Under the pieces are notes generated by a model. That model was not told where the DNA came from, made no database searches, and worked only from the letters and a program-made list of their open reading frames with translations. A stretch of 63,725 nt of DNA, filler included, from Candidatus Huberarchaeum crystalense (GTDB lineage: Archaea > Huberarchaeota > Huberarchaeia > Huberarchaeales > Huberarchaeaceae), in the NCBI GenBank assembly GCA_002790315.1. It is 5 parts of 5 records of this genome, joined end to end, with 100 filler letters (N's around TTAATTAATTAA, not from the genome) between each part and the next. Parts side by side here need not be neighbours in the genome. Positions count along the whole stretch, not along the records: positions 35,198 to 40,071 come from PFUW01000009.1; 4 more parts are not named here. One strand, given 5' to 3'. Positions 1-63,725 of the stretch are shown here, in pieces. Within the stretch, counting starts at the first letter, position 1, and the number at the start of each line of letters is the position of its first letter. Made by a program: the position numbers and the translations under genes.

Positions 1-91
1 TTTGTTTTTCCTTAGGGAAAGATTTTTACTTTCCCATAAAATATTTATGTAAGAAATCTGTTAAAATTTTATTTGCACATTATCTTGACTT

Positions 92-394
92 ATGAAAGTG
101 CTACAAAAACATATGGAGCGAGTAAAAAAAGCAATTGAAGAAGGACGCGCGCAATTTGGCGCAAAGCAAAGTATTGAGGCAATGAAAAACAGAAACGCTG
201 AAATAGTTGTTGTGGCAAAGGATTCACCTGAATTTAAGAGCGCGCAATATTATCAACAGGCGGGGGGTGTTGAAATAATTACACTAGACCGAAGCGAAGA
301 CATACGCACTTTTTGCAAAAAACCATTTAAAATTAGCATGCTCGTTGTACTAAAAACAAAAAAAGCCAATAAAGCAGATAAGGACGAAAAATGA
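92..394 (+). CDS. rpl30e: 50S ribosomal protein eL30 (L7Ae/L30e family)
   Basis: KAIEEGRAQFGAKQSIEAMK...IVVVAKD...CKKPFKISMLVV matches the L30e pattern. Confidence 0.8.
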   Translation: MKVLQKHMERVKKAIEEGRAQFGAKQSIEAMKNRNAEIVVVAKDSPEFKSAQYYQQAGGVEIITLDRSEDIRTFCKKPFKISMLVVLKTKKANKADKDEK

Positions 395-561
395 GCAAAA
401 TACAAAGCCCTTTGAAAAAAAGGCGATTAGCAAAGGCAACAGCAAATGCTGGTCTATTTAGAACTGCACCTTATTGGATATTTCTTAAAACAAATCGCAA
501 AGTGGCTGGGGGGCCAACAATGCGCCACTGGCGAAGAAGAAAGGTCAAATTAAGGTTGTAA
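391..561 (+). CDS. rpl39e: 50S ribosomal protein eL39 (not in ORF track)
   Basis: Hand translation MSKIQSPLKKRRLAKAT...APYWIFLKTNRKV...RHWRRRKVKLRL; the KKRRLAKA, PxW and RHWRR motifs are diagnostic. Confidence 0.93.
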   Translation: MSKIQSPLKKRRLAKATANAGLFRTAPYWIFLKTNRKVAGGPTMRHWRRRKVKLRL

Positions 562-880
562 ATTGTGTAAATATATTAAGATGACAGGGCGTNNNNNNNN
601 CTTCCTAAAATTATTGAAGAACTAAAAAAATTTGAAAAAACAACAGTTAGTGGTTTATGTGGATCACCTATAATTTTTGTGAGCGAACTTTATAAAAATG
701 GTGATATCATAGGATATCTTCTGGGTAAGATTACTCCTAATATGGATATAACAGACAGAACAGGATTTGATGCAAAATTAGGGATTTTTGCTAAGTCTGA
801 ACATGACTTAAAATGTTGTTCTGAAATTTTAGAGAGCAAACTAGATTTTTGCCGCCAAGGTGTAAAAATTTAAAAACATT

Positions 881-2053
881 ATGAAAAAAATAATCACAAC
901 TGAGAAAATTCCAATTAAAATGTGGTTAGATGAGATTGAAGATGGCGCGCTCCAACAAGCCAAAAATCTTGCAAACCTGGCTTTTGCGTTTCATCACATT
1001 GCTTTGATGCCTGATACACATGTTGGTTTTGGCATGCCTATTGGGGGTGTTCTTGCAACAAAAGGTGTTGTTGTTGTTAATGCTGTTGGGGTTGATATTG
1101 GCTGCGGAATGTGCGCAGTTAAAACAAGTTTAAATGAGATATCGCGCGAGAAATTGATTTCAATTATGAAACAAATAAGGCAAGCAATTCCTGTTGGATT
1201 TAATAAGCACAAAGAAATGCAAGATCTAAACTTTATGCCTAGCGATTATGAAAAACTCAAAATTGTCAAAAAAGAGTTTAACAACGCCAGAAAATCTATT
1301 GGAACTTTAGGGGGAGGAAATCACTTTATTGAACTACAAAAAGGGTTAGATGGATATATTTGGATTATGCTTCATTCAGGAAGCAGAAATTTAGGACTAA
1401 AAGTTGCAGAACATTATAATAAAATTGCGCGTGAAAAATCATCTGAATTTGGTCAAAAATATGGTAATGTTCCAAAAGAATGGGACTTGGCATTTTTGCC
1501 GTTAGACACAGAAGACGGAAAAAACTATATGAATGAAATGAAATATTGTGTTGAATTTGCACTGGCAAACAGAAAATTGATGCTTGACAGAATAAAACAA
1601 ATTCTTAACAAATTGTTCGATGACTCAATTAAATACACAAATTTTATAAATATTGCCCATAATTATGCGTCTCTTGAAACACATTTTGGCAAAAAGGTGA
1701 TGATTCACAGAAAAGGCGCAACACTAGCAAGCAAAGAAACAATAGGAATTATTCCTGGAAATCAGGGAAGTAAAAGTTATATTGTCAAAGGCAAAGGAAA
1801 CAAAGAGAGTTTTGAGTCATGTTCTCATGGAGCAGGACGAATAATGGGTAGAAAAGAGGCAGTAAAAAATTTAGATTTAGAAAAAGAAATAAAAAAACTA
1901 AGGGATTTTGGTGTTATGCACAGCATAAGAAGCAAAGCAGATTTAGAAGAAGCGCCAGGTGCATATAAAAACATTGATGTTGTTATGGAAAATCAAAAAG
2001 ATTTAGTATATGTTTTGGTTGAGCTAACGCCAATAGCTATTATTAAGGGGTAA
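881..2053 (+). CDS. rtcB: RtcB RNA ligase, bacterial-type
   Basis: MPDxHxGxGxPIGG, VGVDIGCGM, GTLGGGNHFIE, HSGSR, HRKGAT, SHGAGR, EAPGAYK motifs. Confidence 0.96.
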   Translation: MKKIITTEKIPIKMWLDEIEDGALQQAKNLANLAFAFHHIALMPDTHVGFGMPIGGVLATKGVVVVNAVGVDIGCGMCAVKTSLNEISREKLISIMKQIRQAIPVGFNKHKEMQDLNFMPSDYEKLKIVKKEFNNARKSIGTLGGGNHFIELQKGLDGYIWIMLHSGSRNLGLKVAEHYNKIAREKSSEFGQKYGNVPKEWDLAFLPLDTEDGKNYMNEMKYCVEFALANRKLMLDRIKQILNKLFDDSIKYTNFINIAHNYASLETHFGKKVMIHRKGATLASKETIGIIPGNQGSKSYIVKGKGNKESFESCSHGAGRIMGRKEAVKNLDLEKEIKKLRDFGVMHSIRSKADLEEAPGAYKNIDVVMENQKDLVYVLVELTPIAIIKG

Positions 2054-2160
2054 TTTAGTAGATAATATGTTGATGAGTGATTTAGTAGATAATATAATAA
2101 ATATTTAATAACTAATTAACAATCTTTGTTTTTTGCGCGCTCTTTTTTAATTTTCATTGA

Positions 2161-2409
2161 TTATTGTTTGTTTTTTGCGCGCTTTTTCTCAACTTTGTAA
2201 GTTATATATTGTATTTTTTCTCCACATTTTTCGCACACATACACAACAATGTCTTTTCTTGGCAAAGATGTTTTGCCAATATAGCCACAAACACATTTAT
2301 ATTTAACTTGGATTTTGTCTGGCTCTTCTTTTGTTGCCCAAAGCATGCTCTTGGCTTTTTTGTCTGAAGTGCGCGCAAAAAACACCAAATCCTCTTGTTT
2401 TGGAAGCAT
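2161..2409 (-). CDS. small Zn-ribbon protein, function unknown
   Basis: CxC...CxxC motifs (YKCVCG, VCEKCG) and basic tail. Confidence 0.65.
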   Translation of the reverse strand: MLPKQEDLVFFARTSDKKAKSMLWATKEEPDKIQVKYKCVCGYIGKTSLPRKDIVVYVCEKCGEKIQYITYKVEKKRAKNKQ

Positions 2410-2452
2410 AATTCTCTTTATGATAGGAGTTTAAAAAGTTGCTAAAAATATT

Positions 2453-2683
2453 ATGGGAAATATCAGAATAAAGCAGATTAAAAAAACTGCGCGCGCACTT
2501 GTGGAAATAGCTGAGAATGAAATGTCTCCTGAATTTGAAAAAAATAAAGATGTTGCAAGCAAGTATTTTGAGTTTTCAAGCAAAAAACAGTGTAATTTAG
2601 TTGTTGGATATGCAACACATTTAAAAAACGCAAAGAAACGCAGAGAAGACAAAGAACTTGAAACCAGAGTTGTGATAAAATAG
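2453..2683 (+). CDS. rps17e: 30S ribosomal protein eS17
   Basis: MGNIRIKQIKKTARALVE...FEKNK...SKKQCNLVVGYAT. Confidence 0.93.
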   Translation: MGNIRIKQIKKTARALVEIAENEMSPEFEKNKDVASKYFEFSSKKQCNLVVGYATHLKNAKKRREDKELETRVVIK

Positions 2684-2780
2684 TGTGATTTGTGTATATA
2701 TAAAATTAAAAAATATGAATTTGCGCGCGTTAGACCTGTTGCAAAAACAAAATATAAATTATAGGCTCTAAAATAAGTTA

Positions 2781-4652
2781 TTACCCTACAAACTTTGGCC
2801 TTTTGCTTATCAACCTCGGCAAAGGCAGCGGCTTAAATGGCCTTTCTTTTGTTTCTTTCTTAATTTTTTTTATTAAATTTGCCACACTCATATTAAATAT
2901 TTTGCCATTGTCTGCGCGCGCCCTTATTTGTAAGGTGCTGTTTTCTCCATCTTCTTGCTCTTTATCACCAACAACAATCTGATACGGCACCCACTCTTGC
3001 TCTGCTTTCATTATTTTTTTCCCAAGTGTAGCATCAGTATCATCAATATCAACACGAATATTTTGCTTTTCAAGTTTATTAGCGAGATTCTCTGCAAATT
3101 TTAGGTGGTTTTCACTGCTAATAGGCAAAATGCGAATCTGAGTTGGTGAAAGCCAAAGTGGAAGAATAGAAATATTTCCTTTTTTTTGCTCTAAATGTGC
3201 TTTTTCAAGTAAAGCGTAAATATTTCTGTCAATTGCTCCAGAAATAGATGCATGAAGCATTATTGGATACTTTTTCTCTCCATCTTTATCTATATAGTTT
3301 ATATCAAATCTTTCGGTATTTTCAACATCTATCTGAACAGTTGAAAGAGCTGATGCTTTATCTGAAGCGTCAATAAAATTAAACTCAAATTTCATCACAA
3401 AGTAAAAAGGGCGCTCGTCCCACATCTCAATAAGTACTGGTTTTTTGATAGTACTAACAAGTTCTTTTGCAAAATCCTCGTTTTGATAATAAAAGTCTTT
3501 AACAAATCTTATTCCTACTTCATAAGGAAGTTCAATATCATTCATCCAATCCATCGATGCTTTGTATTGTAAATAAAACTCTTTTTTTGCTGCATTCATA
3601 TCAGCAACAAGCGTATGCATGTCAGGCATTGTAAATGCGCGCAATCTTTTCAAACCAACAAGTTCGCCTTTTTGCTCTTTTCTAAAAGAATAGTGTGTTA
3701 ATTCATATAATTTTATAGGTAATTGTTTGTATGAAAATACCATATCCTGACTTATTAAATATTGTCCAAAACAAGCAGAAAATCTTAAAAAAAGGTCTTT
3801 ATCTCCTGATTTTACAAGATAATGACGATTAGGGAATCTATTTAAATATTTGTGTAGTTGAGGGTGGGCGAGATCATACATTATTGGTGTTTCAACTTGC
3901 ATTCCCCCTAATTTAAACATTGTGTTGTTAATTTTTTCTTCTAAAAGTCGCTTGATAAGCGAACCCTTTGGATACCATCTCAAATTACCTACATCAGATC
4001 CTGATTCATAGTCAACTAATTCTAATGCGCGCATATATATAACATGGGCAGGAGTTTGAGCATATGTTCTGACTTTTTTGACCTCATAATCTACAAATTT
4101 TTTAAGATTTTCGTGACTAGTGAAATCAAATTCTTCAGCAGGTGTTAATTTTCCATCAACATTTAAAATATACCAATATGATTTTAATTTTTCCTCTGCT
4201 TTTAAAGCAAGGTTTTGCTCTTCCTTATTTTCTTTCTCAACTGTAATTTCTCTGCTAAGCTCAGAAAGAGGATGGCCTTTACATCTTAACTCAAACGCTT
4301 TATAATAACCAAAAGGCGCTTTTTTAACAGGAGCAATTTCTTTGATCTTTTCAACCAAAGCATTCAGAATTTTGTTGCTCGGATAAGCTGGAGCTAAATT
4401 TGAGGATAAATGCGCGTAAGGGTAAATTACAATTTCTTTGGCTTTAACTTGGTTATAAATTGATAATATCTCTTTTGTGGTGTTTTCAACAATCTTTATC
4501 TCATTGAATTCATCGCCTTTTTCAACAGATATAAAAACAACAAGCGCATCTTCTGCATTAAATGGTTGTGCGTCTTGGTCATAGCCAGATTCAAGTGCTT
4601 TTGCTTGTGGTTCAACCTTTATATAATCGCTGTGGATCGTTAGTATGTGCAT
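2781..4652 (-). CDS. thrS: threonyl-tRNA synthetase, archaeal type with N-terminal editing domain
   Basis: YPYAHLSS, APFGYYKAFELRCKGHPLSELSR, LRFSACFGQ, FRKEQKGEL, RAFTMPDMH. Confidence 0.97.
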   Translation of the reverse strand: MHILTIHSDYIKVEPQAKALESGYDQDAQPFNAEDALVVFISVEKGDEFNEIKIVENTTKEILSIYNQVKAKEIVIYPYAHLSSNLAPAYPSNKILNALVEKIKEIAPVKKAPFGYYKAFELRCKGHPLSELSREITVEKENKEEQNLALKAEEKLKSYWYILNVDGKLTPAEEFDFTSHENLKKFVDYEVKKVRTYAQTPAHVIYMRALELVDYESGSDVGNLRWYPKGSLIKRLLEEKINNTMFKLGGMQVETPIMYDLAHPQLHKYLNRFPNRHYLVKSGDKDLFLRFSACFGQYLISQDMVFSYKQLPIKLYELTHYSFRKEQKGELVGLKRLRAFTMPDMHTLVADMNAAKKEFYLQYKASMDWMNDIELPYEVGIRFVKDFYYQNEDFAKELVSTIKKPVLIEMWDERPFYFVMKFEFNFIDASDKASALSTVQIDVENTERFDINYIDKDGEKKYPIMLHASISGAIDRNIYALLEKAHLEQKKGNISILPLWLSPTQIRILPISSENHLKFAENLANKLEKQNIRVDIDDTDATLGKKIMKAEQEWVPYQIVVGDKEQEDGENSTLQIRARADNGKIFNMSVANLIKKIKKETKERPFKPLPLPRLISKRPKFVG

Positions 4653-4750
4653 ATATTTTTATATAACTTTTGCTTAAAAACCAACAAGCACAAACAGAAG
4701 TATAAACAACTTACAAATTTAAATCAAATTTAATTTCAAAAAACATAGTT

Positions 4751-4930
4751 TTATGAAAAAATTACTTTTGCAAACACCCAAATCAACAAAGCTATAACTC
4801 CTACAAGCAAAAACCCAATAAGTGTAACTATCAATGATTGTTTGAGTTCTCCATCAGATGGTTTTTTGAGAATAATTAGGATTCGGTAGCATCGTTCTAA
4901 ATAGTTTTTAATTGCTTGTAAGTTTACCAT
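4751..4930 (-). CDS. secE: preprotein translocase SecE/Sec61-gamma (not in ORF track)
   Basis: Hand translation MVNLQAIKNYLERCYRILIILKKPSDGELKQSLIVTLIGFLLVGVIALLIW: KKP motif followed by one C-terminal TM helix. Confidence 0.9.
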   Translation of the reverse strand: MVNLQAIKNYLERCYRILIILKKPSDGELKQSLIVTLIGFLLVGVIALLIWVFAKVIFS

Positions 4931-4951
4931 AATTTTATTTATTTGGTTGCA

Positions 4952-5149
4952 TGGGCTTGCGGAGACTCGAACTCCGGGCCTCCGGTTTTCTCAGAGCAAG
5001 TACAGCACGAGCTGCACTTATAAAAACTTGCTTGCAAACCAAAGTAAGCAAAGTATGAACCTGCTTACAAACATTGCAAACTAATTCAAGTTTCTTACAG
5101 AAACTTAGTCATATAAGACCGGCGCTCTAACCACCTGAGCTACAAGCCC
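4952..5149 (-). tRNA. tRNA-Ile(UAU) with a 124-nt intron (4988-5111) at position 37/38
   Basis: GGGCTTG/CAAGCCC acceptor stem, anticodon arm CCGGT-CT TAT A^A-ACCGG, GTTCGAGTC T-loop; bulge-helix-bulge with CTTA/TGAG central helix. Confidence 0.9.
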
Positions 5150-5185
5150 ATAAAATTTTTAATATGAAATCAATACAAAAAGATT

Positions 5186-5815
5186 ATGTCTAAAACAGAA
5201 ATTGTACAAAAAGAACTAGCCAAAACTCCTTTTTATGAAAAAAAAGATAAACCAAAACCAATGAATATTGAAGAAGCGCGCGTAGAAATTGACAAGCAAA
5301 TATTTGAAAAGCAGTCGGGCTATATGAAAAGCCGCGCACTTTATTCGCATGGTAAAATTTGGAAAAGTTATAAAGAGTTTGCATATGTTGGATCAAAAAT
5401 AGGAAAAATTCTTGATCTGACAAAAATAGATAATAAAATTAAAAACATAGCAAAAATGCTTAAAAATTATAAAGATCAGAAAATAATACTTTTTTCAAAA
5501 AATCCAAATGATATGTCTATACAGCAATTAGCCGAAATTCTTGGATGTGATATTAAGTCATCTTACAGCGCAGGTAATCTTACAAACACAAATGTAAAGG
5601 ATTTTTTAGATATAGATTTAATTTTTATGTTTGACTTTTACTCTGACTATCTTATTAAAGATGCGATTCAGCTTGGATTACCTATTATTGCATTAGTAGA
5701 ACCAAGCAATGAGGAATCAAAAGGTATAACTTTGTTTTTACCTTGCAACAAATATTTCAGACCTGCGCGCGCATTTATCGCCAAACAAATAGCAACTTAT
5801 TATTTAGAAAGCTAA
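5186..5815 (+). CDS. rps2: 30S ribosomal protein uS2 (divergent)
   Basis: ILDLTKIDNKIK, AGNLTN, KDAIQLGLPIIALV, LPCNK motifs. Confidence 0.8.
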   Translation: MSKTEIVQKELAKTPFYEKKDKPKPMNIEEARVEIDKQIFEKQSGYMKSRALYSHGKIWKSYKEFAYVGSKIGKILDLTKIDNKIKNIAKMLKNYKDQKIILFSKNPNDMSIQQLAEILGCDIKSSYSAGNLTNTNVKDFLDIDLIFMFDFYSDYLIKDAIQLGLPIIALVEPSNEESKGITLFLPCNKYFRPARAFIAKQIATYYLES

Positions 5816-5897
5816 ATATTTCCATTAAAGAGATAACAACTTATTATTTAGAAAGCTAAATATTTCCATTAAAGAGATAGCAACTTATTATTTAGAA
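5791..5897. repeat. 44-bp tandem repeat (about 2.4 copies) overlapping the rps2 stop codon
   Basis: agcaacttattatttagaaagctaaatatttccattaaagagat at 5791 and 5835, partial copy at 5879. Confidence 0.9.
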
Positions 5898-6262
5898 GCA
5901 TAATCTATATAAATAAAATAATAAAATATAAATAAAATAAATTTTAAAATCTTAGAATTTGTTGTGCATATATCTTAAATTATTGCTCTTGTTTATTTTT
6001 TGTCAACTTCTCTAACTTTTCTTGTGCTTGTTGTATTGTGCGCTCCAAAACTTCTTTTATCTTTTTTCCATCTTCTATGCGGTGCTNNNNNNNNNNNNNN
6101 NNNNTTGGTTTAGTGCTATTTCTTGTTCAACTTTATTTTCAGGAGAGTCTTGTTTGTTAGGAGTTTTTTCTACCATATTATTTATATAATAATATTATAT
6201 TTTACAATAATGAAAAATAAAAAACCAAAATAACTTTTAAAATCACATTTAATAAAAAAACT

Positions 6263-7282
6263 ATGAAATTATTGTCTTTTAATCCAAAAATTCAAGAAGT
6301 CAAACTTCAGCCAGACAATTATGAAGATCTTGCTTTGCTTTGTCGGATTTTGTGCAAAGGAGATATTTTGGTTGGAAAGGCTCGGAGGAAAATTGAAATA
6401 AGTGAAGAAGGTGAAAGACCGCGCGCAAAAATTGAAATTTTCAATGCTACTATTCAAATTAACAGCATTAAATTTCAAGAGAGTAGTGTGCTTCATGCTT
6501 CTGGAATTTTACAGGACGGAAAGCAAAAAGGTAAATTCCAATCAATATCTGTTGATGTTGGTTGTTCTTATTTTATAAAAAAAAGGCAATGGCAGGCATG
6601 GGAAATTGATAAAATTAAACAACATGAAAAAGCAACAAAGCCACTGGTTTTTATAGGAGTTGAGCAAGATGAGATTAATTTTTTTGTAATGGGGCGCGAA
6701 ATAAAACACTTGGCTAAAATTAATTACAATGCTATTGCAAAGGACTTTGGGCAAACAACAAGCAAATGGGACACTGTAAAATTTTTTAAAGAAATTCAAG
6801 ATCTAAACCAACAATTTAATTTTGAGTCAGTCGTGGTTTTTGGGCCTGGATTTTGGAAAGAAATAGTGGCAAAAAGTTTAGAAGATAAAAAACTTCATCT
6901 AAAAATTTTTATAGAAGGATCATCAAGCGGCGACGAACATGGACTTTTTGAAATTATGCGGCAAGGAAGAATAAACAAAATAGAAAAAAATCAACAACAA
7001 GCAAAAGAATTTGAACTTTGGGAAACTTTTTTAGGATGTGTCGGACGCAATGAAAAGGTCACTTATGGTTTGGAGAATCTAAAAAAAGCAATAGAAATAG
7101 GTGCTGTTGAAAATTTGCTTATAAGTCAGACATTTTTAAGAGATAAAATTATTGTAGATTTAATACAAGATGCAGAAAAAAAGCACGCAAAAATCTTCAT
7201 TATTTCACACTCATTTGTAAGGACACAACTTGATGGTTTTGGCGGGGTCGCAGCATTTTTAAGATGGAATTTATATTCATAA
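6263..7282 (+). CDS. pelA: mRNA surveillance protein pelota (Dom34/eRF1 family)
   Basis: PDNYEDLALL...GD, FGPGFWK, VTYGLENLKKAIEIGAVENLLIS, QLDGFGGVAAFLRW. Confidence 0.92.
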   Translation: MKLLSFNPKIQEVKLQPDNYEDLALLCRILCKGDILVGKARRKIEISEEGERPRAKIEIFNATIQINSIKFQESSVLHASGILQDGKQKGKFQSISVDVGCSYFIKKRQWQAWEIDKIKQHEKATKPLVFIGVEQDEINFFVMGREIKHLAKINYNAIAKDFGQTTSKWDTVKFFKEIQDLNQQFNFESVVVFGPGFWKEIVAKSLEDKKLHLKIFIEGSSSGDEHGLFEIMRQGRINKIEKNQQQAKEFELWETFLGCVGRNEKVTYGLENLKKAIEIGAVENLLISQTFLRDKIIVDLIQDAEKKHAKIFIISHSFVRTQLDGFGGVAAFLRWNLYS

Positions 7283-7298
7283 ATTTACCAAAAAAAAT

Positions 7299-8576
7299 AT
7301 GAAAATATTCGCAGATCTACATATTCATAGCAAACATTCGCGCGCATGTTCAACTTCAATGGATATTGAGCATATTGCAAAATACTCTAAAATCAAAGGC
7401 CTAAATCTTGTTGGAACAGGTGATTTTACTCATCCTATTTGGATAAAAGAACTAAAAGAAAAACTTATTGATTTAGGAAAGGGTATTTTTCAGGATAAAA
7501 TATATAATCAAAATTTTGTGCTTCAAACAGAAATATCTTTAGTATATACTCAAAATAAAAAAGGCAGGAGAGTTCATCTTGTTGTTCTTGCGCCAAGTTT
7601 TGAAATTGTTGATAAAATCACAAATTACTTGCTAAAAAGAGGAAGAATTGATTATGATGGCCGCCCAATTTTTAACATTTCTTGCAGAGATTTTACAAAA
7701 GACATATTAGAAATTTCAAACAATATTGAAATTATTCCTGCGCATATATGGACGCCTTGGTTTGGTTTGTTCGGCTCAAAATCTGGCTTTGATTCTGTTA
7801 AAGAGTGTTTTGGTGATCAAGCAGACCACATCCATAGCCTTGAAACAGGATTGTCAGCAGATCCTGAAATGTTTTGGCGAGTTAGTTCTTTGGATAAATA
7901 TACAATATTGTCAAGTTCTGATTGTCATAGTTTTTGGCCATGGAGAATCGGAAGAGAAGCAACAATTTTTGAATTTGATAAGATAACATATGAAAATTTA
8001 ATAAATGCAATAAGAACAAAAAAAGGTTACATAGGAACTATTGAAGTTGATCCTGCTTATGGAAAATATCATTTTGATGGGCACAGAAATTGCAATATAT
8101 CTTACTCTCCTGAAGAAAGCAAAAAACACAACAAACTTTGTCCTGTTTGTGGAAAACCACTAATAATAGGGGTGTTGGCGCGCGTTGAAGTGTTGGCTGA
8201 CAGATTAGAAAAATATAAATTAACGGGTGCAGCAGAATACAAAAGGCTAATTCCTTTGATTGAACTTTTAAGTTTTGCGCGCAAAAAAGGTATAACAAGC
8301 AAAAATATTCAAACCGAATATTTTGATACTGTCAGCAAATTCAACAATGAGTTTGAAATTTTATTAAATGTTTCAGAAAAAGATTTAAAATTAGTTTTTG
8401 ACGAGCAAGTTGTTGAGTTAATTTTAAAAAATAGGATAGGAAAAATTGAGGTTGTACCAGGATATGATGGGGTTTATGGAGTGATAAAACCAGATAATAG
8501 CAACACTATAAATAAAAAGAATATTGAAAATAAAAAAGTTTTTTCCAAATATCAAAAACAAAGAACTTTAGAATAA
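7299..8576 (+). CDS. endoQ: endonuclease Q family (PHP domain plus Zn finger)
   Basis: ADLHIHSKHSRA, GTGDFTHP, PAHIWTPWF, ETGLSAD, SSDCHS, GKYHFDGHRNC, CPVCG, PGYDGVYG. Confidence 0.9.
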   Translation: MKIFADLHIHSKHSRACSTSMDIEHIAKYSKIKGLNLVGTGDFTHPIWIKELKEKLIDLGKGIFQDKIYNQNFVLQTEISLVYTQNKKGRRVHLVVLAPSFEIVDKITNYLLKRGRIDYDGRPIFNISCRDFTKDILEISNNIEIIPAHIWTPWFGLFGSKSGFDSVKECFGDQADHIHSLETGLSADPEMFWRVSSLDKYTILSSSDCHSFWPWRIGREATIFEFDKITYENLINAIRTKKGYIGTIEVDPAYGKYHFDGHRNCNISYSPEESKKHNKLCPVCGKPLIIGVLARVEVLADRLEKYKLTGAAEYKRLIPLIELLSFARKKGITSKNIQTEYFDTVSKFNNEFEILLNVSEKDLKLVFDEQVVELILKNRIGKIEVVPGYDGVYGVIKPDNSNTINKKNIENKKVFSKYQKQRTLE

Positions 8577-8636
8577 ATAAACAACAGCATATTTTTAGCA
8601 CAGGATTATTTATAATATATGTAATACTTGTACTGA

Positions 8637-8732
8637 AAAATTATACAAATTAAAATAATTCAAATCACAAAATTATACAAATTAAAATAATTCAAATCAC
8701 AAAATTATACAAATTAAAATAATTCAAATCAC
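8637..8732. repeat. 32-bp tandem repeat, 3 copies, running into an N gap
   Basis: ttatacaaattaaaataattcaaatcacaaaa at 8641, 8673 and 8705. Confidence 0.9.
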
Positions 8733-8756
8733 NNNNNNNNNTTTAAAGAAAGTATT

Positions 8757-10121
8757 GTGTATGCTGCGTACTTTTTAGGTCTGCTTGCACCCTTTTTTTT
8801 ATTGCCTATAGGTATAGCAGTTTATTTTGGTGAACGCCTCGCAGCAGTTGGTTTTTTTCTTGTTTTTTTAATTTTAGTTGGGTTTTGGTATTTTTTGCGA
8901 AAAAGTGTTTCTGTTAAAGATTTTAGCAAAAGAACATATTTGCTTGTTTTGTTTTTAGTATTTCCAATAGGAGCTATGGTTTGCTCAATACCATTTTTAT
9001 TCGAAGGATTTGGATTTTTTGCATCTATTTTTGATGCTATGAGTGGTTGGACAACAACAGGAGTAACTTTACATAGTGGAGAAATCAGCCAGAGTTTGTT
9101 GTTTTTTCGGAGTTTTTTAGAGTGGGTTGGGGGTATGGGTTTTATATTTTTTGCATTTCTTATTTTAAAATCACCTTTTCAGCAAGATGAGCATAAAGTG
9201 TATATTGATAAAATTAAAAATATTCGGGGGATTTCTATAAAATCATTTACTCAAAAAATTTTTGGTGTTTATGTTATACTTACTGGGGCGTGCTTTCTTT
9301 TACTTTTAATGTCAGGAATGACATGGTTTGATGCAATTAATTTAGCGATGGTCACACTTTCAACAGGTGGATTTTTTTGGTATTCTTCTTTTTCAGATAT
9401 TCAAAAAATAATTTTAATTATTTTTATGTTGCTTGGAGCATCTTGCTTTGTTCTGTTTTTGATACGAAAAAATTTTATAAAATCTTTGTTAAATAATATT
9501 GAATTTAAGGTTATGGTTGTTGTAATTTTTGTAGGGGGTTGTATTTTTGCAATAGATTCAGATATTATTTCTTCTGTTTTTTTGGCAACATCTGCGTTGT
9601 CAGGAACAGGAATTATTACAAACAATATAGATCTTACTCAAATATCTCCATTTGCTATTTTGTTACTTTTTGGCTTTATGATTACAGGGGGAAGTTATTC
9701 TTCAACAACTGGCGGGCTAAAAATATGGAGAATTATTATTTTATTTAAGACAATTTACGCAGAAATCAAAAAGTATTTGTTGCCTGAAAATGCTGTTATT
9801 CCTGTTATTTTTGAACACAATGTAATTGATAAAAAAGAAATACATAATGTGTTTGTGTATATTAGTATTTTTTTTATGGTTTTGTTTGGTTCAGCAGTAA
9901 TTTTTTTAGTTTTTGGAGGATTAAATTTTTTTGATTCTTTATTTACAGCAGCAGCTTTTTTGTCAAACGCCGGAATTATGATTATAGATATAACTTCTTT
10001 GTCGTTTGTGTCTCAATTGTTGTGTTTCTTTTTAATGTGGATGGGCAGAATTGAAATTTTGGGCTTTTTAGTTTTTGTTAGCAGTGTGCTTTATGTAATA
10101 AAAGAGCGCGCCAATTACTAA
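8757..10121 (+). CDS. trkH: Trk potassium uptake membrane protein (5' end probably in the gap)
   Basis: Multi-TM protein with pore motifs SGWTTTG, LSTGGF, SGTG, GGSYSSTTGGLK, SNAG, MWMGRIE. Confidence 0.93.
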   Translation: MYAAYFLGLLAPFFLLPIGIAVYFGERLAAVGFFLVFLILVGFWYFLRKSVSVKDFSKRTYLLVLFLVFPIGAMVCSIPFLFEGFGFFASIFDAMSGWTTTGVTLHSGEISQSLLFFRSFLEWVGGMGFIFFAFLILKSPFQQDEHKVYIDKIKNIRGISIKSFTQKIFGVYVILTGACFLLLLMSGMTWFDAINLAMVTLSTGGFFWYSSFSDIQKIILIIFMLLGASCFVLFLIRKNFIKSLLNNIEFKVMVVVIFVGGCIFAIDSDIISSVFLATSALSGTGIITNNIDLTQISPFAILLLFGFMITGGSYSSTTGGLKIWRIIILFKTIYAEIKKYLLPENAVIPVIFEHNVIDKKEIHNVFVYISIFFMVLFGSAVIFLVFGGLNFFDSLFTAAAFLSNAGIMIIDITSLSFVSQLLCFFLMWMGRIEILGFLVFVSSVLYVIKERANY

Positions 10122-10149
10122 GAATATTCTTTATAAGTATAAAAATATT

Positions 10150-10794
10150 ATGAAAATCCTCATTTATGGAGCAGGGAAAATTGCGCGCACAATTATGGAG
10201 AAAATTCATAATGCCAAATTTATTGTTGTTGAAAATGATGATATAAAATCTCAAAAAATAGCATCTTTGTTTCCAAACGCAAAAGTATTTAGTGGAGATT
10301 GCATTAACTCGCAAGTAACTCACAATGCAGGATTAGATAGTGCAGATGTTGTAATTGCTGCAACAGATGACGATAGTATAAATATTGCTGCAGCAGTGTA
10401 TGCGCGCCGATTTGTTCAAAATGTGATTGCTGTTATTCAAAAAGAAGAATTTTCAGAGGTTCTTAAGCAAATAGGTATTCTCCCTTTGCAACCAAATGAA
10501 ACAGCAGGTAAAACATGTGTTTTTTATTTAAAATACCCTTTAATTTATGATTTGATTCATATTGATGATGTTGGTTATAGAATGATAGAAATAAATATTG
10601 ATGATGAGTTTAAACCACTAAAATTAAAGGACTTGCCAGATAAAGTGGGATTGGTTGCTGCAATATATAGAAACAAAACCTTTATTAAACTTAATGAAAA
10701 CACAGATATTAAAAATAATGATTGTGTGCTAGTTATTTTTGATATGAAAGATTGTTGTGAAGAAGTGTACAAATTTTGGAAGTTTGAGGATTAG
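10150..10794 (+). CDS. trkA: Trk potassium uptake NAD-binding subunit
   Basis: ILIYGAGKIA Rossmann start, GD...AGLDSADVVIAATDDDSIN, TrkA-C domain; adjacent to trkH. Confidence 0.9.
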   Translation: MKILIYGAGKIARTIMEKIHNAKFIVVENDDIKSQKIASLFPNAKVFSGDCINSQVTHNAGLDSADVVIAATDDDSINIAAAVYARRFVQNVIAVIQKEEFSEVLKQIGILPLQPNETAGKTCVFYLKYPLIYDLIHIDDVGYRMIEINIDDEFKPLKLKDLPDKVGLVAAIYRNKTFIKLNENTDIKNNDCVLVIFDMKDCCEEVYKFWKFED

Positions 10795-10928
10795 TTAATG
10801 TTTTGGTGTTGTGTTTAAAAGTTTGGGGNNNNNNNATTAAAATTACCTTTCACTTAAATAATCAAATATCCTTTGGAAGATTTGGAGATTTTCTGAGGAA
10901 AATATTTGATTTACCTTAAATTAATATT

Positions 10929-11045
10929 ATGGGCAAACCAAAACTTAAAAAAGGAATCACAAAAAAAATGAGAGCGCGCGTACCGCACGGATTATGTATT
11001 AGTCACAAAAAAGTTGGCGGTAAACCTAAAGGTTCGCGCGTATAA
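10929..11045 (+). CDS. 38-aa highly basic microprotein (not in ORF track)
   Basis: MGKPKLKKGITKKMRARVPHGLCISHKKVGGKPKGSRV; clean ATG to TAA between AT-rich flanks. Confidence 0.55.
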   Translation: MGKPKLKKGITKKMRARVPHGLCISHKKVGGKPKGSRV

Positions 11046-11097
11046 AAAGAAATAATATTGGTATTAAAAACAGTATATTTCTAAGGAGAAAAAAATA

Positions 11098-12291
11098 ATG
11101 GCAAAAATAGCAACAAATACAAAATACATGATTGAAGCATCAATTGAAATTAAAGGCATAATTGAAGAAAAAGACATTGCAGGAGCAATTTTTGGTCAAA
11201 CAGAAGGTCTTGTCGAGACAAATTTGCGCGAACTTCAAAATCAAGGAAAAGTAGGAAGAATTGAAATTGAATTAAAAAAACAAGACAATGGAACATCTCG
11301 TGGCGCAATAAATATACCTACGAATTTAACCCAAGAAGAAACAGCAATAATTGCAGCATCAATTGAAACAATTGAAAAAGTTGGACCTTGCGAAGCAAAA
11401 GTGCACATATCTGCTATCACAGATGTTCGCATTGAAAAGCAACAAATAATAAAAAGTCGCGCACTAGATCTTCTTTCCAAAATGCGAAGCGAAAGTTTAA
11501 ACACGCGAGAGTTTATTCAAGATATAAAAGACGAAATAAAAGTGCAAAAAGCAGTTAAGTTTTTAGGAACAACAGCAGGACCAGATGTTGAAAAAAACAA
11601 AGATATAATTATAGTAGAAGGACGAGCAGATGTCCTTGCTTTGTTGCGCGCAGGTGTGAATAACTCAATCGCAATCGAAGGATCTAAAATTAAGCAAGAA
11701 GTTATTGACTTTGCAGATGGAAAGAATATTACTCTTTTTGTTGATGGAGACAAAGGTGGAGAGATTATTGCCCGAACAATTTCGCAAAAAATCAAAATAT
11801 CTTTTTTTGCAAAAGCACCTGACGGAAAAGAAGTAGAAGAACTATCTCCTAAAGACATCTTACTATCTTTGCAAAAAAAACACGGGCATCGACCAGAAGC
11901 AAGTGTTTTTGATAAACAGCATTCATTAAAAAAATATAATAATAATCTAAATTTGAGGTCTGCTTTTAAATCAAAGATTGTTGGCCCAGTTAAATCAAAT
12001 ACAAATCCTATTTTGAAAAAATATCTTCAAGAATTAGCAGGCACGCAAGCAATTTATTTGTTGGACTATAGAAATGCTGTGATGGCGCGCGTTCCGCAAA
12101 CAGATATAAATGAAGCGGTTTCACATTTTGGAAAAAAAATTAACTCTGTTCTTATTGATGGAAAAATCACACCAAAAATAGTAAAAATATTGCAAGGTTT
12201 GGAAAAAAATATAATTTTAGTTGGAACTGAAAAGGCAAGCAATTTAAAACAACCGGAAAATATTTTAATCTTCACAGAAAATGAAATATAA
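11098..12291 (+). CDS. dnaG: archaeal DnaG (exosome-associated, TOPRIM)
   Basis: GAIFGQTEGL, LRELQNQGKVGRI, VGPC, IIVEGRADV, FVDGDKGG, APDGKEVEEL. Confidence 0.95.
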   Translation: MAKIATNTKYMIEASIEIKGIIEEKDIAGAIFGQTEGLVETNLRELQNQGKVGRIEIELKKQDNGTSRGAINIPTNLTQEETAIIAASIETIEKVGPCEAKVHISAITDVRIEKQQIIKSRALDLLSKMRSESLNTREFIQDIKDEIKVQKAVKFLGTTAGPDVEKNKDIIIVEGRADVLALLRAGVNNSIAIEGSKIKQEVIDFADGKNITLFVDGDKGGEIIARTISQKIKISFFAKAPDGKEVEELSPKDILLSLQKKHGHRPEASVFDKQHSLKKYNNNLNLRSAFKSKIVGPVKSNTNPILKKYLQELAGTQAIYLLDYRNAVMARVPQTDINEAVSHFGKKINSVLIDGKITPKIVKILQGLEKNIILVGTEKASNLKQPENILIFTENEI

Positions 12292-13012
12292 AACTAACAA
12301 TTTAATAGAAAAATATCTAATAAAAAATGAAACTAATGTAAATCTGCGAGAAAAATATCTAATAAAAACAGCTGAAACATTAAGGGGTTTTGTTAACAAA
12401 GAGCTATTAATAATTCAAGCGCTTGTTAGTGCGCGCGACTTAGAAAACCATATAAATGAACAAGTAATGCACCTGATTGAATGGATGAGTTTTTTTGTTC
12501 CTGAATTAAAGTATCAAACCCCTGACAATTTTAAGTTTGTAGATCTTAGTGGAAAATTGTGTAGTGAAGCAATGAAAATAGAAGATATAACAAAACAAAC
12601 AGTTGGAGGAAATATTGATATAAAAGACAAGCAAACAATCTTGACTTTTTCTGAACTTATATTAAAAGGCAAGCTGGTGCAAGACAATCTTATGACTTAT
12701 AGTTATGTTGAGCTTAGAAAAATGATGCCTGCTTCTGTGGCATTGGTTGGTGAAGAAGTTGTTGGTGAACTTTTATTAAAGGCAGGCTCATTTAAAAAAT
12801 TAGCAAAATTACCTGCAAGCACAATTCAATTGTTGGGCTCAGAAAAAGCATTTTTTAGATTTTTAAAAACAAAACAACGCTCTCCAAAATATGGAGTAAT
12901 CTACAACACAGCGCAGGTTTCAAATGCTCAGGATAAAGACAAAGGAAAAGTCGCGCGCACTTTGGCAAATAAGTTGGCAATTGCAATTAGAAAAGATTAT
13001 TTTGGTAAGTAA
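12281..13012 (+). CDS. nop5: C/D box RNP protein Nop5
   Basis: AGSFKKLAKLPASTIQLLGSEKAFFRFL, SPKYGVIY, GKVARTLANKLAIAIRKDYF. Confidence 0.93.
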   Translation: MKYKTNNLIEKYLIKNETNVNLREKYLIKTAETLRGFVNKELLIIQALVSARDLENHINEQVMHLIEWMSFFVPELKYQTPDNFKFVDLSGKLCSEAMKIEDITKQTVGGNIDIKDKQTILTFSELILKGKLVQDNLMTYSYVELRKMMPASVALVGEEVVGELLLKAGSFKKLAKLPASTIQLLGSEKAFFRFLKTKQRSPKYGVIYNTAQVSNAQDKDKGKVARTLANKLAIAIRKDYFGK

Positions 13013-13040
13013 GCTAAAACAAAGGCCATATAAAAAATAT

Positions 13041-13661
13041 ATGTTTAACTTCTTACGCAATTTGCTCTCAAAACTATTCGGTTCTCGAAAAGAGTTGAAA
13101 TTAGGATTTTATGGCCCTCCAAATGCAGGAAAAACAACACTCGCTAATCGAATTGCAAAAGATTTTGCAGGTGTTGAAATGGGGGTTGTTTCAAATATTG
13201 CTCATGAAACAAGAAAAGTTACAGAAAAACAACACATTATTATTCAGCACAAGGGAAAAAAAATGACTTTTGCTATTGTTGATACTCCGGGCATTGCCAC
13301 AAAAATTGACTATGATGATTTTATTAAATCTGGACTGAAAAAAAACGAAGCAAAAAAAAGAGCAGAAGAAGCTACTAGAGGAGTAATTGAAGCGATTGAA
13401 TGGTTGGACAAAATTAATATAGTTGTTGTTGTTTTAGATGCTACTCAAAGTCCAATGACGCAGGTTAATATTACTTTGATTGGTAATATTATAGCTCGAA
13501 AAATTCCTGTTGTAATCGCAGCAAATAAAACTGACTTAAAGGGTTCAAATATAAAGGAAATAGAGGTTGCATTTCCACAATATTCTATAGTGCCAATATC
13601 TGCAAAAGAGGGCAAAAATCTTGACAAATTATATCAAAAAATATTTGAGGTCTCAAAATGA
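13041..13661 (+). CDS. oapA: Era-like small GTPase OapA (start moved to MFNFL)
   Basis: G1 GPPNAGKT, HETR, G3 DTPG, G4 NKTD, G5 SAK; followed by a DUF2073-like gene. Confidence 0.85.
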   Translation: MFNFLRNLLSKLFGSRKELKLGFYGPPNAGKTTLANRIAKDFAGVEMGVVSNIAHETRKVTEKQHIIIQHKGKKMTFAIVDTPGIATKIDYDDFIKSGLKKNEAKKRAEEATRGVIEAIEWLDKINIVVVVLDATQSPMTQVNITLIGNIIARKIPVVIAANKTDLKGSNIKEIEVAFPQYSIVPISAKEGKNLDKLYQKIFEVSK

Positions 13662-14035
13662 AAGACAATCAACTAAAAATTGTATTTTTGCCAACAAACA
13701 AATTATATGACAAAGGAGAGACAGACATATTTAAAAAAATAATTAGTGAAGTACAACAAGGCAATATTGTGCTTGTTGAGAAAAATATATCTCCTTTATT
13801 TGAAGGCCAACTAATTAAAGAAACAATGAAAAATGTAAGCGACACGTTTGAAGGAATTGAGTTTATTAGATTAGATATAAGTGAAAAAAATAAAAGCACT
13901 TTAGAATCAATAAAGACAATGTTGTCTAAATTTTTGGTAGGTGAGCGCGCTCTCACTCTCATCGGACCTTCATCAATTATAAAGAATATTAAACGCGATC
14001 CAAATACCATAGGTATGTATATAAATTTTAAATAA
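13658..14035 (+). CDS. oapB: DUF2073 family protein (OapB)
   Basis: KKIISEVQQGNIVLVE, LIKETM...FEGIE, LTLIGPSSIIKNIKRDP; overlaps oapA. Confidence 0.8.
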   Translation: MKDNQLKIVFLPTNKLYDKGETDIFKKIISEVQQGNIVLVEKNISPLFEGQLIKETMKNVSDTFEGIEFIRLDISEKNKSTLESIKTMLSKFLVGERALTLIGPSSIIKNIKRDPNTIGMYINFK

Positions 14036-14071
14036 AAACGCGAAAATATTTATTAGTTGGACAAAAAATAT

Positions 14072-14740
14072 ATGGAAATATGTTATTCTTGTGGTGCTTC
14101 TGAAATATATGAAGATGGTCTGTGCAAAAAATGTTTTGTTAAAAGAAATCCGCTGTTGCTCCAAATAAAGCCACAAAAGATTGTGTTTTGCAGATTATGT
14201 GGAGAGATAAAATATCGCATGAAAACATTTCATCTCCCAAAAGATAATATCAAATTTTTGTCTGAACTTAAAAAAAGTATAAAAGCAAATAAAAATATAT
14301 ATGAGTCAGTTAAATTAGAATTTAATCTTGATAATTTAATCCAAAACCAAGTTGTAGATGTTGTTGCGAGTTCAAAAGATATTGTTCAAAAACAAGTAAT
14401 TGTCTTTATTATTAGCAATTCACTGTGTCAAATTTGCCGAAAAAAAGGCTCTGAATTTTATTCTGTGCTTATACAATTGCGCGGGTTTGACGAAGAGACA
14501 ATAAACTCTACATTAAAAAACTACAACCAATACATATTCAAAATTGAAAAAGAAAAAAAAGGAGCAAATTTATTTTTTATAGACAGCAAAAAAGCAGAAA
14601 AATACATAGCTTTATTTATTGAATACCACAAGTCAAAGAACGCGCCAATAAATATTAAAACAAGCAAGAAAAATGATGGAATAGATCAAAGCGGCAAAAA
14701 GAGATACAAAACAACAGTGCTTCTACAAAGAAAAGTTTGA
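14072..14740 (+). CDS. nmd3: NMD3-family ribosome maturation protein
   Basis: Four CxxC pairs and the LCQICRKKGSEFYSVLIQLRG motif; alternative TTG start at 14057. Confidence 0.85.
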   Translation: MEICYSCGASEIYEDGLCKKCFVKRNPLLLQIKPQKIVFCRLCGEIKYRMKTFHLPKDNIKFLSELKKSIKANKNIYESVKLEFNLDNLIQNQVVDVVASSKDIVQKQVIVFIISNSLCQICRKKGSEFYSVLIQLRGFDEETINSTLKNYNQYIFKIEKEKKGANLFFIDSKKAEKYIALFIEYHKSKNAPINIKTSKKNDGIDQSGKKRYKTTVLLQRKV

Positions 14741-14802
14741 AGATAAAAGTGCAATATAAAAAGAAGTAGAATAAAGATAGCAGANNNNNNNNAAAAAGAT
14801 AT

Positions 14803-15564
14803 ATGATATATGATACCTACAAAATCGCTAAAATTGTTGAGTTAAGTACAGGTGAAAAGATCTTTGACAATGAAGCAGGATTTTTGAAATATATAGAAAC
14901 AGAAGAAGGACCTGTTGCGCGCGCAGGAATTGTTGGAACTGTTTTAGAAACACGAGTCAATAGCGAAAAAAATAGTGGATCTATTACTTTAGATGACACA
15001 TCAGGAATTATTCGAGTTCAAACTTTTGGTGAAGGTATTGCAAAAATCGAAGAAGTAAAGCAAGGTGACCTTGTTATTGTTTTTGGCAGCGTGCGCGAAT
15101 ATGAAAACAATATTAATTTACTTTTGCAAATTTTAAGAAAAATATCTAAGGAAGAACTGCAAGAACGAAAAGCATATATTGATTTTTTAAAAGAACATTG
15201 GCGAAAAATGAGTGAGCAAATTGCTTCGGATTTTACTGTTTTTGAAGGAAGTTTAGATGATTTTACAAAAATTATTGCTAAAAAATATCGACTGAGCTCA
15301 AACGAAGCAGAATCAATGGTTAAAGAAATAAAAGCAAAAAAATTACAGCAAAACGAAACTGCAAAAAAAGTGCAAGACAATGCTGACGAACAAATATTGT
15401 TGCAAGCAATACCTAAATGTGACCAAGAAAGAAGAGGGGCTACCACTGATGATTTGGCTGCTTTTACTGGGTTTTCAAAAGAAAAAGTTGAAGAAATAAT
15501 CAAATATGCAATTGACGAAGGCGATATTTATGAGCCATCGCCAGGCAGATTTAAAATTTTATAA
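14803..15564 (+). CDS. replication protein A, RPA32-like (OB fold plus C-terminal winged helix)
   Basis: ITLDDTSGIIRV...GDLVIVFGSVREY OB fold; C-terminal GDIYEPSPGRFK. Confidence 0.85.
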   Translation: MIYDTYKIAKIVELSTGEKIFDNEAGFLKYIETEEGPVARAGIVGTVLETRVNSEKNSGSITLDDTSGIIRVQTFGEGIAKIEEVKQGDLVIVFGSVREYENNINLLLQILRKISKEELQERKAYIDFLKEHWRKMSEQIASDFTVFEGSLDDFTKIIAKKYRLSSNEAESMVKEIKAKKLQQNETAKKVQDNADEQILLQAIPKCDQERRGATTDDLAAFTGFSKEKVEEIIKYAIDEGDIYEPSPGRFKIL

Positions 15565-15648
15565 GCTGTTTGTTGCCTAAAAATTGAAACAACAAATATA
15601 TCAAATCTCACAGAAAGCAAATTACTTAAAATTAAATAACAAAAACAT

Positions 15649-15861
15649 ATGGCTGTTGAACTAAGTATAACGCAAATAGGACTGATTATTTTAACAATAC
15701 TTGGGGGCATATTAATACTTTATTATGTTGGGTCTTGGTTTGCGACCATTATTTCTGGAGAAAAACTTATTGAAGTATTTTTGCTCTTTATTGATGGGTT
15801 TGTTCAACTCGGACAAAAACTAGGGGGCCTTGTTGGGTGGATAGGTCAGGTTTTTAAATAA
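15649..15861 (+). CDS. small membrane protein with a pilin-like N-terminus
   Basis: MAVELSITQIGLIILTILGGILILYY hydrophobic helix followed by an amphipathic tail. Confidence 0.55.
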   Translation: MAVELSITQIGLIILTILGGILILYYVGSWFATIISGEKLIEVFLLFIDGFVQLGQKLGGLVGWIGQVFK

Positions 15862-15945
15862 AATTATAAAAAAGCAAGTAAAACACAAATAATATTTTAA
15901 TAAATTCCTTAACTTAATAAAGAGCAAATCACAAATAATAATATT

Positions 15946-16077
15946 ATGGCAATAATAGATTATGGTGAAATAGCGAGCCTTTTGTTAATATTTGGATTTG
16001 CACCTTTTGTGCTTGTGGGTTTATATTTTTATTTTTATTTTGATAAGTTAAATAAAAATCATCTGCAAGACGCATAA
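15946..16077 (+). CDS. 43-aa single-TM protein (not in ORF track)
   Basis: MAIIDYGEIASLLLIFGFAPFVLVGLYFYFYFDKLNKNHLQDA. Confidence 0.5.
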   Translation: MAIIDYGEIASLLLIFGFAPFVLVGLYFYFYFDKLNKNHLQDA

Positions 16078-16093
16078 TTGCGACAAAAAATTT

Positions 16094-17077
16094 ATGGGTA
16101 CTATAAACAAAAAAGAAAAATTAGAGCCAATTTCAGAAATTCATCTTGGTCGCAAAACAGCTAATAACCTTGTTGATGATTATTTTGCAGCTGGCGGATT
16201 TTCAAGCCGCGACATTGCAACAGCAACAGATATTTTAGAAAAAATGCTAAAAGATGTAAAATGCACTAAAATTCTTTCTCTTCCATCCTCGATTGTTGCA
16301 ACAGGTCAGCGTGGATTAATTGCAGATGCTTTGAAAAATAAGTGGTTTGACGCAGTAATCGCAACAACAGGACTTCCTTCGCATGATTTGATTCGCGTGT
16401 GGGGGGCGCACTATTATTACGGCGATTTTTTAATGGATGAACATAATCTTGGTAAAAATGGAATATATAGGTTGGGAAATATCTTAATAAAATCTGAAAA
16501 TTATGGTGTGTTTTTAGAAGATCGTATGAAGCCAATTTTAGAAAAATTATACAATGTTGGAAAAAAAGTGTTTGCTCCTTATGAAATTATTTGGGAGTTC
16601 GGGCGCGAAATCGCAGAAGATAAAAAAATTACCCTCCAACTTAAAGAAGAATCAATCCTTTACTGGTCTTGGAAAAATAAAATTCCTATTTTTGTGCCGG
16701 GCATTACAGATGGTGCTTTTGGCTCACAGCTTTTTTTCTTTTCACAAACACATTTTGGTTTTGAAATTTCTGTTTTTAAAGATGAAGAAAAACTATATAA
16801 ATTAGTTTTTGACGCGAAAAGGTTGGGTGCCTTAATAATTGGCGGGGGAATAAGCAAACATCACACAATTTGGTGGGCACAATTCAACAAAGGTCTAAAA
16901 TATGCTGTTTATATTACTTCAGCACCAGAGCAAGATGGGAGTTTAAGCGGAGCAAGAACGCGCGAGGCAATTAGTTGGGGAAAAATAAGCCAAAATGCGC
17001 GCCACATAACAGTGCAAAGCGATGCCACAATTGTTTTGCCGATTATTTTTAATGCTGTTTGGGAGCGACAAAACTAA
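16094..17077 (+). CDS. dys: deoxyhypusine synthase
   Basis: PIFVPGITDGAFG, IIGGGISKHH, DGSLSGARTREAISWGKI, DATIVLP. Confidence 0.96.
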   Translation: MGTINKKEKLEPISEIHLGRKTANNLVDDYFAAGGFSSRDIATATDILEKMLKDVKCTKILSLPSSIVATGQRGLIADALKNKWFDAVIATTGLPSHDLIRVWGAHYYYGDFLMDEHNLGKNGIYRLGNILIKSENYGVFLEDRMKPILEKLYNVGKKVFAPYEIIWEFGREIAEDKKITLQLKEESILYWSWKNKIPIFVPGITDGAFGSQLFFFSQTHFGFEISVFKDEEKLYKLVFDAKRLGALIIGGGISKHHTIWWAQFNKGLKYAVYITSAPEQDGSLSGARTREAISWGKISQNARHITVQSDATIVLPIIFNAVWERQN

Positions 17078-17150
17078 CAAAATACACATTTGTTTTTCTG
17101 TTGTTCTTAAATTTAGTGTAGAAATTATCTAAATATTTTCTATATATATT

Positions 17151-18284
17151 ATGTCAAAAATTTCGCAAAAAGAAATACTTATAAAAAACTCTGTTCAAAA
17201 AATAAATTTAAAGGGGGTGGTGATTCGAAATAAGCGTGATTTGACTATTTTTTATACACCAGGAATAGCAGAAATATGCAAGCAAATTGCAAAAAACCCA
17301 GAAAATGTTTATAAATACACATCAAAACAAAACATGGTTGCGATTGTGACAGATGGAACGCGCATTTTAGGACTTGGAAAAATTGGACCTTTTGCAGGAA
17401 TGCCTGTAATGGAAAGCAAGGCCTTGCTTTTCAAGAAATTCGCAGACATTACTGCGGTTCCTATTTGCTTAGCCACAACAGACAAAGAAGAAATTATAAA
17501 AACAATCAAAGCAATTGAGCCGTCTTTTGGTGCTATCAATCTTGAAGACATTGAAAGTCCAAAATGCTTAGAAATCGAAGAAAAACTAAGTGTATCTCTA
17601 AATATTCCTATTTTTCATGACGACCAGTATGGAACAGCAATTATTGTATTAGCAGGGCTTATCAACGGATTAAAAGTTACGAAAAAAGATAAAAACGCAA
17701 AAATCTGTATTAATGGATGTGGTGCTGCTGGTGTTGGAATTGTAAAATTGCTGCTCGCCTATGGATTTAAAAACATTGTTGTCGCTGACTCAAAAGGGCT
17801 TATTTACAACGGTCGCCAAAATCTTAATTCAATCAAACAAAAAATAGCTCAAATTACAAATCCAAATAAAGAAAAGGGCAATCATATTAAAGCATCTCTT
17901 AGTGGTGCTGATATTTTCATAGGAGTAAGCGGAATCCCAAACTCAATTACACCAGAAAATATAAAAAAGATGGGTAAAAACGCAATAGTATTTGCTTTGA
18001 CAAACCCGCAACAAGACATTTCATTTGAATATATTAAAAATTGCAAAAATGTCTTAATTTATGCTTCTGGCCGCAGTGATTTACCAAATCAAATTAACAA
18101 TGCTGTTGTGTTTCCTGGCTTTATGAAATTCCTTTTGAAAAACCACATCAAAAACATAACAACCAAAATGATGATTCAAGCAGCAGAAACAATCGCAAAA
18201 TGCGTCAAAAACCCTACAAAAAACAAAATTGTGCCAAGTGCTTTTAGTAATGTAGCAAAAAAAATAACTGAAATAAAAGCATAG
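17151..18284 (+). CDS. NAD(P)-dependent malic enzyme
   Basis: YTPGIA, VTDGTRILGLG, PVMESKALLFK, INLEDI, FHDDQYGT, GRSDLPNQINN. Confidence 0.95.
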   Translation: MSKISQKEILIKNSVQKINLKGVVIRNKRDLTIFYTPGIAEICKQIAKNPENVYKYTSKQNMVAIVTDGTRILGLGKIGPFAGMPVMESKALLFKKFADITAVPICLATTDKEEIIKTIKAIEPSFGAINLEDIESPKCLEIEEKLSVSLNIPIFHDDQYGTAIIVLAGLINGLKVTKKDKNAKICINGCGAAGVGIVKLLLAYGFKNIVVADSKGLIYNGRQNLNSIKQKIAQITNPNKEKGNHIKASLSGADIFIGVSGIPNSITPENIKKMGKNAIVFALTNPQQDISFEYIKNCKNVLIYASGRSDLPNQINNAVVFPGFMKFLLKNHIKNITTKMMIQAAETIAKCVKNPTKNKIVPSAFSNVAKKITEIKA

Positions 18285-18304
18285 CAAAAAATAAAGATTG
18301 CATT

Positions 18305-20992
18305 TTATAATCCTTCTGTGCTGCAAGGTGTTCCTATTATTGCTTGTTGTTGCTTCACTTCATCTACTTTAACAACAACATAATTTTGCGACGCCAAGTT
18401 TTGTGACTGGTTCATAACTTTAAAGATTTTTTTCTTACACTCATCAAACCCCCCACTACAAGGATTAATAGTTACATCTAACCCTGCGCAATAACCTTCT
18501 TCCTCTCCACCACCTTCTTCCTCTCCACCACCTTCTTCACAATATTTACCCCCTATATCGCATTCAATTGCTGTAGAAGGATTATTCACAAATGGCGCGC
18601 TAATAGAAATAGTGCCTGAACCTGTTAAATTTGAAAATGCTGTATTAGCATTAGAATAACTAATACTTCCTGCTTGTGGATTTTCTAAATTGCCTGTATC
18701 CCATCTTTTAAAAGTCACGGTTTGACAAGACACACTATCTACACAATCTACTTTTGCAAGTGTAGGGGGTTCTATAGTAGAAACACTATAAGTAAAATTA
18801 TATTTTTCTTTTGCACTCTTTTCTGTTTCTTTATTAGCAGTACACAAATATTTTTGTTCAATCCTTCCAGGCAGACCCTTTTCATCTCCTGCAATATAAG
18901 TTTTAATTGCAGTATAATTTTCAAAATGATTGCTGCTTACATCATCTCCTGCTAAAACACAAGTATAACACTTTTGGTTATCCCCAATACCTTCACAATC
19001 CCACTTTATAATTATTGTTGTTGTTAGATCTGTAAATATTTCAACCCCTGCTGTATCCTTATTATAAAGAACAAATACTTTTTTGTCAACAGTTCCATCT
19101 TTTACTTCTTCTTTTTTGTTTATCGCAATTTTCTTTACAACAAGTTCATCTTCATTTGTTTCTTTACAGTTAATTTCAACATACGGCCGGCCTGTACCTG
19201 TTTTACCAGATCCTGTTCCACCATAAAGTTTTAATAGTTTTCTAACTATACCCCCATCTGTTGTATAGTCGCAGTAAAAATCACCATCTTTTTTTTTAAT
19301 ATTTAGTAATTTAGCTCTATCTTCAAATTTAACATCTTTACCAGTTTGTTTTATTAAATTGCAGGAAACAGATAATTTACAATAATCTGATTCTGGGTTT
19401 TTTATACAATCTGCTAAGTTAATTTCAGTTGTGTTTATGCAGTTCCCACCAAATAATTCATTTGTTTCTATATTAACGCAGTCCATACCTTCTTCTTCAG
19501 TATTAAGAACCCCTTTGCAAGCGTATTTTTTTTCAGATAGTTCTACCTGTGCTATATAATCATCACTACAATAACAATTAATATTATATGCCATTGGATC
19601 TAAAAGCATGCTTACATACTTTTTACAGTCTTCATCTTTTCCAATAGCCGAATCTAAGTTTTTTTCAAAGTTTTGCTCAATAAAAACATTTTGGTGCGCC
19701 ATATAAGCAGAATATCCTGCTGCGCAAGCATCATGCGTTATTGCCTTTTTCGGAGGTTCGCATCCTGAAACTGCACTTACTATTGTATTAAATATATCAA
19801 AATCTGATTGAAATTTTACTATGTCTGCTTGTAATTTTTCTCCTGATACTTCTACATTACACGAATGAAAAGATAAATTTACAACAGTTCCACAATCATA
19901 TGCTGCGTATTTGTAAAGCTCACTTCCTACACCCATTCGCACAACCCCTCCTGCTCCATATCCTGGTAAAAGGACTTTTCTTAATTTATAAGGATGAAGG
20001 TCTTTTCCTGTAAGTAAAACCCCCTCGTGCTTAAATATACCTGCCTCTCTAAATCCTCTGTCTTCAATCCTAAAAAGCAATTCTTTTTTTCCTCCTTTTA
20101 CAGTATAACCATTTATTGCCTTTCCATAAAGACCTTTGCCGAGCAAAGCATCTCCTCTTAATTGTATACCTAATGCTTCCATCCCTTTTACAAATGTTGT
20201 GGGTTTGTTTAAGTTATAAACCACCTCTCTACCTCCTCCGCCCTCAATTTTAAGTTCCCCCCCTTGTTTAAAATACTGTAATCCTTTTGCTTCTGCTTTT
20301 GCTATGTTTGATTTTAATCCAGATATAATATATTTATTTATAATTATTTCATTTATTAGTTTTTGTGTTGCTGGAACCTTTCCAACAGCAGAAGTAGCCC
20401 CACCTTTGATGAATTTAGGAGTTAATTTTCCTATAACAGCAGATCCTCCGCGCGCAACAACACTCGCTGATTTTGTAATAACACTTATATGTAATATCTT
20501 CCCTATAAATTTTGCTCCAACGATTACTGGCTTAGCAACCCAACTAATAGGAACAAACCACATAGCAAGACTAATACCAACCATTGCAGGATCACAAGTC
20601 CAACTACCATCTTCAATTTTGCCAAGCATAATTGTTGCTGAATCAGAGGAAATGGGCGCGCAATAATCACCCCGAGGAAGCTTGTCTTGGTAAAATATCG
20701 CGCAAACTGACGTTGTTCCATCATCTTTACTCATTCCAATATACACCTCACTTACTGTGTTTGGAAAATTGTATTGCTTATTCTGGGGTGGAAGCCCTGC
20801 AGCATAACTACTGTGATGAAAACTACTGATGTCTGCTGCTAAATTATCTATTTTTTGAACAGCCACTATACCTTTCCAAAATATTAAAAAATTTGGCAGT
20901 ACAACAATAATAAGAAACAATGCCAACATAAATAATACTAATTTAAAAATACCTTCTATTGAAAAATCTAACCCTCCTTTCTTGTTTAGCAT
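18305..20992 (-). CDS. 895-aa Cys-rich surface protein with class III (prepilin) signal peptide
   Basis: MLNKKG/GLDFSIEGIFKLVLFMLALFLII N-terminus; many paired Cys; acidic GGGEEE repeats near the C-terminus. Confidence 0.75.
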   Translation of the reverse strand: MLNKKGGLDFSIEGIFKLVLFMLALFLIIVVLPNFLIFWKGIVAVQKIDNLAADISSFHHSSYAAGLPPQNKQYNFPNTVSEVYIGMSKDDGTTSVCAIFYQDKLPRGDYCAPISSDSATIMLGKIEDGSWTCDPAMVGISLAMWFVPISWVAKPVIVGAKFIGKILHISVITKSASVVARGGSAVIGKLTPKFIKGGATSAVGKVPATQKLINEIIINKYIISGLKSNIAKAEAKGLQYFKQGGELKIEGGGGREVVYNLNKPTTFVKGMEALGIQLRGDALLGKGLYGKAINGYTVKGGKKELLFRIEDRGFREAGIFKHEGVLLTGKDLHPYKLRKVLLPGYGAGGVVRMGVGSELYKYAAYDCGTVVNLSFHSCNVEVSGEKLQADIVKFQSDFDIFNTIVSAVSGCEPPKKAITHDACAAGYSAYMAHQNVFIEQNFEKNLDSAIGKDEDCKKYVSMLLDPMAYNINCYCSDDYIAQVELSEKKYACKGVLNTEEEGMDCVNIETNELFGGNCINTTEINLADCIKNPESDYCKLSVSCNLIKQTGKDVKFEDRAKLLNIKKKDGDFYCDYTTDGGIVRKLLKLYGGTGSGKTGTGRPYVEINCKETNEDELVVKKIAINKKEEVKDGTVDKKVFVLYNKDTAGVEIFTDLTTTIIIKWDCEGIGDNQKCYTCVLAGDDVSSNHFENYTAIKTYIAGDEKGLPGRIEQKYLCTANKETEKSAKEKYNFTYSVSTIEPPTLAKVDCVDSVSCQTVTFKRWDTGNLENPQAGSISYSNANTAFSNLTGSGTISISAPFVNNPSTAIECDIGGKYCEEGGGEEEGGGEEEGYCAGLDVTINPCSGGFDECKKKIFKVMNQSQNLASQNYVVVKVDEVKQQQAIIGTPCSTEGL

Positions 20993-21057
20993 ATATTGTT
21001 TAGTATATTAAACTCCTCATAATGCTTTATTATAAAATATTGTTTTACAAATATTTT

Positions 21058-21492
21058 ATGGGGTTTGATTTGTTCAAAAAAGAAGAAAAAAAAGAAGACG
21101 AAAATATTGCTTTATTTAGCAGACAAATTTCTGATGTGTCGCGGCGTTTGATGCTCTTAGAATCGCGCATAAAAGCCATAAGCGACAAGCAAAACGAATT
21201 AAGCAAAACTATATTTGAGCAAACTAATTCGCTTGAAAAACAGCTCGCTGTCTTAACTGAACAAGCAAAATCAAATAGATCAAAAACAAATATACTTGAG
21301 CAAAAACAAAATTATTTAGAAAAGTATCTTCATATTTTAGCGCCAAAAACTGATATGATGGTGCTGCGCGCAAAAATAAATCTACTCAATCCAATGTATT
21401 TAATAAGCAAAGAAGAAATTAAAATGATGATAAATGAAAAGATAGCAAACCAAGAGAAAATAGACGCACATCAGCAAACAAAGAGCGAATAG
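21058..21492 (+). CDS. coiled-coil hypothetical protein
   Basis: MGFDLFKK start; heptad pattern through RRLMLLESRIKAISDKQNEL. Confidence 0.65.
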   Translation: MGFDLFKKEEKKEDENIALFSRQISDVSRRLMLLESRIKAISDKQNELSKTIFEQTNSLEKQLAVLTEQAKSNRSKTNILEQKQNYLEKYLHILAPKTDMMVLRAKINLLNPMYLISKEEIKMMINEKIANQEKIDAHQQTKSE

Positions 21493-21621
21493 CCAACAAA
21501 ACAATGAGCAACAAATCAAAAGCTTTGACAATTTTATAAATAAAAACTATCTCAAAAACAACAATTATTAAACCAATAAATAAAAACTATCTCAAAAACA
21601 ACAATTATTANNNNNNNNNNN

Positions 21622-21980
21622 ATTAGGTGTGTTTTTGGAACTACTAATAATAATGAGTTTTGAAGAACAACCATGTCTCCGCCAGTTACTTCTGCGGTTT
21701 TCTTTATTCTATCGATTGCGCGCTTAAGATCCTCGAACTTTTCTTGTTGAATTTGCACAATATCAATAAGTAAAATTGTCTTTCCATCTCTGAATAAATT
21801 TATAACATTTTGAGTATCATTATAGCTCTTTAATTGATCGTAAATTATTCGGTACTTTCCCGCGCGCTTAATATCTCGGGTAAGTTCCTGGCCCTCATCT
21901 AAAGTTTGAGCAATATTTTCAGCGTCAACATATTCTTCTTCTCTTTTTTTATTTCCAAAGAGCATTTCTATTATTCCCAT
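21622..21980 (-). CDS. sepF: cell division protein SepF (3' end in gap)
   Basis: LKSYNDTQNVINLFRDGKTILLIDI...LKRAIDRIKKTAEVTGGDM...LLVVP. Confidence 0.88.
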
Positions 21981-22174
21981 AATGTATTTAGTAAGTAGTT
22001 TAAAAACCCTATATTTAAAGAAACCAAATACAAAGATATTCTTCGTTAAGACCTATAAAAAATATATATTTTCATAAATTACAAAACAAAAAAACAATAT
22101 ATAGAAATTAACAGTACGATTTTTGTTGTGCGATTTGTATATGTAAATAAACTACAAAAGCACACAAAAATCTA

Positions 22175-22618
22175 CTAACGATAAGATTTTTGCTGTTTTT
22201 TTGCTCTTGCTTTGTATCCAAAATGCCTTGGTTGTTTAGCGCGCACGTCAGAAATAAATAAATATCGAGCATACTTGCTATAAATTTCTTTAAGTTGCTT
22301 TGCTTCGATGGTTGGAATAGATTTAAGCAAAAGTTGGCCTATTGCTGTGCGAGCTGCCTGAGCTTGCCCCATAACACCACCTCCAACAACAGACACATAT
22401 ATATCTTTATCTTTTAAAAAATTATCTACAATCTCTCTGCCAACAAATATTGGTTCTAAAATTATTTTAGATATAATCTTTGGAGTTAAACTCTCAGCAA
22501 GTACATTGTTGACAATTACTTTTCCTGAACCCTTTTTCAAATAAGTGCGCGATACTGCTGATTTTCGTTTTCCAGTTCCTATATTTGTTTTTGTTTTTTT
22601 AGAGTGTTTAGCAATCAT
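22175..22618 (-). CDS. rps9: 30S ribosomal protein uS9
   Basis: GKRKSAVSR, GSGKVIVN, GGGVMGQAQAAR, C-terminal QKSYR. Confidence 0.96.
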   Translation of the reverse strand: MIAKHSKKTKTNIGTGKRKSAVSRTYLKKGSGKVIVNNVLAESLTPKIISKIILEPIFVGREIVDNFLKDKDIYVSVVGGGVMGQAQAARTAIGQLLLKSIPTIEAKQLKEIYSKYARYLFISDVRAKQPRHFGYKARAKKQQKSYR

Positions 22619-22619
22619 T

Positions 22620-22754
22620 TTATAGCGCCTTTAGTTTGAGCAAACGTCGCTTTCGCTTTCTCGCTCTGATTCTTTTTTTGAGCCATTTCCATCGCATTTG
22701 TCTTCTTTTGCCTTTTCGCACATTTTTCTTCCATTTTCGCGGTTTTGCCTTCAT
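22620..22754 (-). CDS. rpl41e: ribosomal protein eL41 (eS32) (not in ORF track)
   Basis: Hand translation MKAKPRKWKKNVRKGKRRQMRWKWLKKRIRARKRKRRLLKLKAL; MRWKWxKKRIR motif; lies between rps24e and rps9. Confidence 0.88.
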   Translation of the reverse strand: MKAKPRKWKKNVRKGKRRQMRWKWLKKRIRARKRKRRLLKLKAL

Positions 22755-23188
22755 TTTGTGCTTATATTTGCAATAGTTTTGGTTGTTTGTTGAATGTCAT
22801 TTGTTTTTTTGTTATCTTCATCAATAGTATTTTGTTGAATGTCATTTGTTTTTTTGTTATCTTTATTAATAGTATTTTGTTGAATGTTGTTTGGCTTTTC
22901 ATTATCTTTAATTTTATTTCTGGTTTTTATATAATCTTGCTCTGTTTGTTTAAGCGCATCTAAGGAAACATAATAATATAAAGTAGATAGCAAAGTACTC
23001 TGTCCAAAGTGTGTTTCCACTTTTCTCACAAGTAATTGCTCTTTTATCAAAGAGCTATCATTTGCAAGCAGATGATCAATAATACTTTGCTTTGACGGAA
23101 TTGGCTCTCCTTTAAAAAATGCTTTAATTTCAATTTTTTCTCTTTTAAGATTTGGTTCTTTTACTCTTGAAATAATATCTAATTTCAT
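22751..23188 (-). CDS. rps24e: 30S ribosomal protein eS24 with a repetitive C-terminal tail
   Basis: LKREKI, PSKQSI, VETHFG, YVSLDALKQTE; tail of 15-aa NDIQQNTIDEDNKKT-type repeats. Confidence 0.8.
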   Translation of the reverse strand: MKLDIISRVKEPNLKREKIEIKAFFKGEPIPSKQSIIDHLLANDSSLIKEQLLVRKVETHFGQSTLLSTLYYYVSLDALKQTEQDYIKTRNKIKDNEKPNNIQQNTINKDNKKTNDIQQNTIDEDNKKTNDIQQTTKTIANISTK

Positions 23189-23385
23189 TTTGCTACCCTT
23201 AATGCATATTCACCTTTTAAACTTGCGTGAATAATTTGAGCAAATACAGATTTAGATGCATCAATAATAAATAAATATCCTTCAAAATCAGATGTTAATT
23301 CCCGACCTCCACAACCCGGACAAATCTTTTCAGAAACAAGCCGCTTGCAACTTTTGCATGCTTTAACTGCAACTATCTTATTCAT
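23185..23385 (-). CDS. spt4: transcription elongation factor Spt4 (RpoE'')
   Basis: KACKSCKRLV...CPGCG...TSDFEG...GEYALRV. Confidence 0.93.
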   Translation of the reverse strand: MNKIVAVKACKSCKRLVSEKICPGCGGRELTSDFEGYLFIIDASKSVFAQIIHASLKGEYALRVAK

Positions 23386-23767
23386 TTTTTACCTCTAACA
23401 AAACACCATTAAGCACTGGTTGTTGCCCTGGTCTGCTTGTAATTTTTACATCCCCTAAATCTGTTTCAACTATTGCTCCTTTTGTAAGAATCTTATTTTT
23501 TAACAACTTAGGATTAGCTTTGTTGTCAACAAACGCAATTATTTTTGCTTTTTTATATGTTTTATTTTTTAAAAGAACATTGACTTCATCTATTGATTTT
23601 ATCTTAATTTTTAAATTATCTCCGCGCACTTGCTGTTTTTTTAATAATTTGCGCTCTATGATCGTAGAAATTGGCGGGCGTCCTGTGCGCGCTTTTTTCT
23701 TTTTGCTGTGTGGTTTGTACTTTTTTCCTGTTTCAGTTCTCCCTTGGCGACCTTGATAAATTACCAT
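23378..23767 (-). CDS. rps8e: 30S ribosomal protein eS8 (start moved to MVIYQG)
   Basis: ILTKGAIVETDLG...ITSRPGQQPVLNGVL. Confidence 0.95.
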   Translation of the reverse strand: MVIYQGRQGRTETGKKYKPHSKKKKARTGRPPISTIIERKLLKKQQVRGDNLKIKIKSIDEVNVLLKNKTYKKAKIIAFVDNKANPKLLKNKILTKGAIVETDLGDVKITSRPGQQPVLNGVLLEVKNE

Positions 23768-23774
23768 ATATTTT

Positions 23775-24197
23775 TTAAGAAGAGACAACTTTTTGTTTGC
23801 TTGAATTATCAAGAACTTCATTTACTAGCGCATCTGCTTCGCTGTTCTCTGCGCGCGGAATATGCAAAAACACAATATTTTTGAATCTGCCACCTATTTG
23901 CATAACTTTAAAATACAATTCTTTAAGATCATGATTTTTAACTCTATATTCTTTTGTTAATTGCTTAACTATAAGTTCGCTGTCTAAAAAGCATTTAATT
24001 TGCGTTGCTCCTAATCCTTTCGCTGCTTCTAAACCCTCAATCAATGCCAAATATTCTGCTTGGTTGTTGGTCTTTATGCCAAAGAAAAATCCATTTTTAA
24101 AAATAATCTTGCCTTCCTTATCTCTAATGATAACACCACCTGCTGCTGGTCCTGGATTTCTGCGCGCCCCCCCATCTGTAAAAATAGATATTTCCAT
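23775..24197 (-). CDS. rnhA: ribonuclease HI (start moved to MEISIF)
   Basis: FTDGGARRNPGPA, TNNQAEYLAL, DSELIVKQ, HIPRAENSEADAL. Confidence 0.95.
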   Translation of the reverse strand: MEISIFTDGGARRNPGPAAGGVIIRDKEGKIIFKNGFFFGIKTNNQAEYLALIEGLEAAKGLGATQIKCFLDSELIVKQLTKEYRVKNHDLKELYFKVMQIGGRFKNIVFLHIPRAENSEADALVNEVLDNSSKQKVVSS

Positions 24198-24260
24198 ACA
24201 TTTTTTATTTAAATTTTGAAATTGTTGGGGTAGAAAATTGTAATTTTGCTTAAATAATAT

Positions 24261-24404
24261 ATGGAAAGTGAGCAAATTATTTTATTAATTATTGTAGTAG
24301 TATTTTTGGTTCTGGCCGCACTCTTTATATTTGGCAATCTTGGCAGCTCTTTTATTAATTCACTAAAAGATATGTTTGGTGGCCTATTTCCTGGAAGCAA
24401 CTAA
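24261..24404 (+). CDS. 47-aa pilin-like membrane peptide (not in ORF track)
   Basis: MESEQIILLIIVVVFLVLAALFIFGNLGSSFINSLKDMFGGLFPGSN. Confidence 0.6.
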   Translation: MESEQIILLIIVVVFLVLAALFIFGNLGSSFINSLKDMFGGLFPGSN

Positions 24405-24451
24405 AATGATTAAATATAAAATAACTAATAAAATTCTGCACGGAGAAACAA

Positions 24452-26008
24452 ATGGTGCAATATGAAACAATAGCAAAGCTATTTCTTGCTGTTTTGCTGC
24501 TTACTATATTATTTTATATTAGTATAGTTGTTCTTGGTGTGTGGAAACCTGTTATGCCTTGGTCAGAATATATTGAAAAGTTTGCGATTATAGGATATAC
24601 TAATGAAAAATATATAGAGCCAGAAAAAGAATTTAAAATTATAGTTGAGCCAAACCCAGATCTAACAAAATATAAAAACAAAAACTACCTTGATTTGTGG
24701 ATATGTGTTGACAATGTTTATCAATATTATAAACCGCTTTATGTTGAGAAAAAGGCAGATTATGCTTTTGTAGAACAAGAAAAAAGAGATTCAAAGGGTA
24801 ACATTCATACTACAAATAAATTTCTATATATGAAAATTTTTGCAGGGGAGGAGGACGGAGAAGAATATAAAGATAAAAGTGAGAAAGATAAAATAATAAA
24901 CTATATTTTAAATATGAAAAAATATTCACAAAGTGGAGAGTGTTATTTTACAGTTCCACTTGGAGGCAAGGCTGAAGGCCATTATTATTATCCTTGCAAT
25001 GGAAATGATGGAAGCCCTATAATTAAAAAAATATCTTCATCAGAATACAATGAATATAGCCTAGCCTTATTTGCAAAGTGGCTTAGTGTTGATTTTTTTA
25101 GCAGAACAACTTTGGTAGAGGACTTTGATCGCAATTCTTCAATATCACCAAAGGATAATATTAAAGGTAAATGTTGGCCTGGAGATTGTGGAAAAAAATA
25201 TTTTGATGTTAATGATAGTGGAAAAAAATTTGATTGTGATACAGCATGCAAAGGAAATTCTATCTGTAATGATATATGTAATAAAATTCCATCAAAAATT
25301 GTTAGGGGTGATACACCAATATTGACTTCGCTTTCATATAAAGTAAACTCCTCAAGTGTTGATGACAGCCAATGCGTGCCTTATGATCCTGAAAAACAAC
25401 TTAATTTTAATATGATGCTAACAACAAAAGATAGCAGTGGAAGTAATATTCCACACGCAGAAGCATACAAACCTGTTTATGGACCAGTGTACATTTACTT
25501 TAGACTTTATGACAAAAAAAAAGATGAAATGACTCAATTATGGCCTATAAGTAAGGATTCAGCAATGTTAGTGACATCTGGCATGCCATATTCAAGAGAT
25601 ATGCCTACTGCTGGACTTATTCCAGGTATAATTCAATTCGCGCAAAAACGCGGGGAAAATGTTGTTCACCTTTTAGCTGCTATTCCTCACTCACCTTTTA
25701 ATAAAGATTTTGATGTGACAAAAAACTATATAACAGCAAAGTTGCCGTTTGTTGTTAGTAATAGTAACTCCCAAACCTTTAAAGATAATTTTGGAAACAA
25801 TTTAAGATATGGTAAAAAATATGATGATGTTTCTTACATATCTCCAATGTGTGCAACAGGTTTTGGTAGGTTTTGGTATTATTCTACGATGATGCGAATT
25901 CCGCCGAGTGTTATGGGACAAAGCTCAAATGATAATTTTATTAAAAGTGATGATGGCTGCAAACACGAGCAATGGCTTACTGAGGATGGGTATTATAATT
26001 TGTGGTAG
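24452..26008 (+). CDS. 518-aa membrane-anchored Cys-rich surface protein
   Basis: N-terminal hydrophobic helix MVQYETIAKLFLAVLLL; Cys cluster CDTACKGNSICNDICNK. Confidence 0.7.
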   Translation: MVQYETIAKLFLAVLLLTILFYISIVVLGVWKPVMPWSEYIEKFAIIGYTNEKYIEPEKEFKIIVEPNPDLTKYKNKNYLDLWICVDNVYQYYKPLYVEKKADYAFVEQEKRDSKGNIHTTNKFLYMKIFAGEEDGEEYKDKSEKDKIINYILNMKKYSQSGECYFTVPLGGKAEGHYYYPCNGNDGSPIIKKISSSEYNEYSLALFAKWLSVDFFSRTTLVEDFDRNSSISPKDNIKGKCWPGDCGKKYFDVNDSGKKFDCDTACKGNSICNDICNKIPSKIVRGDTPILTSLSYKVNSSSVDDSQCVPYDPEKQLNFNMMLTTKDSSGSNIPHAEAYKPVYGPVYIYFRLYDKKKDEMTQLWPISKDSAMLVTSGMPYSRDMPTAGLIPGIIQFAQKRGENVVHLLAAIPHSPFNKDFDVTKNYITAKLPFVVSNSNSQTFKDNFGNNLRYGKKYDDVSYISPMCATGFGRFWYYSTMMRIPPSVMGQSSNDNFIKSDDGCKHEQWLTEDGYYNLW

Positions 26009-26147
26009 ATTTAAGTTTTTTTGTAAATCAAAATAAAATAGAAATTGCTAAAAGGAGACGGATTTACTAAAAGCAATTGATAAATTTAAAAGTGCTAAAA
26101 TAAAGTAGAAACTAATTTTTAGAATTGTTGCAGGAAAAGTTAGATGT

Positions 26148-26951
26148 TTAAAGTGTGGGAGAATTTTGTGTGGTGCATTTTATAGGGGGGCCTACCCAAT
26201 AATTAATATCCTCATTACCCTCATTATCAAAATACATATACAAATCCCCATCTTCAACTTTAAATGGATTATCATCATCACCATTATCATCACCACCATC
26301 ACTTAATTCATTTGGATATATAGTAACACTTTCATCATTACCAATTTTATCCATAATATTTAAAACACCAGAGATAGAGGGTCCTCCTTTTATATAAACA
26401 TACTTCTTTAAAAAAAGCATATAATCTTGACTTCCCGGATCGGCTGTATTTATCTTTTTTTTCGTAAGATCTATTTCTCCACTCAAATGTTCAAGAAGAA
26501 GAACAGCACAATATATATTTGGTTTAAATGAAATATTACCTTCACTCCCTACAATTTGTACTTTTGGATATTTACCACAATACTTTACATCATTAAGGTT
26601 AGCAGTAAGTTTATTACTATCACTAGCAGTATAATTATTACTATCACCAACAGTATAATTATTACTATCACCAACAGTAGATACAATTTTAATTTTGTTT
26701 TGGCTAACATCAAACATATTATCATCACCACCAACACCACCTATCAACATTGCTCCTCCTATTGCAATCGTAGCAGCAGCAGTTTTATAGGGTGATAATC
26801 TCTTTTTTAGAGGTGTTACTATTTTTCCTATGTCTTCTAAATATACTAACAACCCCCCATAAAGCATATTAAGACGACAAAGTTCAGACATACGCTCTTC
26901 TTCTGTTTGTATTTTTTCTTGNNNNNNNNNNNNNNNNNNNNNNNNNNNCAT
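26148..26951 (-). CDS. hypothetical single-TM protein (gap near start)
   Basis: AAATIAIGGAMLIGG segment, TVGDSNNY repeats and D/N-rich C-terminus. Confidence 0.55.
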   Translation of the reverse strand: MXXXXXXXXXQEKIQTEEERMSELCRLNMLYGGLLVYLEDIGKIVTPLKKRLSPYKTAAATIAIGGAMLIGGVGGDDNMFDVSQNKIKIVSTVGDSNNYTVGDSNNYTASDSNKLTANLNDVKYCGKYPKVQIVGSEGNISFKPNIYCAVLLLEHLSGEIDLTKKKINTADPGSQDYMLFLKKYVYIKGGPSISGVLNIMDKIGNDESVTIYPNELSDGGDDNGDDDNPFKVEDGDLYMYFDNEGNEDINYWVGPPIKCTTQNSPTL

Positions 26952-26995
26952 AATATATTTATATAATTACTTTAAAAGGGATAAATTTTCTTTGT

Positions 26996-28882
26996 TTATC
27001 CATTTTTGAATATTTGAATGCAGCCATTGTCTGGTGTTGGTGTGAAAACCTCTTGCTCAGATCTATAATGATAGTTCCCATACCTACTTCTTATAGTATA
27101 AATATAAACTCTTTCTTGATTTTGTTGTTTATTTTCACTTAATATATCTGGATTATTTATCTTTTTACGTATAGTTGTGGTTGTGCCTTTGGTTGTAATT
27201 ATGTGGGGATAAGATATTTCTTCTAATTTATACCCTATAAGTTCTAAGCCACTCAAAAATAACTCATCTTTTTTCCAGGAAACAGTATATTGCTCGCCGA
27301 CCTTAGCAGCTCCACATCCAAAGTTGATGCTCACACACCCCAAACTTTCTTCAGATTCGCAGTTGTTTACAGAATCACATTTTTTAAGTGTGAAGCAATG
27401 TACTCCTTTTGCTAAATAGTTAAAGGTTTTGTTGTTGTCTGAAATAGAATTTATTGTGTAATCAGTTGAATATATTTTTTTGTCACTACTAATAAAAGTA
27501 TCTGTAAGTATATATTTATCCGTATTATTGTCTGCAGTCCAACTTACAGAGTAGTTTTTGTCATTGATTGCTTGAATATTTTGGCAAGTACCCCAAAAAG
27601 GTGTTAATGNNNNNNNNNNNNNNNNNNNNNTGCTCGTTTGTAATTGTAAAGCCAACTTCATCTGAATCATCCATTGCTAAAATATCTTCTGCGTCAATAA
27701 TTCCATTATTATTTAAATCAGGCAACACCTTATATTCTCCTTCTGGAAGATCATTTGTGCAAAATACAACACTCTTAAATGTTCCTTTTTTGTCAACCTG
27801 TGCTTGTACTGATTGCGAAACATTCAAGCAATTTTCGCCAGAGCAAATATTGGTTCCTACACTAACATTTGTGTTTGGAATTATATAAAGAGTTATGTTT
27901 GTATCATTTACAGCAAGCCCGTCACCGTTAATATATATCTTTTCACCTTGCTTAAAGTCATCTTTTGAATCTCCTTTTTTGTCTGCTGCCCAAACAGGAT
28001 CAACCTTGAAACCAAAAGAAGTAAGTCCATTTACTGCTTCACCTATTTCGTATTTTCCGTCCTGGTTTTCATCAACTACTATATCAAAGGGTGTTGTTCC
28101 TTTTTTTGAAATTTTATAAATCTCATACCAATGCGGAAGAGTCCATATAAGAGTATTTGGAATGTTTCCTTCACTATCAGTTGTCACATTAATTGGATTA
28201 ACCATACTAAACTGTTGAATCTCTGTTCCATTAACCCAAGCATTATTATCAGTAACAATATAAATAGTAACCTTTTTGTTTGGTTCAAAACCATAGCCTT
28301 TTACATACACTTTTTGATAAGAATAATAAACCTTTTTTTCTAATCCATTAGAATGTGTAGAGAATATTGTTTTCACAACAACAGCATGACATTTATTATC
28401 TGTTCCACAATAAAATGATGAATCCTCGCTCTTACAAGAGAACTTTGGGCCACTTTCACAATCAAGATAGGTATCACATTCCCATCCTATGGGTTTGCAT
28501 TTATTAGATTGTGAACATGTTTTATGACACTTCTTGTTAACATTTGTTGTAATACCGCTTTCACAATCTACAACACTTACACAATTACCACTCACACACA
28601 TATAATTTGCTCCGCAAGCAATATCATCTGTTTCTTTCTCTTGAATGTTGCCGTTAGCATCGCAGTAATGAGTTGAATTGATTTCTGTGTTTGGTGTGCA
28701 TGTTGTGCATCCTTCGTCAATTTCACCATTGCAGTTATTATCTAAATTGTCGCCGCAAATCTCTGTTTCACTATAATCAGATCCATAATCACAAATATCC
28801 CATACTCCTTGTGTGCATGTTTGTTGTGCTCCTGCGCAAACTCCTTGTTGTAGTGGGCAATCTTGTGTTTGTCCTGTTATGC
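26996..28882 (-). CDS. large Cys-rich surface protein (partial, gapped) with a MopE-type metal-binding motif and Ig/FN3-like repeats
   Basis: The frame stays open upstream of the listed ORF to the scaffold end (EICGDNLDNNCNGEIDEGC); duplicated KVYVKGYGF/KIYINGDGL modules with DxNxDG motifs; YSVSW/YTVSW modules after the gap. Confidence 0.65.
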
Positions 28883-28982
28883 NNNNNNNNNNNNNNNNNN
28901 NNNNNNNNNNNNNNNNNNNNNNNNNNTTAATTAATTAANNNNNNNNNNNNNNNNNNNNNNNNNNNNNNNNNNNNNNNNNNNN
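28883..28982. other. artificial scaffold linker N44-TTAATTAATTAA-N44
   Basis: Six-frame-stop 12-mer flanked by 44 Ns on each side. Confidence 0.97.
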
Positions 28983-30008
28983 ATTTGTATCATTATCATT
29001 TTGGCAAAAACTATTAGTAGTAGAATTATATTTATTATTTCCTGAAGTATTAGTATTGCACCCACATTCCGAATCCTTTAAACTATAACTCTTATTCCAT
29101 ATATATTTATTTTTATCCCAAACAAAAAGATTAGTATAATTATTAGCCTTCTCAATAGTTGGGCGCGTGCTTGTGCAATTATCAATAAAACCCCCATTGT
29201 CTGTTAAGTACTTTATAATTTCTTGCTCTAAATATTTATTTAACTTATTTAAACCAGAACTTGCATCATTTCTCAAAAAGGCAAAAGCATATAAAAATTC
29301 TGTGTTGTGGTTTTCATATTTCAGTGTGCCATTGAGTGTAATATTGCTGTTTCCTCGCACAAATACTAATTCTTCTTTTGGAGATACTGTTACATTAAAA
29401 GTATCTCCCACAGCAATTGCTTGGTTAGTTGTGCTATCTGTGATAAAAATATTATTAAAATTAAACACAACAGAAGGCAGTCCAGTAAACCAAGAAATAA
29501 TCGCTGAAAACACTTTATTGAAAAAACCAGAAAAAAACTCAGAATCAAGATATTCTCCTTTAAATTTATAGACACCATCATTATATTTTTCATAATTATC
29601 TGCTGAAAGCAAAGTTTTAGCAATATTTAAAAACAATTTTTTTTGTTTTAATACAAACAAATCAGATATATTTTTAACTGTCGGCAACTCTATATTTTTA
29701 TCTTTATTTTTTATAAGATCACCTTTCCACCAAACCATAGGATTATCTGCTCCGCAAGTTTGAGCCCCGCCACACCAAGCAGTTTCAAGTATTGCACCTT
29801 CTACTGACCGTCTTAATGCGCTTTCCAAACCTTCAAAAACCCCTGTTGTTGCCTCAACATTTTCCCGCATTTGTGAAATAGATGCCTCGCTTTCATAAAT
29901 CGTGCGTTGTGTTGATTGAATTGAAGAAGTAGTGAAATAAGTAAATATTACTGTCCCTATAAAGAGCAAAACCATCAGAGAAAAAGCACCTTTTTTATTC
30001 ATAACCAT
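28983..30008 (-). CDS. class III signal peptide (pilin-like) protein, truncated at scaffold end
   Basis: MNKKG/AFSLMVLLFIGTVIF; becomes Cys/Asn-rich at the break. Confidence 0.75.
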
Positions 30009-30151
30009 ATATTTTTTATTCTTTTTATTTATAACAATCTATTCTATATCCACAACAATATTTTTTATTCATAACAATATGTTTTTTATTCATAACCACA
30101 TATTTTTTTATCCAACCCTTTGCCCAAATCATTTTTTACACTTTTTTACTC

Positions 30152-30664
30152 TTATAATATTAAATCTATTTTCACATATTCTGTATGTTCGATGCAGGAC
30201 TGTGACATTGTTGCTTCTGCTGTTGAAATTATTGTGGTGGCTGCTTTTTCTGGATTTTTTGGTAGTTTTCCGATTGTATACACATTATAACAAGCATGGT
30301 TTGTGCAGTCCATTACACGCAAATATGGTGCTTGGCTACTCTTGCGCGCAACCAATTCAATTCTTTGTCTCAATTCACTATTTATTTCTTGACGCTGCGC
30401 GCTTCCCTTGTGAAACTGACAATAATAATCTGCAAAAGTTGTGCTAAATGGCTCTCCATTATATGTGCTTTGAAGAGCAACGATTAGTGTAGGCTGAGCT
30501 ATGCTTTTTGTTGTTTTTTGAATTATTTTTATCTCTTTTTCCTGATGATCCATTAGCATCATCTCAGCTGCAATAATACCCATAAGAGCCATAAGCAAAA
30601 TTATCGCGCCTATTATAGCAAATGGGCTGCCTATATCTCCGCGATGGTTTAATTTGAATCGCAT
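30152..30664 (-). CDS. pilin-like protein with class III signal peptide
   Basis: MRFKLNHRG/DIGSPFAIIGAIILLMALMGII. Confidence 0.7.
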   Translation of the reverse strand: MRFKLNHRGDIGSPFAIIGAIILLMALMGIIAAEMMLMDHQEKEIKIIQKTTKSIAQPTLIVALQSTYNGEPFSTTFADYYCQFHKGSAQRQEINSELRQRIELVARKSSQAPYLRVMDCTNHACYNVYTIGKLPKNPEKAATTIISTAEATMSQSCIEHTEYVKIDLIL

Positions 30665-31212
30665 CTAATCTCTATACCCCCTCGTCTTATGTCTTTGTCA
30701 GAAAACCTTATTGCCACAGGCAAAAAATATTGTTTGTGTGCAAGACCCATGTCCCAAACAAGAGCAGCATCTTTAGTTTTATAAAAGACATATTGACTTA
30801 CTCCTCTGCCTTTAAATATATGCTCCCCATAATAAAATATATATATTCTACAATTTGTGTGAGAAATATTTGAACAGTTCGCAAGAAATTCGTTTTTCTT
30901 GTTTTCTACTTCATTTTTTTTACCAGAAAATGCACTACCATTTAAAATATATGGGTGTAGGCGGCCGGTTATTGGATCTTTGTATGCTAAACATGGCCAA
31001 GGGTTTTGAACAATCCGCAAGGCAACTTCTTGCGCATGCTGCTCATTTGTATTTAATACAACATTATAATTAAACTTTACAACAATAATATAAAAAGTAA
31101 AGCATATTGATATAACAGATATTACAAAAAGAAGCAATATAAATATTTCACCAGGTGATTCACCTTTTTTGTTTAACTTTAGAATATTATATCTTTTATT
31201 CAAATTCAACAT
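30649..31212 (-). CDS. pilin-like protein with class III signal peptide
   Basis: KLNKKG/ESPGEIFILLLFVISVI with Glu at +5. Confidence 0.75.
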   Translation of the reverse strand: MLNLNKRYNILKLNKKGESPGEIFILLLFVISVISICFTFYIIVVKFNYNVVLNTNEQHAQEVALRIVQNPWPCLAYKDPITGRLHPYILNGSAFSGKKNEVENKKNEFLANCSNISHTNCRIYIFYYGEHIFKGRGVSQYVFYKTKDAALVWDMGLAHKQYFLPVAIRFSDKDIRRGGIEIRCDSN

Positions 31213-31248
31213 TTTTTCTCCTTATTTGGATAATAAGCCACAATTTAT

Positions 31249-31869
31249 TTAACATTTTTTCTCCTTATTTGGATGATATAGTGTTATTTTTGTGGGGTCT
31301 GCTCTTGCTTTTTTAATGCAAACACTTCCTGAAAAGATAAATGCATTCTCTGATACTTTTTCTTGCGCATGACATTTAACTTCTTTATTTATTATTTTAA
31401 AGCAAGGTTTTTCACGATTACTGGCGCACTCTCCTTTTTTATTTATTAATGGGGTTTGATATTCTTGCGTTCCAGCAGGACATACTTGTATATTGCTTTC
31501 AAGTGTTTCAAAGCCAGTTTTATTAATATCAATAATAATATCTCTAAAAATATAAGATGTGTGTGTTGTTTTGTTTGTTGAATCGCGGTCATCAATGGAC
31601 TCAGTGACAAAAGTGCCATTTTCAGAATCAGGAAAATTAACCACAAACCTGCCTTTTGTTTGCGTTAGCAACATTGTTGAATCACGATCAGATGGAGCTG
31701 CATAAACAATGTTAATTGCGTGTGCTAAATTTTCTCCTACAAGACCTGTATAAGTTGAACTTGCTGCAGAAATTATGTTAATATATATTATTGTTAGCAC
31801 AGAAAACGAAGCAATTGTAAAGATAATCATAAAAGTGTGCTTGAGTGAAAGGTCAATACCTACAGCCAT
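31249..31869 (-). CDS. pilin-like protein without an obvious basic leader
   Basis: MAVGIDLSLKHTFMIIFTIASF; LAHAINIVYAAP resembles LAADISSFHHSS of the 895-aa protein; first gene of the pilin-like run. Confidence 0.6.
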   Translation of the reverse strand: MAVGIDLSLKHTFMIIFTIASFSVLTIIYINIISAASSTYTGLVGENLAHAINIVYAAPSDRDSTMLLTQTKGRFVVNFPDSENGTFVTESIDDRDSTNKTTHTSYIFRDIIIDINKTGFETLESNIQVCPAGTQEYQTPLINKKGECASNREKPCFKIINKEVKCHAQEKVSENAFIFSGSVCIKKARADPTKITLYHPNKEKKC

Positions 31870-31989
31870 ATATTATTTGTTTTTACAATTGCGCGCATTT
31901 GTTTATTGTTTATTTGTTCACAATCTCAATAAGAAAAATATATTATAAACTCGTTTGAAACAATTTTATCTATATATGTTAAAAAAAAT

Positions 31990-33855
31990 ATGAACTCAAA
32001 CAAAATTCGCGCGAAATATTTAAAATTCTTTAAAGACAAGGGGCACGTGATTATTCCTTCAGCATCTTTGATTCCAGAAAATGATTCTACAACTCTTTTT
32101 ACTGGTTCGGGAATGCAGCCCCTTGTGCCTTTTTTGCTTGGAGAATCTCATTCTCTTGGCAAGCGGTTGGTAAATTCTCAAAAATGTTTTCGTTCAGAAG
32201 ATATTGAAGAAATTGGTAATAACAGACACACAACTTTTTTTGAGATGTTGGGTAATTGGTCGCTTGGAGATTATTTTAAAAAAGAGCAAATTTCTTGGAT
32301 TTTTGAGTTTTTGACAAAAGAGATAAAATTAGATCCAAAGCGAATATATGTAACGGTTTTTCGCGGGACAAAAAATAAAGAAATTACGCGCGATAATAAA
32401 TCTGCGAAAATTTGGCAACAGGAATTTGCAAAAGTGGGTGTTGACGCAAAAATTGTGGACAATGTAGAAAAAAAAGGGATACAAAATAGAAGGATTTTTT
32501 TCTATCCCGAGGAAAAAAACTGGTGGTCGCGCGCAGGAACTCCTATAAAAATGCCTGAGAGTGAGCCAGGAGGTCCTGATTCAGAGATTTTTTGGGATTT
32601 CGGAAAAGAACGAAATCTGCATGAAAATTCACAATGGAAAGACCTTCCATGCCACCCAAACTGCGATTGCGGAAGATTTATGGAAATTGGAAATAGTGTT
32701 TTTATAGAGTATATAAAAACCAAAAATACTTTTAAATTCTTACCCAAAAAAAATATAGATTTTGGGGGCGGGCTTGAAAGAATTTTAGCTGCAGCTAATG
32801 ATAATCCTGACATTTTTTTAATTGATATTTTTGAGGATGCAAAAAGAAAAATTGAAGAAATTTCAGGTAAAAAATATGCTAAAAATAAAGAGCAAACATT
32901 TGCGTTTCGCGTTATCTTAGATCACTTGCGAGCAGCTACTTTTTTAATATCTGATGGAGCAGTTCCTTCAAACAAAGACCAAGGATACTTTACCCGACGA
33001 CTGATTAGGCGCGCAGTTCGTTTTGGGAATAATCTTGGAATTAAGCAAAATTTTTGCAAACAAATTTCTAATTCTTTTGTTGAATTTTACAAAGATGTTT
33101 ATCCTGAGCTTGAGAAAAACAAGGACAAAATTTTTGAAGAAATTGACAATGAAGAAAGCAAATTTAAGCAAACTCTGGGAAAAGGATTAAGTTTATTTAA
33201 GCGCGAGACAGAAAAAATACAACAAGGACAAGTGATTCCTGGAAAACAAGCATTTTATTTTTATCAATCTTTTGGCTTTCCAATTGAACTTACTCAAGAA
33301 TTAGCAAAAGAAAAGGGCTTAAAGGTTGATGTTGAAGGTTTTAATGAGGAGATTAAACAACATCAGAAATTGTCTCGTGTTGGCGCTGAGATGAAGTTTG
33401 CTGGTGGTTTGGCAAATCATAGCGAGCAAAATATAAAATACCATACTACAACCCATCTTTTGCACGCTTCTCTTCGGCAAGTTTTAGGCGAACATGTTGA
33501 GCAAAAAGGAAGCAACATCACTTCTGAACGATTGAGATTTGATTTTTCACACCCAAATAAGATGACAGATGAAGAGAAAAAACAAGTTGAAGATCTTGTG
33601 AACAAATGGATTAAGCAAAACATAGAAGTTGTTTGCGAAGAAATAAGTTATGAAAAAGCAAAGGAAAAAGGCGCGCTCGGTTTGTTTAAAGACAAGTATG
33701 GCGACAAAGTTAAAGTTTATTTAATTGGTGATGTTTCGCGCGAAATTTGCGGAGGTCCGCACATTAAAAAAACAGGAGATCTTGGCAAGTTTAAAATAAT
33801 AAAAGAAGAATCAATATCTATAGGTATAAGAAGAATTAAAGCAGTTTTAGAATAA
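31990..33855 (+). CDS. alaS: alanyl-tRNA synthetase, short form lacking C-Ala
   Basis: TLFTGSGMQP, HTTFFEMLGNWS, GPDSEIF, IDFGGGLER, HTTTH and EICGGPH editing motifs; ends right after GIRRIKA. Confidence 0.96.
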   Translation: MNSNKIRAKYLKFFKDKGHVIIPSASLIPENDSTTLFTGSGMQPLVPFLLGESHSLGKRLVNSQKCFRSEDIEEIGNNRHTTFFEMLGNWSLGDYFKKEQISWIFEFLTKEIKLDPKRIYVTVFRGTKNKEITRDNKSAKIWQQEFAKVGVDAKIVDNVEKKGIQNRRIFFYPEEKNWWSRAGTPIKMPESEPGGPDSEIFWDFGKERNLHENSQWKDLPCHPNCDCGRFMEIGNSVFIEYIKTKNTFKFLPKKNIDFGGGLERILAAANDNPDIFLIDIFEDAKRKIEEISGKKYAKNKEQTFAFRVILDHLRAATFLISDGAVPSNKDQGYFTRRLIRRAVRFGNNLGIKQNFCKQISNSFVEFYKDVYPELEKNKDKIFEEIDNEESKFKQTLGKGLSLFKRETEKIQQGQVIPGKQAFYFYQSFGFPIELTQELAKEKGLKVDVEGFNEEIKQHQKLSRVGAEMKFAGGLANHSEQNIKYHTTTHLLHASLRQVLGEHVEQKGSNITSERLRFDFSHPNKMTDEEKKQVEDLVNKWIKQNIEVVCEEISYEKAKEKGALGLFKDKYGDKVKVYLIGDVSREICGGPHIKKTGDLGKFKIIKEESISIGIRRIKAVLE

Positions 33856-33884
33856 ATTTTAATAAATAAATATTTAAAAAAAAT

Positions 33885-34451
33885 ATGAACAAAAACCACA
33901 ACCAAGCAAAAATTATAATTCCTTTATGCGAAAAATGCCTAAATAATCAAGATAAAATCTGCGAAAAATGCAATAAAAAATATGCTGTGGGTTTGATCAA
34001 CAAAACAGACATTAGATGCATGCGCGCCATCTGCGAAGCAATAAGTAATTTTGAAAATATAAATATTGTTATTTACAAAATAATCGCTTGTAGTGAGACC
34101 TTTTTGATTTTATGCAGCAAAGCATCAAAGTCCAAACTCATTGGAAACAAAGGTATCATTGCAAAAAAAATCGCGCATAAAATCAAACACAACATATCTA
34201 TTATTGCTATTCCTAGTGCACAAACAAATGAAAATTTTTTGAATTTTTTTAAACAAATTTTTGGAGAGCAAGCAGTTGATGCTCAAATAACACCACAAAC
34301 AATTAAAATAACATTAAGTGAGGATTTACAAAGTAAATATTTGGTAAAAAATGAATATTTACTCAAAGAACTCGGGCGCGCGCTTAAACTTGCAGAAATT
34401 AAGCAGAAGTTGGTTGTTTTGAATATAAAATCTACTCCGGCAACCCAATAA
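33885..34451 (+). CDS. NusA-like KH protein with N-terminal Cys cluster
   Basis: PLCEKC...ICEKC followed by KLIGNKGIIAKKI (GxxG KH loop). Confidence 0.6.
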   Translation: MNKNHNQAKIIIPLCEKCLNNQDKICEKCNKKYAVGLINKTDIRCMRAICEAISNFENINIVIYKIIACSETFLILCSKASKSKLIGNKGIIAKKIAHKIKHNISIIAIPSAQTNENFLNFFKQIFGEQAVDAQITPQTIKITLSEDLQSKYLVKNEYLLKELGRALKLAEIKQKLVVLNIKSTPATQ

Positions 34452-34528
34452 ATCTGCTGAAATTAAACAAAAAATTGTTTCAAGCAACATTTACTACATC
34501 AACACACCAAAATTTGTGTAAAAATTAT

Positions 34529-34933
34529 ATGCAAATAGAGATCAATGAGCAGGAAATTCCAAAAGACGTTAGCGGCCGCTATCTTGCAATATTTGTATTA
34601 AAAACATTTGGAATAATAAATAATGAAAAAACAGGTGAATCAGACATTAAAATGCTGCTTGCTTTTGTAAAATACGCAAAGTTAGAAAAACCGTTGAGCG
34701 CAGAGGAACTTTCGCAAATGTCAGGTCTTAAACTAGCAGCAGCTTACAAACACATCAACAAATTTTTAGACGCAGAAATTATTAAAAAAGTAGACGGAAC
34801 AAAATATTCTCTTTCAGAATCAACATTAGAAAACACAATCAAGTGGCACATTTCAAAAAATGTTGAAAAAACTTTGAATAATGTGTCTGTGTTTGCAGCT
34901 GCATTAGATGCTGAAATTTCAAAGGAGTTTTAG
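34529..34933 (+). CDS. winged-helix transcriptional regulator (start moved to MQIEI)
   Basis: PLSAEELSQMSGLKLAAAYKHINKFLDAEII...KYSL. Confidence 0.75.
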   Translation: MQIEINEQEIPKDVSGRYLAIFVLKTFGIINNEKTGESDIKMLLAFVKYAKLEKPLSAEELSQMSGLKLAAAYKHINKFLDAEIIKKVDGTKYSLSESTLENTIKWHISKNVEKTLNNVSVFAAALDAEISKEF

Positions 34934-34935
34934 AT

Positions 34936-35097
34936 ATGGCAAATCCTAAAATAAGTATAATAATTCCCGCATACAACGAAGAAAAATATATTAGAGAAAC
35001 ATTGTCAAAACTCAAAGAGATAAAAAATAATGAATATAAAAATTTAGAGGTAATCGTAGTTGAAAACGGAAGCACGGACAAGACTTATGAAATAGCA
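34936..35097 (+). CDS. GT2 glycosyltransferase, truncated at scaffold end
   Basis: ISIIIPAYNEEKYI...EVIVVENGSTDKT. Confidence 0.9.
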
Positions 35098-35197
35098 NNN
35101 NNNNNNNNNNNNNNNNNNNNNNNNNNNNNNNNNNNNNNNNNTTAATTAATTAANNNNNNNNNNNNNNNNNNNNNNNNNNNNNNNNNNNNNNNNNNNN
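35098..35197. other. artificial scaffold linker
   Basis: N44-TTAATTAATTAA-N44. Confidence 0.97.
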
Positions 35198-35287
35198 CCC
35201 AGAAATAATAAAAAAAATAATGAAAAGCATATAATATAATATAATATAATATAATATAATATAATATATATTACTTAAAACAATAAA

Positions 35288-35614
35288 ATGGTTTTACCTG
35301 TATTTTTTATCCTCAATGGTGGTAGAGCAATCTCAATAGCAATAGGAGCAGGTACAGCACTTGCCCGCTTCGTCGCAAAAAATCCCAAAATAATTGGAAG
35401 CACTCTTTCAATTGAAGCAATATCCTCTGCAATCCAATCATATATTACCACCGAAAAAGAAAAAATTGACATAGTAAATGAAATAGGAAAAGACAACCCC
35501 CAGATCAGGGCTGATTTGTTCAAAAATGTATTTTCCCCTGATAATAATGTAATATCAAACATTATTCTTTATTTAGTCTTGCTCTTAATTATATATTATC
35601 TTTTGAAAAAATGA
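35288..35614 (+). CDS. element membrane protein
   Basis: Ala/Gly-rich N-terminus and C-terminal TM anchor IILYLVLLLIIYYLLKK. Confidence 0.7.
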   Translation: MVLPVFFILNGGRAISIAIGAGTALARFVAKNPKIIGSTLSIEAISSAIQSYITTEKEKIDIVNEIGKDNPQIRADLFKNVFSPDNNVISNIILYLVLLLIIYYLLKK

Positions 35615-35802
35615 AAATAGTTGTAAACAATCACTCGCCAAGCACAAAGACATCCGATTTGCTACTAATCCTTTTTAGTATCACATATTTTATTGCCGGG
35701 CTTTGTTTTGCCCAAGATTTGTTTGCCTGTGCAATATTTTTGGTCGCTGTCGTTTGCATTATCTTAATAAAATATTTAAAATTAAGTGAAAATGAAAAAT
35801 AA
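35611..35802 (+). CDS. element two-TM protein
   Basis: Two hydrophobic helices; overlaps both neighbours. Confidence 0.6.
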   Translation: MKIVVNNHSPSTKTSDLLLILFSITYFIAGLCFAQDLFACAIFLVAVVCIILIKYLKLSENEK

Positions 35803-35923
35803 TGATAAAGCAATAATTGCCGGGGCGGGTGCAGTATTAGCCTATTTATATTTGGAAAAGAAGAAAGAAAAAAAAACAGATATCTCCGATGTGTCTATAT
35901 CCCCCATGGAATTTTACGCCTAA
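35792..35923 (+). CDS. element 43-aa TM-anchored peptide (not in ORF track)
   Basis: MKNNDKAIIAGAGAVLAYLYLEKKKEKKTDISDVSISPMEFYA. Confidence 0.65.
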   Translation: MKNNDKAIIAGAGAVLAYLYLEKKKEKKTDISDVSISPMEFYA

Positions 35924-35998
35924 TAATTATTAATAACTTAATACTATAAATGTAATATATAATATGTAATATATAATATAAAAATAAAATAAAATAAA

Positions 35999-36358
35999 AT
36001 GCCAAAGTTTAGAATAAGCATAAGTGTTTGGAATAATTCGGGCGCGACTGTAACAGCACATGTGGGTGCTTCGCTTGTCGGTGTTACTGATTGGGCTGAA
36101 TACTACAATACGTCAGAGGACATCAAACGAGTATTTCCTCAGGGAAGAACCAACCTCGTTCGGTACCTCAGCACTGATTTGGGAAAGTATCAAAAATACA
36201 ACCTCGTTGTGGCTCTCTGGGAAGGTGAAAAAACCATAGGGACTGGTATCAAATATGCCACTGTAACACTGAAAAATGCTGTTGAAAAAAAAAAAAAAAA
36301 TAAAGTAAATATGACGATGTCAGTAACTGGTTTCATACCCTCTTCTTTTACGGTCTAA
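35999..36358 (+). CDS. element beta-rich Ig-like protein (candidate spike or fibre)
   Basis: FRISISVWNNSG...KYNLVVALW strand pattern resembles CARDB/Ig domains. Confidence 0.6.
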   Translation: MPKFRISISVWNNSGATVTAHVGASLVGVTDWAEYYNTSEDIKRVFPQGRTNLVRYLSTDLGKYQKYNLVVALWEGEKTIGTGIKYATVTLKNAVEKKKKNKVNMTMSVTGFIPSSFTV

Positions 36359-36388
36359 TAAAAAAAATAAAATAAAATATAACATAAA

Positions 36389-36898
36389 ATGGTATACAGA
36401 AAAGCAAAACAAAAGGTTCGAAGAGCACATTCACGCTCAAAAACTCTTTTTGGTGGCGACTTCCTCAAAAATCCTTATTTTGTTGGAATTGTGGCTGGTG
36501 CCGTCAAAAACGCATTAGCGGGAAAAAAAATAATTGATGTTGAGAACATCAAAAGTAGAATTTCAAAAATGGACGGCACAAATCCGCTGATTTTGTTAAG
36601 TGCAGGAATATTGGCGAAAAATCCGCTAATTACTGCAATCGGCTTGTTCGGAATTGTTGACCCACCTGATGATGCGGAAAAAAAGGAAGAATATATAGGA
36701 TATTCAAATGTCGGAGAAACGCAAGAAAATGCCGAATATTCAAATGTCGGAGAAACGCAAGAAAATGCCGAATATTCAAATGTCGGAGAAACGCAAGAAA
36801 ATGCCGAATATTCAAATGCCGGAGAAACGCAAGAAAATGCCGAATATTCAAACATCGGAGAAACGCAAGAAATAACAAAAAAAAGGTTTGCGTATTAA
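36389..36898 (+). CDS. element protein with basic N-terminal arm, hydrophobic core and acidic repeat tail
   Basis: MVYRKAKQKVRRAHSRSK arm; 12-aa EYSNVGETQENA repeats. Confidence 0.7.
   Translation: MVYRKAKQKVRRAHSRSKTLFGGDFLKNPYFVGIVAGAVKNALAGKKIIDVENIKSRISKMDGTNPLILLSAGILAKNPLITAIGLFGIVDPPDDAEKKEEYIGYSNVGETQENAEYSNVGETQENAEYSNVGETQENAEYSNAGETQENAEYSNIGETQEITKKRFAY
36701..36871. repeat. 36-bp coding tandem repeat, about 5 copies
   Basis: tattcaaatgtcggagaaacgcaagaaaatgccgaa repeated with few substitutions. Confidence 0.95.
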
Positions 36899-36958
36899 AA
36901 TAATTTAAAAAATAAATAAAAAAATATAAAAAATATAAATAAAATAAAATAAAATAAA

Positions 36959-37327
36959 ATGACAGCAACACCCTATAAAATATATGTTGTTTTTGAAAAC
37001 ACGGCGGTTGAAGGAGAATATATCCCTTTGTTGTATACGGCAAGTGATGTGGTCGGTGCAAATGCGGTACTCCCGTCTGACAGTGATATATATACTCTTC
37101 CGACAGGTACCAGCACGGGAGAACAAAAAGTATATCGGTTGCGTGAGGTAATCGTCATCGGCACATTCACGGACACAACATGTGCAAATATTTGGGCGAA
37201 TGATTTAAAGACTGAACATCTTATTATTCATGATATCAACACGAAGGACACGGTTGACCGTCAATTCAAAGTCATCAAGTTGTTTTTCAATGGAGGCACC
37301 TCAATCAGATTGAAGTTGGGGGCATAA
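36959..37327 (+). CDS. candidate single-jelly-roll major capsid protein
   Basis: 122 aa, beta-strand pattern throughout, follows a basic-arm protein, ends LFFNGGTSIRLKLGA; the fold is inferred. Confidence 0.5.
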   Translation: MTATPYKIYVVFENTAVEGEYIPLLYTASDVVGANAVLPSDSDIYTLPTGTSTGEQKVYRLREVIVIGTFTDTTCANIWANDLKTEHLIIHDINTKDTVDRQFKVIKLFFNGGTSIRLKLGA

Positions 37328-37334
37328 AAAAAAC

Positions 37335-37628
37335 ATGACCCAAAATATATGCACCCAATTGATATCGGCGGGGGATAAAAAGATAGTATTAGAACAACCA
37401 AGCGCTTTACAACGGATTTTTTTCTCCGTACGCGTCTTAGCCAGTACAACGGCGTGGTATGATGTCAGGATGTCATTCGATGAGCCCAAATTTTGTTCTT
37501 ATTATTCACTGAACGGGCCGAGGAAATATTTTGAGGCCGAGGGTGTTGACATATTTCAAGGGAATATTTGGATTTTTAATAGCACGGATACAGATTTGTT
37601 TCTGACTATGATGGAAATTTTGCATTAA
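37335..37628 (+). CDS. element beta-rich 97-aa protein (candidate minor capsid or vertex protein)
   Basis: RIFFSVRVL, YDVRMSFD, GNIWIFN, LFLTMMEIL strands; 7 bp downstream of the capsid candidate. Confidence 0.5.
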   Translation: MTQNICTQLISAGDKKIVLEQPSALQRIFFSVRVLASTTAWYDVRMSFDEPKFCSYYSLNGPRKYFEAEGVDIFQGNIWIFNSTDTDLFLTMMEILH

Positions 37629-37792
37629 ATATATTAAATACTTCGTCGACGAATACAAATATATTATTGGGGAAGTGTTTCTATGTTCGCTTCCCCCCCT
37701 ATCCTAAACATAGTAATATCAATATCCTAATAATATAACAATAATATAATAATAATATAATAATAATATATAATTTTTAAACATAGAAAAAG

Positions 37793-38917
37793 ATGGCAAA
37801 GATAGGGAGAAGATATTCTTGGTTTAACAACAAATATGCAGGGACATCTGAATATCCACCTACGCCTCGACAATATCAAGAATTATGTTCTATTGCGAAT
37901 GATAAGGATAACTACTCACATCCTAAAAATACGGTTTCTCCGATAAATATAATATCAAAAGGTTTTTTTCAATCCGAAGCACAAAAAGCCCTTCAAAACT
38001 CACAGATTGAAAAAGCGTTTGAAATCGCCGAGCAATACATCAAGACATCAAAAAGAAAATTTTATCGGTTTTTTGATAATGAGACAAAAAAAATCATAAT
38101 CTCAAAGCAACTCAACCGTTTTGACGAGGCATATGTTTTTTCTGCGAAGCGGAAACTCAAAGGGCTCCGAGAGATTGGACATGGGCATGATATCATGCAC
38201 ATCACCCTCACAATTTCTCACGCAGAAAACGCAGATTATGTCGAAAAATATCGGCAACTTAAGGATAAATTTAATGATTTTATGTGCTATTTGAAGCGAG
38301 TAATAAAAAAAAACATAGACTATATCTCGACATATGAAGTTACGCAAGCAAGCGACGGGCGATACCATCAGCACATCCACATCATCATCATTGGGGTTGG
38401 GTTTCTCCCGAAAAAAACAATATTACTGCTATCCGCAAAATGGAAAAAAATAACAAACTCCCGATATATCCACTTCAAATACATTTCAAAAAATCGAAAT
38501 GTCAACATTTTTTCCTACGCCATGAAGTATATAACAAAGGAATTTGCGAACATAAATCTCACAACAGTTCTTCTTTTTTCCTTGAGAGGAAAGGCATACA
38601 CGATGTCTCAGCGCCTTTCCCAACTCATATCAGAAAAAATAGTAGTGGTAGGTGAAAAAAAATATAAATATATTGACTCATTTGAAGCACAGGATATTTT
38701 CTGGGGTTACAACATTTCCGATTACGATCCGGCTTCTCTCACCTTTTTCTTTTCTTTTATTTCTGCGGAAGAAAAAATGAAACTTCTTTCCGAAGGCACC
38801 CAACAAGCGGAAGCCACGCAGAAAAAACAAGAAGACCGACGAAAAATGGATGAAAGAGATATCGAAGCGAACAAAAAAAACGCAATTAATATAAAAAATA
38901 TGATAAAAATAAAATAA
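37793..38917 (+). CDS. rep: rolling-circle replication initiator, HUH endonuclease with two catalytic tyrosines
   Basis: Motif I HITLT (~38198), motif II YHQHIHIII (~38366), motif III YAMKYITK (~38516), in the canonical order. Confidence 0.9.
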   Translation: MAKIGRRYSWFNNKYAGTSEYPPTPRQYQELCSIANDKDNYSHPKNTVSPINIISKGFFQSEAQKALQNSQIEKAFEIAEQYIKTSKRKFYRFFDNETKKIIISKQLNRFDEAYVFSAKRKLKGLREIGHGHDIMHITLTISHAENADYVEKYRQLKDKFNDFMCYLKRVIKKNIDYISTYEVTQASDGRYHQHIHIIIIGVGFLPKKTILLLSAKWKKITNSRYIHFKYISKNRNVNIFSYAMKYITKEFANINLTTVLLFSLRGKAYTMSQRLSQLISEKIVVVGEKKYKYIDSFEAQDIFWGYNISDYDPASLTFFFSFISAEEKMKLLSEGTQQAEATQKKQEDRRKMDERDIEANKKNAINIKNMIKIK

Positions 38918-38924
38918 AAACACA

Positions 38925-39308
38925 ATGAAAAACATAGGAGCGGGCGTGAGCGTAGTTCTCGCGCAGGAAAAAAAACAAGAAGAAGAAGGAGAAGTAAAGA
39001 AAGAAGAAGAAGAATATATTCCGATGAGAAATGAGATGATATTCTTCCTGCGGGAAGACCCAAGCATTCAAATATCCGCCGTAGGGGAATGGTGCGAAAA
39101 TGCCCGAGGCGATATAGTGAAGGAGGCAGACATATATTTCCTTCATATCCTGACGGGTCAAAGGTGCGAGAGTGCATGGTCGTGTCTGGTCGGCATGTCG
39201 GAACCTGATGAACACGCAACCGAAAAATGGGAAGCACTCTGCGAGCGTATCGAAGAACTTGAAAACCTCGAAGTGAATGTATGCGACGAGAAACAAGTCG
39301 GGCTATAA
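38925..39308 (+). CDS. element hypothetical acidic protein
   Basis: Directly follows rep on the same strand; E/K-rich N-terminus. Confidence 0.6.
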   Translation: MKNIGAGVSVVLAQEKKQEEEGEVKKEEEEYIPMRNEMIFFLREDPSIQISAVGEWCENARGDIVKEADIYFLHILTGQRCESAWSCLVGMSEPDEHATEKWEALCERIEELENLEVNVCDEKQVGL

Positions 39309-39343
39309 AAAACAAAAAACAAAAATAAAATAAAACAAACAAG

Positions 39344-39763
39344 ATGAAAAACCCAAAAGCAATTTTGGACACCTCCACTGTTGGAGTGTATGAACTAAAA
39401 AAATATATTTTGCGTCGCTCGATGAAAAAAATTGATGCTATTTTGCGGAAGACCCGCCGAATACGAAAAATGACAGCTGATTTCTACGAGCGAATTGATG
39501 ATGTGCCCCCGCTCGAAACGGACGAACAAGCAGAGCGACACGCAAAAAAAATCAATGATTTTCAGCGGGGAATAGGGAGAAGGTGGGGTGAAATATGGCT
39601 TGACAAAGAGGAAATTTACGCCACAATCGCCACGCTTTATGAGCTCGCGGATGTCCGGAAAAAATATCCTGACATCGTGGAGCCTGAAAGTATACCTTCC
39701 TGGGTGGATATTCGTCGGGAAATTGAATGCCGGATGAAAAAAACGATCTGTGCGAAAGAGTAG
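39344..39763 (+). CDS. element hypothetical helical protein
   Basis: 139-aa charged ORF, co-directional with rep. Confidence 0.6.
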   Translation: MKNPKAILDTSTVGVYELKKYILRRSMKKIDAILRKTRRIRKMTADFYERIDDVPPLETDEQAERHAKKINDFQRGIGRRWGEIWLDKEEIYATIATLYELADVRKKYPDIVEPESIPSWVDIRREIECRMKKTICAKE

Positions 39764-39995
39764 GCTTGCGAAAATGACATATAAATAGTATATGAGAGGG
39801 TGTGTCGCCGTATCATCCGCCCGATACGCCGACCCCCTCGTCATTCGCAATACTTTTACTTTTTTTTGGTTACTTTTTTTTGGAAAAAAAAGGAACATAA
39901 TAATAACAATATAATAATGATATAAAAGAATTATAATAATATTTATATAGTATCTTAATAGTATCTTATTAATAATTTGATAATAACTTAATAAA

Positions 39996-40071
39996 ATGTT
40001 TAATTTTCTAAAAAAAAACACCGTAGATGAGAAAGAAATCATCGAAATTAAAAAAAAAATTGCCTATATTG
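39996..40071 (+). CDS. element ORF start, truncated by scaffold end
   Basis: MFNFLKKNTVDEKEIIEIKKKIAYI runs into the linker. Confidence 0.5.
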
Positions 40072-40171
40072 NNNNNNNNNNNNNNNNNNNNNNNNNNNNN
40101 NNNNNNNNNNNNNNNTTAATTAATTAANNNNNNNNNNNNNNNNNNNNNNNNNNNNNNNNNNNNNNNNNNNN
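40072..40171. other. artificial scaffold linker
   Basis: N44-TTAATTAATTAA-N44. Confidence 0.97.
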
Positions 40172-40826
40172 CAGCAGAATAAGCAGCAGCAGAAGATAAA
40201 TAAGAAAAAATTAAGCTAAAAACTGCAGGATACCACCGCATAAATACTGTTAAAAATACTGAAAGAAAAAAGAACAAAAAAGAAAGCACGGCTGCGACTA
40301 TGTAAAGCCCAGATTCAAAAGAAGTTATGTTTTTATTTTTATCACAAGCAATACTATATAAATTTTCAAAGCTTTTTTTATATGTATCCCACATATTGTT
40401 TGTCAAGATACTATATCCAAAAACAAACGAAAACGCTGATTTAGATGAGTTTATAAATGTCTTGTTCGCCTCATCACAATTATTCAGCATATAGTTTTGA
40501 ATTGACGCGCCCATCTGTACACTAGCAATCTTAAAACTCTCTATTGAGTCAGTTATTTCTTGCATAAAAAGATCTATTTTACAAGCACCAGGAGTTGTAA
40601 GGCAGGTTTGAAACATCTCTACCCCACCCCCTATTTTGCAAATCGGGCTAAAAAAAGGTGATTCACAAATCTTATCAAAAGACTCTACAGCCTTACTAAT
40701 ATCTCCTAAAAATGTATAAACCATTAAGCCAACAAATATAAAAAATACAAATAATAAGTAAATAGGGCTAATTTCTTTATTGTTTGATGAAGGTGACGGC
40801 ATAAACTTTTGTATAACAAATGCCAT
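40172..40826 (-). CDS. membrane protein, truncated
   Basis: N-terminal TM, Cys-containing loop, further TM helices at the break. Confidence 0.6.
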
Positions 40827-40943
40827 AAAAATTTGATCAAAAACTTCTGCTTAACTTATTGCAAAGAGTAAATAATCAAATAAATAATGTAAAGAGTAAA
40901 TAATCAAATAATTTATGTAGATTTATTTGTATAAATCTGCGTT

Positions 40944-41016
40944 GCCAGAGTAGCTCAGTAGGTAGAGCGACTGACTGTTAATCAGTAGGTCGTAGGTTCG
41001 AATCCTTCCTCTGGCG
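40944..41016 (+). tRNA. tRNA-Asn(GUU)
   Basis: GCCAGAG/CTCTGGC acceptor stem; ACTGA-CT GTT AA-TCAGT anticodon arm; GGTTCGAATCC. Confidence 0.96.
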
Positions 41017-41177
41017 CTAAATCGAATTTAAATGTGACAACATCAAATCTAAAAGTAAATCTAATTTTTGCGTAATTGGTTCTTTAGACAATAAACCAAA
41101 AACATATATCTTATACTTTTTACGCAATTCAGTATAATTTATTATATTATCTTCTTCAATAGAATACTCTGATTTTT

Positions 41178-41570
41178 TTATAACATTTGCAATAAGTATC
41201 TTATATTTATATTTGCAATAAATATTATCTTTCTTTGTTTGAATTGTAAATTCATTATTTTTGTATATATTTTAATTAAGTTTTTTATTTGCTCTTCTGT
41301 TGGCGTTAATTCTTCATATTTTTCACCTGTTTTATAGTCTTGGTAACAATTTCTATTATAATCTGTAGAAACAATTATTTTTACCATATCCTTATCTAAA
41401 TGATAATGTTTTATGGCAAGCATACTTATAAGTAAAAAAATAGGAAAATAATTTTTATTTAATAAATTAGAAGGTGTGTTTTTAAAATAATTATAATTAC
41501 CTCCCTCATTATTTTCCATAATATGTTTATATTTAAAAGCAGATATATTGCCAAATTTACTTGCCTTCAA
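41178..41570 (-). CDS. hypothetical protein (very AT-rich)
   Basis: 130-aa ORF only; no recognised motif. Confidence 0.35.
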   Translation of the reverse strand: MKASKFGNISAFKYKHIMENNEGGNYNYFKNTPSNLLNKNYFPIFLLISMLAIKHYHLDKDMVKIIVSTDYNRNCYQDYKTGEKYEELTPTEEQIKNLIKIYTKIMNLQFKQRKIIFIANINIRYLLQML

Positions 41571-42081
41571 CTCTACACTTATCTACAAAATCAATCAGCG
41601 CCTCTTTGTTTTGCTTTCCTATTTTTGTTTTTCCGCTTCCATAGCATATAAATGTAGGAATTGAGTGAATATTTGGGTACTTCACTGCAATGAGTTTTCC
41701 TATTTCTGTGTTAGTTTCTGCATTTACTATTGGATAACCTGCTTGGATTAATTCATTTACAATTGGTTTCATTGTTTGGCAATGTTGGCACCAATTTGCG
41801 TGAAAGAAAATCACTGTGTTTTCTGACAATTCTACATTGGTTTGAGTTGTAGTATTCATCGCATTTTGGCTTTGATTATTGATTTTAATTATATTATTTT
41901 TTCCATAAACTTCATTAATATATAACAACAAAAAACCAGAACCTATAACAACAATTCCAAAAATTATACTTATAAATACTAACAACAACATATTTTTCTT
42001 TACTCTAATAAACTCTTTTGCTTTCTCTACTATTGTTTTGTCAGGTGCGTACACTTCTGTTTTTTTGCTTTTTGTTGCCAT
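41557..42081 (-). CDS. membrane-anchored thioredoxin (start moved to MATKS)
   Basis: TM helix followed by FFHANWCQHC and SIPTF cis-Pro motif. Confidence 0.88.
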   Translation of the reverse strand: MATKSKKTEVYAPDKTIVEKAKEFIRVKKNMLLLVFISIIFGIVVIGSGFLLLYINEVYGKNNIIKINNQSQNAMNTTTQTNVELSENTVIFFHANWCQHCQTMKPIVNELIQAGYPIVNAETNTEIGKLIAVKYPNIHSIPTFICYGSGKTKIGKQNKEALIDFVDKCRVEGK

Positions 42082-42203
42082 ATTTTTAGAATTTAACAAC
42101 CATAACCACAAGTACAAGAACAAGAAGAATGATAACTATCCCTACTATTACTGACTTGTCAGTAAGTGCGTCCTTGAATTGTTGAAATTTGTCTTTTTCC
42201 ATA

Positions 42204-42701
42204 TTATTTTTGCTTATCTTTTGGTTTTGAAAGTGAAAGCAAGGCCTCATCTGCGTGGCTGCGGCACAAATAAATAAATTGACTCATTAAATCTCGTGAC
42301 ACTGCGCGGCCTACAAAACCAATGCGTGGATTGCTTGCACAAAACATTAAAGGAACACCATCACTAACATATTGACCATAACAACCAAGTATTTTTTTAA
42401 ATTCTGTGCTGTTCTTGTCAATATAATCAATTTTTATAAAAGTAATACTTTGGTTTTCCCAATATTTTACTTCTTCTAACATCACTTCACACACATCGCA
42501 ATATACTGATGAATAAACATATATAATTGAATTTGGATTTATTCCTTCGCTAATAGCGCACTTATAATCTTCAAACCATATTTTATTATTATCCTGCATA
42601 TCTGATGTTCCGCCACTTGACCAAAAAACAACTGAGCTAGCAAGGAGCATAATCGCTACTAAAATAACGGCTATTTTAGAAATGTTATTTTGATTTTTCA
42701 T
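42204..42701 (-). CDS. secreted or anchored thioredoxin-fold protein
   Basis: N-terminal hydrophobic helix, YSSVYCDVC and GVP motifs. Confidence 0.7.
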   Translation of the reverse strand: MKNQNNISKIAVILVAIMLLASSVVFWSSGGTSDMQDNNKIWFEDYKCAISEGINPNSIIYVYSSVYCDVCEVMLEEVKYWENQSITFIKIDYIDKNSTEFKKILGCYGQYVSDGVPLMFCASNPRIGFVGRAVSRDLMSQFIYLCRSHADEALLSLSKPKDKQK

Positions 42702-42838
42702 AATCTTTTTATATCAAGTTTAGAGAAATTTTGCTTATTTGCAAAGCAAATAACAATATAGAAAAAATAAATTTACAAAAAAGGTATGTGTTGTTGTAAA
42801 AAATAATAAACTTGCAAAATAAATAGTAACAGTAACTA

Positions 42839-45508
42839 TTAACTTATTACAAACACACCTGTTAATTGATTACTAATTGCGCTGAAAATCATACTCATTC
42901 CAAACAAAATTACAATAAAAATAACAGTAGAAACAAGCATATTTCCTTTTAGTGATTCAGCAAACTTTAAAATATCATCTCCATAGACAATATATGATGC
43001 AAAATAGCTTATAATAATAATACTAGTAATAAAATAAATACCAACAATAGCTGCAAAAAGATCTGGCGGAAGCGAATTATAAATCTTAAATCCAAACATT
43101 CCTGCTGATGTAAATGATGACATGCTACTTATTTCAGAAGTATCTGCTATAGAAAGTTCTGGCAAAGCCATAATTAAATTAAAAACAGTTCCTATCAAAA
43201 ACACAAAATTTATTATGGTCGCAGATATAAACGGCAAAAGTAGATAAATATTAATTTTCATTGAGCTTACTGTGTCTGCCATTTCTTGTTTAATTTGTGT
43301 ATTTATCTTTTCCATATTGCGCAAATAAACAGAGAGCGATGCCAATGTGCGCGCAAGATTCTGCGAACCTTTATCAACTGTTTTTGCCACAATAATAAGC
43401 AAATCATAGATTAATTTTGATGGTGCATAATTTAGCGCACCTATTTCTGAATTATAAAGCGCGTCTTCAAAATTCATTTTCAAAACAGTCATATTTTTTA
43501 AAACCCTATCAAAAAACACGCGAACTTCTGTTGTTTCTGTTGTATTTACAATGTGCTGTATGCTTGTTTCCAAAGGAAGACCGCGAAAAAGCAAAGTGCT
43601 TAATTGATAAAAAGAAACACTCAATTCGCGCTCAATTATGTCAACATTTTCAGACTCTTTTTTATATGCGTCAACAATCTTTCCTAAAATATTTCTAACA
43701 AACCAAACAATTGCAACAAATAAAGTAATTACAACAAAAATCCAAAGAATTGTTGTTTGTTTGATAAGATATGAAATTGTTAGCTTTCCTACTGTTCCGT
43801 CTGCTAACATAATGTTTGCGCTAAAATTATGCTCCCCAACTAATCCACTAAATTGTTGTTGCGGGGGCAATCTATACGAAACGCAATAAGCGTTAGTGTT
43901 TTCAACACAAGGAGCTATTGTAATTTGGTTTTTAAGTGCAGAAGCATTACCCAAAACATACTTTACTTTATTTTCTTTTGAAAGACGCTCGTTTGTTATT
44001 TGCATAATATTTGAATTAAGGCCTTTAATAGTAAAATCTACTTTGTCTGATGGTAAAAAAGAATATTTATTAGAACTTACTTGCAAATTTAAATTTTTAT
44101 CTTGAACAACATGAAGTCCTAGCGGAGAGTAAAATGCAGCAAAAAACACGAGCGCTGGCGAGGCAATAATTAATAAAATTACAACAAGTTTTATTATTTG
44201 AAATTTTGAAAGATTAAATTTAGACAGGTCTTGAGAAATCACACCTCCAAAACCAGGTCTATTACTAACTAAAATATAAACCACTATTAAAATAAAAAAA
44301 GGTAAAACAAGGTCATAAAGCAAGGCAAGATAACCTGGTTTTATTAATTCAGGCATAAACATTACAATCATAGGAATCATTATACTAATCATCATTGGAA
44401 GCATAATACCCATCATATTTATTATATCTGTTGGAGTTTTTAATCCTTTTACAAAAAGTTGTGTATCATCATGAATATCTTGAAGCATTGACTCCATTAT
44501 ATAATCATATCTCTTAATTCGGTCACTTTCAGTAGATTCAAAAAAAGACATTTGCACCTTTTCTAAACTGCTAACAAAAATAGGACTCCATTTTTTCCAT
44601 TTTTTTATATATTCATCAAGCGCTGAATCTAGTGAAGAATATTTGGAATGAGATAAGTCCCACAAAATCTTTCGCAATTGATATGCTAATGGACCTTCTA
44701 ATCGCGTGCTAGTAAAAAATAAAGCGTTTTCAAGCACAGGCTCATTTTTCAAATACACAATAATATAAAGCAAAGCAATTGGAGCTGTAAGGTTAAATTT
44801 TTGAATTGCGCGCTTTTCTTGAATAAAAGGATAATATATATAAAACAAAACAACCAACATACAAAAGATAAAAATAAGGCCAGCATAAATAATATCAGCA
44901 GCAAATACAAAAATTCCGAAACACAAAATAAGGCTCAAAACAAACAACAGAAAAGCCACAAAAACAACTTGGCGTGGAACAATCGAATATATATGAAGCA
45001 TCTCAAATGCATTTATATATTTTTGCCCCCATTTTTTTGGTATCATAAATTTAAATATTCCAATCTTTTTAGTAATTTTTTCATAAAGTGTGTGGGGTTT
45101 TTGAAGCTCGTCAAACGATTTTTTAAACACATCATACGCCTCACGCGATTGAACTTGCCATTTAAATGATTCTTTATCAGATCTTTCTAATATTCCGCTG
45201 TATCTTTTAAAAATATTTGAAATTTCAGCAATGTCTGTGTCAATAGCAGAAGGTATATCTGCAATATTTGAGCCATTAGTCTTTCCTGTTTGTGCATCTT
45301 TTTTAGAGTTAGTATTTATTTTGTCTTCATTAAATATATCTTTTTTGATGTTATTATTTGTTTTGTCTTCATTAAATATATCTTTTTTGATGTTATTATT
45401 TGTTTTGTCTTCATTAAATATATCTTTTTTGATGTTATTATTTATTTTATCTTTGTTTTTATCAAAGTTGTTATTTTTATCCCTGTCAGGCAATTTTGGT
45501 GCAATCAT
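42839..45508 (-). CDS. type IV pilus platform protein, TadC/FlaJ (T2SSF) family
   Basis: PIALLYIIVYLKNEPVLENAL...GPLAYQLRKILWD and second domain GLPLETSI; multi-TM; N-terminal 14-aa repeats. Confidence 0.8.
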   Translation of the reverse strand: MIAPKLPDRDKNNNFDKNKDKINNNIKKDIFNEDKTNNNIKKDIFNEDKTNNNIKKDIFNEDKINTNSKKDAQTGKTNGSNIADIPSAIDTDIAEISNIFKRYSGILERSDKESFKWQVQSREAYDVFKKSFDELQKPHTLYEKITKKIGIFKFMIPKKWGQKYINAFEMLHIYSIVPRQVVFVAFLLFVLSLILCFGIFVFAADIIYAGLIFIFCMLVVLFYIYYPFIQEKRAIQKFNLTAPIALLYIIVYLKNEPVLENALFFTSTRLEGPLAYQLRKILWDLSHSKYSSLDSALDEYIKKWKKWSPIFVSSLEKVQMSFFESTESDRIKRYDYIMESMLQDIHDDTQLFVKGLKTPTDIINMMGIMLPMMISIMIPMIVMFMPELIKPGYLALLYDLVLPFFILIVVYILVSNRPGFGGVISQDLSKFNLSKFQIIKLVVILLIIASPALVFFAAFYSPLGLHVVQDKNLNLQVSSNKYSFLPSDKVDFTIKGLNSNIMQITNERLSKENKVKYVLGNASALKNQITIAPCVENTNAYCVSYRLPPQQQFSGLVGEHNFSANIMLADGTVGKLTISYLIKQTTILWIFVVITLFVAIVWFVRNILGKIVDAYKKESENVDIIERELSVSFYQLSTLLFRGLPLETSIQHIVNTTETTEVRVFFDRVLKNMTVLKMNFEDALYNSEIGALNYAPSKLIYDLLIIVAKTVDKGSQNLARTLASLSVYLRNMEKINTQIKQEMADTVSSMKINIYLLLPFISATIINFVFLIGTVFNLIMALPELSIADTSEISSMSSFTSAGMFGFKIYNSLPPDLFAAIVGIYFITSIIIISYFASYIVYGDDILKFAESLKGNMLVSTVIFIVILFGMSMIFSAISNQLTGVFVIS
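45315..45450. repeat. 42-bp coding tandem repeat, about 3 copies
   Basis: Encodes DKTNNNIKKDIFNE repeats at the N-terminus of the TadC-like protein. Confidence 0.9.
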
Positions 45509-45606
45509 AAAGTTTTTGCGTAATAAAAATTTTACACATTGTTGTTATGTGATAACTATAATACAAGTAGGTGTTGATTATATTAAGTAATTTCTATAAA
45601 AAGTAT

Positions 45607-46122
45607 ATGCAAACCAAACCACGCTCATTAAAAAGAGTGCGAATCTTAAAACAAGCAAACANNNNNNNNNNNNCAAAATGCATGCGAAAAGTAATGTTGG
45701 CAAAGGCAAGAAACAACATTACTCTGTCTATGAAAAAATATGCAGACCAGGTTAAAAATATACAAAGAGAAGGAAAAAACCAAAATTTGTATGTAAAACT
45801 ATTAGGGCGCGATGCAGGTGATATTGTTGAAATTACAAAAGTTATTGACGATAAATTTGTTGAAGTTCAAGGAACTATCAGAAAAAAGGTGAGAAAAGTT
45901 AATCGCGCGCACTTAGAGCCATTGCTTGTAAAAAATGAAGATATAATTAAAAAATCTGAAAAAGTAGAAACAAAGATAAGGAAAAAAAGAGGCGAAACCA
46001 TGAAAAAAATGAAAATAATAGGAATAGCGGGTAGCCCGAGAAAAGGAAAAATAAATAATATTATGGATTCAACAAAACAAAATTTAGAAGACGGATTTAT
46101 AATAAAAGAAATATTGAGGTAA
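45607..46122 (+). CDS. apparent eL34-eL14 ribosomal protein fusion (gap within the eL34 part)
   Basis: PRSLKRV...KCMRKVMLAKAR (eL34-like) runs in frame into VKLLGRDAG...IDDKFV...VNRAHLEP (eL14). Confidence 0.75.
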   Translation: MQTKPRSLKRVRILKQANXXXXXKCMRKVMLAKARNNITLSMKKYADQVKNIQREGKNQNLYVKLLGRDAGDIVEITKVIDDKFVEVQGTIRKKVRKVNRAHLEPLLVKNEDIIKKSEKVETKIRKKRGETMKKMKIIGIAGSPRKGKINNIMDSTKQNLEDGFIIKEILR

Positions 46123-46177
46123 TAATATGGCCAATTATAACAACAACCAAAAAGAAGAAATCATTGANNNNNNNNNN

Positions 46178-46619
46178 TGATCACACATAAACATGCCGAC
46201 CACTTCGATATAGATCTTTTGAAAACAATATTAACAAAGAGTATACCTGTGATTTTTACTAATACAGAAATTAAGGAAAGTTTGAAAAAGTATGGTATAA
46301 CTGCTAAAGAGATAAGTGAAGGAGTTACTGTTACAGAAGCGGGATTTTCTATTACAGCGATCAGAACAGATCACATAGTGAGAGACGAGAAAATCATAAA
46401 TTTTGGTTTGGTTGTATCAGCAGACGGAACAAATCTTTACCATACAAGCGATACCCTATTCATAGAACCATCACACCTCCCAAGAGAGACGAGGACAAAA
46501 TATCTTCTTGTTCCTATTTCAAACCGCGGGGTAGTAATGGGTATTGACGATGCCCTTGTGTTTTCAAGTGAGTTAAAGTCAAAAGTGGTAATACCTATAC
46601 ACTACGATTCACCAAAAGA
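46178..46619 (+). CDS. MBL-fold metallo-hydrolase, partial between gaps
   Basis: ITHKHADH (HxHxDH) just after the gap; YHTSDT and VIPIHY motifs. Confidence 0.85.
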
Positions 46620-46699
46620 NNNNNNNNNNNTATTATTTTAGCAAGTGGTTTGGGAACCTGACTCAGACTAAGAACAAATTATCCCAAAACTTCAAAAAA

Positions 46700-47386
46700 C
46701 TATTTCTTTCTACTTCTTCCTGTTCTCTTTGCCGAGAGATGTCCAACTTTTCTTCCGGGGGGGGTCTTTCGTCTGCTTATTGTTGTTGGGTGACCTAAAT
46801 TTTTGCCTCCGTGTGGGTGGGCATAAGCATCCATTGCTGTGCCTCGCACAACAGGATAAAGCTTTCTCGTCGCTGCTCTTGCAAAATGTTTGTTTCCTGC
46901 TTTTAAAAATGGTTTGTCTTCTTTTCCTCCGCCAGCTGCAATACCTATAATTGCGCGACAATTTGATGCAAAATATTTTGTTTTTTTAGATGGCAATTGA
47001 ACCAGCACTTTGCCTTCTTCTTTGTTTAATATAGTAGCAAATGAACCGGGAGTTCTAACTATTGTAGCATCGCTTGTGGGTGTAATTTCTATATTAAAAA
47101 ATTGTACACCAACAGGAATATATTTAAGCTCGCAGACATTTCCTTTTGTTGGTTTGTTCAATTCAATCATATCACCTACTTTATTACCTTCAGCTGCTAA
47201 CATATATAATATTGTTTTGTCTTCTTGCAATAATTTAAGAAGAGGTGTGTTGTGCAAAGTATCATCAACAATATCAATAATCTCTGCAGCTTGCAAAATC
47301 ATCTGAGGTTTTGCTAAAGCATGATGTTTCAGTGCTCGGAAGATGCTACCCTTTCCTCGCCGTTGTTGAATTAGTCTTTTTCCCAT
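46700..47386 (-). CDS. rpl2: 50S ribosomal protein uL2
   Basis: MGKRLIQQRRGKG, KPFLKAG, VRGTAMDAYAHPHGG, PPGRKVG. Confidence 0.97.
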   Translation of the reverse strand: MGKRLIQQRRGKGSIFRALKHHALAKPQMILQAAEIIDIVDDTLHNTPLLKLLQEDKTILYMLAAEGNKVGDMIELNKPTKGNVCELKYIPVGVQFFNIEITPTSDATIVRTPGSFATILNKEEGKVLVQLPSKKTKYFASNCRAIIGIAAGGGKEDKPFLKAGNKHFARAATRKLYPVVRGTAMDAYAHPHGGKNLGHPTTISRRKTPPGRKVGHLSAKRTGRSRKK

Positions 47387-47432
47387 ATATTTTTTAGCAA
47401 GATCAATATATTAAAACTTGAATTAAAACCTT

Positions 47433-47948
47433 ATGCCTGAAATGATAATTCTTGTTGATGAAAAAGATCGCGAAATAGGTGAAATTGAGAAGATCGAAGC
47501 ACATAAAAATGGTGGCAAACTGCATCGCGCATTTTCTATTTTTATTTTTAATTCAAGTAATGAAATTATGCTGCAAAGGCGCGCGCTAACAAAACATCAC
47601 TGGGCAGGTGTTTGGTCAAATACTTGTTGCTCGCACCCCCTAATCAAAGAAAAATTAGAAAATGCTGTTCATAGGCGTCTAAAAAAAGAAATGGGTTTTG
47701 ATTGTATTTTAAAAGAGGCATTTTCTCTTGTTTATAAAGCAACTGATAAAGAAACAGATCTTACAGAATGGGAATATGATCATTTTTTTATTGGTGTTTT
47801 TGATGGCGCGCCAAAACCAAACCCTAAAGAAGTCAAAGAGTGGAAATGGATAAAAATCAATGAACTCAAAGATGATTTAAAGAAAAACCCAAAAAAATAT
47901 ACTCCTTGGTTTAAAATCGGACTTAATAAAGTTGTTGAGAATTTATAA
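47433..47948 (+). CDS. idi: isopentenyl-diphosphate delta-isomerase type 1
   Basis: LHRAFSIFIFN, WSNTCCSHP, EWEYDH, YTPWF. Confidence 0.96.
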   Translation: MPEMIILVDEKDREIGEIEKIEAHKNGGKLHRAFSIFIFNSSNEIMLQRRALTKHHWAGVWSNTCCSHPLIKEKLENAVHRRLKKEMGFDCILKEAFSLVYKATDKETDLTEWEYDHFFIGVFDGAPKPNPKEVKEWKWIKINELKDDLKKNPKKYTPWFKIGLNKVVENL

Positions 47949-48115
47949 ATTTTTGCTTGTTTTTGTGGGGGTTTTTAAAATATTATATTATAATATACTA
48001 TGGGTAATATACTATGGGAAGCAAAAAAAACAGCTAAATTACCAGATCCATTTTCGACAAACCTACCAGAAAAACAGATACAAACAACGCGCGAAATTAT
48101 AGACGCGATTTTTAA

Positions 48116-48215
48116 NNNNNNNNNNNNNNNNNNNNNNNNNNNNNNNNNNNNNNNNNNNNTTAATTAATTAANNNNNNNNNNNNNNNNNNNNNNNNNNNNN
48201 NNNNNNNNNNNNNNN
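48116..48215. other. artificial scaffold linker
   Basis: N44-TTAATTAATTAA-N44. Confidence 0.97.
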
Positions 48216-48333
48216 TTTTGACGCTTGGGTGTGGCGGGAAGAAAAAGGGGTGTGGGGAAAATGAATTCCCTCCCCCGCCATCGCTTTCGCAGTTTCTTTT
48301 TTCGCTGCCGCAATTTTTATTTACTAAATCCAT

Positions 48334-48862
48334 TTATTGAGACACCTCTCTTCGTCCTTTTCCTTGCTTCCTTTTTAGGCTTTTATTCATCAACTCGCTA
48401 TGTTTTACTTTTATTTCCGCAGGCCAATCTCCCGCTTGCTCCTGAACATTCCAATCAGGATATTTTCCATTGCTTTGTTTCAAATAGTCATTCATACAAC
48501 AATTTTCTAAAAGTTTATAACTATAACTTGCTTTCAATACTTTGTTATAGCCAAAAAGCCCCTTAATTTGTGCCTCAAAACTATCTTGAAAAATCATGTA
48601 AAATTCAATTTTATGTTTTTTTCAACATTGTTGAATAAAGAAAATACCAAATCCCAAAACTACGAATACTTGGTCTACCACCAATTCCAACATCGCGGTA
48701 AATTTCAAGTGTCTGTTTAATTCCGCCTTCTGATTGCGAGTCACCAATTTTCTTGATTTCCCCATCCACCACTATCAAATAAACTCGCGCGTAGTTTTCT
48801 CGCAGAACACTTTGCGGCAATTTTTCGCCATTTTCATCTTTCAAATCCTTTAAGTAATTAAA
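48334..48862 (-). pseudogene. GIY-YIG (Hpy188I-like) type II restriction endonuclease, frameshifted, 5' end in gap
   Basis: RVYLIVVDGEIKKIGDS...GLFG...KLLEN...YPDWNVQE is split by one extra base in a 7-nt homopolymer at 48616-48622. Confidence 0.7.
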
Positions 48863-48872
48863 NNNNNNNNNN

Positions 48873-49798
48873 ACTTCTATAATTTTAAAATCTTTATAAT
48901 TCTCCCTTACCCAAGAGCAATCATTATAAGACAAAATAAATCCGCCCTTATGTTCCTTCAAAAGTTGTGCCAAAAGCTGATGATTAAATCCGTTATGATA
49001 AATCGGAAAATTTCGCATTGGATAAATCCCGCGAAACATTTTACTATCGCCCTCTAAAAAATATGGCGGATCTAAATAAAGAAAATCCTGATTATGTTTT
49101 GGAATGGTTTCTTCAAATGTTCTACAAAAGACCTTTAGGTTTTTAACATCAAAATTTTTAACTTTTTCAATCATCGACAAATATTTTTTTTCGTCTTTGT
49201 AAATAGATGACATCCAACCAAGAAATCCTGGCCCATAACTCAAATTATGATTAAAAAAANNNNNNNTATTCCAATGTTGCCTCAAGGTATTTTTAATTTT
49301 TTCGTAGTTTTTCGCCGTCGGTTTAATTTTTAATAATCCTTTGTACAATTTTTCAGGTTGCGAAATTTGAATTTGCCAATAATTAACCAGCATTTCAAAA
49401 ATATCATAACCGATAACTTCAATTCCTAATTCTTTAGCAATAGCAACTTCCACCGAACCGCCACCGAAAAATGGACTAACAACTTTTTTGATATCAGGGG
49501 GCAAAAATTCTAAAATATGACCAACCGCCAAAGTTTTTCCACCGCCATATCTTAGAGGCGAACCTAAATATCTTTTATATTTTTTTGTTGGCGATTTTAA
49601 TTTATTTAGAAAAAAATCCTTCGCCTTCGCGATTTTTTTCAGCGTGTCTAGTGTTGGATTTTGATTTTCACCCTGATCAATCTTAATAATCGTATTATTA
49701 GCAATATCGGCGAGCTTGGCGAGCCGATCTTGTGAAAGACCTTTTTGTTCCTGCAGTTTTTTAAGATTTTTTGAGAGTAGATAATCTTGTTTTGACAT
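48873..49798 (-). CDS. XRE-HTH fused Dam/D12-class N6-adenine DNA methyltransferase (gapped)
   Basis: LSQDRLAKLADI...NPTLDTLKKIAKA HTH; SPLRYGGGKT, PFFGGGSV, LYLDPPY, ILSYN. Confidence 0.9.
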
Positions 49799-49928
49799 AT
49801 TTTATTTTTTGTAGTATTATTATAATAGAGTATGAATATATTTATTGATACTACTATAATATTACTACAAAAAATATTTTTAGTAAAGAAGAATTGTGCC
49901 GGCGAAAGTTTTGCGAAATCGTCAGATG

Positions 49929-50000
49929 TGGACTTGAGGAGATTTGAACTCCTAACCTTTTCGTTGCGAACGAAACGATCTACCGTTGATCTACAAGCCC
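49929..50000 (-). tRNA. tRNA-Ala(CGC)
   Basis: GGGCTTG/CAAGTCC acceptor stem with G3:U70; TTTCG-TT CGC AA-CGAAA anticodon arm. Confidence 0.95.
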
Positions 50001-50128
50001 GGCGAATAAAAAGGTGGTGCTGTTGTTGCTTTTGTTAACAATCTGATATTATATGATAACAATATATGTTGTGAAAAACAATATCTCGCGCCATATGGTT
50101 TTTAAATACACTGTTTTATAAAATACTT

Positions 50129-50506
50129 ATGCTTTACAGATGTGTCAGATGCGGAGAAATTTACAAGGACAGCGATGTTATAGTTAAGGGTTGCGAAAAG
50201 TGTCATAATCGGTTTTTTATACTAGTAAGAGAAGATGAATCTGTTGATGAAACAGACAATATTATAAAATTATCAAAAGATGAAAAGCAAGAAATTGAAG
50301 ATAGCATAAAAAACATTGTTGGAGAAAAGGAAGTTGACAAGAACATAGTTGTTTTGGACCTTGAATCAATTCGCGTTTCACAACCAGGCAAATACAAAAT
50401 TGATTTAATTAAATTGTTTAAAAACGAACCCCTTGTGCTTAAAACAGCTGACGGGAAGTATTTTATTGATGTTGCGCGCGCCCTCAAACCAAAAACTAAA
50501 CATTGA
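50129..50506 (+). CDS. oapC: DUF2072 Zn-ribbon protein (OapC)
   Basis: RCVRCG...KGCEKCHNRFF...ESIRVSQPGKYKIDL...DGKYFID. Confidence 0.85.
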   Translation: MLYRCVRCGEIYKDSDVIVKGCEKCHNRFFILVREDESVDETDNIIKLSKDEKQEIEDSIKNIVGEKEVDKNIVVLDLESIRVSQPGKYKIDLIKLFKNEPLVLKTADGKYFIDVARALKPKTKH

Positions 50507-50542
50507 TTTATACTATATATATAATTTATTGCTAAAAAATAT

Positions 50543-50695
50543 ATGTTTAAAACCAAACTAAAAGCAAAAAAAGCGATTATTAACACAAGAGCCAAAAAAA
50601 AGGAAAAGCACCACATTCGGATAAAAAAGAAAAAAACAGGTGAAACAATGACTTTGTGGTTCAAAACACCACCAAAACAAACAAGACTTGATTAA
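50543..50695 (+). CDS. 50-aa Lys-rich microprotein (not in ORF track)
   Basis: MFKTKLKAKKAIINTRAKKKEKHHIRIKKKKTGETMTLWFKTPPKQTRLD. Confidence 0.5.
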   Translation: MFKTKLKAKKAIINTRAKKKEKHHIRIKKKKTGETMTLWFKTPPKQTRLD

Positions 50696-50851
50696 AATAA
50701 ATTTTGTATTTTTGTAATTTTAAGGATTTGAGACAATTGCACTGCGATGCGGATTTAAACCTGCGAAGATTTATGTTAATATTATTATATTTATATAAAG
50801 AGCAGGCGCGAGTTGTGAAAACACGCAACAGTATTCANNNNNNNNNNNNNN

Positions 50852-50889
50852 CTTAAGTCCGTCCCCTTTGACCACTCGGGAACCCTTGC
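50852..50889 (-). tRNA. tRNA-Leu(UAA), 5' half only (rest lost in gap)
   Basis: GCAAGGGTTCCCGAGTGGTCAAAGGGGACGGA-CT TAA G. Confidence 0.8.
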
Positions 50890-51066
50890 TTTGCGGGTTT
50901 TTTTGTCAGAGACAAATCAAACTAACATATAATTTTTTTGAATTTTACGCTAAATTTATTTATGCAATTTATTAATTTTTGAATTAATTTTTTGTATTTT
51001 GACTAATTATTATTTTTTATATTAAATTTTATATTAAATACACTATATAAAACAAAAGAATATTAA

Positions 51067-51139
51067 TGAGCCTGGAGGGACTCGAACCCACAACCGCTCG
51101 GTCCGAAGCCGAGTGCGCTGTCCATTGCGCTACAGGCCC
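51067..51139 (-). tRNA. tRNA-Arg(UCG)
   Basis: GGGCCTG/CAGGCTC acceptor stem; CTCGG-CT TCG GA-CCGAG anticodon arm; GGTTCGAGTCC. Confidence 0.95.
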
Positions 51140-51189
51140 ATAGAATTTTTAAATGCAAATGTTAAACAATAGATTAAACAATAAATATA

Positions 51190-51831
51190 TTATTTAAATT
51201 GCAGAAAATATAAATAGTGGTCTTTTTCAAAAGGGTACAAATCAAGCTTTTGTAAAATCGCAAAATGTTGCGCGAGTTTTTTTTCGCACATTTTAAATAT
51301 TTCATATGGTGGCTTGCTCACATCAATTGAGCGCGCCTTTACTGCGATCATTGCAAATCCCTTTTGCTTCAAAAACAAATTGCAGTTGTTGATCAAGATT
51401 TCAATTTGCTGAGAATCAGCTACATCTTCAAATACAAAATCCATTTTTGGCAAGTCAGAATATCTTTCAGGAAAGCGCGCGTCTTCTATAATAGGAATTA
51501 TGTTTTGCCTTGCTTTTGCAAGAAAATAAAGAGGTTTTGCTGCTATGGGAGAAATCTCAACTGCAAAAATTTGACCTTGAGGTACTATATCTGAAATATG
51601 CGAAACTGTTTGACCTTGGGCTGCTCCAAGATATAAAATTTTTGACGATTCTTCAAACCCTAAATTTTGAATCCCTTTTACCATTGCTGCTGCTATTTTT
51701 GATCTGCGAGGATTCCATAAAAAAAAGGTGTTTGAGTTTATAATAAGCAAATCTTCATTATAAAAATTTTTCTCGGGTGTTGAGCTTTTTGTGTAAAAAC
51801 TATTTCCTTGCTTGTGTAGATTTTTCAGCAT
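51190..51831 (-). CDS. flpA: fibrillarin-like 2'-O-methyltransferase
   Basis: WNPRRSKIAAA, ILYLGAAQGQTVSHISDI, NIIPIIEDARFP, KARSIDV, PFEKDH. Confidence 0.96.
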   Translation of the reverse strand: MLKNLHKQGNSFYTKSSTPEKNFYNEDLLIINSNTFFLWNPRRSKIAAAMVKGIQNLGFEESSKILYLGAAQGQTVSHISDIVPQGQIFAVEISPIAAKPLYFLAKARQNIIPIIEDARFPERYSDLPKMDFVFEDVADSQQIEILINNCNLFLKQKGFAMIAVKARSIDVSKPPYEIFKMCEKKLAQHFAILQKLDLYPFEKDHYLYFLQFK

Positions 51832-51832
51832 A

Positions 51833-52966
51833 TTATGATTTAATATTTATTTGTTTTTGATTGGTGAGTATCTGGTTTGCAATACCTTCTCCTATTGCGC
51901 GCGCAAAATTATCTATGCTAAAAATATCTTTTGCTTTATCAATATTATATTCTTTAATGTTGGGATTAGTTATATTTAATATTTTGCTTAAATAATCAAC
52001 TGCTTGCTTTTGTCCGCCGATTTTGTCAGCCAAACCAAAAGATACCGCCTCATTTCCCAAAAAAATACTTCCTGCTTTTATCAGTTCTAAGTTTTCAGAA
52101 GATATATTTCTATTTGCTGTAAATTCACTAAATAGGTCATTATATAAACTGTCAACAATTGTTTGAAAACGTTTCTGTTCTTCAGAAGTTGGGGACCTAT
52201 AGTTAGAACCCATATCTTTCATTTCACCTGACTTAAACACTGAAACATTAATGCCAATCTTTTCATACAATTCTTGGTAATATTTATAAGATATAACTAC
52301 TCCGAGAGACCCGACAATTGCGTGAGGATGCACAAATATTTTGTCAGTTGCGCCCGCTATAAAATATGCACCAGATGCTCCTTTTTGTGAAATAACGCTG
52401 ACTATTAATTTGTTTTGCTTGACTTCTTTTACAGCATATATTATTTCTTCTGTTTCAGCCACACCCCCACCAGGCGAGTTTATATCTAAAATTATGGCTT
52501 TTACTTTTTTGTTATCTTTTAAATCTAATAGTGATTTTGAAATTTTTTGAGCATCTGCGCACCCATCGCAATTACCAATTTTTCCTGAAATTGGAACTAC
52601 CACAAATGAATTTTCTTTAATTTCCTGACCAAAAAAAGCCAAAACCCTGTTTCCATCACTATTACTATATAAACCCCCCGCCAACAACAAAGCAATGAAA
52701 AAAATCAACAATAAGACAAATGTAAATCCAATTCCTGCGGCAAAAAATAGCAAACCAAAAGAACTATTGTTGTTGGGTTTAGTGCGCGCCATTTGTATGT
52801 CTTTGTTTTCAAAAGTGTTTTTGTTTGCTTCAAAGGATACTTGCTTGTCTTTGTTTTCAAATTCAAACATATCTTTGTTCTTTTCAAAAGATGTAACCAA
52901 ATCTGATTTATTAAGTTGTGATTTTTTTGCTTGGCCTTTGTTTAGTTTTTTTTTATTTAGAACCAT
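51833..52966 (-). CDS. sppA: signal peptide peptidase SppA (S49)
   Basis: AIILDINSPGG, GASGAY, VGSLGV, KSGEMKDMG, GLADKIG. Confidence 0.94.
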   Translation of the reverse strand: MVLNKKKLNKGQAKKSQLNKSDLVTSFEKNKDMFEFENKDKQVSFEANKNTFENKDIQMARTKPNNNSSFGLLFFAAGIGFTFVLLLIFFIALLLAGGLYSNSDGNRVLAFFGQEIKENSFVVVPISGKIGNCDGCADAQKISKSLLDLKDNKKVKAIILDINSPGGGVAETEEIIYAVKEVKQNKLIVSVISQKGASGAYFIAGATDKIFVHPHAIVGSLGVVISYKYYQELYEKIGINVSVFKSGEMKDMGSNYRSPTSEEQKRFQTIVDSLYNDLFSEFTANRNISSENLELIKAGSIFLGNEAVSFGLADKIGGQKQAVDYLSKILNITNPNIKEYNIDKAKDIFSIDNFARAIGEGIANQILTNQKQINIKS

Positions 52967-52997
52967 AACTTTTTGTATAAAAGAAGTTAAAAAAAAT

Positions 52998-53954
52998 ATG
53001 GATATATTTTATGTTGTTGGCCACAAAAATCCAGATACTGACAGTGTCTGTTCAGCGATTGCATTGTCTGATTATTTATCAAAGTGTTCTACAAAAACAA
53101 ATTCTGATGAAAAATATGAGCCTGCTATTCAAGGAGAAATTAATGAAGAAACAAAATGTGCATTAAACAAATTTGGCGTTGAAACCCCTCTAATTTTAAC
53201 AGATGCAACAAACAAAAAAGTAATTCTTGTAGATCATAATAATAAAATGCAAACACTTGATAATATTGAAAAAGCAGAAAAAATCGTGCGCGTCCTTGAC
53301 CATCACCCAATTAATTTTTCTTACCAGGAGCAAATAGAATTTCTTACAATGCCAGTTGGATCTACTGCAACAATAATTGCTCAAATGTACTTTAAAGAAA
53401 ATATAAATATTGACAAAAAAATAGCGGGGCTGTTGCTTTCTGCTATATTGTCTGATACAGTTGTTTTTAAATCTCCAACAACAACAGATATTGATAAAAT
53501 AATGGCGAAAAAATTAGAAAAAATCGCAGACATATCTAATTTTGAGGTGTTTGGGCTGGAATTAAAAAAAGCAAAAGCAAGTTTAAAGAACAAAACACCA
53601 TGCCAAATTATAGACGCTGATTTTAAGGAATTTAATATGAATGGATGCAAAGTTGGCATAGGGCAGTTAGAAGTTGTTGATTTTGAAGATTTTTATGCAA
53701 TAAAAGAGCAAGTTAGTAGCCAAATGAAAAAAATGAAGCAAGATAAAAATTATACTCTTGTTTTGCTTGTTTTTACAGATATTTTGCGAGAAGGCAGTGA
53801 ATTTTTGACAGCAGGAGATGTTGATGCTGTTAAAAAAGCGTTTAATATTTCCACAATAGATGGAATATTTTTAAAAGGCATGATGTCTAGAAAAAAGCAG
53901 GTTGCTCCTTTGTTAGAAAACTACTACAATAAAAACCAAAATAATAAGAATTAA
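52998..53954 (+). CDS. ppaC: Mn-dependent (family II) inorganic pyrophosphatase (start moved to MDIFY)
   Basis: GHKNPDTDS, ILVDHN, DHH, AILSDT, SPTTT, SRKKQVAP. Confidence 0.96.
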   Translation: MDIFYVVGHKNPDTDSVCSAIALSDYLSKCSTKTNSDEKYEPAIQGEINEETKCALNKFGVETPLILTDATNKKVILVDHNNKMQTLDNIEKAEKIVRVLDHHPINFSYQEQIEFLTMPVGSTATIIAQMYFKENINIDKKIAGLLLSAILSDTVVFKSPTTTDIDKIMAKKLEKIADISNFEVFGLELKKAKASLKNKTPCQIIDADFKEFNMNGCKVGIGQLEVVDFEDFYAIKEQVSSQMKKMKQDKNYTLVLLVFTDILREGSEFLTAGDVDAVKKAFNISTIDGIFLKGMMSRKKQVAPLLENYYNKNQNNKN

Positions 53955-54059
53955 ATCTTTAAATATTTTGAAAAATTGATTAAAACAACAATTAAATCNN
54001 NNNNNNNNNNNNNAAAAAGAGCGAGAAACATACTCAAAACAACAAACCATAAAACAATT

Positions 54060-54191
54060 CTATTTTGCTTCAATTACTTTTTTTGTACTTGGATCGCGCA
54101 CTTTTTTGAAAATTATTCCCTGACAAGTAGGACACTCAATTGTTGTGTGTTCAACGAGTGTTTTACACTTTATGCAGTAATACAATACCAT
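54060..54191 (-). CDS. rpoP: RNA polymerase subunit Rpo12 (RpoP) (not in ORF track)
   Basis: Hand translation MVLYYCIKCKTLVEHTTIECPTCQGIIFKKVRDPSTKKVIEAK. Confidence 0.85.
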   Translation of the reverse strand: MVLYYCIKCKTLVEHTTIECPTCQGIIFKKVRDPSTKKVIEAK

Positions 54192-54426
54192 AATATATTG
54201 TGTAAGATTTTACACAAATATACAAAAACTAGATTATGTTTAAAAAACATATGCAACTTAAATTAACTATTACTTCCAAACTAAATATTTTGTATAGTGA
54301 AATAAATAAATACTTTATTCAATCTTTTATTTGGACATATTTGAAAAACACAAGCTTTTCTAAATTGCATGATTTGCTAAAATTTAAATTTTTTTCATTT
54401 TCAAATACAATGTTAGGAGTGTGAAA

Positions 54427-55854
54427 ATGGAAAAAATTAATTTTGGTCTTGAAATTCATCAGCAACTTAACACACACAAACTCTTTTGCAATTGTGATTT
54501 TTATTCTGGACAAGAAACTGATTTTTCAATTCTGCGGCAAATGAGAGCTTCAGCAGGTGAAGGCGGAGCAGTAGATATTGCTGCACTTGAGGAAACAAAA
54601 ACCAAAAAATTTATAAAGTATATAGCAAAAAAAGACAAAATTTGTTTGGTTGAATTAGATGATGAACCTCCTCACTTGCCAAACCGAGAAGCAATGATAT
54701 ATTCTGCTAAGATTGCAAAGGCTTTTGGAATGAAAGTCAGAAAAAATGTTATATTTATGAGAAAAATTATTATAGATGGCTCTAATGTTAGCGGTTTTCA
54801 GCGGACAGCTTTACTAGCAACTAATGGAAAAATAGAAGTCTCTTTTGGAAATGTAGGGATATCTAACTTGTTTATTGAAGAAGACGCAGCTCAAATTATT
54901 GGCAAAGATAATGGCAAGCGGGTCTTTAGTTTGTCTCGTTTAGGCGTTCCTTTAATTGAAATTACAACCGAAATGTTTAGTGCAACTCCTTCTCAAATTA
55001 AGGGGGTTGCTGAAAAAATAGGATCTGTTTTGCGGATGAGTGGATTTGTTAGGCGTGGTTTAGGTACTATTCGGCAAGATATAAATATTTCGGTTGGTGA
55101 TGGAAAACGTGTAGAGATTAAGGGAGCGCAAGATCTATCTCAAATAGAAAAAATAATAGGTGTTGAAATAGCGCGCCAAAAAGTGTTGAGAAATAATCTA
55201 AAATCAGAAGTTAGGCAAGTTATTCCTGACAGCACAACAAGAGCCTTGCGACCAATTTCAACCAGAAGCCGCATGTATCCTGAAACAGACATTCCTATCT
55301 TCACTTTTTCAAATGAGGAATTAGCAGATATTCAACAATATTTTCTTGAAGACCCAGAGACAAAACATAACCGCTTCAAATTATTAGGATTAAGCGATGA
55401 TCTCGCGAGTCAGATTATTAAATCAAAAGATTTGTTTGATTTTGAGGACGCAATTGCTAGATTTAAAAATATTGAGCCAAAAAAAATCGCAGAGGTCTTT
55501 GTTAATGCAAAACGAGATGCTCAACGCAAGATTGAAAAAGATGTTATTTCTAATAACATAAGTTGTGAAAAACGACAACAAATTGACAATAAATATGTTC
55601 TTGATGTTTTGGAATTGTTAGATAAAAAAAAAATTGTTTTTCCAGCAATAGTTGAAATATTGGTTAAAGGAAACCACCAAAAGTTTGAGAAAATAACAGG
55701 TGAGAACTTAGAAAAAGAAGTCAAAAAAATTATGGAAAAAAGCAAGGGAAAAGATGAAACTATTATGATTAAGATTTTGATGGGTGAGTTTAGGCTAAGG
55801 GCTGATTTTAAGGATGTTCTAAACATTTATAATAAATTTCACCAAAAAATATAG
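54427..55854 (+). CDS. gatE: Glu-tRNA(Gln) amidotransferase subunit E, compact form
   Basis: GLEIHQQL..KLFC, DDEPPH, MRKIIIDGSNVSGFQRT, EEDAA, RLGVPLIEI, RGLGTIRQDIN, RMYPETD. Confidence 0.93.
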   Translation: MEKINFGLEIHQQLNTHKLFCNCDFYSGQETDFSILRQMRASAGEGGAVDIAALEETKTKKFIKYIAKKDKICLVELDDEPPHLPNREAMIYSAKIAKAFGMKVRKNVIFMRKIIIDGSNVSGFQRTALLATNGKIEVSFGNVGISNLFIEEDAAQIIGKDNGKRVFSLSRLGVPLIEITTEMFSATPSQIKGVAEKIGSVLRMSGFVRRGLGTIRQDINISVGDGKRVEIKGAQDLSQIEKIIGVEIARQKVLRNNLKSEVRQVIPDSTTRALRPISTRSRMYPETDIPIFTFSNEELADIQQYFLEDPETKHNRFKLLGLSDDLASQIIKSKDLFDFEDAIARFKNIEPKKIAEVFVNAKRDAQRKIEKDVISNNISCEKRQQIDNKYVLDVLELLDKKKIVFPAIVEILVKGNHQKFEKITGENLEKEVKKIMEKSKGKDETIMIKILMGEFRLRADFKDVLNIYNKFHQKI

Positions 55855-56036
55855 AAAAATCGCGCACTTTTTAAATATTAGCTGCGACAAAATAGAAAGT
55901 TATTTTTAGGACAAAAATATAATGTTTGTTATCAAAAATTTTTACAAAATAAATACTGCAAAATCTTTTTTCAAAAACCATATATCTCTAAATTCAATAA
56001 GCATAGAAAAACAAAAAATCCTTTTTCAAAAACCAT

Positions 56037-58628
56037 ATGTCTCTAAATTCAATAAGCATCGAAAAACAAAAAATTTTAGATTGCCAAGAAAATACCCTTG
56101 TTATCGCAAATCCAGGAACAGGCAAAACATTTTTGCTTAGTCATAAATATATTTCTCTTTTGAAACAAGGACTAAAACCAGAAGACATACTTTGCTTGAC
56201 TTTTACAGAAAAGGCGCGCGAAGAAATGGAAAACCGAATAAAAAAATTCATTGACAAAGACAACATACCTGTTAGTATTTCTAATTTAAAGATTCATACT
56301 TTTCACTCTTTTTCTGCAGAAAATATTATAAAAAACAAATTTCTTGTAACTAATCTTGGACGTTATTTTGCATACAAATATTTGAAAGAAAAAGAAGTAT
56401 TTAATTATTCTGATGGCTATTTGATGAGCACAATAGCACCAACAATTGACAAAATGATTCAGTATCTTAAAAACCACAAAATCACTCCTGAAAAAATTGA
56501 TATTAAAAGAGCAGGAGATTTTTTGCAAGAAAAAGGAAGATATAAAAAAGAAGACCTTGAAAAGATTTTGTATTTTTTTGTTGAATTATATAAAGAATAT
56601 GAAAAAATAAAACAAGAAAAAGGCTATTTAGATTATGTAGATCTTTTGCTTAATTTTAAAATAGATTCTCCTTTATACAAATATGTTCTTGTTGATGAGC
56701 TTCAAGACGCAAATTTACTTGAAGCAGAAATTGCATTACACGCAGGGCAGAAATTTTTTGCTGTGGGTGATAAAAAGCAAGCTATCTTTGGTTTTCAAGG
56801 AGGTTCGGTAACAAATTTCAACAAGTTTAAACAATCAAAAGTGTTTGTTCTTTCTGAAAATTTTAGAAGCACAAACGAAATTCTTAACTATGCAAAAGAA
56901 TTTTATAAATTAAATGGAAATATGGTTCCCCAAGAGCTTGAAAATTTAAGAAATGTTGAGGGTAAAACAGGTCAAAAACCAAAGCTGTGTGTGTCGACGA
57001 ATCAAGTTAAAACAACTCTTTTGCTTGTGAAGCAAATATTAAATCAAAAGAAAGTTCCAACAATTTTAGCTAGAACAAACCAACAATTACTGCAAATAGC
57101 AAGCGAGCTCAAAAAGCAAAAATTAAATTATTTAATAACATTTTCAAGAGAGGCGAATTTTGCGAAAAAAGAAATACTTACCTTTCTTAGAAGTATATTT
57201 TCTGAGAATACGATTTGTCTTAAAAAGGCTTTGTTTACTCCTTTTATTTCTATTTCGACAAAAGATGCATTTGAGATATCAGAAAACAAAAAAATAATTA
57301 GTGATGAAATTTACAAAAAAGTGCCTGAACTTAAAAAAATAAAAGAGTCAATGCATTCTTTTAGTGATTTAATAAATTTGTTTGACAATTTAATTATTCC
57401 AAAAGCAAGGGAGCAAAGCAAGGAATATTTAAATATGGCTGAGAATTTTAAAGAAATGCTTAGCGAGGCAAAAAGAGCAGTAGATGCTTTCAATCCAAAT
57501 GAAATAATACTTTATCTGAGCACTGCTGATATTCCTCTTTCTGAAATAAAAGGAGAGCAGAACACAATTATTTTATCAACTGTTCACAAAGCAAAAGGCC
57601 GCGAATTTGATTATGTAATTTATTTGCCTGCGAAATCGCAAGAAAAACTTGCTTTTAGGTCTGCGATTATTGATGCAATACTCGCATCTCAAAACAATGA
57701 CAAATCAAATGTTGATGAAGAGCTAAACCTTGATTTTGTTGCAATTACAAGAGCAAAAAACGAATTATACATACTTAATCAAAATTATGGCCGCTATATA
57801 AATTCATTTATAGATAAGTCCTTTATCCCAGAGCAAGATACCTTTATTGAAAATAAAAACAATTTTGAGAAAAATTGGTTTGCTGAAAAGATAATAGAAC
57901 ATTTTTCAAACAAAAAATCATTTTCTTTTTCAGAAATTTATTTGAGCCCTGAAGATTATTTATATTTAAATATTTTGAAAATTGGTGAAATATCTTCTAG
58001 TCAAGAAATAGGCATTAATGTTCATTCAATTGCATCAAAAATACTAAAAGGTCTAACTCAAGAAGAGATATTCAAACAAGATTCTCAACTCGAAAAATAT
58101 GAAAAATATATATTTAATATTTATAAAATTATTTCTGAAATCAAACAAAAATATGCTTTAGTTTACAATTCCGAACTCTCAATAGATGTGCCATTATCAG
58201 AATTTTTTGAAACAGATGCTAAAATTAATTTTAATGGTAGAATTGATGCAGTTTTTAAAGATAATAATGAGAATTATTTAATTGTTGATTGGAAAACAGA
58301 TAGAAATGAAGTTCAAAGTTCTAAACATCGTCAGCAATTAGAATTATATATGCGCGCGCTTTCCAAGAAAAATAATATTCCTATTGAAAAAATAAAAATC
58401 GCCATTGCTTATGTTGGATTAAAAAAGCAAATATCTGATGGGGTTTTGGATTATAAACTTGATGAGCAACAACCATCAAAATATATATTTGAAAATATTG
58501 TGGTGAATAAAATAAATTTGTTTTTATATTGGAAAGAAAACCCCCAAAATTTTATCGCAAGTTTGTTTGAAAACGAGAGCAATGATCCGATTTTAATCAG
58601 AATTCTGCAAAATAGAGATAAACTATAG
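56037..58628 (+). CDS. UvrD/PcrA-like SF1 helicase with C-terminal PD-(D/E)XK nuclease
   Basis: ANPGTGKT, VDELQD, GDKKQAIFGFQG, NFRS, TVHKAKGREF, VAITRAK; GRIDAVF...IVDWKT...QLELY. Confidence 0.93.
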   Translation: MSLNSISIEKQKILDCQENTLVIANPGTGKTFLLSHKYISLLKQGLKPEDILCLTFTEKAREEMENRIKKFIDKDNIPVSISNLKIHTFHSFSAENIIKNKFLVTNLGRYFAYKYLKEKEVFNYSDGYLMSTIAPTIDKMIQYLKNHKITPEKIDIKRAGDFLQEKGRYKKEDLEKILYFFVELYKEYEKIKQEKGYLDYVDLLLNFKIDSPLYKYVLVDELQDANLLEAEIALHAGQKFFAVGDKKQAIFGFQGGSVTNFNKFKQSKVFVLSENFRSTNEILNYAKEFYKLNGNMVPQELENLRNVEGKTGQKPKLCVSTNQVKTTLLLVKQILNQKKVPTILARTNQQLLQIASELKKQKLNYLITFSREANFAKKEILTFLRSIFSENTICLKKALFTPFISISTKDAFEISENKKIISDEIYKKVPELKKIKESMHSFSDLINLFDNLIIPKAREQSKEYLNMAENFKEMLSEAKRAVDAFNPNEIILYLSTADIPLSEIKGEQNTIILSTVHKAKGREFDYVIYLPAKSQEKLAFRSAIIDAILASQNNDKSNVDEELNLDFVAITRAKNELYILNQNYGRYINSFIDKSFIPEQDTFIENKNNFEKNWFAEKIIEHFSNKKSFSFSEIYLSPEDYLYLNILKIGEISSSQEIGINVHSIASKILKGLTQEEIFKQDSQLEKYEKYIFNIYKIISEIKQKYALVYNSELSIDVPLSEFFETDAKINFNGRIDAVFKDNNENYLIVDWKTDRNEVQSSKHRQQLELYMRALSKKNNIPIEKIKIAIAYVGLKKQISDGVLDYKLDEQQPSKYIFENIVVNKINLFLYWKENPQNFIASLFENESNDPILIRILQNRDKL

Positions 58629-58804
58629 AGTTGTTTTTAATCAGAATTCTGCAAAATAAATACGGGATATAAGTTGTTTTAATTAGAATTCTGCAANNNN
58701 NNNNNNNNNAAATACAGAATATAAGTTGTTTTAATTAGAATTCTGCGAGACAAAAACAAGATGTAAAGTTAATTTATTTGTATAAAAACGCTGCTAAAAA
58801 ACAT

Positions 58805-61193
58805 ATGGTGCAAAAAATAATTGACTCTGAAATATCTAACGAGCTAAAGAAATCATATTTAACTTATGCAATGAGTGTAATTGTTTCGCGCGCTTTGCCT
58901 GATGTGCGCGACGGACTTAAACCAGTTCAACGCAGAATTCTTTATAGTATGTATGAACTTGGCTTGACAAAAGGTGCAAAAACAAAAAAGTGTGCGCGCA
59001 TAGTTGGAGATGTTATGGGTAAATACCACCCCCACGGAGATTCTGCAATTTATGGGGCATTAGTTCGATTGGCACAGAATTTTTCAATGCGATACACTTT
59101 AATTGAAGGACAGGGAAATTTCGGATCAATTGACGGAGATCCGCCAGCAGCAATGAGATATACAGAAGCAAAATTAGAAGGAATTACTACTAATTTTTTA
59201 GATGACATAAACAAAGAAACTGTTGATTTTATACCAAGTTATGATAATACAAACCAAGAACCAGTACTTCTTCCTACAAAAATCCCAAATGTTTTGCTTA
59301 ATGGCAGCTCAGGCATTGCTGTTGGAATGGCTACTAACATACTCCCTTATAATCTAACCGAAATAATGACTTGTTTAATATATATAATTGACGAACCGTC
59401 AGCTAATTTAGATGATCTTGAAAAAATTATAAAAGGTCCTGATTTTCCGACAGGAGGAACTATTTTAGGAAACAAAGGAATTAGAGACACGCATATGACA
59501 GGAAAAGGAGCGATAACTGTGCGCGCAAACGCAGAGTTTACTGACAATGAAATAATTATCACAGAAATTCCCTATTTGGTGAACAAATCAGATGTTATTT
59601 TAAAAATTGCGTCTTTGGTGCGAGAAAAAAAAATTGATGGTATTTCTTCAATTCGCGACGAATCTGACAAAAAGGGTATGCGAATTTATATAAAAACAAG
59701 CAAAGGTGCTGACCCTGAATTTGTATTTAAACATCTTTGCAAATTAACAGAACTTCAGACAACTTTATATGCAAATACATTGGCGCTTATTAACAATCAG
59801 CCAAAATTGTTTTCCTTGCGCGAAATGCTTGAAGAGTTTATTAAATTTAGGCAATTGATCGTGCTTAACAGGACAAAATTCCTGCTAAAAAAAGCCCAAG
59901 AGCGAAAACACATAGTTGATGGGCTTATTATTGCTGTTAACAATATTGATATTGTAATTGATTTGGTAAAAAAAGCAAAGCAAATTGAAGAAGCAAAGCA
60001 AAACCTAAAAACTAAATTTTCTTTATCAAACATACAAGTTGACAATATACTCGCAATGCAGTTAAGGAGATTGACTGCTCTTGAACAAAATGAATTAAAA
60101 AATGAACAAACAGAACTTAATCAAAAAATTAAAGATTGTCAAGAAGCAATTGTTTCTCCTGAAAAAATATTATATATTATAAAAAAAGAGTTCAGAGAAA
60201 TACTCGAAAAATTTGGTGATAAACGAAAAACCCAGATAACAGTCGAAGAATCGCAAGATGTTGATGACGAGGACTTAATTAAAGACAAAGGTTGCTTAAT
60301 TACATTATCTTACAATCAATTTATTAAAAGGAGAGATGTTGCCACTCAACAAAGACGAGGGGGAGTTGGTTCTAGAAGTTTTTCATCCACAGCAGATGAT
60401 TTTGTTGAAACTATAATCAAAGCAAATACAAAGGATTTACTTTTATTTTTTACAGATCACGGAAAGATCTTTTGGCAAAAAGCATACAAAATTCAAGAAA
60501 TGGGGCGAAATGCGCGCGGATCTTCTGTTCGCAATCTATTTAACTTGTCAGAAGGCGAAAAAATAACAAAAATACTTATCTCTCCAAAAATAGTCAATGA
60601 TGATGATTTTGTTTTGTTTGCGACAGAGAATGGCAAGGTAAAACTAACTGCACTGAGCGAATATAGTAATCCAAGATCTTCTGGTCTAATTGCAATTAAT
60701 TTGCGCAAAAAAGACAAAGTCGTGGATGTGTTTGTTGTAAACCCAAAACAGAGTGTTTTTTTGGCGACAAAATTAGGAAAATTAAACAAATTTTTAGTTG
60801 ATGAAGTTAGAGCAGTTGGCAGAAGCGCAATAGGTGTCATAGGAATTGACTTAAAGAAAAATGATAAAGTTGTTTCAGCAGGAATCGCCAATCCTAATGA
60901 AACAATACTTACAATTACAGAGTTTGGTTATGGAAAACGCACTCCTGTTGAGTCATATTCTTTAACACACCGCGCAGGTGTTGGAGTTATAAATATAAAT
61001 ATAACTAACAAAACAGGTCAAGTTATTAAAGCGCACTGTGTTAGATCTGAAAATAATTTAATTATTGTGACAACCCGAGGAATGATTATAAACACTAGTT
61101 TAGATCAAATTTCAATAATTGGAAGAAACACACAAGGTGTTAGGTTAATTAAACTAAAAGAAAATGATAAAGTAGTTGATTGTACTGTTTTTG
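58805..61193 (+). CDS. gyrA: DNA gyrase subunit A (3' end in gap)
   Basis: [28 protein letters not shown], GyrA-box QRRGGVG, beta-pinwheel repeats. Confidence 0.96.
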
Positions 61194-61425
61194 NNNNNNN
61201 NNNNNNNNNNNNNNNNNNNNNNNNNNNNNNNNNNNNNNNNNNNNNNNNNNCATTATAAATAGCATTAATATTAATTAAATTGTGTTAATATTGATTTGTA
61301 GTATTGATTAAATTTTGATATTGATTTATAATATTGATTAAATTTTGATATTGATTAAATTTTAATATTAGTTAGTATTAGTTTAAATTTTTGGAGATTT
61401 ATTCAACGAACTCATTAAAAAGATT

Positions 61426-62052
61426 ATGAAAGACAAAGAAACCCGCAAAGATATTGAAGATATTAAAGAAGCGAGTAAGTCGCGCGATTTTTTTGATATT
61501 TTGAGAAAAAGGCAGCGAAGAAATGTCATAACAGAAGCATATAGAGAAACCGAGCAAGCAGAAAACGCATTTTTTGAAGAGCGCGCACAAAAGCACGAAA
61601 CCGAGAGCATACTTGACAAACCAATTGTTAAAAAATCGATTATTACAGGTATTTTTTTGCTTGTTTTAATTGCATTGATTGTGTTGGCTTTTGTATTTTT
61701 TATGCAACAGCAAATAGATATTGATATTAAATTTGGTTGTGCATCACCTGATGATGGAAGCAACAGAATATTTTGTAGTACAATAATAATTCCAAAAAAT
61801 AACTTAACAATTATAGATGTTTGGTTGCATGCTGATGTTATTAAAAGCGCACAATGTAATTTTGAAAATAGTATCTTTAATGATATTTCAACAAATTGGG
61901 CGCGCATTATAGCTACAAATATAACTGCAAACCAAGAATATAATTGTATTTTTGAAATAGCATCAAAAACAAATACTGCTTCTAAAGCTGTTAGAGCTAC
62001 ACTTAATATTTGTTACCCTTTAAATGAAAATAATACACTGCGTTGCATTGAA
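61426..62052 (+). CDS. single-TM hypothetical protein (3' end in gap)
   Basis: Charged N-terminus, one TM helix, Cys-containing beta-rich domain. Confidence 0.6.
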
Positions 62053-62078
62053 NNNNNNNNNNAGAAATAAAATAAATT

Positions 62079-62366
62079 ATGTCAAAACAACTTGCTACAC
62101 AATATACTAATGAATTTTTAAATTTAGCCAAGCAAATTGCTAATGAGCAACCTGAAAGAGCGGCAAGGTATGTTGAAATTTGCAGGAAAATCGCAACAGC
62201 GTTTAATATTCGTCTTAGCAAAAGAAAGCGCGAATTTTGCAAGCAGTGCAATGCATATTTAACACCTAAGTGCGCCACATATCGACTATTAAAAATCAGA
62301 GGAAGAACTTGTTTATTTGTTAAGTGCGCGAAATGTAGAACAATTAAGAAAATTATTCTAAAATAA
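62079..62366 (+). CDS. rnp4: RNase P protein Rpp21
   Basis: AARYVEICRKIA...KREFCKQC...VKCAKC. Confidence 0.9.
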   Translation: MSKQLATQYTNEFLNLAKQIANEQPERAARYVEICRKIATAFNIRLSKRKREFCKQCNAYLTPKCATYRLLKIRGRTCLFVKCAKCRTIKKIILK

Positions 62367-62467
62367 ATGTTAATTTAAGTATACCAAAATATAGTTTTTT
62401 TGTTATTATTTTTCTGCAAAACAAAAACCTGAGCCAAACACTTTACAAAATTTAATTATATGGTATA

Positions 62468-62697
62468 AAGAGAGTAATTGATTTGAAGAGAGTAAATGAT
62501 TTGAAACAAGTAATTGATTTGAAGAGAGTATTTGGTTTAAAGAGAGTAATTGATTTGAAACAAGTAATTGATTTGAAACAAGTAATTGATTTGAAACAAG
62601 TAATTGATTTGGAGAGAGTAAATGATTTGAAACAAGTAATTTGAAGAGAGTATTTGGTTTAAAGAGAGTAATTGATTTGAAACAAGTAATTGATTTG
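62468..62697. repeat. intergenic array of 13 units, mostly 18 bp
   Basis: Variants aagagagtaattgatttg, aaacaagtaattgatttg and aagagagtatttggttta with no spacers; one unit is 14 bp. Confidence 0.93.
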
Positions 62698-62901
62698 GGG
62701 GGGGGTAATTTATGCGCGCGCTTTCACCACATTTTATATTAGATCATTAACTAACTTTAGGCCCATATTTTTTTAATAAAAGCGCGCGCAAACTCTCTTA
62801 TAATTGCCTATTTTTCACAAACAACGTAATTAATATTTATTAAATATATAAATATATTATGGAAAAATTAAAAAGATTACTTATAATTATTAGGGGGAGT
62901 T

Positions 62902-63384
62902 ATGTCTTTTGGATTTAACTTGCCTTTTGGGAAAAAAAAAGATGATGATATACTGAAAGAGCTTGAAGATTTAGACAAAGATAAGAATGATGGTTCTGCT
63001 TCTTTATCTAGTTCATTTTCTAATTTAAACCTTCAACCACCAGAATCATTATCCACAAACAATTTTCCTTCTCCTTCTTCAACAAGCACAACTCCATTTT
63101 CTTCTGCTGTTTCAAACACTCCTTCTGGTTTTATGACCAAAGGACAAACACCAACAGGATTTTCAGGATATGCTCCACAACAAACACAATATTCTCAGCA
63201 AGGACAAAGCTCTCATGACCTGATTCAGCAACGAATCAATCAAATTCTCGACCAAATCCAAGGTCAAAACATTAAATATGAGCAGTTAAAAGTAGAGTTT
63301 GGCACAATTTCTATAAACCTTGAAATAATCAAGCGCCAATTAGAGCAGATAAAATTAAAGATTGATAACCAACAAATAAAGTAG
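62902..63384 (+). CDS. hypothetical protein with S/P/Q-rich linker and C-terminal coiled coil
   Basis: MSFGFNLPFGKKK start, low-complexity middle, heptad C-terminus. Confidence 0.65.
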   Translation: MSFGFNLPFGKKKDDDILKELEDLDKDKNDGSASLSSSFSNLNLQPPESLSTNNFPSPSSTSTTPFSSAVSNTPSGFMTKGQTPTGFSGYAPQQTQYSQQGQSSHDLIQQRINQILDQIQGQNIKYEQLKVEFGTISINLEIIKRQLEQIKLKIDNQQIK

Positions 63385-63725
63385 TGAGCAAAAAGGTTTG
63401 CTGTATAGTGAAAACTTACTAAAATATGTTGTTTTTGAGCAAGTTTTTTGGAAAAAACAAATAAAGAGCTCGGTGTTTTGTTAAAAAGATAGATTGTTTT
63501 TAAATATAACTGATAGCGTAATTTATTAAAAATGCTTGTTTTTGGGGTTTTTATGCCCAAAAATCGCTATATACTTCTACAAAGTGCAACCCTTTTTTAA
63601 CTACCTTGCTAAAAGACATCATAGAAGAGTTTTTACTTTTCTATATTAAATTTTCTGCGAAGCAGAAGATTTATAAAGTTTGCAACGCAAACTTTCACAC
63701 AAATAAAGGAAAACAAAACAATAAT

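Follow-up and report, generated by a model that had tools for sequence, protein, structure and literature searches.

An over-represented GCGCGC palindrome, resembling cyanobacterial HIP1, in native DNA of an AT-rich groundwater archaeon

The hexamer GCGCGC is greatly over-represented in native DNA of Candidatus Huberarchaeum crystalense (GCA_002790315.1), an uncultured AT-rich groundwater archaeon, and the excess is almost certainly a real DNA-level signal akin to the highly iterated palindromes (HIPs) of cyanobacteria. The window, by which we mean the whole stretch of 63,725 nucleotides analysed, consists of five scaffolds with N spacers between them and contains 78 overlapping matches in 67 separate (GC)≥3 tracts. 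The scaffolds hold 42, 9, 0, 6 and 21 matches respectively, the zero being a Rep-encoding scaffold (35198-40071), and the motif is present in each of the four host scaffolds, in which the initial annotation had described it as continuing. Its 11 coordinates in the first 4.1 kb are all exact, with extra overlapping matches at 2491 and 2916, and because the GC content of the host scaffolds is 31-32%, its estimate of about one expected copy at roughly 30% GC is also right (0.9 with independent bases).

The comparison of observed and expected hexamer counts that it had proposed gives 78 against 2.4-2.7 under dinucleotide models. Dinucleotide-preserving shuffles yield a mean of 2.65 copies (sd 1.73, maximum 7), with none of 100 reaching 78, and Markov expectations for the host scaffolds at orders 0 to 3 are 0.9, 2.4, 24.6 and 40.4, an excess of about 32-fold over order 1. 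In the host scaffolds the 67 tracts are spread over 58.2 kb, a density of about 1.15 per kb, with a mean within-scaffold spacing of 711 nt, or about one tract per 0.7-0.9 kb. Any evenness of this spacing beyond random expectation falls short of significance (CV 0.82 versus 0.98±0.11, P=0.055), and an arrangement of one site per repair tract is therefore not demonstrated. Sequences flanking the 67 tracts are unrelated and carry next to no information past ±1. A shared duplication connects a single pair of sites, 2135 and 2177, which sit in the two repeats of a 42-nt tandem duplication and are therefore not independent.

The force responsible acts on the DNA, prevailing over codon preference and in some places over the amino acid itself, and about half of the available positions are filled. 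Synonymous-codon shuffles that keep the proteins give 7.76±2.54 copies (maximum 18, n=300) against 68 coding matches, and a shuffle that also fixes the first two letters of each codon and the next base gives 39.7±3.2 (maximum 48). Coding matches fall in all three frames (26, 12 and 30 in frames 0, 1 and 2) and occupy 68 of 140 protein-compatible positions (49%), or 26/45, 12/44 and 30/51 by frame; the control palindromes GCCGGC, GGCGCC, CCGCGG and GGGCCC fill only 1/90, 0/84, 1/106 and 0/61 of theirs (0-1%). Ala-Arg is spelled GCG-CGC in 26 of 45 pairs, with overall usage of GCG at 136 of 928 alanine codons and of CGC at 141 of 523 arginine codons.

Three sites within the ThrRS gene can be compared with orthologues. 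The GCGCGCGC tract at 2914-2921 (minus strand) encodes Ala-Arg-Ala where 11 aligned orthologues have V/I/S/D-Arg-gap, and it accompanies lineage-specific residues. The site at 3637-3642 (minus strand) arises by codon choice in Leu-Arg-Ala (TTG CGC GCA), and 10 of the 12 orthologues aligned there retain the Arg-Ala, 3 of the 14 rows being gapped or misaligned. At 4027-4032 (minus strand) the motif lies in Met-Arg-Ala (ATG CGC GCA), with the Arg-Ala common to only 4 of 11 aligned orthologues, all in the nearest (Altiarchaeota-like) group. A further site, at 2489, falls within the small S17e gene.

Non-coding host DNA (7,740 nt, 25.4% GC) contains six tracts with eight matches, against expectations of 0.03 for independent bases and 0.19 for dinucleotides (G 1011, C 954, GC 234, CG 118). 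The five sites that had been described as intergenic all lie outside called ORFs: 2135-2140, in the first copy of the 42-nt duplication (the second copy has 2177-2182); 2723-2728, a GCGCGC(G) between S17e and ThrRS; 31891-31896, upstream of AlaRS; and two GCGCGCGC tracts at 62714-62721, directly after an array of 13 tandem 18-nt repeats and a G8 run, and at 62782-62789.

The excess begins at five letters and peaks at six to eight, and the unit is longer than four letters. Isolated four-letter words show no enrichment (GCGC 53 versus 57.7 expected, CGCG 27 versus 19.2), nor do isolated three-letter alternations; isolated GCGCG and CGCGC pentamers are about 3-fold enriched (21 and 17 versus 5.7 and 6.4), isolated GCGCGC and CGCGCG are found 37 and 9 times versus 1.83 and 0.60, and isolated GCGCGCGC 11 times versus 0.06. 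With the tracts masked, GCGC falls to 100 versus 139.6 expected from trinucleotides. A trinucleotide background with a boost for GCGCGC predicts 75 CGCGCG where 78 are observed, leaving a residual boost of 1.1, and the reverse model, in which CGCGCG is boosted, predicts 88 GCGCGC where 156 are observed. The hexamer is nonetheless not established as the sole unit, as a five-letter GCGCG/CGCGC model fits slightly better (dLL 52.9 versus 42.3). Among one-off variants clear of true sites, most changes fall on the outer letters, with 56 versus 13.4 expected at positions 1/6 (about 4-fold), 38 versus 18.1 at 2/5 and 24 versus 18.1 at 3/4.

Tract length is also limited by something, since every boost model over-predicts tracts of at least seven letters; for example, CGCGCGCG is absent where the boost models predict 22-26 and additive models as a whole 22-51 (both strands), and GCGCGCGC occurs 11 times. 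No alternating G/C tract of nine or more letters is present in the window, and this together with the missing CGCGCGCG argues against an open-ended microsatellite or Z-DNA-type CG tract. Generic G/C-only runs in AT-rich DNA were likewise rejected: among 302 occurrences of G/C-only hexamers, 78 are GCGCGC, 39 CGCGCG and 32 GGCGCG/CGCGCC, and the remaining six palindromic ones occur 0-3 times each. GCGCGC, with its five-letter halves and overlapping seven- to eight-letter forms, is best explained as a genuine highly iterated palindrome belonging to the native chromosome.

The motif is distributed over four segments of native core DNA. The native core of scaffold 1 (1-24167) holds 42 GCGCGC, 123 GCGC and 84 CGCG (GpC rho 1.73, CpG rho 0.75) and encodes RtcB, S17e, ThrRS, S2, an aRF1/Pelota-like protein, TrkH/TrkA, a DnaG-like protein, Nop56/58, a GTPase, OapB, NMD3, an RPA-like protein, deoxyhypusine synthase, malic enzyme, S9, S24e and S8e. 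Native cores are also found at 30344-35097 in scaffold 2 (AlaRS and neighbours; nine copies), at 43349-48115 in scaffold 4 (a T2SSF-like membrane protein of 889 aa, L2 and NUDIX; six copies) and at 50474-63725 in scaffold 5 (fibrillarin, S49 peptidase, DHH phosphoesterase, GatE/B-like, UvrD-PD-(D/E)XK helicase-nuclease and GyrA; 21 copies).

Four further segments of these scaffolds lack it completely. The compositionally foreign island at 24168-28882 has no GCGCGC and only two GCGC and two CGCG in 4,667 nt (CpG rho 0.41, GpC rho 1.21), a GCGCGC-free stretch of this length having P=0.045 if sites were placed uniformly along scaffold 1, and its ORFs show no Pfam families save a weak MopE motif. 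The start of scaffold 2 (28983-30343) has two GCGC and one 342-aa ORF without a family, and the start of scaffold 4 (40172-43348), with a tRNA, a thioredoxin-like gene and small ORFs, has seven GCGC and two CGCG. The island at 48216-50473 (CpG rho 1.21, GpC rho 1.30; GCGC 2 versus 9.0 expected from trinucleotides) contains an HTH-fused D12-class N6-adenine DNA methyltransferase gene (48611-49798, minus strand; PF02086, HTH_3) that is interrupted by N runs. The motif had been described, correctly, as sparse in 24.4-28.9 kb and in a restriction-modification island; it is wholly lacking from 24168-28882 and 48216-50473. Its absence marks compositionally foreign DNA, namely the Rep scaffold and these two islands, which supports its proposed use in telling native from foreign sequence, and newly acquired DNA has escaped the force behind it.

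The Rep-encoding scaffold, virus or plasmid, had been called viral and correctly described as free of GCGCGC. It has 35.3% GC and a CpG rho of 1.3 and encodes a rolling-circle Rep (37793-38917, plus strand; PF23343, PF01446); PHROG matches on it are restricted to a weak replication-initiator, with no structural ones. GCGC and CGCG together occur 8 times versus 22.1 expected (P=5.5e-4), and most 4-nt palindromes are avoided (CTAG 0, ACGT 1, GATC 3; also AGCT and GGCC). GCGC and CGCG are thus avoided here like restriction targets, and restriction-site avoidance has reportedly been described by Gelfand and Koonin in 1997 and by Rusinov et al. in 2015. The Rep scaffold shares this feature, but GCGCGC in the host has the opposite sign, enrichment. 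Host DNA itself avoids ACGT, CTAG, CATG, TCGA and AGCT.

The role in methylation-directed repair, recombination or chromosome organisation that the initial annotation had inferred is conjectural. A methyltransferase-linked mechanism for the excess is possible, and we adopt it tentatively, at somewhat less than an even chance. A resident cytosine DNA methyltransferase would recognise CGCG or GCGCGC, and this recognition might operate together either with biased repair, by which mutations giving rise to a methylated G-mC step become fixed (the ratchet that Elhai proposed for HIP1 and alternate HIPs), or with selection favouring methylated sites spaced about a kilobase apart. GCGCGC as G + CGCG + C would then be an exact analogue of HIP1 as G + CGATCG + C. 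A search of the window and of a further 7 kb of sequence gave no cytosine methyltransferase, the sole methyltransferase being the D12 adenine enzyme of the foreign-looking island, and neither a Vsr/MIG-type glycosylase nor mismatch-repair genes were seen in the window. Vsr-type repair in E. coli depletes deamination neighbours; here they are not depleted relative to trinucleotide expectation, true-site overlaps excluded (GTGCGC/GCGCAC 22 versus 25.0, GCGTGC/GCACGC 8 versus 7.7). The missing enzymes, these undepleted neighbours, the lack of significant spacing evenness, the slightly better fit of the pentamer model and the over-prediction of tracts of at least seven letters are points against this mechanism. 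The repair-bias version is also countered by Xu et al. 2018, who favour selection over biased repair for HIP1 (PMC5861425).

It is scarcely credible that amino-acid, codon or short k-mer composition, or some dispersed repeat element, produces the excess as a side effect. The order-4 Markov expectation of 74.1 does come close to the count of 78, and Ala-Arg and Arg-Ala dipeptides carry 56 of the 68 coding matches. The order-4 agreement is circular and uninformative, however, since 78 of 115.5 GCGCG pentamers sit within GCGCGC itself, and the masked GCGC count falls below expectation; the dipeptides are themselves 1.5-2-fold enriched (AR 45, RA 59, versus 29 expected each). The initial annotation was correct that Ala-Arg codon usage is insufficient, with 68 copies against 7.8 in protein-preserving shuffles and others in frame 1 and in non-coding DNA. 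It had also said that loss of the enrichment under control for codons, dipeptides and shorter k-mers would refute the signal; codon and dipeptide controls do not remove it, and only the uninformative order-4 model appears to. Synonymous shuffles, near-uninformative flanks with a single duplicated pair, saturation and the non-coding tracts together refute this explanation.

It is rather unlikely that GCGCGC is instead a selected site for a DNA-binding reader unrelated to methylation-coupled repair, kept at about one per kb by purifying selection and serving to structure the nucleoid or as a signal for recombination or for uptake of self DNA. Its density, frame independence and saturation equally fit DNA uptake sequences and HIP1 as now read, its absence from foreign DNA fits a self mark, its spacing leans towards evenness, and selection conserves HIP1 sites, which are also periodic (PMC5861425). 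The graded excess of partial words (pentamers and outer one-offs), however, resembles precursors or decay products more than a sharp site, the lone T2SSF-like gene is not specific, and the uptake sequences known from bacteria are 9-12 nt long and lack palindromic symmetry. Unlikely, too, is that no dedicated reader exists and that alternating runs in either phase arise from a mutation or repair bias that depends on context, or from a structural preference for short, Z-DNA-prone G/C alternations, with GCGCGC the most common form only because GpC (rho 1.66) outnumbers CpG (rho 0.77). Isolated tracts of both phases do behave alike relative to dinucleotides, the GC phase has no significant advantage once dinucleotide composition is allowed for (P=0.075), CpG persists mainly beside G or C (GCGC 9.0-fold, ACGT 0.08-fold, TCGA 0.30-fold), and no other single word added to a dinucleotide background raises the likelihood as much as the GCG/CGC trinucleotide (dLL 252). 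Against this, the lack of CGCGCGCG and of runs of nine or more letters, which every additive model predicts, rules out a slippage-type length distribution, isolated three- and four-letter alternations are unenriched, and CGCGCG requires no boost of its own once GCGCGC is given. Tracts of 6-8 bp are, moreover, short for a B-to-Z transition. Alternating G/C of at least 6 nt is also generally under-represented in prokaryotes, including Euryarchaeota (PMC4060949).

None of 22 sampled Altiarchaeota genomes shows the excess, all having GCGCGC observed/expected ratios of 0.2-4.5 (GC from 2.5-21 kb samples), their kinship to the host being doubtful (RtcB 34-40% identical); they are the nearest by ThrRS, and the host's phylum placement is uncertain. 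The nearest DNA compared is either identical or, in ThrRS, no more than 63% identical; one relative, seen as protein, reaches 79% identity in RtcB. We found no published account of a GCGCGC excess in the literature.

[quoted passage not shown] Xu, Lawrence and Durand (2018, PMC5861425) describe HIP1 as maintained by selection rather than biased repair. GCGCGC shares with them a short G+C-rich palindrome of the form G + inner palindrome + C, present in every frame and also between genes, with about one copy per kb, tens-fold over-represented (78 versus 2.4 at order 1, where HIPs are recognised at about 15-fold or more over composition), overriding codon choice, with outer-letter one-offs, scarcity in imported DNA and perhaps lineage-specific presence, and its earlier description as HIP-like is borne out by its frame independence, density and filling of compatible positions. 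It differs from HIP1 in its purely alternating word, in its domain (Archaea), in its far more AT-rich genome (31% GC), in having no known cognate methyltransferase and in its enriched five-letter half-words; HIP1 has a 10-90 kb periodicity, and the archaeal host DNA here spans 58 kb. DNA uptake sequences (Neisseria DUS, Pasteurellaceae USS) are likewise frame-independent markers of self DNA at about one copy per kb, but they are non-palindromic, 9-12 nt long and tied to a known competence receptor, in contrast to a six-letter palindrome; the T2SSF-like membrane protein is the only uptake-related candidate in the window. GCGCGC in this archaeon looks much like the highly iterated palindromes of cyanobacteria, which themselves still await an explanation.

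GCGCGC occurs 78 times in the window when overlapping matches are counted, and these matches form 67 separate alternating runs of at least three GC units (here called tracts), whereas dinucleotide shuffles of the window give 2.65±1.73 copies (largest 7); the signal is thus about 30-fold over background in an AT-rich genome. Every coordinate that the initial annotation listed for the word is correct. From scaffold 1 (1-28882) through scaffolds 2 (28983-35097), 3 (35198-40071), 4 (40172-48115) and 5 (48216-63725) the counts are 42, 9, 0, 6 and 21. The only recognisable gene on the GCGCGC-free third scaffold (35% G+C), which may be a virus or a plasmid and is referred to as the Rep scaffold, is that for a rolling-circle Rep; the other four, the host scaffolds, are 31-32% G+C and all carry archaeal housekeeping genes. 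Neither the position of tracts within genes (20/11/12/18 by quartile) nor the evenness of their spacing (P=0.055) departs significantly from chance.

The host genes include those for a threonyl-tRNA synthetase (ThrRS) with an archaeal editing domain, AlaRS, S17e, S24e, S8e, S9, L2, GyrA, Nop56/58, fibrillarin, an aRF1/Pelota-like protein, NMD3, an RPA-like protein, OapB and deoxyhypusine synthase. The gene for the origin-associated protein OapB (13658-14035, + strand; PF09846, E 2.6e-16) adjoins those for NMD3 and the RPA-like OB-fold protein, and a replication origin may lie nearby. Among the few DNA-repair genes visible within the window is one encoding an 863-residue fusion of a UvrD-type helicase and a PD-(D/E)XK nuclease with AddA/PcrA-like architecture (56037-58628, + strand), directly upstream of GyrA. 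Tandem arrays with perfect or near-perfect units are present at 5789-5897 (44 nt x 2.5), 8637-8732 (32 nt x 3), 45296-45453 (42 nt x 3.8) and 55960-56074 (55 nt x 2.1); a further array, intergenic (18 nt x 13, 79% matches; 62468-62697), finishes with a G8 run that immediately precedes a GCGCGCGC tract. Two metagenome contigs carry DNA identical to window DNA, and 24 groundwater or aquifer runs contain 0.99 of the sampled window words; some of these may be its source.

Composition is a highly improbable source of the excess, on the four grounds of synonymous shuffling, reading frames and codon use, saturation, and tracts in non-coding DNA. What speaks for it is that Markov models of order 0, 1, 2, 3 and 4 predict 0.9, 2.4, 24.6, 40.4 and 74.1 copies in the host scaffolds (58.2 kb), the last in agreement with the observed 78; this agreement is circular, however, since the hexamers themselves contain 78 of the 115.5 GCGCG pentamers. 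With tracts masked, GCGC numbers 100 against 139.6 expected from trinucleotides. Codon-order shuffling predicts 3.0 copies in coding DNA, and when synonymous codons are shuffled within each gene, which leaves proteins, dipeptides and per-gene codon usage all unchanged, 7.76±2.54 copies result (largest 18, n=300), compared with the 68 coding hits observed, so that the excess persists when codon and dipeptide usage are controlled. Even the strictest shuffle, in which the first two letters of each codon and the following base are also fixed, yields only 39.7±3.2 (largest 48). The coding hits fall in all three frames (26/12/30), and GCG-CGC spells 26 of the 45 Ala-Arg pairs, although both are minor codons, GCG making up 136 of 928 Ala codons and CGC 141 of 523 Arg codons. 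Among positions at which the protein sequence would permit GCGCGC, 68 of 140 (49%) are filled, as against 0-1% for other G/C-only palindromes. An artefact of codons, dipeptides or k-mers is ruled out by the synonymous shuffles together with this saturation, and protection by GC clamps or duplex stability is ruled out by the almost empty positions of the other G/C-only hexamers.

Ala-Arg and Arg-Ala dipeptides, at 45 and 59, each exceed the 29 expected, and GCGCGC therefore shapes proteins too. In an alignment of ThrRS orthologues covering three tracts, in which 3 of 14 rows are largely gapped or misaligned, one GCGCGC coincides with an Arg-Ala that 10 of the 12 orthologues aligned at that point retain, and a second with an Arg-Ala common to only 4 of 11; the third tract, GCGCGCGC, encodes Ala-Arg-Ala where 11 aligned orthologues have V/I/S/D-Arg-gap. 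Both the Ala-Arg/Arg-Ala content and the use of CGC and GCG codons are here shaped by DNA and not by translation.

The non-coding DNA (7,740 nt, 25.4% G+C) holds six tracts, compared with expectations of 0.03 if bases are independent and of 0.19 under dinucleotide composition, the latter calculated by hand from base and dinucleotide counts; with hits in all frames, this bears out the earlier remark that Ala-Arg codon usage alone is insufficient. The sites at 2135 and 2177, which are non-coding or near-gene, are copies of one 42-nt duplication. Tract flanks are nearly uninformative, with a mild preference for T before and A after, which rules out a dispersed repeat or MITE. Junction scars are likewise ruled out, since 61 of the 67 tracts lie within genes and those in ThrRS fall partly on conserved Arg-Ala. 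GCGCGC thus reflects a sequence-specific, DNA-level force that has operated in the host's own chromosome on an evolutionary time scale.

The unit of the signal was examined by counting maximal alternating runs and comparing them with order-1 simulations. Isolated GCG and CGC (209/206 versus 188/187 expected), GCGC (53 versus 57.7) and CGCG (27 versus 19.2) lie near expectation, whereas the pentamers (21/17 versus 5.7/6.4), GCGCGC (37 versus 1.83), CGCGCG (9 versus 0.60), the heptamers (10/9 versus 0.19/0.28) and GCGCGCGC (11 versus 0.06) are in excess; CGCGCGCG is absent from the runs counted, as are runs of nine or more letters. Because the isolated four-letter runs are not enriched and the five-letter runs are, the target is longer than GCGC or CGCG. 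Maximum-entropy models on a trinucleotide background give dLL values of 52.9 for GCGCG/CGCGC, 42.3 for GCGCGC, 30.8 for CGCG, 19.1 for CGCGCG and about 0 for GCGC, all approximate as the order-2 fits ended at 600 iterations. With GCGCGC boosted no further boost of CGCGCG is needed (residual 1.1), and every boost model over-predicts tracts of at least seven letters. GCGC or CGCG alone was rejected as the unit, isolated copies being unenriched and the GCGC boost being 1.05. Runs in GC phase number 48 and those in CG phase 9, but beyond dinucleotide content this difference is not significant (P=0.075) because GpC is far commoner than CpG (relative abundance, rho, 1.66 versus 0.77).

One-off variants lying clear of true sites are in excess when they deviate at positions 1/6 (56 versus 13.4 expected) and, to a smaller degree, at 2/5 (38 versus 18.1), with no excess at the centre (24 versus 18.1). 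The palindrome GCGCGC is the modal word and probably the primary one, and its five-letter halves form a graded halo around it, although the target may instead be a five-letter word or a 'short alternating tract'. Generic G/C-only runs are ruled out, the signal being specific to alternation: the 302 G/C-only hexamer occurrences include 78 of GCGCGC and 39 of CGCGCG, and among other palindromes GGCGCC, GGGCCC and CCCGGG do not occur, CCGCGG occurs once, GCCGGC twice and CGGCCG three times. On both strands of the host scaffolds TGCGCA is 3.6-fold under its trinucleotide expectation (20 versus 73) and TGCGCGCA 3-fold over it (24 versus 7.4); in the T...A context the four-letter core is nearly always lengthened to six.

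That GCGCGC marks native DNA, as had been suggested, is justified, for the tract-free segments are compositionally distinct from the core (1-24167, 30344-35097, 43349-48115 and 50474-63725) in other respects too, namely in CpG rho and in GCGC and CGCG counts; judged by spacing alone the longest tract-free stretch is marginal (P=0.045). The 4.7-kb tract-free island at 24168-28882, whose ORFs match no Pfam family, has two GCGC and two CGCG, against a core mean of about 5 GCGC per kb, and a CpG rho of 0.41. Apart from a weak metal-binding motif of MopE type nothing in its ORFs is recognisable, and the island has probably been acquired or is hypervariable. The 2.3 kb at 48216-50473, with a D12-class N6-adenine DNA methyltransferase bearing an N-terminal HTH fusion and split by N runs (48611-49798, - strand), has CpG and GpC values of 1.21 and 1.30, like the Rep scaffold (CpG rho 1.30) and unlike the chromosome, on which GpC relative abundance is extreme and, even with tracts masked, GpC numbers 2,168 versus 1,378 expected.

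The trinucleotide content of the Rep scaffold predicts 22.1 occurrences of GCGC and CGCG combined, but only eight are present (P=5.5e-4), and the scaffold avoids most four-nucleotide palindromes relative to order-1 expectation, including CTAG (0 versus 6.3), ACGT (1 versus 11.3), GATC (3 versus 17.2), AGCT (2 versus 10.1) and GGCC (2 versus 8.7). The host core avoids ACGT (10 versus 63.7), CTAG (25 versus 79.1), CATG (51 versus 158), TCGA (35 versus 85) and AGCT (82 versus 197), but not GATC. Given their opposite counts on the Rep scaffold and the core, the GCGC and CGCG words act like restriction targets on mobile DNA and oppositely on the chromosome. A tandem array within the Rep scaffold (36 nt x 4.8; 36700-36872) possibly represents iterons, and no relative of the Rep protein emerged from viral_contigs, where none of 13 pattern matches was confirmed. 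For binning and island detection in this lineage, GCGCGC is a sharp marker that tells native from imported DNA.

The identity of ThrRS to its counterparts in Altiarchaeota, the best-matching genomes among those compared, reaches no more than 63%. RtcB (881-2053, + strand) is a short, bacterial-type form of 390 residues. Many proteins of comparable length share 64-67% identity with it, among them a few whose source records name Patescibacteria, Parcubacteria or Actinobacteria, and one relative reaches 79%; to the 471-488-residue RtcB of five Altiarchaeota genomes the form in the window is only 34-40% identical (E<=0.001). Either lateral transfer brought in this RtcB or the organism is no close relative of Altiarchaeota, and its phylum placement is therefore uncertain. 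Raw GCGCGC counts in 61 Altiarchaeota genomes range from 1 to 1,240, and in the 22 sampled for composition (2.5-21 kb per genome, G+C 38-63%) the ratio of observed to expected is 0.2-4.5, none resembling the window. The IMC4 Altiarchaeales genome, with 487 hits, was rejected as a weaker signal, as at a sampled GC of 50.6% this is only 1.3-fold expectation. Loci of 16-20 kb from Methanofastidiosia (31% G+C) and Methanobacteriaceae (34%) contain no GCGCGC. With placement doubtful, the comparison shows only that the excess is not shared by low-G+C archaea in general or by the nearest reachable neighbours.

The GCGCGC excess in this archaeon is therefore a real and strong case of a highly iterated palindrome, apparently restricted to its lineage, and the HIP-like description given to it at the outset holds. 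The origin and role of HIP1, the highly iterated palindrome of cyanobacteria, are disputed after 30 years among biased repair, chromosome structure and DNA uptake. The archaeal word is a new instance of this known yet unexplained phenomenon, and its mechanism is only a proposal. An independent case in another domain, with a different and simpler word, would show the phenomenon to be general. It would also provide a cleaner test bed, as the candidate inner site CGCG and the full GCGCGC can each be read by commercial enzymes (BstUI cuts CGCG, HhaI GCGC and BssHII GCGCGC) and by methylome sequencing. No paper returned by our literature search describes an archaeal highly iterated palindrome or an excess of GCGCGC in archaea; judging by titles and the opening lines of abstracts, papers matching both 'highly iterated palindrome' and archaea concern cyanobacteria or gene-transfer detection only. 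Neither 'GCGCGC' nor 'archaea' appears in Elhai 2015 (PMC4390886), and a structural-pattern survey reports alternating G/C of at least 6 nt as generally under-represented, Euryarchaeota included (PMC4060949).

By analogy with HIP1, we tentatively favor a cytosine methyltransferase for CGCG or GCGCGC, acting together with biased repair or with selection that favours methylated sites, an explanation that we hold to be plausible and somewhat short of probable. Such an enzyme would recognise the inner CGCG (or GCGCGC) and methylate its cytosine, and biased repair or selection for methylated sites would then enrich G+CGCG+C; none with this specificity was seen within the window DNA. That GCGCGC is instead selected as a binding or uptake site, for which PMC5861425 and PMC13756078 provide the comparison, seems to us unlikely, and a bias toward short alternating tracts that involves no reader is a little less likely still. 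It is a speculative and rather doubtful extension of the methyltransferase proposal that HIPs are no peculiarity of cyanobacteria but the general outcome, in any domain, of a cytosine methyltransferase coupled to repair that reads G-mC, the archaeal GCGCGC being one independent instance and the word serving as a heritable mark of self, carried by native DNA and avoided by mobile DNA. Elhai (PMC4390886) proposed methyltransferase-linked biased repair or selection for methylated sites as the origin of HIP1 and the alternate HIPs of single cyanobacterial lineages, with the inner site acquiring a preceding G and a following C to give G-mC on each strand, one-off variants deviating at their ends, and density settling at about one per kb. 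GCGCGC, as G+CGCG+C, fits this scheme letter for letter, and the scheme also predicts what is observed for CGCG on its own, namely hardly any enrichment.

Follow-up and report, generated by a model that had tools for sequence, protein, structure and literature searches.

The realm Volvereviria was named for the pairing of a rolling-circle Rep of the HUH type with a jelly-roll capsid, and its members are described, in the portion of the source available, as infecting bacteria and eukaryotes (PMC13595969). According to the same portion, Pleolipoviridae and other pleomorphic archaeal viruses combine small circular genomes, which in some cases encode an HUH Rep, with membrane-based virions and lack a packaging ATPase; Pleolipoviridae/Pleomoviria are defined by a membrane fusion spike and membrane matrix proteins (PMC13595969). 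SPV1, of the Portogloboviridae, has an archaeal host, short ORFs and no packaging ATPase, and its shell consists of single-jelly-roll proteins, VP4 in hexamers and VP10 in pentamers, over a lipid layer; the excerpts concerned describe a double-stranded genome of 20 kb that has 45 ORFs and lacks an HUH Rep (PMC8459092, PMC8812541). Altivir, from subsurface water, includes genomes of 20.8 and 22.6 kb and was linked to its host, Ca. Altiarchaeum, via CRISPR spacers; the main text contains none of the terms 'rolling', 'ssDNA' and 'replication initiat' (PMC8324899).

The element analyzed here differs in size from Altivir and SPV1, being a circle of 5049 bp with 11 genes; the circular double-stranded genome of about 20 kb that characterizes the Portogloboviridae was not found. 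It lies in a window of 63,725 nucleotides, the whole stretch of DNA analyzed, from Candidatus Huberarchaeum crystalense (GCA_002790315.1), in which scaffolds are chained by joints of N44, TTAATTAATTAA and N44. Two such joints flank positions 35198-40071 (4874 bp), and the plus strand of this separate scaffold holds 10 complete ORFs and one run-off ORF, so that the joints and the ORF map bear out a first-pass annotation that had described a stand-alone 4.9-kb scaffold with all credible genes on the plus strand. Two metagenome contigs, L001 and L002, include the scaffold (identity 100% and 99.8%, respectively), and in both its end is bridged to its start by 175 bp, of which 174 bases are identical between the two. 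The scaffold ends connect as a circle or head-to-tail array, the scaffold covering 4874 of the 5049 bp, and in longer contigs the gene order recurs with a period of about 4.9-5.9 kb. The features are as follows.

35199..35234, plus strand: 3' end of orfA (last 11 codons and stop, ...PEIIKKIMKSI, matching the end of a 95-aa ORF in L001 and L002)
35288..35614, plus strand: orf1, 108 aa, N-terminal hydrophobic segment and C-terminal membrane anchor
35611..35802, plus strand: orf2, 63 aa, two transmembrane-like helices, dN/dS 0.14
35786..35923, plus strand: orf3, 45 aa, short hydrophobic core between charged ends, dN/dS 0.20
35999..36358, plus strand: orf4, 119 aa, judged by eye to be beta-rich, dN/dS 0.24
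36389..36898, plus strand: orf5, 169 aa, basic N-terminal arm, Gly/Ala-rich hydrophobic segments, acidic repeat and basic C-terminus
36959..37327, plus strand: orf6, 122 aa, modeled as a single jelly-roll (AF2 pLDDT 81, pTM 0.76)
37335..37628, plus strand: orf7, 97 aa, modeled as a minimal eight-strand jelly-roll (AF2 pLDDT 95)
37670..37695, plus strand: stem-loop, with an 8-bp stem pairing 37670-37677 with 37688-37695 and the loop TTTCTATGTT at 37678-37687
37793..38917, plus strand: Rep, 374 aa, HUH endonuclease without helicase domain (from Pfam, motifs and alignments)
38198-38212, plus strand: Rep motif I, HITLT, aa 136-140
38366-38380, plus strand: Rep motif II, HQHIH, aa 192-196
38516-38530, plus strand: Rep motif III, YAMKY, aa 242-246
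38925..39308, plus strand: orf9, 127 aa, acidic N-terminal stretch and conserved C-terminal domain retaining two Cys
39344..39763, plus strand: orf10, 139 aa, basic, accessory, present in only a subset of the family
39856..39903, no strand assigned: non-coding block with inverted repeat GTTAC-T8 ... A8-GGAAC, seen as invariant columns in the alignment
39996..40071, plus strand: 5' part of orfA, running off the scaffold end and continued through the 175 bp in L001 and L002

The ORF that had been noted to run off at 40071 is thus orfA, completed across the gap as a charged protein of 95 aa (dN/dS 0.11), helical or coiled-coil as judged by eye from its sequence. The suggestion that a packaging ATPase could lie in the missing part did not hold, since the gap is 175 bp and completes this ORF, and no Walker A motif occurs in any plus-strand frame of the whole circle. 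Searches of Pfam, PHROGs and NCBIfam gave no match to a housekeeping gene or integrase, in agreement with the earlier reading, and none to mobilisation, partition or toxin-antitoxin families. The GCGCGC signature is likewise absent as claimed: no copy occurs in the element, and the remainder of the window has 78, against an expected 0.9-2.4. Across family members, dN/dS values of 0.11-0.31 indicate purifying selection on each of the 11 ORFs. A distant relative, L082, is circular at 3922 bp, with an exact 91-bp terminal repeat and a Rep 38% identical, and it retains a core of Rep, orf1 (E 1.8e-19), orf5 (E 2.1e-29), orf6 (E 1.6e-29), orf7 and orfA (E 1.5e-16).

As an HUH protein the Rep is nuclease-only, and it carries two tyrosines (YxxKY). 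The three motifs named in the first-pass annotation were all located and agree with the definitions applied (uuTu for motif I, HuH for motif II, and YxxKY with the catalytic Tyr for motif III), and H136, T138, T140, H192, H194, H196, Y242, K245 and Y246 are invariant among 13 Rep sequences down to 38% identity. In these motifs, and in passing the curated cut-off of Pfam PF23343 (REP_ORF2-G2P; 35.2 bits against 27.8), it resembles the Rep_1/PF23343 initiators known from small plasmids and from filamentous phages; it differs from them in falling below the curated cut-off of Rep_1 (PF01446, pUB110/pC194 plasmids; 28.1 bits against 33.2) and in giving no tblastn match to plasmid and phage records. 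Among 10 remote relatives scanned, PF23343 was detected at E<=0.01 in nine, six of them above cut-off, and Rep_1 in the tenth. A profile search among 1.84 billion representative proteins yielded 118 matches at E<=0.001, and all ten that were looked up are unnamed proteins.

About 100 nt upstream of rep lies the stem-loop, with 98.1% of cells paired, both sides changed in 4 of 8 pairs, a score reached by none of 500 shuffles, and a loop, TTTCTATGTT, that is near-invariant in 27 sequences. This covariation marks the stem-loop as a candidate double-strand origin with the putative nick site, and the inverted-repeat block at 39856..39903 may be a single-strand origin or a terminator. Our results support a self-contained replicon of the rolling-circle type.

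Alternatively, Ca. Altiarchaeum may carry such a replicon as a cryptic rolling-circle plasmid that makes no particles and whose membrane and jelly-roll proteins act at the cell surface or in host interaction; this is the main rival explanation, and we regard it as possible though doubtful. It is favored by a Rep of the Rep_1/PF23343 kind, common on small plasmids, and by the lack of an ATPase and of a capsid hallmark at the sequence level, but seven to eight non-replication genes fill a genome of 3.9-5 kb and are retained over deep divergence, none of them matches a plasmid function, and neither the DNA nor the Rep protein has a match in PLSDB.

At least two of the small proteins are membrane proteins. 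The first-pass annotation had counted three, which held for orf1 (hydrophobic segments with Kyte-Doolittle values of 1.78 and 2.59; dN/dS 0.20) and orf2, with two segments each, but not for orf3, whose hydrophobic stretch of 15 residues falls short of the threshold used, and orf5 has one weak segment. The basic-arm protein it had listed is orf5, whose acidic 12-aa tandem repeat (DNA 36700-36872) varies from 3 to 5 copies across relatives. No counterpart of orf2 was detected in L082. orf4, which contains a homopolymer A run at 36285-36304, gave no match in Pfam and PDB sequence searches. Two genes are accessory: orf9 forms paralogues, with 1-3 copies per genome, and is absent from L082, whereas orf10 was found in 16 of 80 loci, with a weak relative in L081.

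The hydrophobic core of orf3, with its charged ends, together with genes on a single strand, a genome of 4-5 kb and the derivation of the name PF23343 from plectrovirus ORF2 and inovirus G2P, would fit a filamentous inovirus- or plectrovirus-like virus in which the tiny hydrophobic proteins are coat proteins. The major coat protein of Tubulavirales is small and helical with one membrane helix; orf3, at 45 aa, has a hydrophobic core of 15 residues, below the threshold used. The defining hallmark of filamentous phages, a Zot/pI-type morphogenesis ATPase, is absent, with no Walker A on the coding strand and no match in Pfam or PHROGs, and the element has two conserved jelly-roll proteins, for which we know of no counterpart in these phages. 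We consider a filamentous virus very improbable. With pleomorphic archaeal viruses the element shares a probable archaeal host, a small circular genome, an HUH Rep, perhaps a membrane-based virion, and the lack of a packaging ATPase; no ORF is long enough for a fusion spike and no family was matched, and one of orf1, orf2 and orf5 might be a divergent matrix protein.

The predicted structures speak for a virus. The annotation had listed three small beta-rich proteins, and AF2 models with fold comparison support orf6 and orf7 as single jelly-rolls, orf4 being beta-rich by eye. The orf6 model lies closest to the capsid chain of SPV1, an archaeal virus with an internal membrane (entry 6oj0, 178 residues; rmsd 3.2, 102 of 122 residues aligned, 8% sequence identity), at Z 6.8-7.1, a value of about 7 being in the range that the fold-comparison tool labels possibly 'only a common arrangement'; the runner-up reached Z 4.9. 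Foldseek with the same model found nothing significant in PDB and BFVD. orf6 is a candidate major capsid protein. The matches of orf7 are generic, at Z 8-9 to GOLD (ranked first), PM2 P1, PLRV coat, an SH1 chain, Ena and cupins, and its model reaches Z>=5 with 289 chains. orf7 is the most variable gene (median identity 48%, dN/dS 0.31) and may encode a vertex protein or one that binds a receptor. At 97 and 122 aa, orf7 and orf6 are very small for capsid proteins.

Jelly-roll folds are frequent among cellular proteins, and a fold so generic suits a plasmid too; against this, a virus capsid protein is the top structural match of the orf6 model, well ahead of the rest. With Volvereviria the element shares a small circular genome with an HUH Rep and, in the models, two jelly-roll folds, here with a putative capsid role. 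It differs in that no phage record was found to resemble it in sequence; the capsid proteins of that realm are far larger than orf6 and orf7, and we know of no member that encodes a group of small membrane proteins and of none from Altiarchaeota. The F-type jelly-roll capsid protein of Microviridae has several hundred aa, and the largest ORF besides Rep has 169 aa, too short for such a protein. A double jelly-roll of the Finnlakeviridae type was not found either: in the models orf6 and orf7 form one jelly-roll each, and no other ORF fits two.

A satellite or vesicle-borne element, replicating autonomously and leaving the cell in the particles of a helper virus or in host particles or vesicles, would explain the very small genome, the absence of a packaging enzyme and the several membrane proteins, and other viruses are known from Altiarchaeum in the part of the literature at hand (PMC8324899). 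We hold it to be improbable: the element has two jelly-roll proteins of its own, shares no gene with any phage record searched, and no helper was identified.

The element belongs to a large and diverse family of 411 metagenome loci, which is undescribed and without a name. No match to it was found in the phage collection, PLSDB plasmids or IMG/VR. The phage collection, which may or may not include Altivir, gave no match to the element by DNA or protein, and the empty result in IMG/VR also suits a plasmid. Clustering at 90% identity gave about 695 clusters each for Rep, orf6 and orf4, and synonymous divergence within the family is 0.5-1.4. Twenty DNA runs from groundwater or aquifers contain 0.79-0.84 of the sampled words of the element, and four metatranscriptome runs contain 0.28-0.38.

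The host is probably Ca. Altiarchaeum, not the organism of the bin. That the element belongs to another organism had been proposed earlier, and two lines of evidence agree. In a CRISPR array of an Altiarchaeum MAG (G001:C192), 7 of 20 spacers match family loci with <=5 mismatches, the best being identical over 42/42, compared with 0 of 410 shuffled spacers in the same test. Spacer sp11 matches the non-coding block at 39859-39891, with 4 mismatches to the scaffold and <=5 in 16 loci, and sp07 and sp14 match orf1 in relatives. The repeat of this array also occurs on 18-44 kb contigs of two further genomes of the Altiarchaeum phylum, of whose spacers 0 of 55 and 0 of 8 match the family. Tetranucleotide usage is closer to Altiarchaeales (r 0.70 and 0.64) than to the bin (0.35). 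Among genomes of 185,579 species there were two matches, both small contigs in Altiarchaeales MAGs, and a Rep relative was present in only 2 of the 61 genomes from the Altiarchaeum phylum. The inferred host, the route by which it was assigned and the subsurface water are shared with Altivir. Since CRISPR arrays are directed against plasmids too, the spacers are also compatible with the plasmid explanation.

Judged from sequence and models, a virus that forms virions is somewhat the likelier identity of the element when set against a bare plasmid. The earlier proposal of a virion-forming element is upheld in its self-contained replicon, its two modeled jelly-rolls and its genes kept in L082, and not in the ATPase placed in the gap. 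In the cycle we envisage, Rep would nick the plus strand within the hairpin loop and remain attached by a tyrosine. One strand would then be unrolled by a helicase and a polymerase of the host, Rep would reclose it as a single-stranded circle, and the complementary strand would be primed from the second conserved inverted repeat. The particles may be icosahedral with an internal membrane, their shell built of orf6, perhaps with orf7 at the vertices or as the host-binding part, while orf1, orf2, orf3 and orf5 would lie in the lipid layer, where orf5 would hold the DNA with its basic arm. A packaging ATPase would be dispensable; SPV1 and FLiP likewise lack one, according to the available part of the source (PMC8812541).

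Two jelly-roll proteins accompanied by small membrane proteins, a large undescribed family and the CRISPR memory of Altiarchaeum therefore point to this element as probably representing a novel type of small archaeal virus.

The element is a single scaffold of the window, flanked by joints of the form N44, TTAATTAATTAA, N44, and it stands alone with every gene on the + strand, as the first-pass annotation had described it. Eleven ORFs were recognized, named orfA, orf1 to orf7, Rep, orf9 and orf10, ten of them complete and one running off the scaffold end. The G+C content of the scaffold is 35%, against 31% elsewhere in the window; the other scaffolds carry archaeal-type ThrRS, AlaRS, GatE and GyrA, and the bin is therefore an archaeon.

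Features of the window treated in the text
35198-40071, all 11 ORFs on the + strand: the element, 4874 bp
36285-36304, within orf4: homopolymer of about 16 A
36700-36872, within orf5: 36-bp tandem repeat
37670-37695, about 100 nt upstream of rep: hairpin
37793-38917, + strand: rep gene
56037-58628: UvrD/PcrA-like helicase gene of the bin

The scaffold is present at 100% identity in a metagenome locus, L001, in which its last 573 bp occur again, 92.8% identical, 175 bp ahead of the scaffold start. A second locus, L002, contains it at 99.8% identity in circularly permuted form with the same 175-bp link, and the link copies of the two loci agree at 174 of 175 bases. These links make the unit 5049 bp long, either a circle or a head-to-tail array, and in longer contigs the gene order recurs with a period of about 4.9 to 5.9 kb. 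The assembled sequences practically demonstrate that the element closes at 5049 bp. The ORF that runs off at 40071 encodes a 95-aa protein whose end lies at position 35234. It had been suggested that a packaging ATPase could lie in the missing part; this did not hold, since the 175-bp link completes the 95-aa ORF and the + strand frames of the whole 5049-bp unit contain no Walker A motif.

The gene order orfA-orf1-orf2-orf3-orf4-orf5-orf6-orf7-Rep-orf9, followed by orf9 copies or orf10, is constant across all loci of at least 4.9 kb. The dN/dS values of all 11 ORFs are between 0.11 and 0.31, at synonymous distances of 0.5-1.4, and all are therefore real genes. Rep passes the Pfam model PF23343, does not pass Rep_1, and lacks a helicase domain; the HUH motifs HITLT, HQHIH and YAMKY that had been read from it are all present, with invariant key residues. 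In bacteria, nuclease-only rolling-circle Reps use a host helicase of the UvrD/PcrA type. The bin encodes a UvrD/PcrA-like helicase of its own, whose best NCBIfam match (E 5.8e-39) is far below the equivalog cut-offs.

The hairpin upstream of rep has a stem of 8 bp in which 98.1% of cells are paired across 27 distinct sequences, with both sides changing in four of the eight pairs, and its score was matched by none of 500 shuffles and by no slid version. The loop is nearly invariant (TT[T/G]CT[A/G]TGTT; TTTCTATGTT in the element). The hairpin resembles a rolling-circle origin, of which we infer the nick site itself. That the element is a rolling-circle replicon is established or very nearly so. 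Upstream of the hairpin, the palindrome TTCGTCGACGAA is paired in 79% of cells with no compensatory change and is not claimed as a structure; a conserved box, AATACTTCGTTGACGAAAACAAATATAT, also upstream of it, is duplicated in two related loci (L018:2706-2903 and L061:1089-1259) and resembles an iteron or Rep-binding site. A second conserved block, a T8/A8 inverted repeat, lies upstream of orfA. Judged by eye, every gene has in front of it an AT-rich box, centred about 25 nt from the ATG, and an A-rich leader that lacks a Shine-Dalgarno motif; leaders of this kind are also seen in the genes of the bin.

For the ORFs other than Rep, searches of Pfam, PHROGs and NCBIfam gave only sub-threshold noise, and profile searches of PDB sequences with Rep, orf9, orf10 and orf4 gave nothing below E 0.1. 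Three small transmembrane proteins had been proposed, of which orf1 and orf2, with two hydrophobic segments each, bear this out, and orf3 has only a short hydrophobic core. The expected basic-arm protein corresponds to orf5, which in addition to this arm has hydrophobic stretches rich in Gly and Ala and an acidic 12-aa repeat in three to five copies. The 36-bp tandem repeat of orf5 (4.8 copies, 97% matches) encodes EYSNVGETQENA; relatives have 3-5 copies, and the related locus L003 appears to have more than the window. The A homopolymer of orf4 encodes an invariant EKKKK and could be a site of slippage or assembly error; the longest A run is 12-17 in 16 of 17 distinct homologues and 88 in the seventeenth, the latter probably an assembly artefact. 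Members of the orf9 family, present in 1-3 copies per genome (L081:2-352 and 2539-3133; L040, L047, L023), consist of a long acidic or EKK-type low-complexity stretch and then a conserved YFxHIxTGxRCES...W domain in which two Cys are kept.

Three small beta-rich proteins had been noted, and orf6 and orf7 model as jelly-rolls. The model of orf6, the candidate major capsid protein, has a pLDDT of 81. In an all-against-all structural search, its first match was a capsid chain of Sulfolobus polyhedral virus 1 (SPV1; Z 6.8, rmsd 3.2, 102 residues; Z 7.1 on a second look), separated from the next match at 4.9, and further down the ranking came more jelly-rolls, among them P23-77 VP17, the STIV and PR772 vertex proteins, and XepA. 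With orf6 as query, Foldseek gave no match at E<=0.001 in PDB or BFVD. The orf7 model is a minimal eight-strand jelly-roll (pLDDT 95) with generic matches: a GOLD domain (Z 9.1), the PM2 spike P1 (8.7), the potato leafroll virus coat (8.7), an SH1 chain (8.3), Ena and cupins, with 289 chains at Z>=5. By hhalign, orf6 showed no profile similarity to orf7 or orf4, and prediction of an orf6-orf7 complex gave no answer (score 0.00). In the ESM Atlas, orf4 and orf7 found only their own unnamed clusters; weak leads there, SlaA-like (0.89) and XepA or Enas (0.77-0.78), were not used as evidence.

We lean slightly towards the element being a virus that forms virions, because two jelly-roll proteins, membrane proteins and a protein with a basic arm make up a compact set conserved over deep divergence, and because it shows no plasmid function and its orf6 has a separated match to SPV1. 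A plain plasmid, which the plasmid-type Rep and the generic matches of orf7 would favour, is the main rival but rather less likely. According to the ICTV profile and a PNAS paper, the lipid layer of SPV1 is covered by an outer shell made of two single-jelly-roll proteins, and the virus lacks a packaging ATPase. A satellite or vesicle-borne element, which might also carry membrane proteins, is improbable next to the two jelly-rolls. In the literature consulted, pleolipoviruses and predicted archaeal filamentous viruses are named among the archaeal single-stranded or rolling-circle kinds; a filamentous virus, which would share the rolling-circle Rep, is a very improbable reading of a gene set with two jelly-roll proteins.

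The conserved core of this putative virus was delimited with a distant relative. A second genome scan, of the genomes of 185,579 species, yielded two relatives, both small contigs in Altiarchaeales MAGs. One of them, L082, has an exact 91-bp terminal repeat and is therefore a complete circle of 3922 bp. Profile matches on L082 were obtained for Rep (E 2e-78), orf1 (2e-19), orf5 (2e-29), orf6 (2e-29), orfA (1.5e-16) and orf7 (8e-5). Its orf7 homologue follows rep on the - strand (2953-3270), so that coding on one strand is not universal in the wider family. A 119-aa ORF occupies the orf4 position without detection by the orf4 profile, and orf2, orf9 and orf10 are absent. By this gene content, the genes for jelly-roll and membrane proteins form the core, with orf9 and orf10 as accessory genes.

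The Rep alignment led to 411 related loci on metagenome contigs, 80 of which were kept as the sampled family loci. Separate searches with Rep, orf6 and orf4 turned up about 695 protein clusters apiece at 90% identity. Every one of these unnamed clusters comes from a JGI or ENA metagenome, and the contigs do not exceed 7.9 kb. No relatives were found in IMG/VR scans with Rep alone or the Rep alignment, in phage and plasmid collections (tblastn with Rep and orf6; blastn with the whole scaffold), or in a first genome scan with a single Rep as query. Against 1.84 billion representative proteins, the Rep profile had 118 matches at E<=0.001, of which 16 reached E<=1e-30. Ten of these matches were scanned: nine had PF23343 at E<=0.01, six of them above the cut-off, and the tenth had Rep_1; all ten checked by cluster were unnamed. 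Of the scaffold's sampled words, 0.79-0.84 were present in 20 groundwater or aquifer DNA runs and 0.28-0.38 in four metatranscriptome runs, and the element is likely transcribed. A description of the family was not found in the literature searched; in the main text of the Altivir paper (PMC8324899), whose supplementary tables might list such small contigs, the terms 'rolling', 'ssDNA' and 'replication initiat' are absent. Two candidates were ruled out as matches: Charybdis elements, which reportedly have no Rep, and Rep-Arvir, which has a distinct non-HUH fold.

Several lines of evidence bear on the host. The hexamer GCGCGC, the host signature reported as missing from the element, has no copy there and 78 elsewhere in the window (expected elsewhere: 0.9 by base composition to 2.4 by a first-order Markov model), and samples of two Altiarchaeales genomes have none. 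In the 58 kb outside 35098-40171, at 31% G+C, the copies are scattered within genes, with differing surroundings; GCGC and CGCG there are also 4-10 times commoner than in the samples of Altiarchaeales. The tetranucleotide usage of the element correlates with the two Altiarchaeales genomes at r 0.70 and 0.64, and with the bin at 0.35. The window GyrA is 41-42% identical to those of Altiarchaeales (70% in the first 130 aa), and the bin is therefore not Altiarchaeum. In two Altiarchaeales MAGs, the GyrA open frames (G001:C254 and G002:C92; loci L083 and L084) are about 1320 aa long, compared with 826 aa in the window, and match in two parts, the pattern expected of an intein-bearing gyrA.

A DNA search of 61 genomes of the Altiarchaeum phylum gave five short matches on one contig of the MAG Candidatus Altarchaeum sp. 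CG2_30_32_3053; at the start of this contig lies a CRISPR array with 20 complete repeats of 29 nt and one that is cut. Seven of the 20 spacers match one of the 80 sampled family loci over their full length with at most five mismatches, one of them at 42 of 42 bases, as was true for none of 410 shuffled spacers. Against the window's own element, two spacers have 4 and 5 mismatches and a third shares 28 exact bases. The protospacers lie on both strands, in orf1, orf1/orf2, orf5, Rep and the T8/A8 block. Two further genomes of the phylum have the array repeat, or a variant differing by one base, on 18-44 kb contigs, so the array type belongs to these archaea; the spacers of these two genomes (G004 and G003) gave 0 of 55 and 0 of 8 matches to the family. 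A Rep relative is present in two of the 61 genomes. Spacer-like matches between the element or its family and the rest of the window were only chance 15-19-mers. That Ca. Altiarchaeum has met the element is as good as shown, and the spacers and tetranucleotide usage agree with the early proposal that it belongs to another organism than the bin. The case shows that binning can assign small circles to the wrong organism.

Few archaeal viruses are known to have single-stranded or rolling-circle genomes, and none is known for Altiarchaeota. Tentatively, the element may be the first seen member of a new group, of high rank, of single-stranded DNA viruses of archaea that infects Ca. Altiarchaeum, a dominant carbon fixer of subsurface aquifers. 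Its rolling-circle genome would be 4-6 kb long, and its shell would consist of a 122-aa SPV1-like single-jelly-roll protein, enclosing a lipid layer that tiny membrane proteins hold. It would link rolling-circle plasmids to the single-jelly-roll viruses that contain a membrane, Portogloboviridae and relatives, and have the smallest capsid protein among them.

PMC8324899 describes Altiarchaeum as a carbon fixer that is highly abundant in the deep subsurface. The present element, small and very diverse, takes up a third of one Altiarchaeum CRISPR array and is probably a main partner in Altiarchaeum ecology. Should orf6 be an SPV1-type capsid protein, the family would combine a Rep of plasmid type with a membrane-bearing shell of single jelly-rolls, a combination that would bear directly on the origin of viruses from plasmids by jelly-roll capture (the theme of PMC8812541).

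Follow-up and report, generated by a model that had tools for sequence, protein, structure and literature searches.

A 5-kb circular element with an HUH rolling-circle initiator and predicted jelly-roll proteins, a candidate small virus of DPANN-type archaea

To our knowledge, few viruses of DPANN archaea are known outside hypersaline lineages. SPV1 (Portogloboviridae) has two small single-jelly-roll (SJR) capsid proteins, VP4 and VP10, one of which forms hexamers and the other pentamers over a lipid layer (PMC8459092). SPV1 and FLiP encode no packaging ATPase, and the two capsid proteins of Halopanivirales are held to be related by duplication (PMC8812541). SNJ1 (Simuloviridae), an isolated archaeal virus, has both SJR capsid proteins and a rolling-circle Rep of the HUH type (PMC12642351). 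Pleolipoviruses (Pleomoviria) are described as having a large membrane fusion (spike) protein and a matrix protein (PMC13595969). Charybdis comprises circular elements of about 4.6 kb linked to Poseidoniales archaea, which encode predicted structural proteins and accumulate in the vesicle/small-virus fraction (bioRxiv 10.1101/2025.08.03.668216).

Full-text literature searches (main texts) returned no description of a 5-kb Rep-encoding element with jelly-roll proteins for DPANN archaea. The element presented here is read as a new small virus of DPANN-type archaea, with a probability of roughly 0.5. It was found in a 63.7-kb window (the whole stretch of DNA analysed), which is a string of contigs with N44-TTAATTAATTAA-N44 linkers between them and not one molecule. 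The contig of interest spans 4,874 bp with N linkers on both sides and corresponds to C17 of the genome bin (453 kb, 42 contigs, 78% complete). A neighbouring contig encodes an alanine-tRNA ligase and an archaeal NusA-like protein. The features of the element, in window coordinates, are as follows.

35198..40071, plus strand: whole contig, a near-complete copy of a 5,049-bp circle with 175 bp missing; all genes lie on the plus strand
35288..35614, plus strand: o108, a membrane protein of 108 aa, with one hydrophobic segment towards the N-terminus and a TM segment at the C-terminal end (hydropathy)
35611..35802, plus strand: o63, a 63-aa protein with two TM-like segments
35786..35923, plus strand: o45, a 45-aa protein with one short hydrophobic helix, kept in 44 near-full copies (dN/dS 0.17)
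35982-36001: (AAATA)n-like run abutting the o119 ATG
35999..36358, plus strand: o119, a 119-aa basic, beta-rich protein
36365-36379: (AAATA)n-like run, 10 nt upstream of the o169 ATG
36389..36898, plus strand: o169, a 169-aa protein, basic at the N-terminus and hydrophobic in the middle, with a tail of acidic 12-aa repeats and a conserved KKRFAY end
36700..36872, plus strand: tandem repeat within o169, a 36-nt (12-aa) acidic unit in 4.8 copies with 97% matches
36937..36961, plus strand: (AAATA)n run abutting the o122 ATG
36959..37327, plus strand: o122, a 122-aa predicted single jelly roll, candidate major capsid protein
37335..37628, plus strand: o97, a 97-aa predicted eight-strand jelly-roll/cupin-like protein, candidate vertex or receptor-binding protein
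37793..38917, plus strand: Rep, a 374-aa HUH rolling-circle initiator with a PF23343 match and all three motifs
38925..39308, plus strand: o127, an acidic 127-aa accessory protein
39344..39763, plus strand: o139, a basic 139-aa accessory protein
39764..39850, plus strand: long G+C-rich intergenic hairpin downstream of o139, candidate replication origin
39996..40071, plus strand: 5' part of o95 (95 aa), the remainder falling in the missing 175 bp

A metagenome scan with o122 as the query matched 603 stretches, 248 of which encode relatives; the best 80 of these 248 were kept and yielded 78 loci at 88-100% identity. Wrap-round, defined as the repetition of the first 40 nt of a locus one period later, is present in 10 of the 33 loci longer than 4 kb (from the best 80 of 248), including L005, with periods of 5,029-5,309 nt. 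Three of the ten wrapping loci carry exact terminal repeats of 113-127 nt, L044 contains two full turns of 5,055 nt, and the contig is 100% identical to L005:209-5082 over 4,874 nt. The wrap-round periods, the double turn, the terminal repeats, and the identity with L005 show the element to be circular, with a length of 5,049 bp. The four longest contigs (L044, L026, L029, and L030) are concatemers, some of mixed strains, and have no uncovered flank of more than 300 nt at either end; no integrated copies were seen, and replication reads as extrachromosomal. Among metagenomes labelled groundwater or aquifer, 20 DNA runs hold 79-84% of the element's sampled words. Four RNA runs hold 28-38% of these words, a figure that is not counted as evidence of expression.

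The 16S rRNA of the bin is fitted best by the archaeal model (1,234 bits), and the element and its distant relative L089 fall into two separate archaeal bins, namely the window's own and an Altiarchaeales MAG. The host would be an ultra-small archaeon, probably of DPANN type given the small genome of the bin, the link being made by binning only. G+C content differs by about 4 points (35.3% in the element vs 31.5% in the bin). For a CRISPR/spacer link to the bin, a crude repeat scan gave only tandem repeats and blastn-short gave no match.

The 11 genes follow one another on a single strand in the order o95-o108-o63-o45-o119-o169-o122-o97-Rep-o127-o139 and comprise three small membrane proteins, o119, o169, o122, o97, the HUH Rep, and three small proteins of no known family; the full o95 ORF is available at L005:5007-5294. 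The order is constant wherever the genes are detected in the 26 loci of at least 5 kb (from the best 80 of 248), the exceptions being L043 and L055, which are rearranged. All 11 ORFs are real genes under purifying selection, with dN/dS values (Nei-Gojobori) of 0.07-0.35 over 197 to 2,890 sequence pairs per gene. The ratio is lowest for o122 (0.07) and highest for o97 (0.35, with dN 0.39); Rep has 0.13, o108 0.20, and o169 0.24. Relative to the window copy, median identity reaches 91% in o122, 87% in o139, 78% in Rep, 72% in o169, 64% in o119, and 45% in o97, while o108 has a median of 76% in related loci; o122 is the best-conserved gene of the element family and o97 the most variable. The G+C content is low (35%), the ORFs are short, and the contigs come from metagenomes and include chimeric concatemers, all of which might suggest chance frames in AT-rich DNA or an assembly artefact. 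Such an explanation is refuted by the dN/dS values, which cover hundreds of sequence pairs, by 694 and 36 homologous proteins, by the assembly of the same circle in many contigs, and by its recovery in the 20 DNA runs, so its probability is next to nil.

Six matches to (AAATA)n were found against 0.46 expected, all six on this contig and none elsewhere in the window. The o122 homologue in L089 is also preceded by a similar A-rich run. In the ESM Atlas, o119 falls into clusters of its own, with one weak lead to a SlaA-like cluster (score 0.89).

The preliminary description had singled out o169, o122, and o97 as an arm protein followed by two strand-built jelly-roll candidates. The positions that it gave for the three ORFs are exact, with the last two 7 nt apart, and monomer predictions with AlphaFold2 bear out its view that the small proteins are built of strands, as both models are all-beta. 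The model of o122 (alignment A1, 21 sequences with identity down to 27%) is confident (pLDDT 85.4, pTM 0.80, 81-85 over the five models), and for o97 (26-sequence alignment) one model of five is usable, with pLDDT 73.2 and eight strands (the others reach 41-62). Structural neighbours of both models are jelly rolls, and the predicted fold is an eight-stranded jelly-roll sandwich. The best solved structural match of the o122 model is an SPV1 capsid chain, and the matches of the o97 model include PM2 spike P1 (at 7.5) and STIV A223 (at 6.8). Jelly rolls of other kinds (CBM6/35/36, BclA, and C1q/TNF) also belong to the neighbours. Foldseek searches of PDB and BFVD with the two models gave nothing at E <= 0.001.

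Variation in o122 is mostly confined to one loop (residues 48-56); in o97, it extends across strands and loops, with invariant islands between them. Read from sequence, neither protein has a hydrophobic N-terminus. The possibility that the two are duplicates of one gene was rejected (hhalign probability 0.1%). Neither o122 nor o97 has a match in Pfam or PHROGs, where all 21 members of A1 gave single-member matches only (E >= 0.013). Profile searches of PDB sequences with o122 and o97 returned two designed proteins and two weaker matches, with no virus protein among them, and the ESM Atlas gave no usable match for o122. A three-copy prediction of an o122 complex (alignment A1), run without controls, scored 0.09 and 0.03 vs a mark of 0.42 and speaks neither for nor against assembly.

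The size of o122 also bears on the fate of the element. For a major capsid protein, a subunit of 13.5 kDa would be small, and a T=1 shell of such subunits could not take in 5 kb; both points are counted against the virus reading. The element could instead be a satellite or vesicle-borne, its DNA leaving the cell in membrane vesicles or in a helper capsid and its jelly-roll proteins serving as decorations or adaptors. The small subunit size, the three or four membrane proteins encoded in 5 kb, and the parallel with Charybdis, whose elements of ~4.6 kb belong to marine archaea (bioRxiv 10.1101/2025.08.03.668216), agree with this. It is nevertheless improbable, since the element has its own Rep, unlike Charybdis, no helper was identified, and the strong constraint on o122 (dN/dS 0.07) suits a shell-former better than an adaptor.

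The basic arm and hydrophobic segments ascribed to o169 in the preliminary description are present as well: 8 of its first 25 residues are K/R, and moderately hydrophobic stretches span residues ~29-45 and ~66-90. The last 74 residues include 17 D/E. The 12-aa repeat tail had gone unmentioned there. Lengths of o169 homologues cluster at 144, 156, 168-169, and 181 aa, that is, in steps of one 12-aa unit, so the copy number of the unit varies among relatives. Copies within one genome are more alike than copies between genomes. A match of o169 to Tn916-Xis in the Pfam search was rejected, as it lies below the cut-off and has no passing stretch.

Rep is the gene that can be assigned to a family. 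It matches PF23343 (REP_ORF2-G2P) with 35.2 bits (gathering cut-off 27.8, E 1.6e-8) and Rep_1 with 28.1 bits, below the cut-off of 33.2 (E 1.7e-6). Three motifs are invariant in five sequences with identity down to 39%, namely H136-I-T-L-T140, Y191-H-x-H-I-H196, and Y242-x-x-K-Y246-x-x-K-E250. The tyrosine pair, three residues apart, is reminiscent of superfamily-1 initiators such as phiX174 gpA. Profile searches of PDB found no solved structure for Rep by sequence, and the INPHARED phage, PLSDB plasmid, and IMG/VR collections hold no close relative of it. The candidate origin is a stable structure: the DNA fold of 39764-39900 has an energy of -27.1 kcal/mol (z -5.98), none of 200 shuffles is as good, and the hairpin sequence is nearly unchanged across 10 distinct variants. 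Seven of the 78 loci (from the best 80 of 248) carry, after o97 and on the other strand, a non-homologous gene for a 305-aa zinc-ribbon protein that falls into no known family. Rep374 was not detected in L043 and L055. The replication gene appears exchangeable.

These properties would also fit the main rival of the virus reading, a small rolling-circle plasmid of DPANN-type archaea that makes no virion and whose membrane and lectin- or TNF-like jelly-roll proteins alter the envelope or the contact with partner cells. The HUH Rep family is shared with plasmids, as the additional Rep_1 match illustrates, and a circular extrachromosomal replicon of 5 kb is what a plasmid would look like. The CBM, BclA, and C1q/TNF neighbours of the jelly rolls point the same way, the hypervariable o97 would suit a surface protein too, and no relative was found in IMG/VR. 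Export, however, would be left unexplained, given that a hydrophobic N-terminus able to act as a signal sequence is absent from both o122 and o97. The most conserved gene finds its best structural match in a capsid protein, and in some variants the 305-aa gene appears to take the place of Rep and the structural genes are retained.

Comparison with distant relatives also bears on the plasmid. A whole-library search with o122 gave only 20 clusters at 50% identity, and the eight distant clusters that were looked up all lie on contigs of at most 5,069 bp. L089, the 4,013-bp contig binned with the Altiarchaeales MAG, has five non-accessory genes in common with the element at 32-51% identity (BLASTP; o108 37%, o169 51%, o122 32%, Rep 39%, and o95 34%). 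Its o169 homologue has 120 aa and no tandem repeats, and a 119-aa ORF occupies the position of o119. A 106-aa gene located elsewhere on the opposite strand aligns end-to-end with the o97 profile, although weakly (hhalign E 3e-4, probability 40%). No o127 or o139 is detectable in L089. This gene content indicates that Rep and the module of small membrane and beta proteins stay together across large distances and that o127 and o139 are accessory. A fixed module so large is unusual for a 5-kb plasmid. Taken together, the plasmid is considered somewhat unlikely; if it were one, ultra-small archaea would still have in it a replicon that is abundant and well defined, has a Rep and a candidate origin, and could serve as a vector backbone.

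Elsewhere, relatives are scarce. No gene except Rep has a sequence match to a known virus, plasmid, Pfam or PHROG family. For the virus reading, this lack of similarity to known capsid proteins and viruses is a point against, as are the single usable model of o97 and a host link made by binning. INPHARED holds nothing for Rep or o122, and IMG/VR no relative for the queries o122, Rep, A1, P0174, P0169, and A3. GTDB genomes queried with o122 gave none beyond the window's own genome, the bin having no close relative in that collection; A1 was likewise unmatched in 100 other archaeal genomes, which are related to the bin only at the domain level. The 973-aa repeat protein P0170 was rejected as a relative, as its short match is repeated along a bacterial-type repeat domain.

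The virus plan is favoured over a plasmid because the set of tiny membrane and beta-sandwich proteins is deeply conserved, because the frozen o122 has no export signal and finds its best structural match in an archaeal capsid protein, because its jelly-roll neighbour o97 evolves fast, and because the replication gene is seemingly exchangeable. Under the virus reading, the 5.05-kb circle would be a virus or virus-like element that encodes a Rep, and o122, o97, and o169 would be the core of its structural module. Here o122 would act as the major capsid protein and assemble into a shell in the cytoplasm. The o97 gene lies 7 nt downstream, is presumably transcribed together with o122, and evolves several times faster; its product would be exposed, perhaps as a vertex or penton protein in contact with the host surface. 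An internal location is proposed for o169, which would contact the DNA through its basic N-terminus and be anchored by its hydrophobic segments in a lipid layer that o108, o63, and o45 might also populate. The layout would be that of a miniature SPV1, with a protein shell over a membrane over the genome. The genome might enter the particle unaided by a packaging ATPase, as in SPV1 and FLiP; such an enzyme is not required, since these two viruses have none. The membrane-containing layout is the least secure step; the virus reading also allows a variant in which the particle has no membrane, contains ssDNA, and is built of tangential jelly rolls.

If the virus reading is true, a virus group has been missed by standard virus-detection catalogues, given that IMG/VR has no relative. 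How a rolling-circle replicon was joined to a jelly-roll shell and a membrane could also be tested in the element on a very small scale, and its single operon, with a frozen shell gene beside a fast-evolving neighbour, would lend itself to work on host recognition in uncultured symbiotic archaea. A bolder version holds that the element represents an unrecognised family of minimal 5-kb icosahedral DPANN viruses, widespread and microdiverse in aquifers, with a 13.5-kDa portoglobovirus-like SJR shell, a hypervariable jelly-roll vertex, a small lipid core, and an HUH Rep. This version is unlikely to hold, but if it did, the element would be the smallest membrane-containing virus known and a living example of the step from a rolling-circle plasmid to an SJR-capsid virus, which is the proposed root of the portoglobovirus/helvetiavirus line.

 

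Inoviruses and plectroviruses are the source of the Pfam name of the Rep family, but families typical of them (a Zot-like morphogenesis ATPase or a filament coat module) were found in no ORF with Pfam and PHROGs, and no ORF of the element but Rep exceeds 169 aa, in contrast to the large spike protein of pleolipoviruses. CRESS-DNA viruses and Microviridae share with the element a small circular genome and the plan of an HUH Rep plus a jelly-roll capsid protein (a candidate here). In CRESS-DNA viruses, Rep has an SF3 helicase domain and the capsid protein bears an arginine-rich N-terminal arm of its own; the Rep of the element has no helicase family, and the N-terminus of o122 is not basic, the basic arm being located on the separate o169. 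No match to the capsid families of either group was found in Pfam, and the extra membrane proteins of the element have no counterpart there.

Charybdis resembles the element in having about ten genes of no known family, a presumed structural module that is conserved and includes jelly-roll-type proteins, and a variable locus; it differs in that it has no recognisable Rep, is marine, is found in IMG/VR, and has a double Greek-key hallmark protein (bioRxiv 10.1101/2025.08.03.668216). The element, for its part, has an HUH Rep, occurs in groundwater runs, and has no IMG/VR relative.

Halopanivirales (SNJ1, HCIV-1, and P23-77) have genomes of 16-19 kb or more and an FtsK/HerA-type packaging ATPase, whereas no ATPase family is present among the 10 window ORFs and o95, the largest ORF being the 374-aa Rep. 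They have two adjacent SJR genes. In the element, o122 and o97 are adjacent and are predicted jelly rolls; in L089, the o97-like gene lies elsewhere and is inverted. In contrast to the related capsid proteins of Halopanivirales, o122 and o97 have no profile similarity. Portogloboviridae resemble the element in the circular genome, the absence of a packaging ATPase, and the small SJR-type proteins (here predicted), but have a dsDNA genome of ~20 kb, a VP1 nucleoprotein core, and no Rep (PMC8459092), as opposed to 5,049 bp, 11 ORFs, and an HUH Rep.

The preliminary description had supposed that the pairing of such a capsid module with this type of Rep was without precedent in an isolated archaeal virus. 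That part does not stand, as SNJ1 pairs SJR capsids with an HUH Rep (PMC12642351); the 5-kb size and the unrelated sequences would be what is new. The chances are about even that the element is a small DNA virus of the SJR type that replicates by a rolling-circle Rep, its plan already known from SNJ1 and its size and sequences new.

Non-coding features of the 5,049-bp element include two hairpins and a set of short repeat runs:

35982-36001, 36365-36379 and 36937-36961: (AAATA)n runs
37640-37730: short hairpin, GGGGAAGTG...CGCTTCCCC, between o97 and the gene for Rep, the HUH rolling-circle replication initiator
39764-39850: long G+C-rich hairpin within an AT-rich spacer

The G+C-rich hairpin is conserved above the level of the coding regions among the 10 distinct variants compared, and the stretch that contains it (39764-39900) folds at -27.1 kcal/mol (z -5.98); it is a candidate for the rolling-circle origin. 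The short hairpin folds at -8.7 kcal/mol (z -2.1) and may serve as a terminator or as a second origin element. Among the element ORFs, only o119, o169 and o122 have an (AAATA)n run just upstream of the start codon; such a run may constitute a shared strong promoter or leader for the structural genes.

Conservation within the family is highest in the motif N..T..RQF, at residues 94-103 of the predicted jelly-roll protein o122 (about 37238-37267), where Asn94 and Gln102 are invariant. The motif falls in the sole low-confidence stretch of the structural model (pLDDT below 50 at residues 97-105), and might correspond to a contact site that becomes ordered only within an assembly. In o169, the copy number of an acidic 12-residue repeat (36700-36872) differs among strains, with protein lengths of 144, 156, 168-169 and 181 residues, and the repeat is homogenised inside each genome.

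Some related loci carry an additional gene after o97, on the opposite strand:

L043:4522-5439 (-): gene for a 305-residue zinc-ribbon protein, found also in L051, L052, L055, L016, L033 and L045

The protein, encoded in 7 of the 78 related loci, belongs to no known family. Rep374 was not detected in L043 and L055, both of which carry the gene, and the gene may represent an alternative replication module.

The contigs of the window are joined by N44-TTAATTAATTAA-N44 linkers (35098-35197, 40072-40171 and similar sites), and there is no physical linkage between genes on opposite sides of a linker. A separate host contig encodes four consecutive ORFs of 357, 170, 187 and 206 residues (28935-31869, minus strand). 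Each of the four was read by eye as having a short hydrophobic segment at the N-terminus, a feature that recalls pilin-like or secreted proteins of archaea.

One distant relative, a 4-kb contig assigned by binning to an Altiarchaeales MAG (L089:1-4013), carries the element's module at 32-51% identity. Its o122 homologue is also preceded by a similar (AAATA)n run (about L089:1352-1381), its o169 homologue is devoid of the tandem repeats, and its o97-like gene is inverted and placed behind Rep.
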